This document shows, piece after piece, positions 1-17,980 of a DNA stretch of 17,980 nt (positions within the stretch are counted from its first letter, which is position 1; the number at the start of each line of letters is the position of its first letter). The stretch comes from Fonticula alba ATCC 38817 (taxonomy: Eukaryota; Protista; Nucleariida). The notes beneath the pieces are model-generated. The model was not told where the DNA came from. It saw only the letters and a program-made list of their open reading frames with translations, and did no database searches. The position numbers were made by a program, and so were the translations under genes. The stretch lies in NCBI GenBank assembly GCA_000388065.2, contig KK198105.1. One strand, written 5' to 3'.

Positions 1-120
1 GACTCGAACCCATTCACAGGTTTTACCTGCTCTTTCCTAGACCTGAAAAAAAAAAAAAAATTATTAAATGTTTTTTATTTAATAAATAAAAAATCTATCA
101 GGGATTTTTTTTATGGTATC
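1..120 (-). repeat. Repeat module copy 1 (cut by window start): tRNA-like element, A15 tract, two hairpins
   Basis: Near-identical to 3929-4020 and 13847-13962. Hairpins are ttattaaat/atttaataa (61-85) and aaaaaatc/gatttttt. Confidence 0.95.
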
Positions 121-190
121 TATTAAACAAAGCAGGGAGCTGTTTTGTTTAGTTTATATTCAGTTGTTTTGGTAGTAGATTTTTTAGTTA

Positions 191-685
191 TTACGTGAGT
201 GATATTGTGTTCATGTATGTTTGTACGATTAGGTCAATGTTTAGGTTGTCATTGATTGCTTGTTTTGCAATGAATGCAGTGTATCTGTTAATATCTACCA
301 TGTTTATAATATTTGAGTGTATAGGATCATTTATTTTGTTAAGTGTTATGTTTAGGTGTTTTGAGCCCTGTTCAAAGAATTCAGCTCTATTGTATTTTAA
401 GCATGCTCTGAGCATTGATATGTCCATCGTTGCATCATACTCTTTTAATATAAGTTTAAAATTATGAGTTCCGTTTTTAATAAGCCTTTCAGCTAGTTCT
501 TTATCTTCTTTTGTCAGTTCAACTTCCCAGCTGGGGTAGCCTAAATAGTTTGTAAGATCCTGACAACTTTTGTTTAAGATATTATCAGGGTTGTTTCCTA
601 ATTCTCCAAATACTGTTGTCTCTTCTAATGTTTTATTGTTTTTTTGAATTATGTGCCTCTGTAACTTCTCATAAATTTTTATCAT
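191..685 (-). CDS. Hypothetical protein (164 aa), probably the 3' part of a decayed paralog of ORF 13977-14927
   Basis: Open frame that stays open upstream to 742. Weak colinear similarity to ORF316 (DKELAERLIKNGTHNFKLILK vs NKELTKLAIEATQNNIHQNWISYLK) with a similar distance to the C-terminus. Confidence 0.5.
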   Translation of the reverse strand: MIKIYEKLQRHIIQKNNKTLEETTVFGELGNNPDNILNKSCQDLTNYLGYPSWEVELTKEDKELAERLIKNGTHNFKLILKEYDATMDISMLRACLKYNRAEFFEQGSKHLNITLNKINDPIHSNIINMVDINRYTAFIAKQAINDNLNIDLIVQTYMNTISLT

Positions 686-728
686 TTTTTTTTTAGTTGT
701 ATTTAAAGGGTGCTTTTCTGTTATAATT

Positions 729-836
729 TTATATGATTTGGTTTATGCTCATGGGTAGCTTTTTAAGTTTCTGGTGTATGGCTACAATTTCTCTCAGTTT
801 GGTGTAACCTTGGTTATAACAGCTTATTGAGTTCAT
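729..836 (-). pseudogene. 35-codon fragment resembling the middle of ORF316, out of frame with ORF164
   Basis: MNSISCYNQGYTKLREIVAIHQKLKKL aligns by eye with ORF316 MNSHMNSYKTAGLLKASEIIEWLDKLDNKL. Confidence 0.45.
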
Positions 837-1702
837 ATTAATAATATTTTGTTAAGGGTGTTTATATGGAGAGTTTATACCCCTGATTTATTTAGCTAAA
901 ATAGGCGTGTGTATTTCTTATATAGATCAGGGCCTTTATAGCATCTATTTTATAAATTTTCTGGGTCTGAACTTATTTTAGCTGAATTGTATTTTATGCT
1001 ATATTTATAAAATAGGTTTATGTCTAAATAATTATAATGTTATTATAATTATTTTATGTTAAAATCAGATGTGAATATGCCTCTCTTACTCCCTAAAATA
1101 TTACTTAAATTAAATGATTGTTTTTATAGTGATCGTTTATAATTACAGGTTAATATTTTAATATTAACTCTTTGTATATATTTCATAGCTGTAAATTCCA
1201 TATGATTTAGCATAGTTCCTTCATGTTAAAATATTCTTTAATCGACTCTAAATTTTTAAACTGAGGTATTTCCTCTAATAATCCTTATTTCTTTAAATTA
1301 TATAATTAATAGAAAATTAACCTAAAAATTATTTATTATACTACATTATTGCACTAATGAACCTAAACTCCTCATTAATTTAAGTACTCTCTGAAAAGCT
1401 GCAGTTAGGGAGACAAGTACTACTCTTATTGAGGTGATATAGGATATATTTTTAAATATTAAATAAATTACACACCTAGATAAATTTCTAGGAATAAATA
1501 TATAAAGCACATTATAAAATTATAGAAGTTTAAGTTATCCATTGTTTTCATTATAAATTTTATTTCTGAACGATCGCACATACATTATGTTTATTTTAGA
1601 AAGTACACGAGCTATAAACATAAGAAAAGCATGGTCATGACCAAACTCTATTAATATATAGAAAATCATTAGTTTTTAACATAATATAAATTTAATTAAT
1701 AA

Positions 1703-2407
1703 TTAAATTTTACTAGTAGAGCATATTAGAGTATATAATATAATAGATTCATATATAACTGTAGCAGCTACAGTTATAATAATCATAGCTGTAATATCAG
1801 GTGGTGTACATAATGAGCATATAATAGCTATGATTATAATAGCTTTTCTGTTTATGATATAGTTAATTTTTATTAGATTAAAATTAACTAGGTATGATAT
1901 TAGACTGATACATACAGATATTATGATTGTGAACACAAGGAAAACATTTAAGTAGTGGAGGTACATGTTTGCTGAGGGTATTATGTTAATTAAGTTATAG
2001 TTATTATTATTTATTATTTTGTATATTTGATATAATAATATAAATAATAAATAGTATATTATGTAGTACATATAGTATACTAAACAGAACTGGTTTAAAA
2101 TCCTGTAATATACTTTTTTGAATTCTATAGCTGTAACCATAGGCTTTATAAAAGCATACATTATAACAACAGCATATGGTGCTATAATATAGATTGGTAG
2201 AATAAGACTCAAGCTAAAGTAGCTGTATAATAGCTTCATGAAATCTGTGGTTAATAGTGTATTATTCACCATTTTCCAAGTATAGAGATTTAATATAAAT
2301 GATGAGTTATAAAATGTAATAAGAGACAATAAAAAATACGCCAGAATTAAATAAGCCATCCTCGCTGAGACTTCTTTTATATAATAATAATATAAAATAA
2401 AATTTAT
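1703..2407 (-). CDS. tatC: Twin-arginine translocase subunit TatC (MttB); start probably non-AUG, upstream of the ATG at 2359
   Basis: Multi-TM hydrophobic protein with C-terminal CSLCTPPDITAM...IYESII (TatC TPPD/E motif) and YAFIKPM. The frame is open upstream to a TAA at 2417-2419 and encodes YYYYIKEVSARMAYL, resembling the N-terminal E-x-x-x-R motif. The start position is inferred. Confidence 0.9.
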   Translation of the reverse strand: MNFILYYYYIKEVSARMAYLILAYFLLSLITFYNSSFILNLYTWKMVNNTLLTTDFMKLLYSYFSLSLILPIYIIAPYAVVIMYAFIKPMVTAIEFKKVYYRILNQFCLVYYMYYIIYYLLFILLYQIYKIINNNNYNLINIIPSANMYLHYLNVFLVFTIIISVCISLISYLVNFNLIKINYIINRKAIIIIAIICSLCTPPDITAMIIITVAATVIYESIILYTLICSTSKI

Positions 2408-3657
2408 TTTAAATTTTTATCACTGGTAGCCATATAAAATGTTAAACATTCTTATAAAACAACCCAATATAACTAATTAATAATAAAGCTAAATATCTCA
2501 CAAGAATAAATACCCCTAAAATCTATAATCATAAGCAATCATAACCCATAAAGATTCAAATAGACTTATACAATTTGTTAAAAAATAACCACCTCAGCTA
2601 GCCGAGGCTCTAGTTCATGATCAACCTATTTAGTGATGTACCTAACTTAAAATTAAAAATCTTAATAGATTCTTAATAATAAGAATTTGAGTAAGCCGAT
2701 GTTTCTAAGCATATCTAAATTTCTCTTTATTTTATAACAATAGGACTTTTAGAAAAATGATTCTGATACTTCATTTTTCTAGGGTTTAAAAATACTATAT
2801 TTTTTTTTAATCAAGAATATAGTATCTAGTTTATAATAATATATTCTTATACTAGTCAAATCTAGAATATTATTATATAGAAATAGCACTAAACCCCAAT
2901 AGACTACAAGACATGAAGATTATAAAGGACTACATTACAAACCTCCCCTATAAAAATAACATTTTAATCACAATGTAGAATTTATCAAGGACTAAATATA
3001 ACTATATTTACATTCATACTGATAATTTGTAAATAAGTCAATATTTACATAATTATGTAAATAACTTATTTACATAAGTTATTTTATAATACCTCTTCTT
3101 TCTCTTGTAGCCAAAGACTAGAGCACAGATAAGTACCATATAAACTACTATTTCAATATTAATAGAATTCAATTCATAAACTTTGGATTTTATAGCTAAA
3201 TGTCAGCTTCTTTCTATTTTTAACAACATGATATTTCAATATTAAGATTACAAAGTAAAGGATACACATAGTTAAGCTATTATACATAATATTTAAATAA
3301 CAAAAGAAGATAAATTAGACTACAAACCCTATGAATAAAAAAAAAAAAAAAAACCTTATCATGATCAGTTAAACATTACTAAACATTATTAATATTGAAA
3401 TATCAGTAGATATGACTAGAAAAGACTAATATAGTTATTTATAACTATATCACATATAAAAACTAAAGGATATAATATAACATCCAGCAAACAAACATAC
3501 ATATAAACTAACTAAGCCATTCAACTTTGAATAACTCTAATTTTTTAAATTTAGAGCTAAATTTAAAAATACTAAATTAGTATAGATTTTACTCTATTTC
3601 ATATACTCATAAAACCTAATAATTTAAAAAGGTAAGTACTATACATCATTAATAAAA

Positions 3658-3683
3658 TGGATAATTTAGTACTAAATTATCCA
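3658..3683. repeat. Perfect 26-bp palindrome tggataatttagtactaaattatcca
   Basis: Identical to its own reverse complement. Confidence 0.95.
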
Positions 3684-3900
3684 ATAAACACAATTTAATA
3701 TAAAAAACCCCCTAAAAATATTATAAACACTACCCACCACTAAAGCACTACTGATTTAACACTAAAACTTATAAATTAAAACAACCTTAACAAGACAAAA
3801 TTAAATAAAACATTCTAATATAAATTTTATAAATAATCATAAACTAAATCGGCCTGTACAGGCCTGGACCAAAAACCATACACTCCATCACTGAACAACA

Positions 3901-4040
3901 ACAACAAAGAATTATGATACAGGCAAGGGACTCGAACCCATTCACAGGTTTTACCTGCTCTTTCCTAGACCTGAAAAAAAAAAAAAAATTATTAAATGTT
4001 TTTTATTTAATAAATAAAAATTCCTAAATAGGAATTTTTT
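3901..4040 (-). repeat. Repeat module copy 2 with a different distal hairpin (aaaaattcct-aaat-aggaattttt)
   Basis: Direct sequence identity with copies 1 and 3 up to about 4020. Confidence 0.95.
3918..3975 (-). ncRNA. 58-nt tRNA-like element (t-element-like): canonical T-arm, reduced D-arm, non-canonical anticodon arm
   Basis: Minus strand TTCAGGT-CTAGGAAA-GAGC-AGGTAAAACCT-GTGA-ATGGG-TTCGAGT-CCCTT-GCCTGTA. The acceptor-like stem pairs 6 of 7. Expression is not shown. Confidence 0.6.
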
Positions 4041-4287
4041 ATATAGTATGTCTGCATGATTGATGAACAATCAATTATAATTGATTAACTATTAGATAGT
4101 GAGACTCTATTAAGAGTTAACTCTATTAATTCTTTCATATTTTATACTTGATCTACACCAGCCCTTGTTTCTGGCTTATTTCTATTAATTGCTGCAGTAT
4201 TTTCACTTAACTATAAACCTCTTAGAGTAATAGCCTTAATAAAACTAATCAATGTTATAATTGGGGATATACAGTCTTTTACATGGC

Positions 4288-4731
4288 CTATGAATTATCA
4301 TTTTTATTACTATCACTTAATAATTCTGGATTTTCATCCTTTATAATTTTAAAAATTCTTTCTTTATTAAAATTTATAAATTCATCAGAGTTTTTAATTA
4401 AATCTAAACTCTGATAAGGAATAGAGAGTTTTTCTTTCGCAACCATACCAAACTGTGGCTTTTGCTGACCTACTAAATTGGATTCTTTACTTATCAAATT
4501 TGCAGGGTTCCTGGCTGTTGATACGCTGGTACATTGCATTAAAATAGTTAGCCTATCTACTACCTTTTCTGCTGAATCACCGTCTTTTAATATAAAGGGA
4601 TGGTTTACATCCAGCTTTAAAGGTTCTAAAATTGCTTTAAAGTCTTCTCTTTTAGAATTTTTAATAAACGCTCCACATAATTTACTAGAACTACTGATTG
4701 AATAAGACCTTTTTATTAAATTACTAATCAT
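4288..4731 (-). CDS. Hypothetical protein (147 aa), gene B of the unknown two-gene cassette
   Basis: Intact ORF with an ATGA overlap with ORF289. A homologous decayed copy lies at 7686-8169. Confidence 0.7.
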   Translation of the reverse strand: MISNLIKRSYSISSSSKLCGAFIKNSKREDFKAILEPLKLDVNHPFILKDGDSAEKVVDRLTILMQCTSVSTARNPANLISKESNLVGQQKPQFGMVAKEKLSIPYQSLDLIKNSDEFINFNKERIFKIIKDENPELLSDSNKNDNS

Positions 4732-5597
4732 ATAATATATTTACCTGTAGCTATTAAACCCCACAAAATAACCCTACATAAAATAAGTAACCCAGGAATA
4801 AGCCTCCATCTTTCACTAAAAGACCTAGCCCTTAAATGATTACTACTATATGCCAGCCATAAATTTCCAAGTGGAATACAAAAAGAGTGAGAGTACCCTC
4901 TTTTAATCCCCTCATCTGTTAACTCAAGCACTATAGCGCCAATAGACACTGACCCATTTGATAAAACTTTAGCATCCCTACCATAAACATTAACAATCTC
5001 TTTCATCTCATCTAAATTCAAAACTATATATTCTTCAAAAGATACAAGGTATAACCTAATCAACCAAGCAATAAAACTTAAAGGCAAAAAGGAGACAATA
5101 AACATAGAACTAACTTTATTAAAAATAAACAAATAAAAAAAAAACAAACTCAAAAATGGTAAAATAAAAAAAACACAAAACTTAAAAAGGCTAAAACAAC
5201 CCTGCCTAAAGGTATCCTCCCCTAAAAACCAAACCAAACGCCTAGAAAACTTCAAATATAAACCCTTAAATAGTAACATAACTAAATAATCAAAACCTTT
5301 ACTAGCCGAAGGAAAAACAAACCCCCTCATACTAAAAAGACCTGGTTTAAAATACCCCAAAATCTTTATCAAACCATATACAACCAAAATAAAAATCACA
5401 ATAATAACATAATAATAATACTTATTATTATAGTCCGATGAAACTTCAGATATATAAACTGGTTGTATTTTAGATATATAAATTATTCCAATTATATACA
5501 TCAAAAATTTAACTATAAATAAAATAATAGATAAAATCGGGGCTATCATGTTTTCATATAAGGCTTTTAACTCCATTAAATCTAACCTATTATACAT
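4728..5597 (-). CDS. Hypothetical multi-pass membrane protein (289 aa), gene A of the unknown two-gene cassette
   Basis: Long intact ORF with several hydrophobic segments. A homologous decayed copy lies at 6822-7689. Confidence 0.75.
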   Translation of the reverse strand: MYNRLDLMELKALYENMIAPILSIILFIVKFLMYIIGIIYISKIQPVYISEVSSDYNNKYYYYVIIVIFILVVYGLIKILGYFKPGLFSMRGFVFPSASKGFDYLVMLLFKGLYLKFSRRLVWFLGEDTFRQGCFSLFKFCVFFILPFLSLFFFYLFIFNKVSSMFIVSFLPLSFIAWLIRLYLVSFEEYIVLNLDEMKEIVNVYGRDAKVLSNGSVSIGAIVLELTDEGIKRGYSHSFCIPLGNLWLAYSSNHLRARSFSERWRLIPGLLILCRVILWGLIATGKYII

Positions 5598-5696
5598 AAA
5601 TATAAATCTAATAGTAAAATAACTAAATCTAAATTTTGATCCACAACTGAATTAATCACTAACAACCCACACTAGTGTCTCACTAGCTGGAACATA

Positions 5697-5734
5697 CACA
5701 AATAAAATATTTTTCATAAAAAAAAATTTTATAA
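5697..5734 (-). repeat. 38-bp exact copy of the start region of ORF731
   Basis: cacaaataaaatatttttcataaaaaaaaattttataa is identical to 17943-17980. Confidence 0.95.
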
Positions 5735-5917
5735 TTAAAACAAACTATAATATAAATACTTAAAAAACAAATCTCATTTAAAAAAATGAAATATAAATTA
5801 TATTGTGTGGCCTAAAAGCAATATTAAGAGATAGGTAATATCTGAGCATGTGTGTGTGCGAAAGATACATCCATAAACTATCATAGTGGTATGCTACGAT
5901 CAAAAGATCGGGAGCAT

Positions 5918-5989
5918 TGGGCTTAGTAGGAATCGAACCCACGTAGTATCCATCATGAGTGGAACGTTTTACCACTAAACTATAAGCCC
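5918..5989 (-). tRNA. trnI: tRNA with CAU anticodon, probably Ile (lysidine type), otherwise elongator Met
   Basis: GGGCTTA/TAAGCCC acceptor, loop CTCATGA, T-loop TTCGATT. It lacks initiator features. The GGGCTTATAGTTTA 5' end resembles organellar trnI(cau). Confidence 0.8.
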
Positions 5990-5991
5990 AA

Positions 5992-6076
5992 TACCCACTA
6001 TTGGACTCGAACCAATACTTCATAAACTGAAAACAGATTTTAAGTCTGTCGTGTCTGCCAGTTCCACCAAGCGGGC
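5992..6076 (-). tRNA. trnL: tRNA-Leu(UAA)
   Basis: GCCCGCT/AGTGGGT acceptor, ACAGA-CTTAAAA-TCTGT anticodon arm, long variable arm, TTCGAGT T-loop. Confidence 0.96.
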
Positions 6077-6081
6077 TATTT

Positions 6082-6260
6082 TTTGAATAACAACATAACT
6101 AATAATTTCCTAACAGGGCAAGATACGACAATCTCTTCAGGATTAGGAAATTCCTACGTTATAGCCTAAATAAATGCTATTATATTAGAAGCTTAAATCT
6201 GTTCGACACTAGATCGTAAAGGAATAGTAAAATAAATTAGACTGAATGGGGGTTATTTAA
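6082..6260 (+). ncRNA. rnpB: Candidate reduced mitochondrial RNase P RNA
   Basis: CR-I-like AGGAAATTCC (6145-6154), CR-IV-like AGtaaaAT (6226-6233), CR-V-like GACTGAATGGGGGTTAT (6240-6256). P4 AATTCCTA/TGGGGGTT forms 8 pairs including 3 G-U; P2 is TAATTT/AAATTA. Ends are approximate. Confidence 0.55.
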
Positions 6261-6272
6261 CTTTATAAATAA

Positions 6273-6344
6273 GAGTTTATAGCTCAGTGGTAGAGCAGCG
6301 GACTTTTAATCCGTTGGTCGCAGGTTCGAGTCCTGTTAAACTCA
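6273..6344 (+). tRNA. trnK: tRNA-Lys(UUU)
   Basis: GAGTTTA/TAAACTC acceptor, GCGGA-CTTTTAA-TCCGT anticodon arm, canonical D and T arms. Confidence 0.97.
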
Positions 6345-6346
6345 TT

Positions 6347-6429
6347 GAGGGTGTGGCTGAGCGGTTTAAAGCAATAGACTGTAAATCTATCCACGAATGT
6401 GAGCATGGGTTCGAATCCCATCGCCCTCA
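6347..6429 (+). tRNA. trnY: tRNA-Tyr(GUA)
   Basis: GAGGGTG/CGCCCTC acceptor, ATAGA-CTGTAAA-TCTAT anticodon arm, long variable arm. Confidence 0.97.
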
Positions 6430-6685
6430 AATAGATAATATATTAATAATCTTCCAGATAATATAGCCATTATATATTATATTTTATGCCACAAGTAGAT
6501 TTATTAACTTTTTTTAATCTTTCTTTTATGTTTTGTGTATTTTTTACAATTAGTTATAACATGATATATTCATATTGTGTTAATATGGAAAAAGTATCAT
6601 TAGTTAGAGAAGTTTTATCTAATTCTAATAAAAATTAACTAAATTTAAGAACTAATATTAACAAAATATAAGGAGGAAACTCCAT

Positions 6686-6757
6686 TGAGGAATAGCCAAG
6701 TGGTAAGGCAATGGATTTTGATTTCATGACGCATGGGTTCGAATCCCATTTTCTCAA
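6686..6757 (+). tRNA. trnQ: tRNA-Gln(UUG)
   Basis: TGAGGAA/TTTCTCA acceptor, ATGGA-TTTTGAT-TTCAT anticodon arm, ATGGG-TTCGAAT-CCCAT T-arm. Confidence 0.96.
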
Positions 6758-6768
6758 ACTAAAATTAT

Positions 6769-6823
6769 GCGGGCTTAGCTCAGTTGGTAGAGCACCAGAT
6801 TGTGATTCTGTTGGTCATGGGTT
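6769..6823 (+). pseudogene. trnH: tRNA-His(GUG) truncated in the T-loop
   Basis: Canonical through GCGGGCT, D-arm, CCAGA-TTGTGAT-TCTGT and ATGGG-TT, then unrelated sequence. No 3' T-stem or acceptor strand was found in the window. Confidence 0.88.
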
Positions 6824-7689
6824 GTTCTCTACAAATCATGAGGATATAGATCTCAGCGGGTTATCTGGTGGTTTTCTCCTTTTTTCAACTCTTCCTTTTT
6901 TTTTATAATTAGGTAGTTATATCGTAGGCTTGGTTTATCTGCGATTTTTGGAGGAAACCATTTTTTATGGACTTTCTACATTAGGTCAGATCAGGCATTT
7001 CCTTATATTAATTTTTTTTTTTTATTGGGATAATATCGTTTCTATACATAAAATTATTTAACCCTGGATTTTTGAATTTTTTAAAATAACTCTATATTCC
7101 TACTGCGTATACAGGCTTTGATCTAATAACTTTGAGATATTTATCCGGGGCGCGTATAAAATTTTGTGAAAAGGTTGCTGACTATTTAACAGATCATTAA
7201 TCTAGCATGCTCTTCTTAAGGGGGTTTATAATTTTTATACTTTATCTAGCCCCTATAATTAATATATCATTTTTTTTTATTTTTGTATTAGGAGAAATAT
7301 CCTACTTCTATGTTAAAATAGCATTACCTTTAGCATTTCTATGTTGGGTCACTAGGCAGGTGCTGCTTCTCTTTCAAGATTATATTATTGGGTTTTTGTC
7401 TAGTCTATCTAGACTGATAACAGTTGAAATAAGGGACAATAAAGATGATATATTAATTATAGGGGATTTATATAAAAAGGATTTTGTTATTATTCTAAGC
7501 CCACAAGGAAAGGAGCTTGGTTTTTCCCAAACAGATATCCCACTTTTAACAAATAGCTATATTTAGGTGAGTAATATTGCTGCCTTTGTTTTTAATTTTG
7601 ATAAACGTATGGTATATGTTAGTATTTTTATTCATTTTTATAGGGTTGGGGTATGGATTCTTGTATTATATAAAATAATAACAAAATGA
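6822..7689 (+). pseudogene. Decayed paralog of ORF289 (cassette gene A'); includes track ORF 7207-7566
   Basis: Colinear matches YIVGLVY/YIIGIIY, FNPG/FKPG, PTAYTGFD/PSASKGFD, LPLAFLCWVTR/LPLSFIAWLIR, YRVGVW/CRVILW. Stops at 6906, 7087, 7198 and 7564; frameshift in T12 (7012-7023). The 5' end is approximate. Confidence 0.85.
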
Positions 7690-8169
7690 GAATAAAACAA
7701 TTACTGGGGGGGTTTTAATTCAGCTAAGGTATTAAACAGTAATATTTCTATTATTAATAAAAATAAACAAATAATCTACACCCCTCCATTCAATAAAGGC
7801 AAACTACTAACTAATCATCGCCTTCAAACATTACCAATTAATGAGGAGTATTGTATTGTCCTAGGACAATAGACATCAAATTTACCAATAAATCAATTAG
7901 GGATTAAGCTTGGTGCTATAAATATTGATGGAGAAAAAAAAAATCAATACATCGTGCTGCTATTAGCTTTTACTTGAGTAAAAGCTAGTCATTTGAAAAT
8001 CTATGGGACTTCTAGTTCTAAAAATTTTAATAAACTACACGGGTCTAATATTTTAGATCTCTTTATAAACTATGCTATACCGATAATTGATTCAAAAAAC
8101 TCTGAAATAACACCTGCAGAATTAACAGACTTAAACCCTGAAATAACAGACGAGGGAGAAATAGAATAG
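7686..8169 (+). pseudogene. Decayed paralog of ORF147 (cassette gene B')
   Basis: Same ATGA overlap. Matches KLLTNH/KLDVNH, VLGQ*TS/ILMQCTS, GEKKNQY/GQQKPQF, NPEI/NPEL. Frameshift in G7 (7706-7712); stops at 7870 and 7975. Confidence 0.75.
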
Positions 8170-8232
8170 CCACTTACTATTAACAGGAAATACACCAATA
8201 GAATAAAAAAACATTAAAATAATTTTTTTAAC

Positions 8233-8466
8233 ATGTGTAAGGAACAAAAGTTTGTTTTCTCTAAAGTAAGTTGGTTCATTCCAAAATCTGATGTAGCAGA
8301 AAAATTATATATTACAGATTATATTCAAAAAAATGAACAAATGCTCTTGTATCATGTAAAGAATAGAGCTAGTGGTGGATTCCTATTTTCAATAAAAGAC
8401 TTCTTAGATGAAATAGATTTAAATTTATTTCATCTAATTAAATGGAAACAATTTAAATTTTATTAG
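8233..8466 (+). CDS. Small hypothetical ORF (77 aa)
   Basis: Open frame only; no family recognised. Confidence 0.3.
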   Translation: MCKEQKFVFSKVSWFIPKSDVAEKLYITDYIQKNEQMLLYHVKNRASGGFLFSIKDFLDEIDLNLFHLIKWKQFKFY

Positions 8467-8626
8467 GGGATATACCTCCACAGATTTTATCTAATATCTA
8501 CCTAACTTAGGTAAAATATTACTTATTTAGTTATTAATTGCTTTAATTTATCTTATTTCTGAAAGAAAGAGTATTGAAAGGATTAATTTATTAAGTCCTT
8601 TTTGTAAAATATATAAACTATATCAG

Positions 8627-8653
8627 AATTATTTGTTGTGTATTTACTTTAGT
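8627..8653 (+). repeat. Left arm of a 27-bp inverted repeat (partner 13804-13830)
   Basis: aattatttgttgtgtatttactttagt vs reverse complement aattctttgttgtgtagttactttagt, 25 of 27 identical. Confidence 0.85.
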
Positions 8654-8770
8654 GGGGGGGGGGCTGTTTGTGTGTGGTTGTTATTAGGGTTTAGGGTTTT
8701 CTTGTTTTGTTTGTGTGGTGTTTGTGGTGGTTGTTTTTGTTTTTGTAATAATTTTTATAAAGATTATTTT

Positions 8771-9061
8771 ATGACATTTGATACTCTTTTTACTGTTTTT
8801 TTTATTCTATTGGTGTTGTCTCTTCTTTTTTTAGGGGGTTCATCATATTTGAAGGCGATAGTTTTATTGGAGGTTTGTGTTTTATTGAATTTTATGTATT
8901 TATCTTTTCAGGTGTCGTTATTTGGTGATCTAGCTGGTTTATCGTTTTTATTTTATGTTTTAGCGGTGGCGGCTAGTGAGACATCGGTAGGTTTTGCGTT
9001 GTTGGTTGCTTATTACAAAAATGTTGGGTCTATTTCTTTTAGTCCTTTATCAAGAAATTAA
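8771..9061 (+). CDS. nad4L: NADH dehydrogenase subunit 4L
   Basis: 96 aa with LLEVCVLLN and VLAVAASETSVGFALLVAYY (Nad4L A-A-x-E-x-x-x-G motif). ATG at 8771; the stop overlaps the nad5 ATG (TAATG). Confidence 0.93.
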   Translation: MTFDTLFTVFFILLVLSLLFLGGSSYLKAIVLLEVCVLLNFMYLSFQVSLFGDLAGLSFLFYVLAVAASETSVGFALLVAYYKNVGSISFSPLSRN

Positions 9062-10980
9062 TGTTGTTGTTGTTGTTGTTGTTGCCTTTATTATCTGGTA
9101 TTTTGACTTTATTGTTTGGGTTTTTTATAGGTAGAAATGGGGCGGTATTAATGACTGTTTTTAATATGTTTTTATTGGTGGTTTTATCATTTAAGTTATT
9201 TTTTGACGTGGGGGTTTTAGAGACTCCTATTTCTTTAGAAATTAGTGAGTGGTTTAGTTCGGGTTCATTGGTAGTTAATTGGTCTTTGCATGTGGATGCT
9301 TTGACTGTTACTATGTTGGTGGTTATTAATACTATTTCTTTTTTAGTTCATGCTTATTCTGTGTCTTATATGGAGAATGATCCTCATTTACAAAGGTTTA
9401 TGGCTTATTTGTCATTGTTTACTTTTTTTATGATAGTTTTAGTTACAGCAGACAACTTAGTTCAATCATTTGTTGGTTGGGAAGGTGTGGGGGTTATAAG
9501 CTATCTATTGATTAATTTTTGGTTTACTAGGATAAATGCTAATAAGTCGGCTATTAAGGCATTGTTGATGAATAGGGTGGGTGACTTGGGTATTTGTTTG
9601 GCTATGTATAGCTGTTTTTATACATTTGAGACATTGGATTATTCTTCGATTATGTTGTTAGTGTCTCATTCATTAGAGGATTTTATAGTTTTATTGGGTT
9701 TTGAATATAATGCTATTACTATTATATCATTTTTTATTTTTTTAGGGGCAGTTGGTAAATCTGCTCAGATTGGCTTACATACATGGTTGCCGGATGCTAT
9801 GGAGGGGCCTACTCCAGTGTCTGCACTTATTCATGCAGCTACTATGGTTACAGCAGGGGTGTTTATATTGATTAGGCTTTCAGGATTAATTGAGTATTCT
9901 ACAGCTGCATTAACGTTTATTACTATTGTGGGTGCAATAACATGTTTTTTTGCTGCATCTACTGCATTGGTTCAAAATGATATGAAGCGTATTATTGCCT
10001 TTTCTACATGTAGTCAATTAGGGTATATGGTTTTTGCATGTGGATTGTCTGGTTATACTGTTAGTTTGTTCCATTTAGCTAACCATGCTATATTTAAAGC
10101 ATTGTTGTTCTTAGCAGCAGGGGTTGTTATCCATGCGATAAATGATGAGCAAGATATAAGAAGAATGGGGGGGTTAATAAACCATTTACCATTTACTTAT
10201 TCATTAACATTGATAGGTTCATTAGCATTAATAGGTTTTCCTTATTTAACTGGGTATTATTCAAAAGATGTAATAGTTGAGTTAACTATAGCAAAACAAT
10301 CAACTCATGGATACTTTGCTTTATGGCTGGGGTCTATAACAGCTTTATTTACAGCATATTATTCTACAAGGTTATTATTTTATACTTTCTTAAATTATCC
10401 AAATAATTCTAAAAAAGTATTTAAAATAGCTCATGAAGGTTCATATCTAATGCTAATCCCATTATTTATATTAGGTATAGGAAGTATATACTCTGGATTC
10501 ATTACAAAAGAAATATTCTTAGGATGGGGATCTACATTTTGGAACAATTCTATATTTATTCATCCAGAAAACTATATTATAATAGACACACTATTCCTAC
10601 CAGACTATATGAAACTAATACCTGTATTTGCATCTTTCATAGGAATATACCTATTCATAAACATACAAATACTATACACAACACCATTTATTAAGAGCAA
10701 TAAACTTATGAAAGAAATACACAAATTCCTAAGCAATAAATGGTACTTTGACAAAATATACAACACAATAACAAAAACAATAACAAACATAGCATACAAC
10801 ATCACATACAACACAATAGACACAGGATACATAAACTCTATAACACTAGGAGCCATATACAAACACACCACAAACATAAACAAAACACAAAACAATACAA
10901 GCAAAAACCCACTAAACACACTAATCACAACAATATTCATAACAACAACACTAATCCTAACACTCTTTCTAATCAACTAA
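9061..10980 (+). CDS. nad5: NADH dehydrogenase subunit 5
   Basis: Motifs YMENDPH, FVGWEGVG, NRVGD, GKSAQIGLHTWLPDAMEGPTPVSALIHAATMVTAGV, KRIIAFSTCSQLGYM, GYYSKD. Confidence 0.99.
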   Translation: MLLLLLLLPLLSGILTLLFGFFIGRNGAVLMTVFNMFLLVVLSFKLFFDVGVLETPISLEISEWFSSGSLVVNWSLHVDALTVTMLVVINTISFLVHAYSVSYMENDPHLQRFMAYLSLFTFFMIVLVTADNLVQSFVGWEGVGVISYLLINFWFTRINANKSAIKALLMNRVGDLGICLAMYSCFYTFETLDYSSIMLLVSHSLEDFIVLLGFEYNAITIISFFIFLGAVGKSAQIGLHTWLPDAMEGPTPVSALIHAATMVTAGVFILIRLSGLIEYSTAALTFITIVGAITCFFAASTALVQNDMKRIIAFSTCSQLGYMVFACGLSGYTVSLFHLANHAIFKALLFLAAGVVIHAINDEQDIRRMGGLINHLPFTYSLTLIGSLALIGFPYLTGYYSKDVIVELTIAKQSTHGYFALWLGSITALFTAYYSTRLLFYTFLNYPNNSKKVFKIAHEGSYLMLIPLFILGIGSIYSGFITKEIFLGWGSTFWNNSIFIHPENYIIIDTLFLPDYMKLIPVFASFIGIYLFINIQILYTTPFIKSNKLMKEIHKFLSNKWYFDKIYNTITKTITNIAYNITYNTIDTGYINSITLGAIYKHTTNINKTQNNTSKNPLNTLITTIFITTTLILTLFLIN

Positions 10981-10989
10981 AAAAAAAAA

Positions 10990-11421
10990 ATGATAGTATC
11001 AAGACTAAACTATACTTCTTTTTCTTTAGTTAATACACCTAGCATAGAACACAGTGTATTCTTATACTCTGCTATTCTAGCTATGACTCTTTCTCTAGTA
11101 ATATATACTGCTGGATACTGTGTAACAAATAACCACAGAACAGACCTAAACAAAATAAGTGCTTATGAGTGTGGATACAGTCCAAACTCTCACGAATCAA
11201 ACCAATACAATGCAAACTTCATAATAATATGTCTATTATTCCTACTAATAGACCTAGAAATACTATTCCTAGTACCATTCCTATACACTGTTGACTCCAT
11301 AGACACTACCACATGGAATATCTTCATATACTGTATGTGCACTATCATAGGAGGAATAATATTCGAACTACTAACAAGCTCGTTCGGAAAACTAGGTAAA
11401 ATCATCAAACAAAACAAATAA
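10990..11421 (+). CDS. nad3: NADH dehydrogenase subunit 3 (divergent)
   Basis: KISAYECGY and LLFLLIDLEILFLVP motifs. It has an N-terminal extension and an atypical C-terminus. Confidence 0.9.
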   Translation: MIVSRLNYTSFSLVNTPSIEHSVFLYSAILAMTLSLVIYTAGYCVTNNHRTDLNKISAYECGYSPNSHESNQYNANFIIICLLFLLIDLEILFLVPFLYTVDSIDTTTWNIFIYCMCTIIGGIIFELLTSSFGKLGKIIKQNK

Positions 11422-11422
11422 A

Positions 11423-11489
11423 GAGTTTATAGCTCAACGGCTAGAGCAAGTATATACACCTGATATGGGTTCGAATCCCATTAAACTCC
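11423..11489 (+). ncRNA. tRNA-like element with trnK-identical acceptor stem and shortened anticodon region
   Basis: GAGTTTA-TA-GCTC-AACGGCTA-GAGC-A-(16 nt)-ATGGG-TTCGAAT-CCCAT-TAAACTC-C. Only 16 nt lie between position 26 and the T-stem (normally 21-22). Confidence 0.75.
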
Positions 11490-12107
11490 ATAAGAAATAA
11501 ATATTATAAACACATTGGGGATTTACAGTATGTAAAGTAATTTATCTGTACTATTTATATAACAAGATAGTACATACTCTACCTGAATTTTATGGCTAAA
11601 TCCTTGTTGTATTTTAAATTTAGTTTTTGTGATAAAAACATAAATTAATTTAATTATATAGTAGACACAACAGTCGTGTATATTATGGGATTTTTAATAT
11701 AAACTATTAAAATACCCATAGATCTATATAGCCCTATACAACAATATTATATAGGGCTAACTCTAACAATACATAAATAATGTAGTGTTTATCTAGAATA
11801 TATTCATGTGTTAAATCTTATATAAATATATAATAAATATATTATACCTAATCTAACCTGAAGAGGAATAAATAATATTATAAAATAAAATAAAAATAAT
11901 TTTTATTTTATAAATGTGTATTTTATAATACTAATACATTAATAAAACAATATAGAACCAGACATGTAAGTGTCAACCCCATATAATAAAAATAATAAGT
12001 TCTTAGGTTAGATTTAGTATGCTATAGACTAACTATCAAAACTACATAAATATTTATATTCATTAGGTAGATAAAAAACTTATTGATCTAGTACATAATA
12101 CTTATAC

Positions 12108-12139
12108 TAAATATAAATATAATATTATATTTATATTTA
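12108..12139. repeat. Perfect 32-bp AT-only palindrome
   Basis: taaatataaatataat followed by attatatttatattta. Confidence 0.9.
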
Positions 12140-13803
12140 AATACACTTATTCAGGGTACATCCTAACTATGATTAGATAAGGTATAAGTTTCTAAACGAT
12201 GGTCTGTCAGTACCTTCCCTTTATTAAATTCTAAATAAAATAGATATAACTAAAAAAAGTATATAATATACAATACATTATAAATAATTCTATTAAATTA
12301 ATAAATGTATTGGGGACTGCTAAATAACCCAAATTATTAAAACATATAATATCTAACTCTAAAATATAAAGCCTTAAAATATGAATAAGCACCCCAATAC
12401 ATCCTATAGCTAAAATATTATACTATAATATTAATAGCATATATTCTAAGTCTTATTTTGCGGGATAATTAATAAACAGAAATTATTTTGGACTGAAAAA
12501 AAAACTAGGGGCCTAGTTTTTTTAATATAAACTAATTTTAAACAGGTTCCTATTAAAACATATTGGTAATAACTAATAATAGGTGCTGGTTCTAATATGT
12601 TTTAATAATTTTAGGTTTATTAAATAAAAACAATATTGTTTAAATATTGTTTGTACCTTATATTTTAAAGATATATATATTATACCAATAATGTAGGCTG
12701 AATTAGCATATTTAAATAGAATTATAAACCCCCTACTTTTAAAATGTCCTATCAAGCTTCTCTAAATACACAGCTATTATTTCTATCTAGAGAGTTATAT
12801 TCTAGATTATAACCCACTAGTTTTAGCCAGTACAGCCTTGGACAAATACATCAACCCTTCTTCACTATAAGCCTATACTATAGGAGCATTGTGTTAGAGG
12901 AAATACACTTAATAAATTGAGTTCACTAACATATTGGTGACTGCAAGCCATGATTTTATATAAGAAAGTCTTCACATATAATTCATTCATAAGTAAAGAG
13001 CTCTAACTCTAGTAGGTTCTAACTATTAGATAGTAAGAACTAACACAGTTAGCCTCACACCTACTACCAAACACTATTTTGATTAAGAACTTAATCACTA
13101 ATTTAAAATTAACATTAGAATTACATAATAAACCTAAAGACATTATAATACAGATAAATTAATCAAAATTACAATAATATAAACTAGTCTAAACCTACGC
13201 ACTAAAAATAAAATTATAAATGTTTTTATATTAATAGTGTAAAACTAAGATTATACCCATTAGCTATTGTAATGCTATATCTTCCTAGTAGACCTGTGCT
13301 ATATCTAAAACAATATAAATATAACCCAAACAATATCTACTAGGAAAATACTACTATATAAATAACTGCAAGTAGTGTATACACACCTATCAACTCAATT
13401 ATAATTTAGCCAGAGTCTTAACAGAGCTTAGTTCACGATTATTTCCTAAAATAATATCCAATAAATACATTTTCTAAGAAATAGCTTAACTAAAATAAAA
13501 CAATGATACAGAGCTAGAATTAACCCTTGTAATTCATAAGTCTATAACCATAGATTTATGAATCTAACGAGATACACACTGGAAAATCATAAGGGTATTA
13601 TGACTCATATAATATTAGCACTAAAAATGATATAAATACTACAAAAACTATAGCTCTCAACCCCACCCATAACACCATTACTTTAACAAGAAAAATAAAC
13701 TGCTATAAAATTAAGACAGAACAAAATACTGTATATAGCCACATATAGATGTCCTGTACTATTCAATTCGTATAATATCTTTTTAATTAAAACCATAATA
13801 CTA

Positions 13804-13830
13804 ACTAAAGTAACTACACAACAAAGAATT
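13804..13830 (-). repeat. Right arm of the 27-bp inverted repeat, overlapping the left edge of module copy 3
   Basis: Reverse complement matches 8627-8653 at 25 of 27 positions. Confidence 0.85.
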
Positions 13831-13962
13831 AGTTTACAGGCAAGGGGATTCGAACCCATTCACAGGTAAACCTGCTCTTTCCTAGACCTGAAAAAAAAAA
13901 AATTATTAAATGTTTTTTATTTAATAAATAAAAAATCTATCAGGGATTTTTTTTATGGTATC
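13818..13962 (-). repeat. Repeat module copy 3 (tRNA-like element 13835-13892, A12 tract, two hairpins)
   Basis: Matches copy 1 through atggtatc and copy 2 from acaacaaagaatta. Confidence 0.95.
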
Positions 13963-13976
13963 GTCTTTGTTTATAT

Positions 13977-14927
13977 TTAATATTTGTTATTGTTTTGGTT
14001 GATAATGTTGTTTGTCCATGTAGTGTAGTTGTATTGGTGTGTTGTTTTGTTTGTTATGTTGTGTTGTAGTATGCTTCCTATTGTTGGGTTTGTTTGCCTG
14101 TTGTGGTTGTTAATGTTTGGGTTTGTTGTGTGGTTTGCTTGTAATGGAGTTAATGTTTCTCTGAGTTCATTTGGTGTGTTGTTTTGTGTTGTTTCTTGAG
14201 TGATTCCTATAGTTTTTAAATAGCTTATCCAATTTTGGTGGATGTTGTTTTGTGTTGCTTCTATTGCTAATTTTGTTAGTTCTTTGTTTGGAGTTTTTGG
14301 GTGGGCTTTTGCGTAGTTTTCTTTAACTGTTTTTGCAAATTCTTTATATTCACTCTCTGACATTAAGTTTAATGCTCGGGCAGTGCTGTTGTAGAATTGA
14401 GTGTAAGAGTGGGAGTTTGATAGGGCTGTGCAATGTAATGATTGTGAGTTGTGAAAGAATTCTACTGCTTTGTCTTCTGAATAAGTTTCGGCGTATTCTT
14501 TGAATTCTTCAGAATAAGTTGTGTCTAGTTTATTGTCTAATTTATCTAGCCATTCTATAATTTCACTGGCTTTTAATAGTCCTGCTGTTTTATATGAATT
14601 CATATGAGAGTTCATATAAATATAGTGTATTCCTTTATAAGTATCGAATCTAGTAGGAGATCCCTCAGATACTAATGTTTTATTTAAGATATAGGCTTTT
14701 TTTAAGTCTTCTGCTTGAGAGTTAAATAATAGTTGGAATAAAGATCCTTTACTCATTATGAATGAGTCGATTAATGGTCTTATTAAATAAGGCTTAGAAA
14801 TCTTTGTAGGGATTGTTTCAGGGAGTTTTTCTGTGATTATTACACTTGATATTTCACCCCAGTATCCCATATCAAAAAGGATTAGGTTAACAGTAGAAAG
14901 AAGCATATTATACAAATTAGATAGCAT
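13977..14927 (-). CDS. Hypothetical protein (316 aa) with a Thr/Asn/Gln-rich low-complexity C-terminus
   Basis: Long intact ORF in AT-rich DNA; no family recognised. Confidence 0.65.
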   Translation of the reverse strand: MLSNLYNMLLSTVNLILFDMGYWGEISSVIITEKLPETIPTKISKPYLIRPLIDSFIMSKGSLFQLLFNSQAEDLKKAYILNKTLVSEGSPTRFDTYKGIHYIYMNSHMNSYKTAGLLKASEIIEWLDKLDNKLDTTYSEEFKEYAETYSEDKAVEFFHNSQSLHCTALSNSHSYTQFYNSTARALNLMSESEYKEFAKTVKENYAKAHPKTPNKELTKLAIEATQNNIHQNWISYLKTIGITQETTQNNTPNELRETLTPLQANHTTNPNINNHNRQTNPTIGSILQHNITNKTTHQYNYTTWTNNIINQNNNKY

Positions 14928-15717
14928 TTTTTTTTTTTTTCACGTCATCATTTTTTGTAAAGCATTTTTTAGTGTTAGTTGCTTTTTCTAACATTTTAGT
15001 AGGGTGTATTCCTTCTGGTATAATTTTAACCTTAATGTTTTTTTTGATGTTGGCAATTCTATTTAATTTTTTTATGTTTAATTCTTTTGTGTTTGGTGTA
15101 GTTTTAGCTAGTTTAGGGCTTATGTTCTCTTCTTTATGGTTTTTGATAAAGAAGTTTACTAGTCTTACTCTTAGTCTTTTCATTTGTAATATTCTATTTT
15201 TTAGAGCTACTGTTCTTTTTCTAGATTTTGTAGTATAGAATTCCATGCGATTTTTTCTAGAATATATTGTTAAATGTTTAGTTTGTACATTCCTAAAATG
15301 ATTTAATGATACAAGTAGTTTTTTAGGGAGTCCATCTACTCCGTTTAAGTTTTTAATGTGTTGTAATATTAAGTTTTTATAGACTGAAAGTTTTCTTGAG
15401 CCCAACATTAAAAAATGTTTTTTAGATTGTCTTCCCATTCTAATGTTTATGTATTTACTTATTGGTAATGATTCAGATGTTAGGTACATATAGTATTCAT
15501 ATGGGCTAACACCATCATTCTCTCTTGATAATATATATACTTGATTTAAAGCATTATGCATTTTTTGACTTTTACCATTTTTTATAAAACCTTTTCTTAT
15601 TTTTTCTGTTACAAAATTATCTTGGTAATCTAAGTGTTTATAACCTGCTCCTAAGTTTATTTTTTTAGGGGAGTGACTATAAGATTTATGATTATAATTA
15701 TATATTATATTATTCAT
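14917..15717 (-). CDS. rps7: Divergent ribosomal protein S7 with N- and C-terminal extensions
   Basis: KIRKGFIKNGKSQKMHNAL resembles the S7 (M)KxGKK-helix. SPYEYY...PISKYINIRMGRQ...RKLSVYKNLI follows the S7 P-x6-R-x-G...R spacing. The protein is strongly basic. Confidence 0.7.
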   Translation of the reverse strand: MNNIIYNYNHKSYSHSPKKINLGAGYKHLDYQDNFVTEKIRKGFIKNGKSQKMHNALNQVYILSRENDGVSPYEYYMYLTSESLPISKYINIRMGRQSKKHFLMLGSRKLSVYKNLILQHIKNLNGVDGLPKKLLVSLNHFRNVQTKHLTIYSRKNRMEFYTTKSRKRTVALKNRILQMKRLRVRLVNFFIKNHKEENISPKLAKTTPNTKELNIKKLNRIANIKKNIKVKIIPEGIHPTKMLEKATNTKKCFTKNDDVKKKKNAI

Positions 15718-15767
15718 ATAATATGAAATATAATTAATTTACAAACTATATCTGGGTACTTAATAAA

Positions 15768-17963
15768 TCAATATTTAAAACATGTTGAGACTATTTCCTC
15801 ATCTATTTCTTTAAGAAGTAGACAGAGCTTATATATCTCAATGGCTTTTTTTATCTCTACTATACTGGGAGTATAGTCCATTAACACCTGCCTAGTTTTT
15901 AAACATTTTTTTAAATAATCTATTAATAAAATAATATTTTCATTCTCTATCTCTTGATAAATATTATTAAATAGCATAATGTTTAACTTTCCTTCAGCTA
16001 ATAACTTAATTAATTCTGACGTAAAACAACTATCAGGCTTTGTTAATTTAAACCATCTTAAATGTTCTAATGATTTGTTGTGTGTTTTATATTTAATTCT
16101 ATGTATCTTTTTTTCTAGATTAGATGAATCTAAGTTACTATTTACTAAAAAAGTCCTTAACTCATCTTTAGTAAAGTCTAATTCAGGAAATAACAAGTTT
16201 AAAGTGTCTTTAATAAATTCTGTATTATTATACTTATATAATTCTGTTTTTACTCTCCTTGTATAAAGAGAGTTTAAGTCTTTAGATAAAACTACATTAT
16301 TATATGTATTACAATTAATATAATTTTTCATTATATTAAATAAGAAATCCCTTCCTCTAAAAGAACCCTGCTCATAAAAAGGCTCCCCCCTTTTAGATAA
16401 AGGTTTTATCGCCCCCTTTTTAAAAAAGAATTTTGTCCTATTAGTATATTTTGTTAATCCTATTCTTTTGTTTTGTCTCAATATTCTTTTCTTTACTCTA
16501 TGGGCTATAACCCTTTTATAATGATAAGTAAATAAACAATTGGCATATTTATGGACCATTCCAAAGATAGATTTTCTTAACCTAGGTTTATTTTTAGTTA
16601 AGAAAAATTTATTACATCTTTTTCTAAGCCTCAATAGACGATATGGTTTATATCTTAATATCCTAACGTTTTTAATCTTTAATTTAATTCTTCTTTCTAT
16701 TTTTAAGTTAGCTAAATCTTGTTTATCTTGGATCTTTTGTCTAGCTGCATACTTAAAAGAAAATTTCCTTTCAACTTTTTGAAATAAAAATCCTCTAAAA
16801 TGGCCTATCCTAGCCATAGTTGAAAATGTGTTAGGATCCATTATATTAAAAGTATTAAAAAACCTGGATGTTAATCTAACATCCACTGCATTTCTTGCTA
16901 GACTATAAATAAGGCGCTTGTCCTCTAAAAAATATGGCCATTTAATATTTTTATTATTAATTTTATTATAATCTTTTAACTCTGAGAAAGAGTTAAAATA
17001 ATATAATTTAGATTTACCCTCTTTTTTAATATATATAGGATCAGGAAAAATATCTGGGTTATTTAATAAAAAATTATTAAATGATTTAGAACTTTTAGTT
17101 TTTAAATTATACTTATAACGACCTACAACATATTTAAATATAGCTAATCGTGACCTCCTCCACTTAAATTTATACTTAGATCTAATAGTTAACTTATCTT
17201 GTTTATACTTTAAAATATAAAAAGTGTTAAAAGAGCCATGAATTAAACGCTCTAATCTATAAAATAAAACTTTATCTTTTAAATTAGCCCTATTACTAAT
17301 AATTTTAAAATATTTATTAATAGCCAACCTTATAAAATGAAATAAGCCCCTATTCAACTCAGTAAACGTATTCAACCCACCAAATTTATAATTCTTTGAA
17401 TACACTTCACTAAACTCAGATTTCTTATAAGAATTATACCCAGAAATCTTTAAAAATAACTCCCTCTCATACCTCTTATACTTAATAAAAGCATGAGAAG
17501 AACCCTTACGCTCATAAAAATACCTATAATTATAAAAAAAAAAAGGATCTCTAACACCAACATACTTCAACCTCCCATATTTTTTTAAATCATATAACAT
17601 CAAAAACCTCCTCTTATTAAAAAAATTACGCCTCCTTAAAAAAAAAGGAAGCCTCCTAAATTGACCCAAAACATCTTTAGATTCACACTTCAAATTCACC
17701 AACCTACCCCTCTTATTAAAAACCCTATAAAACTTAATAGAATTAGGCAAAGAAACATGAACCCTCCTAAACTCCAACTGAGACAAATCATCAATAACAC
17801 CAGAAACCGATAAAACCGGCAAACCAACCCCACCAGCTGCCAACAAATCCAATACAGCCCCCTTCAAAAACAACAACTCCAAATCATTAAAATCCAACAA
17901 ATAAACAGACCTAATACCGTCCAAATTCAAATACTCTCCTCTCACAAATAAAATATTTTTCAT
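15768..17963 (-). CDS. Large basic (Lys/Arg-rich) hypothetical protein, possibly a highly expanded mitoribosomal protein
   Basis: 731-codon ORF directly upstream of and co-oriented with rps7. No diagnostic motif recognised. Confidence 0.7.
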   Translation of the reverse strand: MKNILFVRGEYLNLDGIRSVYLLDFNDLELLFLKGAVLDLLAAGGVGLPVLSVSGVIDDLSQLEFRRVHVSLPNSIKFYRVFNKRGRLVNLKCESKDVLGQFRRLPFFLRRRNFFNKRRFLMLYDLKKYGRLKYVGVRDPFFFYNYRYFYERKGSSHAFIKYKRYERELFLKISGYNSYKKSEFSEVYSKNYKFGGLNTFTELNRGLFHFIRLAINKYFKIISNRANLKDKVLFYRLERLIHGSFNTFYILKYKQDKLTIRSKYKFKWRRSRLAIFKYVVGRYKYNLKTKSSKSFNNFLLNNPDIFPDPIYIKKEGKSKLYYFNSFSELKDYNKINNKNIKWPYFLEDKRLIYSLARNAVDVRLTSRFFNTFNIMDPNTFSTMARIGHFRGFLFQKVERKFSFKYAARQKIQDKQDLANLKIERRIKLKIKNVRILRYKPYRLLRLRKRCNKFFLTKNKPRLRKSIFGMVHKYANCLFTYHYKRVIAHRVKKRILRQNKRIGLTKYTNRTKFFFKKGAIKPLSKRGEPFYEQGSFRGRDFLFNIMKNYINCNTYNNVVLSKDLNSLYTRRVKTELYKYNNTEFIKDTLNLLFPELDFTKDELRTFLVNSNLDSSNLEKKIHRIKYKTHNKSLEHLRWFKLTKPDSCFTSELIKLLAEGKLNIMLFNNIYQEIENENIILLIDYLKKCLKTRQVLMDYTPSIVEIKKAIEIYKLCLLLKEIDEEIVSTCFKY

Positions 17964-17980
17964 AAAAAAAAATTTTATAA
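17943..17980 (-). repeat. 38-bp repeat (ORF731 start region), identical to 5697-5734; may extend past the window end
   Basis: Exact match up to the last base of the window. Confidence 0.95.

What the first reader, a model, noticed from the sequence alone, without database searches (positions are those of the whole stretch)
1..17980. Window is segmented into G/T-to-C/A skew blocks whose ends coincide with repeats
Seen: + strand G:C counts per 60-nt line are 14:4 at 121, 2:14 at 3721, 15:4 at 9061, 1:18 at 10861, 2:17 at 13621, 16:2 at 13981 and 3:26 at 17821. Polarity ignores gene direction: nad5 (+) and ORF731-rps7-ORF316 (-) each reverse skew internally. C/A-rich tracts end at modules 2 and 3, the element after nad3 and the 38-bp repeats. 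G/T-rich tracts start at modules 1 and 3 and at 8627. Established: prolonged single-strandedness enriches G/T through deamination. Inference: each block of a few kb is copied by strand displacement, or transcribed, convergently from both ends. That implies many internal initiation sites, or formerly or actually linear subgenomic units joined at repeats.
Basis: partly seen in the sequence, partly recalled or inferred. Interest (0 to 1): 0.85.

Follow-up and report, generated by a model that had tools for sequence, protein, structure and literature searches.

The report
Sawtooth strand skew in Fonticula mitochondrial DNA
This mitochondrial DNA of the slime mould-like amoeba Fonticula alba is cut into blocks of a few kilobases whose two strands are each G/T-rich at their 5' end, a mutational footprint that ignores gene direction, resets at repeated elements and most likely marks many sites where DNA copying (or transcription) starts.

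Summary
The window is a whole mitochondrial scaffold of Fonticula alba. All seven G:C line counts are exact. Window-to-window skew is 2.5-3 times what shuffles give, and GC and TA skew co-vary (r=0.79). Coding strand and amino-acid content do not explain it. Third codon positions carry the strongest signal and reverse inside genes: nad5 goes from +0.93 to -0.93. Gene strand explains 1% of the variance and position within a block 45%.

At third positions purine content stays near 0.5, while G/(A+G) and T/(C+T) swing widely. The skew is therefore made of transitions only, as expected from deamination of an exposed strand.

The profile is a sawtooth. Abrupt C/A-to-G/T jumps sit on repeats: modules 2 and 3 at their A-run/hairpin, and a 27-nt inverted-repeat arm at 8627. 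A second F. alba scaffold shows the same pattern at an 818-nt repeat. A relative has its nad4L-nad5 block flanked by inverted repeats.

The geometry of copying inward from both ends is supported. Replication versus transcription, and many origins versus separate small replicons, remain undecided. I rate it a new variant of a known kind of signal.

The parts
1..122 (.). Module 1. Truncated by the scaffold end. Contains a tRNA-3'-half-like piece, A15 at 46-60 and an AT hairpin at 61-85. A G/T-rich tract starts here.
3899..4050 (.). Module 2. Contains the inverted motif copy at 3899-3913 (-), a tRNA-like piece, A15 at 3974-3988 and a hairpin at 3989-4013. An upward skew jump of +0.45 lies at 3987.
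13804..13970 (.). Module 3. Contains the IR arm/motif at 13804-13830 (-), a tRNA-like piece, A12 at 13891-13902 and a hairpin at 13903-13927. The sharpest upward jump (+0.87) lies at 13903, at a convergent gene junction.
8627..8770 (+). 27-nt IR arm/motif at 8627-8653, a G10 run at 8654-8663 and a G/T-rich non-coding leader before the true nad4L start at 8771. An upward jump of +0.57 lies at 8626.
5697..5734 (-). 38-bp repeat, copy 1. It is 17 nt of upstream sequence plus the first 7 codons of orf731, here opening only a 21-codon ORF upstream of orf289. The C/A-rich tract ends about 100-150 nt to its right.
17943..17980 (-). 38-bp repeat, copy 2. It holds the orf731 start codon at 17961-17963. 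The scaffold ends inside it, within the most C/A-rich tract.
11490..11612 (.). Element after nad3 and its tRNA, containing a small palindrome. The strong C/A tract ends here. Other sequencing runs continue differently after 11612.
8771..11489 (+). nad4L (8771-9061), nad5 (9061-10980), nad3 (10990-11421) and a tRNA (11423-11489). The sense strand goes from G/T-rich to C/A-rich within nad5.
13977..17963 (-). orf731 (15768-17963), orf266 (14917-15717) and orf316 (13977-14927). The sense strand goes from G/T-rich (third-position GC skew +0.94) to C/A-rich (-0.86).
191..5597 (-). Minus-strand genes orf289 (4728-5597), orf147 (4288-4731), tatC (1703-2359) and orf164 (191-685). On the sense strand orf289 is G/T-rich, while tatC and orf164 are C/A-rich.
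5917..6759 (.). Divergent junction. tRNA-Met and tRNA-Leu on the minus strand; tRNA-Lys, tRNA-Tyr, an atp8-like ORF (6486-6638) and tRNA-Gln on the plus strand. Cumulative skew reaches its minimum here.

Best explanation
The blocks are a mutational footprint. In each block of 2-7 kb, the strand whose 5' end lies at the nearer block border has accumulated A-to-G and C-to-T transitions. Both strands are therefore G/T-rich at their 5' ends, and the skew passes through zero inside the block, often inside a gene.

The most likely cause (inferred, not shown) is that DNA synthesis starts at the border elements and runs outward in both directions. Those elements are the modules, the 8627 element, the region around the 38-bp repeat and divergent tRNA cluster, and the 818-nt repeat of the second scaffold. 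The synthesis could be strand displacement, possibly primed by RNA, or recombination-dependent. Either way, the outward 5'-to-3' strand next to a border stays unpaired longest and is deaminated most.

The sequence cannot say whether the blocks are segments of one multi-origin genome or separate small replicons that share border repeats.
For: - Third-position skew reverses within genes and also in a second F. alba scaffold.
- Position within a block explains R2=0.45 of the keto-amino skew, gene strand alone 0.013.
- Third-position skew against position in block gives Spearman -0.65 for plus-strand genes and -0.79 for minus-strand genes.
- The signal is transition-only. Third-position purine fraction is 0.44-0.59 in all but one gene segment (rps13, 0.72). 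G/(A+G) runs from 0.58-0.70 down to 0.03-0.07, and T/(C+T) from 0.96-0.99 down to 0.29-0.43.
- Polarised nad5 substitutions flip with the skew. In the 5' part A>G 16 versus T>C 7; in the 3' part 2 versus 11. Fisher p=0.0045.
- Sharp upward jumps lie at the A-run/hairpin of modules 2 and 3 and of repeat R, and at the 8627 IR arm.
- The jump at module 3 sits between two convergent gene clusters, where sense transcription predicts the opposite sign.
- The 15-nt motif occurs 4 times against 0.10 expected. Three copies sit at the 5' start of G/T tracts.
- A relative has inverted repeats of at least 30 nt around nad4L-nad5 and the same reversal.
- The nad5 C-terminus is recoded toward A/C-codon amino acids only in the lineages that carry the skew.
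- Established background: leading-strand and displaced-strand G/T enrichment by deamination, and multiple polarity changes read as multiple origins (PMC3269012); sawtooth N-domains with upward jumps at origins (PMC2764438 and PMC3320577).
Against: - There is no direct evidence of initiation, single-stranded intermediates or molecule ends.
- Border elements of the two scaffolds share no sequence beyond an A-run followed by an AT hairpin.
- The 8626 jump is one-sided, and the blocks 3987-6170 and 6170-8626 fit the sawtooth poorly (r about 0.5).
- The decline is not cleanly linear. Zero crossings lie 59-84% along the sense direction in four of five units, which implies an added sense-strand component or unequal borders.
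- Block borders coincide with gene-cluster borders and with promoter-like leaders, so transcription could do the same job.
- Borders for the regression were partly chosen from the skew itself.
- Only 28.8 kb of the genome was available.
Confidence: 0.5

Rival explanations
1. Transcription alone. Each border element is a promoter, bidirectional at modules and R, inward-facing at both ends of a block. The non-template strand near each promoter is exposed in transcription bubbles or R-loops and is deaminated. Sense transcripts skew the 5' half of a block and antisense transcripts from the far border skew the 3' half.
For: - G+T excess on the non-template strand is the known sign of transcription-associated asymmetry (my own knowledge).
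- Borders coincide with gene-cluster borders.
- The 8627 motif sits 144 nt upstream of nad4L and is followed by a G10 run and a G/T leader. The 3913(-) copy faces the tatC cluster.
- A similar G9 leader precedes nad1 in L007.
- The 38-bp repeat carries a gene start.
- The relative's block has the same 30-mer facing inward at both ends.
- The one-sided jump at 8626 looks like a promoter.
Against: - It needs strong antisense transcription into orf316, rps13, orf437 and the nad5 3' end, starting from elements that lie at gene 3' ends. On the minus strand the modules look like hairpin plus U-run terminators.
- The skew at 3' ends is as strong as at 5' ends.
- No RNA data are available here.
Confidence: 0.27
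2. The blocks are, or recently were, separate linear molecules with terminal inverted repeats, replicated from both ends like adenovirus or linear plasmids. The scaffolds are assembler joins, or real recombinant joins, through shared repeats.
For: - The skew polarity and mid-block sign change are those expected for end-initiated strand displacement.
- Inverted 27-nt arms lie at 8627 and 13830, and an inverted repeat of at least 30 nt flanks the block in a relative.
- Scaffolds end inside repeats.
- There is an alternative junction at 11612.
- The related opisthokont Amoebidium has many linear mitochondrial chromosomes (PMC7194472).
Against: - The inverted arms are short.
- Most borders (modules, R) are direct repeats, not inverted ones.
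- No polymerase or terminal-protein gene was detected among the ORFs.
- L007 reads equally well as a circle or as two circles sharing R.
- There is no information on physical ends.
Confidence: 0.13
3. The skew comes from selection: coding strand, amino-acid content or codon preference.
For: Membrane-protein genes are T-rich at second codon positions on the sense strand.
Against: - The signal is strongest at third positions and reverses within single genes.
- It is present in non-coding leaders.
- Gene strand explains 1.3% of the variance.
- Amino-acid content of the nad5 tail follows the skew and differs from outgroups.
- The pattern differs between close relatives at the same gene.
Confidence: 0.03
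4. The pattern is an assembly or sequencing artefact.
For: The scaffold ends lie in repeats, and one internal join (11612) differs in other runs.
Against: Contigs from several independent runs match 6794-11612 at 99.8-99.97% identity. ORFs stay open through the skewed tracts. A second scaffold and a related species show the same pattern.
Confidence: 0.02

Closest known systems
Strand-displacement skew gradient of vertebrate mitochondrial DNA (deamination of the displaced H strand)
   Same: G+T enrichment of the exposed strand. The asymmetry is transition-type (A>G, C>T), strongest at synonymous sites, and graded with distance from the start site (PMC3269012).
   Different: Vertebrates have one origin pair, one sign over the whole genome and no reversal inside genes. 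Here the sign reverses every 2-7 kb, and third-position amplitude reaches about +/-0.9.
Multi-origin skew profiles: archaea, yeast chromosomes, plant mtDNA, and human 'N-domains' with upward jumps at origins
   Same: A sawtooth with abrupt upward jumps in G+T skew and a decline between them. Jumps of differing height are read as origins of unequal use (PMC3269012, PMC2764438, PMC3320577).
   Different: The scale is kilobases instead of 0.1-3 Mb, and the amplitude is about ten times larger. It occurs in a small organelle genome, with jumps on dispersed repeats. No origin has been mapped.
Linear replicons with terminal inverted repeats copied from both ends (adenovirus, phi29, linear mitochondrial plasmids)
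   Same: Each strand is displaced from its 5' end, so each is expected to be G/T-rich at its 5' end with a sign change mid-molecule. Short inverted repeats occur at block ends.
   Different: No physical ends, terminal protein or B-family polymerase gene were seen. Most border repeats are direct. This resemblance rests partly on my own knowledge of those systems.
Multipartite or modular mitochondrial genomes with a shared non-coding region (louse minicircles, Amoebidium linear chromosomes)
   Same: Gene cassettes are bounded by the same repeated non-coding element: R of 818 nt at 100% identity, and three copies of the module.
   Different: Separate molecules are not demonstrated. A skew sawtooth tied to the shared region has not, to my knowledge, been reported for those genomes.

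Membership tests
Deamination-driven strand asymmetry (exposed-strand model) | G and T are enriched together on one strand | tested here: met
   GC and TA skew correlate at r=0.79-0.80 in both scaffolds
Deamination-driven strand asymmetry (exposed-strand model) | The asymmetry is made of transitions and is strongest at synonymous sites | tested here: met
   Third-position purine fraction is 0.44-0.59 in all but one gene segment (rps13, 0.72), while G/(A+G) and T/(C+T) swing widely. Third positions are more skewed than first or second. The A>G versus T>C imbalance flips with the skew.
Deamination-driven strand asymmetry (exposed-strand model) | The strand is physically single-stranded for longer | not testable with these tools
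   Needs ssDNA footprinting or analysis of replication intermediates
Vertebrate-type single OH/OL strand-displacement genome | One sign of skew genome-wide with a single gradient | tested here: not met
   At least four significant upward jumps in 18 kb and two in the second scaffold
Multi-origin (N-domain-like) replication skew | Abrupt upward jumps separated by gradual declines | tested here: met
   Upward jumps are +0.87, +0.57 and +0.45 against downward steps of -0.51, -0.41 and -0.35. Per-block regression gives r=0.50-0.89.
Multi-origin (N-domain-like) replication skew | The jumps coincide with mapped initiation sites | not testable with these tools
   No replication data are available
Transcription-associated strand asymmetry | The sense (non-template) strand is G+T-rich along the transcription unit | tested here: not met
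   This holds only in the 5' halves. The 3' halves are equally strongly C/A-rich on the sense strand. Gene strand explains R2=0.013. The model could be rescued only by antisense promoters, which were not tested.
Linear replicon with terminal inverted repeats | Terminal inverted repeats at both ends of the unit | tested here: inconclusive
   There is a 27-nt inverted pair (93% complementary) at 8627 and 13830, and an inverted repeat of at least 30 nt in a relative. Other borders carry direct repeats.
Linear replicon with terminal inverted repeats | Own B-family DNA polymerase or terminal protein gene | tested here: not met
   No such Pfam or NCBIfam hit in any of the larger window ORFs tested
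Linear replicon with terminal inverted repeats | Physical DNA ends | not testable with these tools
   The scaffold ends lie in repeats and look like assembly breaks
Multipartite mitochondrial genome with a shared control region | The same non-coding element is present once per gene cassette | tested here: met
   R occupies 1-818 and 3816-4633 and begins again at 10751. Modules lie at 1, 3929 and 13846.
Multipartite mitochondrial genome with a shared control region | The cassettes exist as separate molecules | not testable with these tools
   Needs long reads or gels

The most novel reading that the evidence does not exclude
Fonticula mitochondrial DNA is built from small gene cassettes, each bounded by shared repeat elements that act as start sites. 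Every cassette is copied, or transcribed with RNA-primed copying, inward from both ends. It would be a modular, many-origin or multi-replicon organelle genome. Exposure of single strands is so mutagenic that it drives synonymous sites close to saturation and recodes protein termini.
Probability: 0.3. Interest if true: 0.8.

Novelty: new variant of a known kind. Interest (0 to 1): 0.66.

Why it matters
Skew is the standard sequence-only pointer to replication origins. Here it gives base-pair-level candidates in a protist lineage, the sister group of Fungi, whose mitochondrial replication is unstudied. The candidates are the A-run/hairpin of three modules, an 818-nt repeat and a 27-nt inverted element.

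The amplitude is extreme. Third-position GC skew runs from +0.9 to -0.9 within one gene, and a conserved respiratory protein has had its tail recoded. This makes a clear natural example of position-dependent mutation pressure overriding gene-level composition.

It also warns that phylogenies and codon models using these genes will be misled. If the blocks prove to be separate replicons, a new type of fragmented mitochondrial genome would be added within the opisthokonts.

Tried and rejected
- Genetic code 4 does not lengthen the real genes. The standard code fits.
- Rfam found only tRNAs in the window, with no rRNA or known structured element at the borders.
- Pfam and NCBIfam gave nothing for orf164, orf147, orf289, orf119, orf266, orf316, orf731, orf437 or orf131.
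- Exact-protein look-ups for orf731 and orf164 did not yield contigs reaching beyond the scaffold ends.
- An atp9 search aimed at further F. alba mitochondrial scaffolds did not identify one. Only two scaffolds, 28.8 kb in total, could be tested.
- No canonical G-quadruplex motif occurs in the G/T tracts.
- No sequence motif is shared between the window modules and repeat R, apart from an A-run followed by an AT hairpin.
- The 15-nt border motif is absent from L007.
- The upward jumps at 10994 and 14927 fall on homopolymer runs at gene junctions. At 10994 the cause is probably an unconstrained gene tail abutting a constrained gene start, because third-position GC skew changes little there. At 14927 the third-position skew does change, but the estimate is noisy.
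- A resection-at-breaks model was rejected because it predicts the opposite polarity at sharp switches.
- Literature searches found no description of F. alba mitochondrial skew.


Full report
**What the window is.** The window is the whole 17,980-nt scaffold KK198105.1 of assembly GCA_000388065.2. A preprint names that assembly as Fonticula alba (10.1101/2023.12.07.570557). The scaffold is mitochondrial and uses the standard code.
- Plus strand: nad4L (true start 8771 by homology), nad5 (9061-10980), nad3 (10990-11421) and an atp8-like ORF (6486-6638).
- Minus strand: tatC (1703-2359).
- Six tRNAs.
- Unassigned ORFs: orf164, orf147, orf289, orf119, orf316, orf266 and orf731.

These assignments rest. 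Pfam and NCBIfam give no support for calling orf266 'rps7'.

- In 300-nt windows the SD of GC skew is 0.27 and of TA skew 0.21. Shuffles give 0.11 and 0.067.
- The two skews correlate at r=0.79, so this is a G+T versus A+C asymmetry.
- Contigs assembled from other public sequencing runs match window 6794-11612 at 99.8-99.97% identity. The sequence is therefore not an artefact.

**It is not coding strand or amino-acid content.**
- Third codon positions carry the strongest signal and reverse inside genes. In nad5, third-position GC skew goes from +0.93 to -0.93 and TA skew from +0.37 to -0.84.
- Along the minus-strand run orf731-orf266-orf316, sense-strand third-position GC skew goes from +0.94 to -0.86.
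- Over both available scaffolds, position within a block explains 45% of the variance of 200-nt keto-amino skew. Gene strand alone explains 1.3%.
- Third-position skew against position in block gives Spearman -0.65 for plus-strand genes and -0.79 for minus-strand genes.
- The last 119 residues of nad5 hold 45% A/C-codon amino acids (T, N, K, P, H, Q) in F. alba and 46% in its closest relative. Outgroups hold 20-28%. The protein follows the skew, not the reverse.

**Shape and borders.** The profile is a sawtooth on the plus strand: abrupt C/A-to-G/T jumps with declines between them. By symmetry, each strand is G/T-rich at its own 5' end in every block. The largest upward jumps (W=300) are listed below. 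No shuffle exceeded 0.36.

| Position | Jump | Location |
|---|---|---|
| 13903 | +0.87 | Border between the A12 run and the AT hairpin of module 3 |
| 8626 | +0.57 | First base of a 27-nt inverted-repeat arm |
| 3987 | +0.45 | The same A-run/hairpin border in module 2 |
| 10994 | +0.42 | nad5 tail abutting the nad3 start; largely an effect of constraint |

- Two of the top three jumps fall inside the two internal copies of the only long repeat family. Those copies cover about 1% of the sequence.
- Module 3 lies between two convergent gene clusters. Sense transcription there would predict the opposite sign.
- Weaker inflections lie near the 38-bp repeat and divergent tRNA cluster (5700-6270) and after nad3 (about 11500).
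- Module 1 and the second 38-bp copy sit at scaffold ends and can be seen from one side only.

**The rest of the genome and relatives.**
- A second F. alba scaffold was recovered: KK198107.1, locus L007, 10,845 nt, with all genes on one strand. It shows the same pattern twice. One run is nad1-nad4-rps13, with third-position GC skew from +1.00 to -1.00. The other is rns-atp6-nad2-orf437, from +0.83 to -0.83.
- Both upward jumps in L007 lie in an 818-nt perfect direct repeat, R (1-818 = 3816-4633). R begins again at the scaffold end. The jumps sit at an A13 run plus a 12-bp hairpin.
- A relative at 83% nucleotide identity (L008) has the same nad5 reversal. One at 80% (L009) has only the 5' part. 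L001 (76% nad5 protein identity) and Nuclearia-like contigs show little skew: keto-skew SD 0.10-0.13 against 0.22-0.26 in F. alba.
- The trait is therefore recent and lineage-specific.

**Nature of the bias.**
- At third positions the purine fraction is 0.44-0.59 in all but one gene segment (rps13, 0.72).
- G/(A+G) falls from 0.58-0.70 at the 5' ends of gene clusters to 0.03-0.07 at their 3' ends.
- T/(C+T) falls from 0.96-0.99 to 0.29-0.43.
- The skew is therefore made of A/G and C/T exchanges only. This is the signature of adenine and cytosine deamination on an exposed strand.
- Parsimony-polarised nad5 changes agree. A>G versus T>C is 16:7 in the G/T-rich part and 2:11 in the C/A-rich part (p=0.0045).

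**Anatomy of the borders.**
- Modules (1-122, 3899-4050, 13804-13970) hold a piece resembling a tRNA 3' half, a small GC hairpin, an A12-15 run and a 9-10-bp AT hairpin. Read on the minus strand, they look like hairpin plus U-run terminators. Each lies 3' of a minus-strand ORF.
- A 15-nt motif occurs at 8627(+), 13830(-) and 3913(-). That is 4 hits in all against 0.10 expected. Each of these three copies sits at the 5' start of a strongly G/T-rich tract on the strand on which it reads.
- At 8627 the motif is followed by a G10 run and a G/T-rich leader before nad4L. A G9 leader likewise precedes nad1 in L007.
- In L008 the two contig ends are exact reverse complements over 30 nt, the overlap length I assume for this assembler (k-1). 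An inverted repeat of at least 30 nt therefore flanks the nad4L-nad5 block, at the position homologous to 8627.
- The border elements of the two F. alba scaffolds share no sequence beyond an A-run followed by a hairpin.

**Mechanism.**
- Shown: a position-dependent, strand-symmetric, transition-type mutation pressure that resets at repeated elements.
- Inferred: synthesis starts at the borders and moves outward both ways, leaving the outward 5'-to-3' strand unpaired longest next to the border. This would be replication by strand displacement, possibly RNA-primed, or recombination-dependent replication. It is the polarity known from bacterial leading strands and the vertebrate H strand (PMC3269012). 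The shape is that known from human N-domains (PMC2764438, PMC3320577).
- Main rival: transcription-only exposure from inward-facing promoters. It fits because borders coincide with gene-cluster borders and some carry promoter-like leaders. It requires strong antisense transcription that cannot be checked here.
- The sequence also cannot tell a multi-origin genome from separate small replicons or linear units with terminal repeats.
- Several facts keep the modular reading open: scaffold ends in repeats, the perfect R copies, an alternative junction at 11612 seen in four other runs, and gene order scrambled relative to L001.

**Caveats.**
- Only 28.8 kb of the genome was available.
- Block borders used in the regression were partly chosen from the skew. 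Random borders reached at most R2=0.38, against 0.49 observed in the window.
- Short blocks fit poorly, and the decline is not cleanly linear.
- Zero crossings are shifted toward the 3' side of gene clusters. This suggests an added sense-strand component.
- No paper describing this pattern in Fonticula was found in the searchable library. That does not prove none exists.

Noticed in passing
window 11612; L003:2826-4307; also L011, L012, L013: Contigs from four other sequencing runs match the window up to 11612, after nad3 and its tRNA. They then continue with a different 1.5-kb sequence that ends in a module-like piece, instead of window 11613-13845. This is strain variation, co-existing isomers or a mis-join in the scaffold.
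   Followed up: partly
L007:1-818, 3816-4633, 10751-10845: The second F. alba mitochondrial scaffold carries an 818-nt direct repeat at 100% identity, and the repeat starts a third time at the scaffold end. The scaffold could be one circle, two circles sharing the repeat, or a concatemer.
   Followed up: partly
window 5697-5734 and 17943-17980: The 38-bp repeat is 17 nt of upstream sequence plus the first seven codons of orf731. The copy at 5697-5734 opens only a 21-codon ORF upstream of orf289. It looks like a duplicated 5' end or promoter region, or a recombination scar.
   Followed up: partly
window 13846-13890, 3929-3973, 1-45 (minus strand); L007:222-278 and 4037-4093: There are truncated tRNA-like pieces at the borders. 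The modules carry a T-arm plus acceptor 3' half without a 5' half. Repeat R carries a 57-nt tRNA-like element (Rfam tRNA, 45 bits) that seems to lack the anticodon arm. They may be RNA processing signals.
   Followed up: no
window 8633-8770: The mechanical nad4L ORF starts at a TTG at 8633, but homology with the relative begins at the ATG at 8771. The first 46 'codons' are a G/T-rich leader with a G10 run and a telomere-like TTAGGGTTTAGGG.
   Followed up: partly
window 10605-10976 (-), 14029-14199 (+), 195-467 (+): Long antisense ORFs inside the most skewed tracts are by-products of composition. Stop codons need both T and a purine (A or G), and G/T-only or A/C-only sequence rarely supplies that combination on either strand. 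They should not be annotated as genes.
   Followed up: no
window 10979-10990, 14927-14940 (-); L007:9138-9150: Homopolymer A runs of 12-14 nt on the sense strand lie directly before the start codons of nad3, orf316 and orf437. Small upward skew steps coincide with two of them.
   Followed up: no
window 8233-8466 (orf77, palindrome 8404-8437); L003:3614-4006 (orf131): orf77 contains a 34-nt palindrome. It has a paralogue (about 45-49% identity by tblastx) in inverted orientation in the alternative sequence of other runs. It may be a dispersed or mobile ORF family. No family hit was found.
   Followed up: partly
window 6273-6759 and 8771-10980 versus L001:6898-11899; L007:4654-8837: The relative L001 has rns, tRNA-K, tRNA-Y, atp8, tRNA-Q, atp6, nad2, nad4L and nad5 in one run. 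In F. alba this run is broken into three pieces on two scaffolds, with novel ORF-poor sequence inserted (6760-8626).
   Followed up: partly
window 700-1700, 2400-3900, 11613-13845: About 5 kb has no ORF, no Rfam hit and no similarity to the relative or to the second scaffold. Its function is unknown, and it follows the regional skew.
   Followed up: partly

What the first reader, a model, noticed from the sequence alone, without database searches (positions are those of the whole stretch)
3901..4040. Three-copy module: hairpins, U-tract and a shrunken tRNA-like element downstream of minus-strand ORFs
On the minus strand each copy reads hairpin, hairpin, T12-15, a 58-nt tRNA mimic, then aattctttgttgt. 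The T-arm and acceptor-like stem are kept, while the D-arm and anticodon arm are reduced. All three copies lie downstream of a minus-strand unknown ORF. Established: RNase P and RNase Z recognise mainly the acceptor/T-arm, and plant mitochondrial t-elements define mRNA ends this way. Inference: the module is a portable 3'-processing or termination signal, a replication priming site, or a tRNA-derived short mobile element.
Basis: partly seen in the sequence, partly recalled or inferred. Interest (0 to 1): 0.8.

Follow-up and report, generated by a model that had tools for sequence, protein, structure and literature searches.

The report
Repeated tRNA-remnant module ending mitochondrial genes
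The mitochondrial DNA of the amoeba Fonticula alba repeats a ~150-letter block (two weak hairpins, a run of T, a shrunken tRNA look-alike) just after unrelated genes; RNA stops at its upstream edge, so it probably ends messages, but no cutting has been shown.

Summary
The window is the whole scaffold KK198105.1 of Fonticula alba and is mitochondrial. The repeat is real. Copies lie at 1-120 (cut by the scaffold end), 3901-4053 and 13818-13966, all on the minus strand and each behind a different orphan ORF.

Each copy reads A/U hairpin, A/U hairpin, U12-15, then a 58-nt tRNA remnant. The remnant has a 7-bp closing stem with one mismatch, no D-arm, an anticodon stem with a 3-4-nt loop, and a T-arm. 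The T-arm carries GGTTCRANYCC, the motif used to find plant t-elements. Rfam's tRNA model and ARAGORN do not call it.

In two RNA runs, contigs cover the upstream ORFs and stop at 13961-13964. That is the upstream edge of the module, about 70 nt before the predicted RNase P site. Nothing covers the tRNA-like core or the next 2.3 kb.

A second anticodon-less tRNA remnant starts 1 nt after the nad3 stop codon. Copies evolve in concert within strains, so their near-identity does not show selection.

My best reading (0.45) is a portable 3'-end cassette of the t-element kind, with the mechanism unresolved. The main rival is a selfish or neutral recombining repeat.

The scan had already noted the same family on another mitochondrial scaffold of this genome (s1-065386).

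The parts
3901..4053 (-). Module copy c2, whole repeat unit, about 235 nt after the stop of orphan ORF147 (4288-4731)
4016..4039 (-). c2 hairpin 1: 10-bp A/U-rich stem, loop AUUU, -8.6 kcal/mol. The sequence differs from c1/c3 but a stem is kept.
3989..4013 (-). c2 hairpin 2: 9-bp all-A/U stem, 7-nt loop, -3.0 kcal/mol. Identical in all copies and directly followed by the U-run.
   Evidence: (D5/D6)
3974..3988 (-). T15 run (U15 in the RNA). The last two U can form acceptor positions 1-2.
3918..3975 (-). c2 tRNA-like core, 58 nt. It has a closing stem of 7 positions with 6 pairs, a linker of about 10 nt in place of the D-arm, a 5-bp stem with the 3-nt loop AAA in place of the anticodon arm, and a T-arm GGGTTCGAGTCCC.
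   Evidence: not called by tRNA models
3901..3917 (-). Tail TCATAATTCTTTGTTGT, shared with c3 but absent from the copy type seen in other strains
13818..13966 (-). Module copy c3, starting about 11-15 nt after the stop of orphan ORF316 (13977-14927). Hairpin 1 is 13930-13952, hairpin 2 13903-13927, T12 13891-13902, core 13835-13892, tail 13818-13834.
1..120 (-). Module copy c1, about 70 nt after the stop of orphan ORF164 (191-685). It is cut in the T-loop by the scaffold end. T15 is at 46-60.
13961..13964 (-). Place where RNA-run contigs from two upstream contexts end. DNA-run contigs continue through the module.
   Evidence: (records 12, 13, 17 against 23-26)
11423..11489 (+). Second kind of anticodon-less tRNA remnant, 1 nt after the nad3 stop. 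It has the tRNA-Lys acceptor stem and D-arm, a module-like middle and a T-arm. Rfam tRNA score 47 bits; ARAGORN finds no anticodon.
8627..8653 (+). 27-mer 25/27 identical to the tail of c3 (13804-13830, minus strand), in sense orientation 119 nt upstream of the likely nad4L ATG (8772)
   Evidence: (I23)
13189..13236 (-). Possible decayed partial copy (hairpin 2, broken T-run, start of core), 71-77% alike. Not statistically secure.
   Evidence: (D2)

Best explanation
The module is a portable 3'-end cassette for mitochondrial transcription units. It is transcribed as the trailer of the upstream gene.

Proposed mechanism: the A/U hairpins and U-tract slow or stop the phage-type RNA polymerase, or hold back 3'-to-5' trimming. 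The tRNA remnant keeps the 12-position acceptor/T-arm stack that RNase P and RNase Z read. It is cut out of any read-through RNA, as plant mitochondrial t-elements and MALAT1's mascRNA are. Stable mRNA therefore ends in the upstream part of the module, and the spacer beyond stays silent. The module spreads and is homogenised by recombination.

Shown: the repeat, its anatomy, its sense orientation behind unrelated ORFs, the tRNA-type T-arm motif, and the end of RNA contig coverage at the module's upstream edge.

Inferred: any cleavage, any termination, and the enzymes involved.
For: - There are three copies, all in sense orientation behind three unrelated ORFs.
- GGTTCRANYCC is the motif used to find Arabidopsis t-elements (PMC1920247). 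It occurs only in the 5 tRNAs, the nad3 tail and the modules: 8 hits against 0.04 expected.
- The closing stem and the middle hairpin are robust, with pair probabilities of 0.84-0.97. The 7+5 stack geometry is kept.
- In RNA runs X23 and X24, ORF316/ORF266 have depth 12-14 and a second locus has depth 48-60. Their contigs end at 13964, 13964 and 13961.
- The same runs show no RNA contig on the module core, and depth 0 over 11600-13800. DNA run X5 covers both the module and 13000-13800.
- The RNA contig crosses a 14-nt homopolymer and 17% GC windows.
- nad3 RNA (depth 18-26) ends at 11396-11410, just before a second anticodon-less tRNA remnant at 11423.
- The differences between copies and strains fall mostly in loops or flanks: the middle-hairpin loop is AAA, UUUU or UU, and T-loop position 59 is G or A. 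The one exception seen in a stem is c3's uncompensated extra C in the T-stem.
- Acceptor pair 2-71 changes from U x U to C-G in the copy type that has a different flank.
- Hairpin 1 differs between c2 and c1/c3 on both arms yet still forms a stem.
Against: - RNA coverage stops about 70 nt upstream of the predicted RNase P site, before both hairpins. The tRNA remnant may therefore never define the mRNA end.
- Only assembled contigs were available, from libraries of unrecorded type. nad5, a real gene, is also almost uncovered.
- The two RNA contigs share their last 30 nt, so they are not independent.
- tRNA covariance models do not recognise the core.
- The T-stem is weak, and c3 has an uncompensated extra C.
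- Folding energies are no better than shuffles.
- The hairpins are very weak as terminators (-3 kcal/mol).
- Copies are homogenised within strains: one variant is at about 3.5x depth in X5. Conservation among copies is therefore not evidence of selection.
- Sense orientation in three or four copies is only weak statistical evidence, roughly 1 in 8 to 1 in 16 by chance.
Confidence: 0.45

Rival explanations
1. It is a selfish or neutral dispersed repeat, like the repetitive hairpin-forming elements, double-hairpin elements or GC clusters of other mitochondrial genomes. It would be a fragment containing a tRNA remnant that spreads by recombination or gene conversion. It sits after ORFs only because spacers tolerate it, and RNA would end there anyway.
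For: - Copies c1 and c2 are 99-100% identical over 95-112 nt while their flanks are unrelated.
- In strain X5, all of about 3.5 copies carry one variant that differs from the reference copies. This is concerted evolution.
- The scaffold and every Logan contig break inside the repeat.
- Arrangements differ between strains beyond 11613.
- A strain 97.9% identical to the reference has an A-run plus hairpin 2 in inverted orientation about 90 nt downstream of the c2 site. The reference holds a decayed version there.
- Possible 5-nt flank duplications exist: ATCAT at c2 and TAAAC at c3.
- The 27-mer upstream of nad4L resembles an empty site.
- Hairpin repeats are known invaders of opisthokont mitochondrial DNA (PMC2800124).
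Against: - By my estimate, the flank duplications are within chance expectation: about 0.3 per copy, about 0.09 for both.
- No terminal inverted repeats were seen on a complete copy.
- All visible copies are in sense orientation behind ORFs.
- A second and, by the scan's own unchecked notes, a third kind of anticodon-less tRNA remnant sit at gene ends in this genome. Neutral decay does not predict that.
- In the nad3 tail only the anticodon arm is destroyed, while the acceptor stem, D-arm and T-arm stay perfect.
Confidence: 0.3
2. It is a transcription terminator or 3' stabiliser made only of the hairpins and the U-tract. The phage-type polymerase stops at hairpin 1 or 2 plus the U-rich stretch, and the tRNA remnant is a passenger.
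For: - Hairpin 2 is directly followed by U12-15. Hairpin 1 is followed by UUUUUUAUUUAUU.
- RNA contigs end upstream of the core, and the core is absent from the RNA contigs.
- Both hairpins appear in the MFE and centroid folds of c2.
Against: - The stems are all A/U with -3 kcal/mol for hairpin 2, far weaker than known intrinsic or T7 class I terminators.
- The consensus terminator scan does not pick them up.
- This reading does not explain why the tRNA-like core is the best-kept part across strains while the U-run length and its junction vary.
- The nad3 unit ends at a tRNA remnant that has no such hairpins.
Confidence: 0.13
3. It is a replication origin or primer site. The hairpins form on displaced single-stranded DNA, the primer starts in the T-run, and the tRNA-like fold marks primer processing, as at vertebrate OriL or the multi-copy yeast ori elements.
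For: - It is a multi-copy, well-conserved intergenic element with hairpins next to a homopolymer run.
- Copy c3 lies near a turn in cumulative GC skew.
Against: - The other copies do not coincide with skew turns. The skew follows ORF composition.
- The consistent sense orientation behind genes and the RNA boundary point to an RNA-level role.
- No DNA-end data exist.
Confidence: 0.07
4. It is a working small RNA or tRNA gene of unusual shape.
For: It has a T-arm motif, a closing stem and a size of 58 nt. Armless mitochondrial tRNAs exist in animals.
Against: - The loop in the anticodon position is 3-4 nt and varies (AAA, UUUU, UU), so it has no anticodon.
- tRNA models do not call it.
- ARAGORN's metazoan-mitochondrial mode gives conflicting calls on opposite strands.
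Confidence: 0.03

Closest known systems
Plant mitochondrial t-elements (wheat; Arabidopsis cox1, ccmC, nad6, rps4; Ogura orf138). Forner et al. 2007, PMC1920247
   Same: - Both are non-canonical tRNA-like folds that keep the pseudouridine-arm motif GGTTCRANYCC and an acceptor-like stem.
- Both lie next to mRNA ends, often behind lineage-specific or chimeric ORFs.
- Both are proposed substrates of RNase P and RNase Z.
   Different: - Here the remnant is embedded in a repeated 150-nt module with two A/U hairpins and a U12-15 run.
- The module is multi-copy and homogenised.
- The organism is a holomycotan amoeba.
- RNA coverage ends about 70 nt upstream of the element rather than at its edge, and no cleavage product has been seen.
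tRNA punctuation of mitochondrial polycistronic transcripts (animals, fungi)
   Same: tRNA-shaped structures at gene borders serve as cutting marks. In this window, real tRNAs and remnants sit within 1 nt of neighbours or of stop codons.
   Different: The elements here cannot decode, and they are followed by silent spacers rather than by the next gene.
MALAT1 / MEN-beta 3' end: triple-helix element followed by mascRNA (PMC8457004)
   Same: A tRNA-like RNA of about 58 nt with a reduced anticodon loop lies directly after an A/U-rich structured stretch. RNase P cleavage there makes the mature 3' end.
   Different: MALAT1 is nuclear and has no sequence relation to this module. Here the tract before the cut is U, not A. 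No triple helix has been tested.
Repetitive hairpin-forming elements and double-hairpin elements of sponge and chytrid mitochondrial DNA (PMC2800124)
   Same: They are short, dispersed, hairpin-forming intergenic repeats that spread within mitochondrial genomes of opisthokonts.
   Different: Those elements are mostly G+C-rich hairpins with no tRNA remnant and no fixed orientation relative to genes.

Membership tests
Canonical tRNA gene | Recognised by a tRNA covariance model or cloverleaf finder | tested here: not met
   No RF00005 hit at E<=10 on 171-181 nt around c2 and c3. ARAGORN finds none in standard mode and gives inconsistent opposite-strand calls in metazoan-mitochondrial mode.
Canonical tRNA gene | 7-nt anticodon loop | tested here: not met
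   The loop is 3-4 nt and varies: AAA, UUUU, UU.
t-element (plant mitochondrial type) | Pseudouridine-arm motif GGTTCRANYCC outside a canonical tRNA | tested here: met
   Present at 3928-3938 and 13846-13856 on the minus strand. The window has 8 hits against 0.04 expected. The motif definition comes from PMC1920247.
t-element (plant mitochondrial type) | Non-canonical cloverleaf with an acceptor-like stem stacked on the T-arm | tested here: inconclusive
   The closing stem has 6 of 7 pairs with probability 0.84-0.97. The T-stem has 4 of 5 pairs with probability of only about 0.17, and c3 has an extra C. No stem varies among copies, so there is no covariation test.
t-element (plant mitochondrial type) | mRNA termini coincide with the ends of the element | tested here: inconclusive
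   RNA contigs end at 13961-13964, which is 69-73 nt upstream of the predicted 5' end of the core. No RNA lies on the core or beyond it. Contigs only, no read ends.
t-element (plant mitochondrial type) | Cleavage by RNase P / RNase Z and a released small RNA, often with non-encoded C or CCA | not testable with these tools
   No small-RNA run or read-level RNA data could be reached.
Intrinsic (hairpin plus U-tract) terminator | Stable G+C-rich stem directly followed by a U-run | tested here: not met
   A U-run directly follows hairpin 2, but the stem is all A/U at -3.0 kcal/mol. The terminator scan does not list it.
Mobile hairpin repeat / MITE-like element | Target-site duplications, terminal inverted repeats, or filled and empty sites | tested here: inconclusive
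   The 5-nt flank matches (ATCAT, TAAAC) are within chance. An inverted A-run plus hairpin 2 lies downstream of c2 in another strain. The 27-mer at nad4L could be an empty site.
Mitochondrial replication origin | Strand-asymmetry switch or nascent-strand ends at the element | tested here: not met
   Only c3 lies near a skew turn. DNA ends are not testable.

The most novel reading that the evidence does not exclude
The module is a self-spreading 'gene-ending cassette'. It is a mobile unit that carries its own 3'-end machinery, and it lands behind newly arisen orphan or chimeric ORFs and makes them expressible.

The proposed machinery is a mitochondrial counterpart of MALAT1's element-plus-mascRNA design. 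RNase P would cut at the tRNA remnant. The U-tail left behind would fold back on the A/U stem of hairpin 1, possibly as a U-A-U triple helix, and protect the end.
Probability: 0.1. Interest if true: 0.75.

Novelty: new variant of a known kind. Interest (0 to 1): 0.48.

Why it matters
How mitochondrial messages get their 3' ends is poorly understood outside animals, yeasts and plants. Nothing is published on this for Fonticula or the other nucleariids, the closest relatives of fungi.

A repeated cassette that joins weak hairpins, a U-tract and a tRNA remnant would show that tRNA-shaped cutting marks without decoding function arose outside plants. This genome holds at least one further kind of anticodon-less tRNA remnant at a gene end, which adds to that case.

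It would also give a simple, testable system for how orphan mitochondrial genes acquire expression signals. In addition, it explains why this mitochondrial genome assembles in pieces: the module and other short repeats break every assembly examined.

Tried and rejected
- Rfam at a permissive threshold on each copy gave no tRNA hit and no other meaningful family.
- ARAGORN in relaxed and metazoan-mitochondrial modes gave only inconsistent calls.
- Two scans of JGI metagenome contigs, one with a strict and one with a looser core pattern, gave 0 matches.
- Homologue searches with ORF289 and ORF316, meant to reach relatives or paralogues next to further copies, found nothing but ORF316 itself.
- Pfam on all unknown ORFs at E<=10 gave nothing useful.
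- Exact-protein look-ups could not reach the other mitochondrial scaffolds of the reference, so the copies noted there were not examined.
- A local alignment of the spacers downstream of c2 and c3 scored 41 against 32.8 +/- 3.2 in shuffles (maximum 44). That is not significant, so I dropped the idea of a long shared duplication.
- The unknown ORFs are not frameshifted standard genes. The standard code fits (nad5 is intact) and TGA=Trp adds no long ORFs in the spacers.
- Replication-origin reading: the skew turns do not track the copies.

Full report
**What the window is.** The window is the entire scaffold KK198105.1 of the Fonticula alba assembly GCA_000388065.2.
- It is mitochondrial. It carries nad4L-nad5-nad3 on the plus strand, tatC on the minus strand and a divergent tRNA cluster at 5917-6759.
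- G+C is 21-33%, and the standard genetic code fits.
- The other ORFs (164, 147, 289, 316, 266 and 731 aa) have no Pfam match. ORF289 and ORF316 have no homologue among 5.8 billion proteins.
- Both scaffold ends lie in repeats. Position 1 is inside the T-loop of module copy c1. The last 38 nt repeat 5697-5734 and include the ATG of ORF731.

**The observation.** Three minus-strand copies exist: c1 at 1-120 (truncated), c2 at 3901-4053 and c3 at 13818-13966. No other long repeat in the window compares with them. Read on the minus strand, each copy has five parts:
- Hairpin 1. In c1 and c3 it has 8 bp. In c2 it has 10 bp with changes on both arms.
- Hairpin 2. It has 9 A/U pairs and is identical in all copies.
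- A T-run: T15 in c1 and c2, T12 in c3.
- A tRNA-like core.
- In c2 and c3, the tail AATTCTTTGTTGT.

The ORFs upstream of the three copies are unrelated to each other. The repeated unit is therefore the module itself and not a duplicated gene end.

**The core.** It consists of:
- an acceptor-like stem of seven positions with six pairs (U x U at 2-71);
- a linker of about 10 nt in place of the D-arm;
- a 5-bp stem with a 3-nt loop where the anticodon arm should be;
- a 3-nt variable region;
- a T-arm with four of five pairs;
- a 3' strand continuous with the acceptor stem.

This keeps the 7+5 stack that RNase P and RNase Z are known to read (PMC1920247; PMC3790967).

The T-arm carries GGTTCRANYCC, the motif Forner et al. 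used to find Arabidopsis t-elements. In the window the motif occurs eight times against 0.04 expected by chance. The hits are the five tRNAs, the element behind nad3, c2 and c3. The core is therefore tRNA-derived.

It is not a tRNA:
- The Rfam tRNA model gives no hit even at E<=10.
- ARAGORN gives nothing consistent.
- Folding energies are no better than shuffles.
- The T-stem pairs with a probability of only about 0.17.
- c3 has an uncompensated extra C in the T-stem.

**A second remnant.** One nucleotide after the nad3 stop lies a 67-nt element at 11423-11489.
- It has the acceptor stem and D-arm of tRNA-Lys and a perfect T-arm.
- Its anticodon arm is replaced by a stretch that resembles the middle of the module.
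- Damage confined to the anticodon arm is not what random decay predicts.
- The scan's unchecked notes report three more module copies and a further anticodon-less tRNA on other mitochondrial scaffolds. I could not reach those scaffolds.

**RNA evidence (window 9000-14999).** Only Logan contigs were available, and the library type is not on record.
- In RNA runs X23 and X24, ORF316/ORF266 are covered at depth 12-14.
- Contig 12 runs without a single difference from beyond 14999 down to 13964.
- A second, more abundant contig (depth 60 in X23, 48 in X24) comes from another locus that shares 13964-13993. It ends at 13964 in X23 and at 13961 in X24.
- No RNA contig lies on the rest of the module, and depth is 0 from 13800 down to 11600.
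- The soil DNA run X5 does have short repeat nodes across the module (13837-13910, 13905-13962, 13933-13993) at 2-3.7 times single-copy depth. It also has normal depth on 13000-13800.
- The RNA contig crosses a 14-nt homopolymer (14927-14940) and windows of 17% G+C. The hairpin part of the module has 15% G+C, so composition alone does not explain the stop.
- nad3 RNA (depth 18-26) ends at 11396-11410, just before the remnant at 11423. Depth is 0-1 after it.

Caveats on the RNA evidence:
- nad5 is almost uncovered, so the libraries are selective. They may capture RNAs that carry the A9-13 runs found just before several start codons.
- The two contigs ending at 13964 share their last 30 nt, so they are not independent.
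- Coverage normally fades some tens of nucleotides before a true end.

Taken at face value, the ORF316 message ends in or near hairpin 1.

**Variation among strains.** Logan contigs from other samples are 97.9-100% identical to the window in genes and spacers.
- Every one of these contigs breaks inside the module or at other short repeats.
- Downstream of nad3 they depart from the reference after 11613. They run into another module copy whose tail is GCGCATTTAAAATAA and which is followed 290 nt later by a 131-aa ORF in the same orientation.
- In X5, one 92-nt node at about 3.5 times single-copy depth carries this tail, a UUUU loop in the middle hairpin, and AUC between the U-run and the core. 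The copies of one strain share one variant, which means the family evolves in concert.
- In that variant, acceptor pair 2-71 is C-G instead of U x U, and pair 1-72 is lost. The count stays at six of seven pairs.
- The other differences seen lie in loops or flanks, except the extra C of c3. There are too few events for a covariation test.
- A 97.9%-identical strain has an A-run plus hairpin 2 in inverted orientation about 90 nt downstream of the c2 site. The reference holds a decayed version at about 3801-3838.

**Interpretation.** The module marks the boundary between expressed gene cassettes and silent, strain-variable spacers. It does so in sense orientation and contains a tRNA-derived fold with the geometry that tRNA-processing enzymes use. 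I give these odds:

| Reading | Confidence |
|---|---|
| 3'-end cassette in which the tRNA remnant acts as a t-element-like cutting mark and the hairpins and U-tract stop or protect | 0.45 |
| Selfish or neutral recombining repeat | 0.30 |
| Hairpin/U-tract terminator alone, with the remnant as passenger | 0.13 |
| Replication origin | 0.07 |
| Working small RNA or tRNA gene | 0.03 |

The RNA boundary supports some 3'-end role. Because it lies upstream of the hairpins, it does not support the simple picture in which RNase P sets the mRNA end.

**Comparison and novelty.**
- The closest known system is the plant mitochondrial t-element. The motif test is met. The structure and end-coincidence tests are inconclusive. 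Cleavage is untestable here.
- The design also recalls MALAT1's structured 3' end followed by mascRNA.
- I found no paper on Fonticula mitochondrial RNA processing or on these elements.
- New here are the lineage, the composite and portable form, and the presence of several independent anticodon-less remnants in one genome.
- The scan had already found the same family on another scaffold of this genome (s1-065386).

Noticed in passing
window 10975-11004; L026:1-620: nad3 has two upstream contexts. One is nad5-nad3, as in the scaffold. In the other, an unknown ORF of at least 190 aa with no Pfam hit runs into the same A-run and ATG. RNA contigs show the second context (depth 18-26), while nad5 itself is nearly uncovered.
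   Followed up: partly
window 10979-10989 (+), 14928-14940 (-), 686-694 (-): Runs of 9-13 A lie directly before the ATG of nad3, ORF316 and ORF164. They may be a translation-start feature of this mitochondrion. They may also explain which mitochondrial RNAs appear in the RNA libraries.
   Followed up: no
window 11613 onward; L002:2826-4307: Other strains (several 2025 runs, one soil run) are more than 99.8% identical up to 11613 and then carry completely different sequence. That sequence includes a 131-aa paralogue of the 77-aa ORF at 8233-8466 and a 36-nt piece of ORF164 (465-500). The spacers are reshuffled between strains.
   Followed up: partly
window 3801-3838 and L017:1-30: An inverted A-run plus hairpin 2 lies about 90 nt downstream of c2. 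It is intact in a strain 97.9% identical to the reference and decayed in the reference. With c2 it would form a long inverted repeat around the tRNA-like core.
   Followed up: partly
window 3851-3864 (-): There is a perfect palindrome GGCCTGTACAGGCC 55-68 nt after the c2 core. It reads like the 3' end of the core (GCCTGTA) joined to its own reverse complement. c3 has TACAGGAC at a similar distance (13751-13758).
   Followed up: no
window 5697-5734 and 17943-17980: A 38-nt exact repeat holds the start codon and first seven codons of ORF731. The internal copy opens only a 21-codon ORF upstream of ORF289. The scaffold ends in this repeat.
   Followed up: partly
window 13977-17963 (-): Orphan ORFs 731, 266 and 316 have no detectable relatives. 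ORF316 and at least the end of ORF266 are covered by RNA contigs at depth 12-14, so they are expressed lineage-specific genes. ORF731 and ORF266 are very basic.
   Followed up: partly
window 2417-4287 and 11500-13976: These are ORF-free, palindrome-rich spacers of 1.5-2.4 kb (for example, perfect palindromes at 12108-12139 and 3658-3683). No Rfam hit was found in either.
   Followed up: partly
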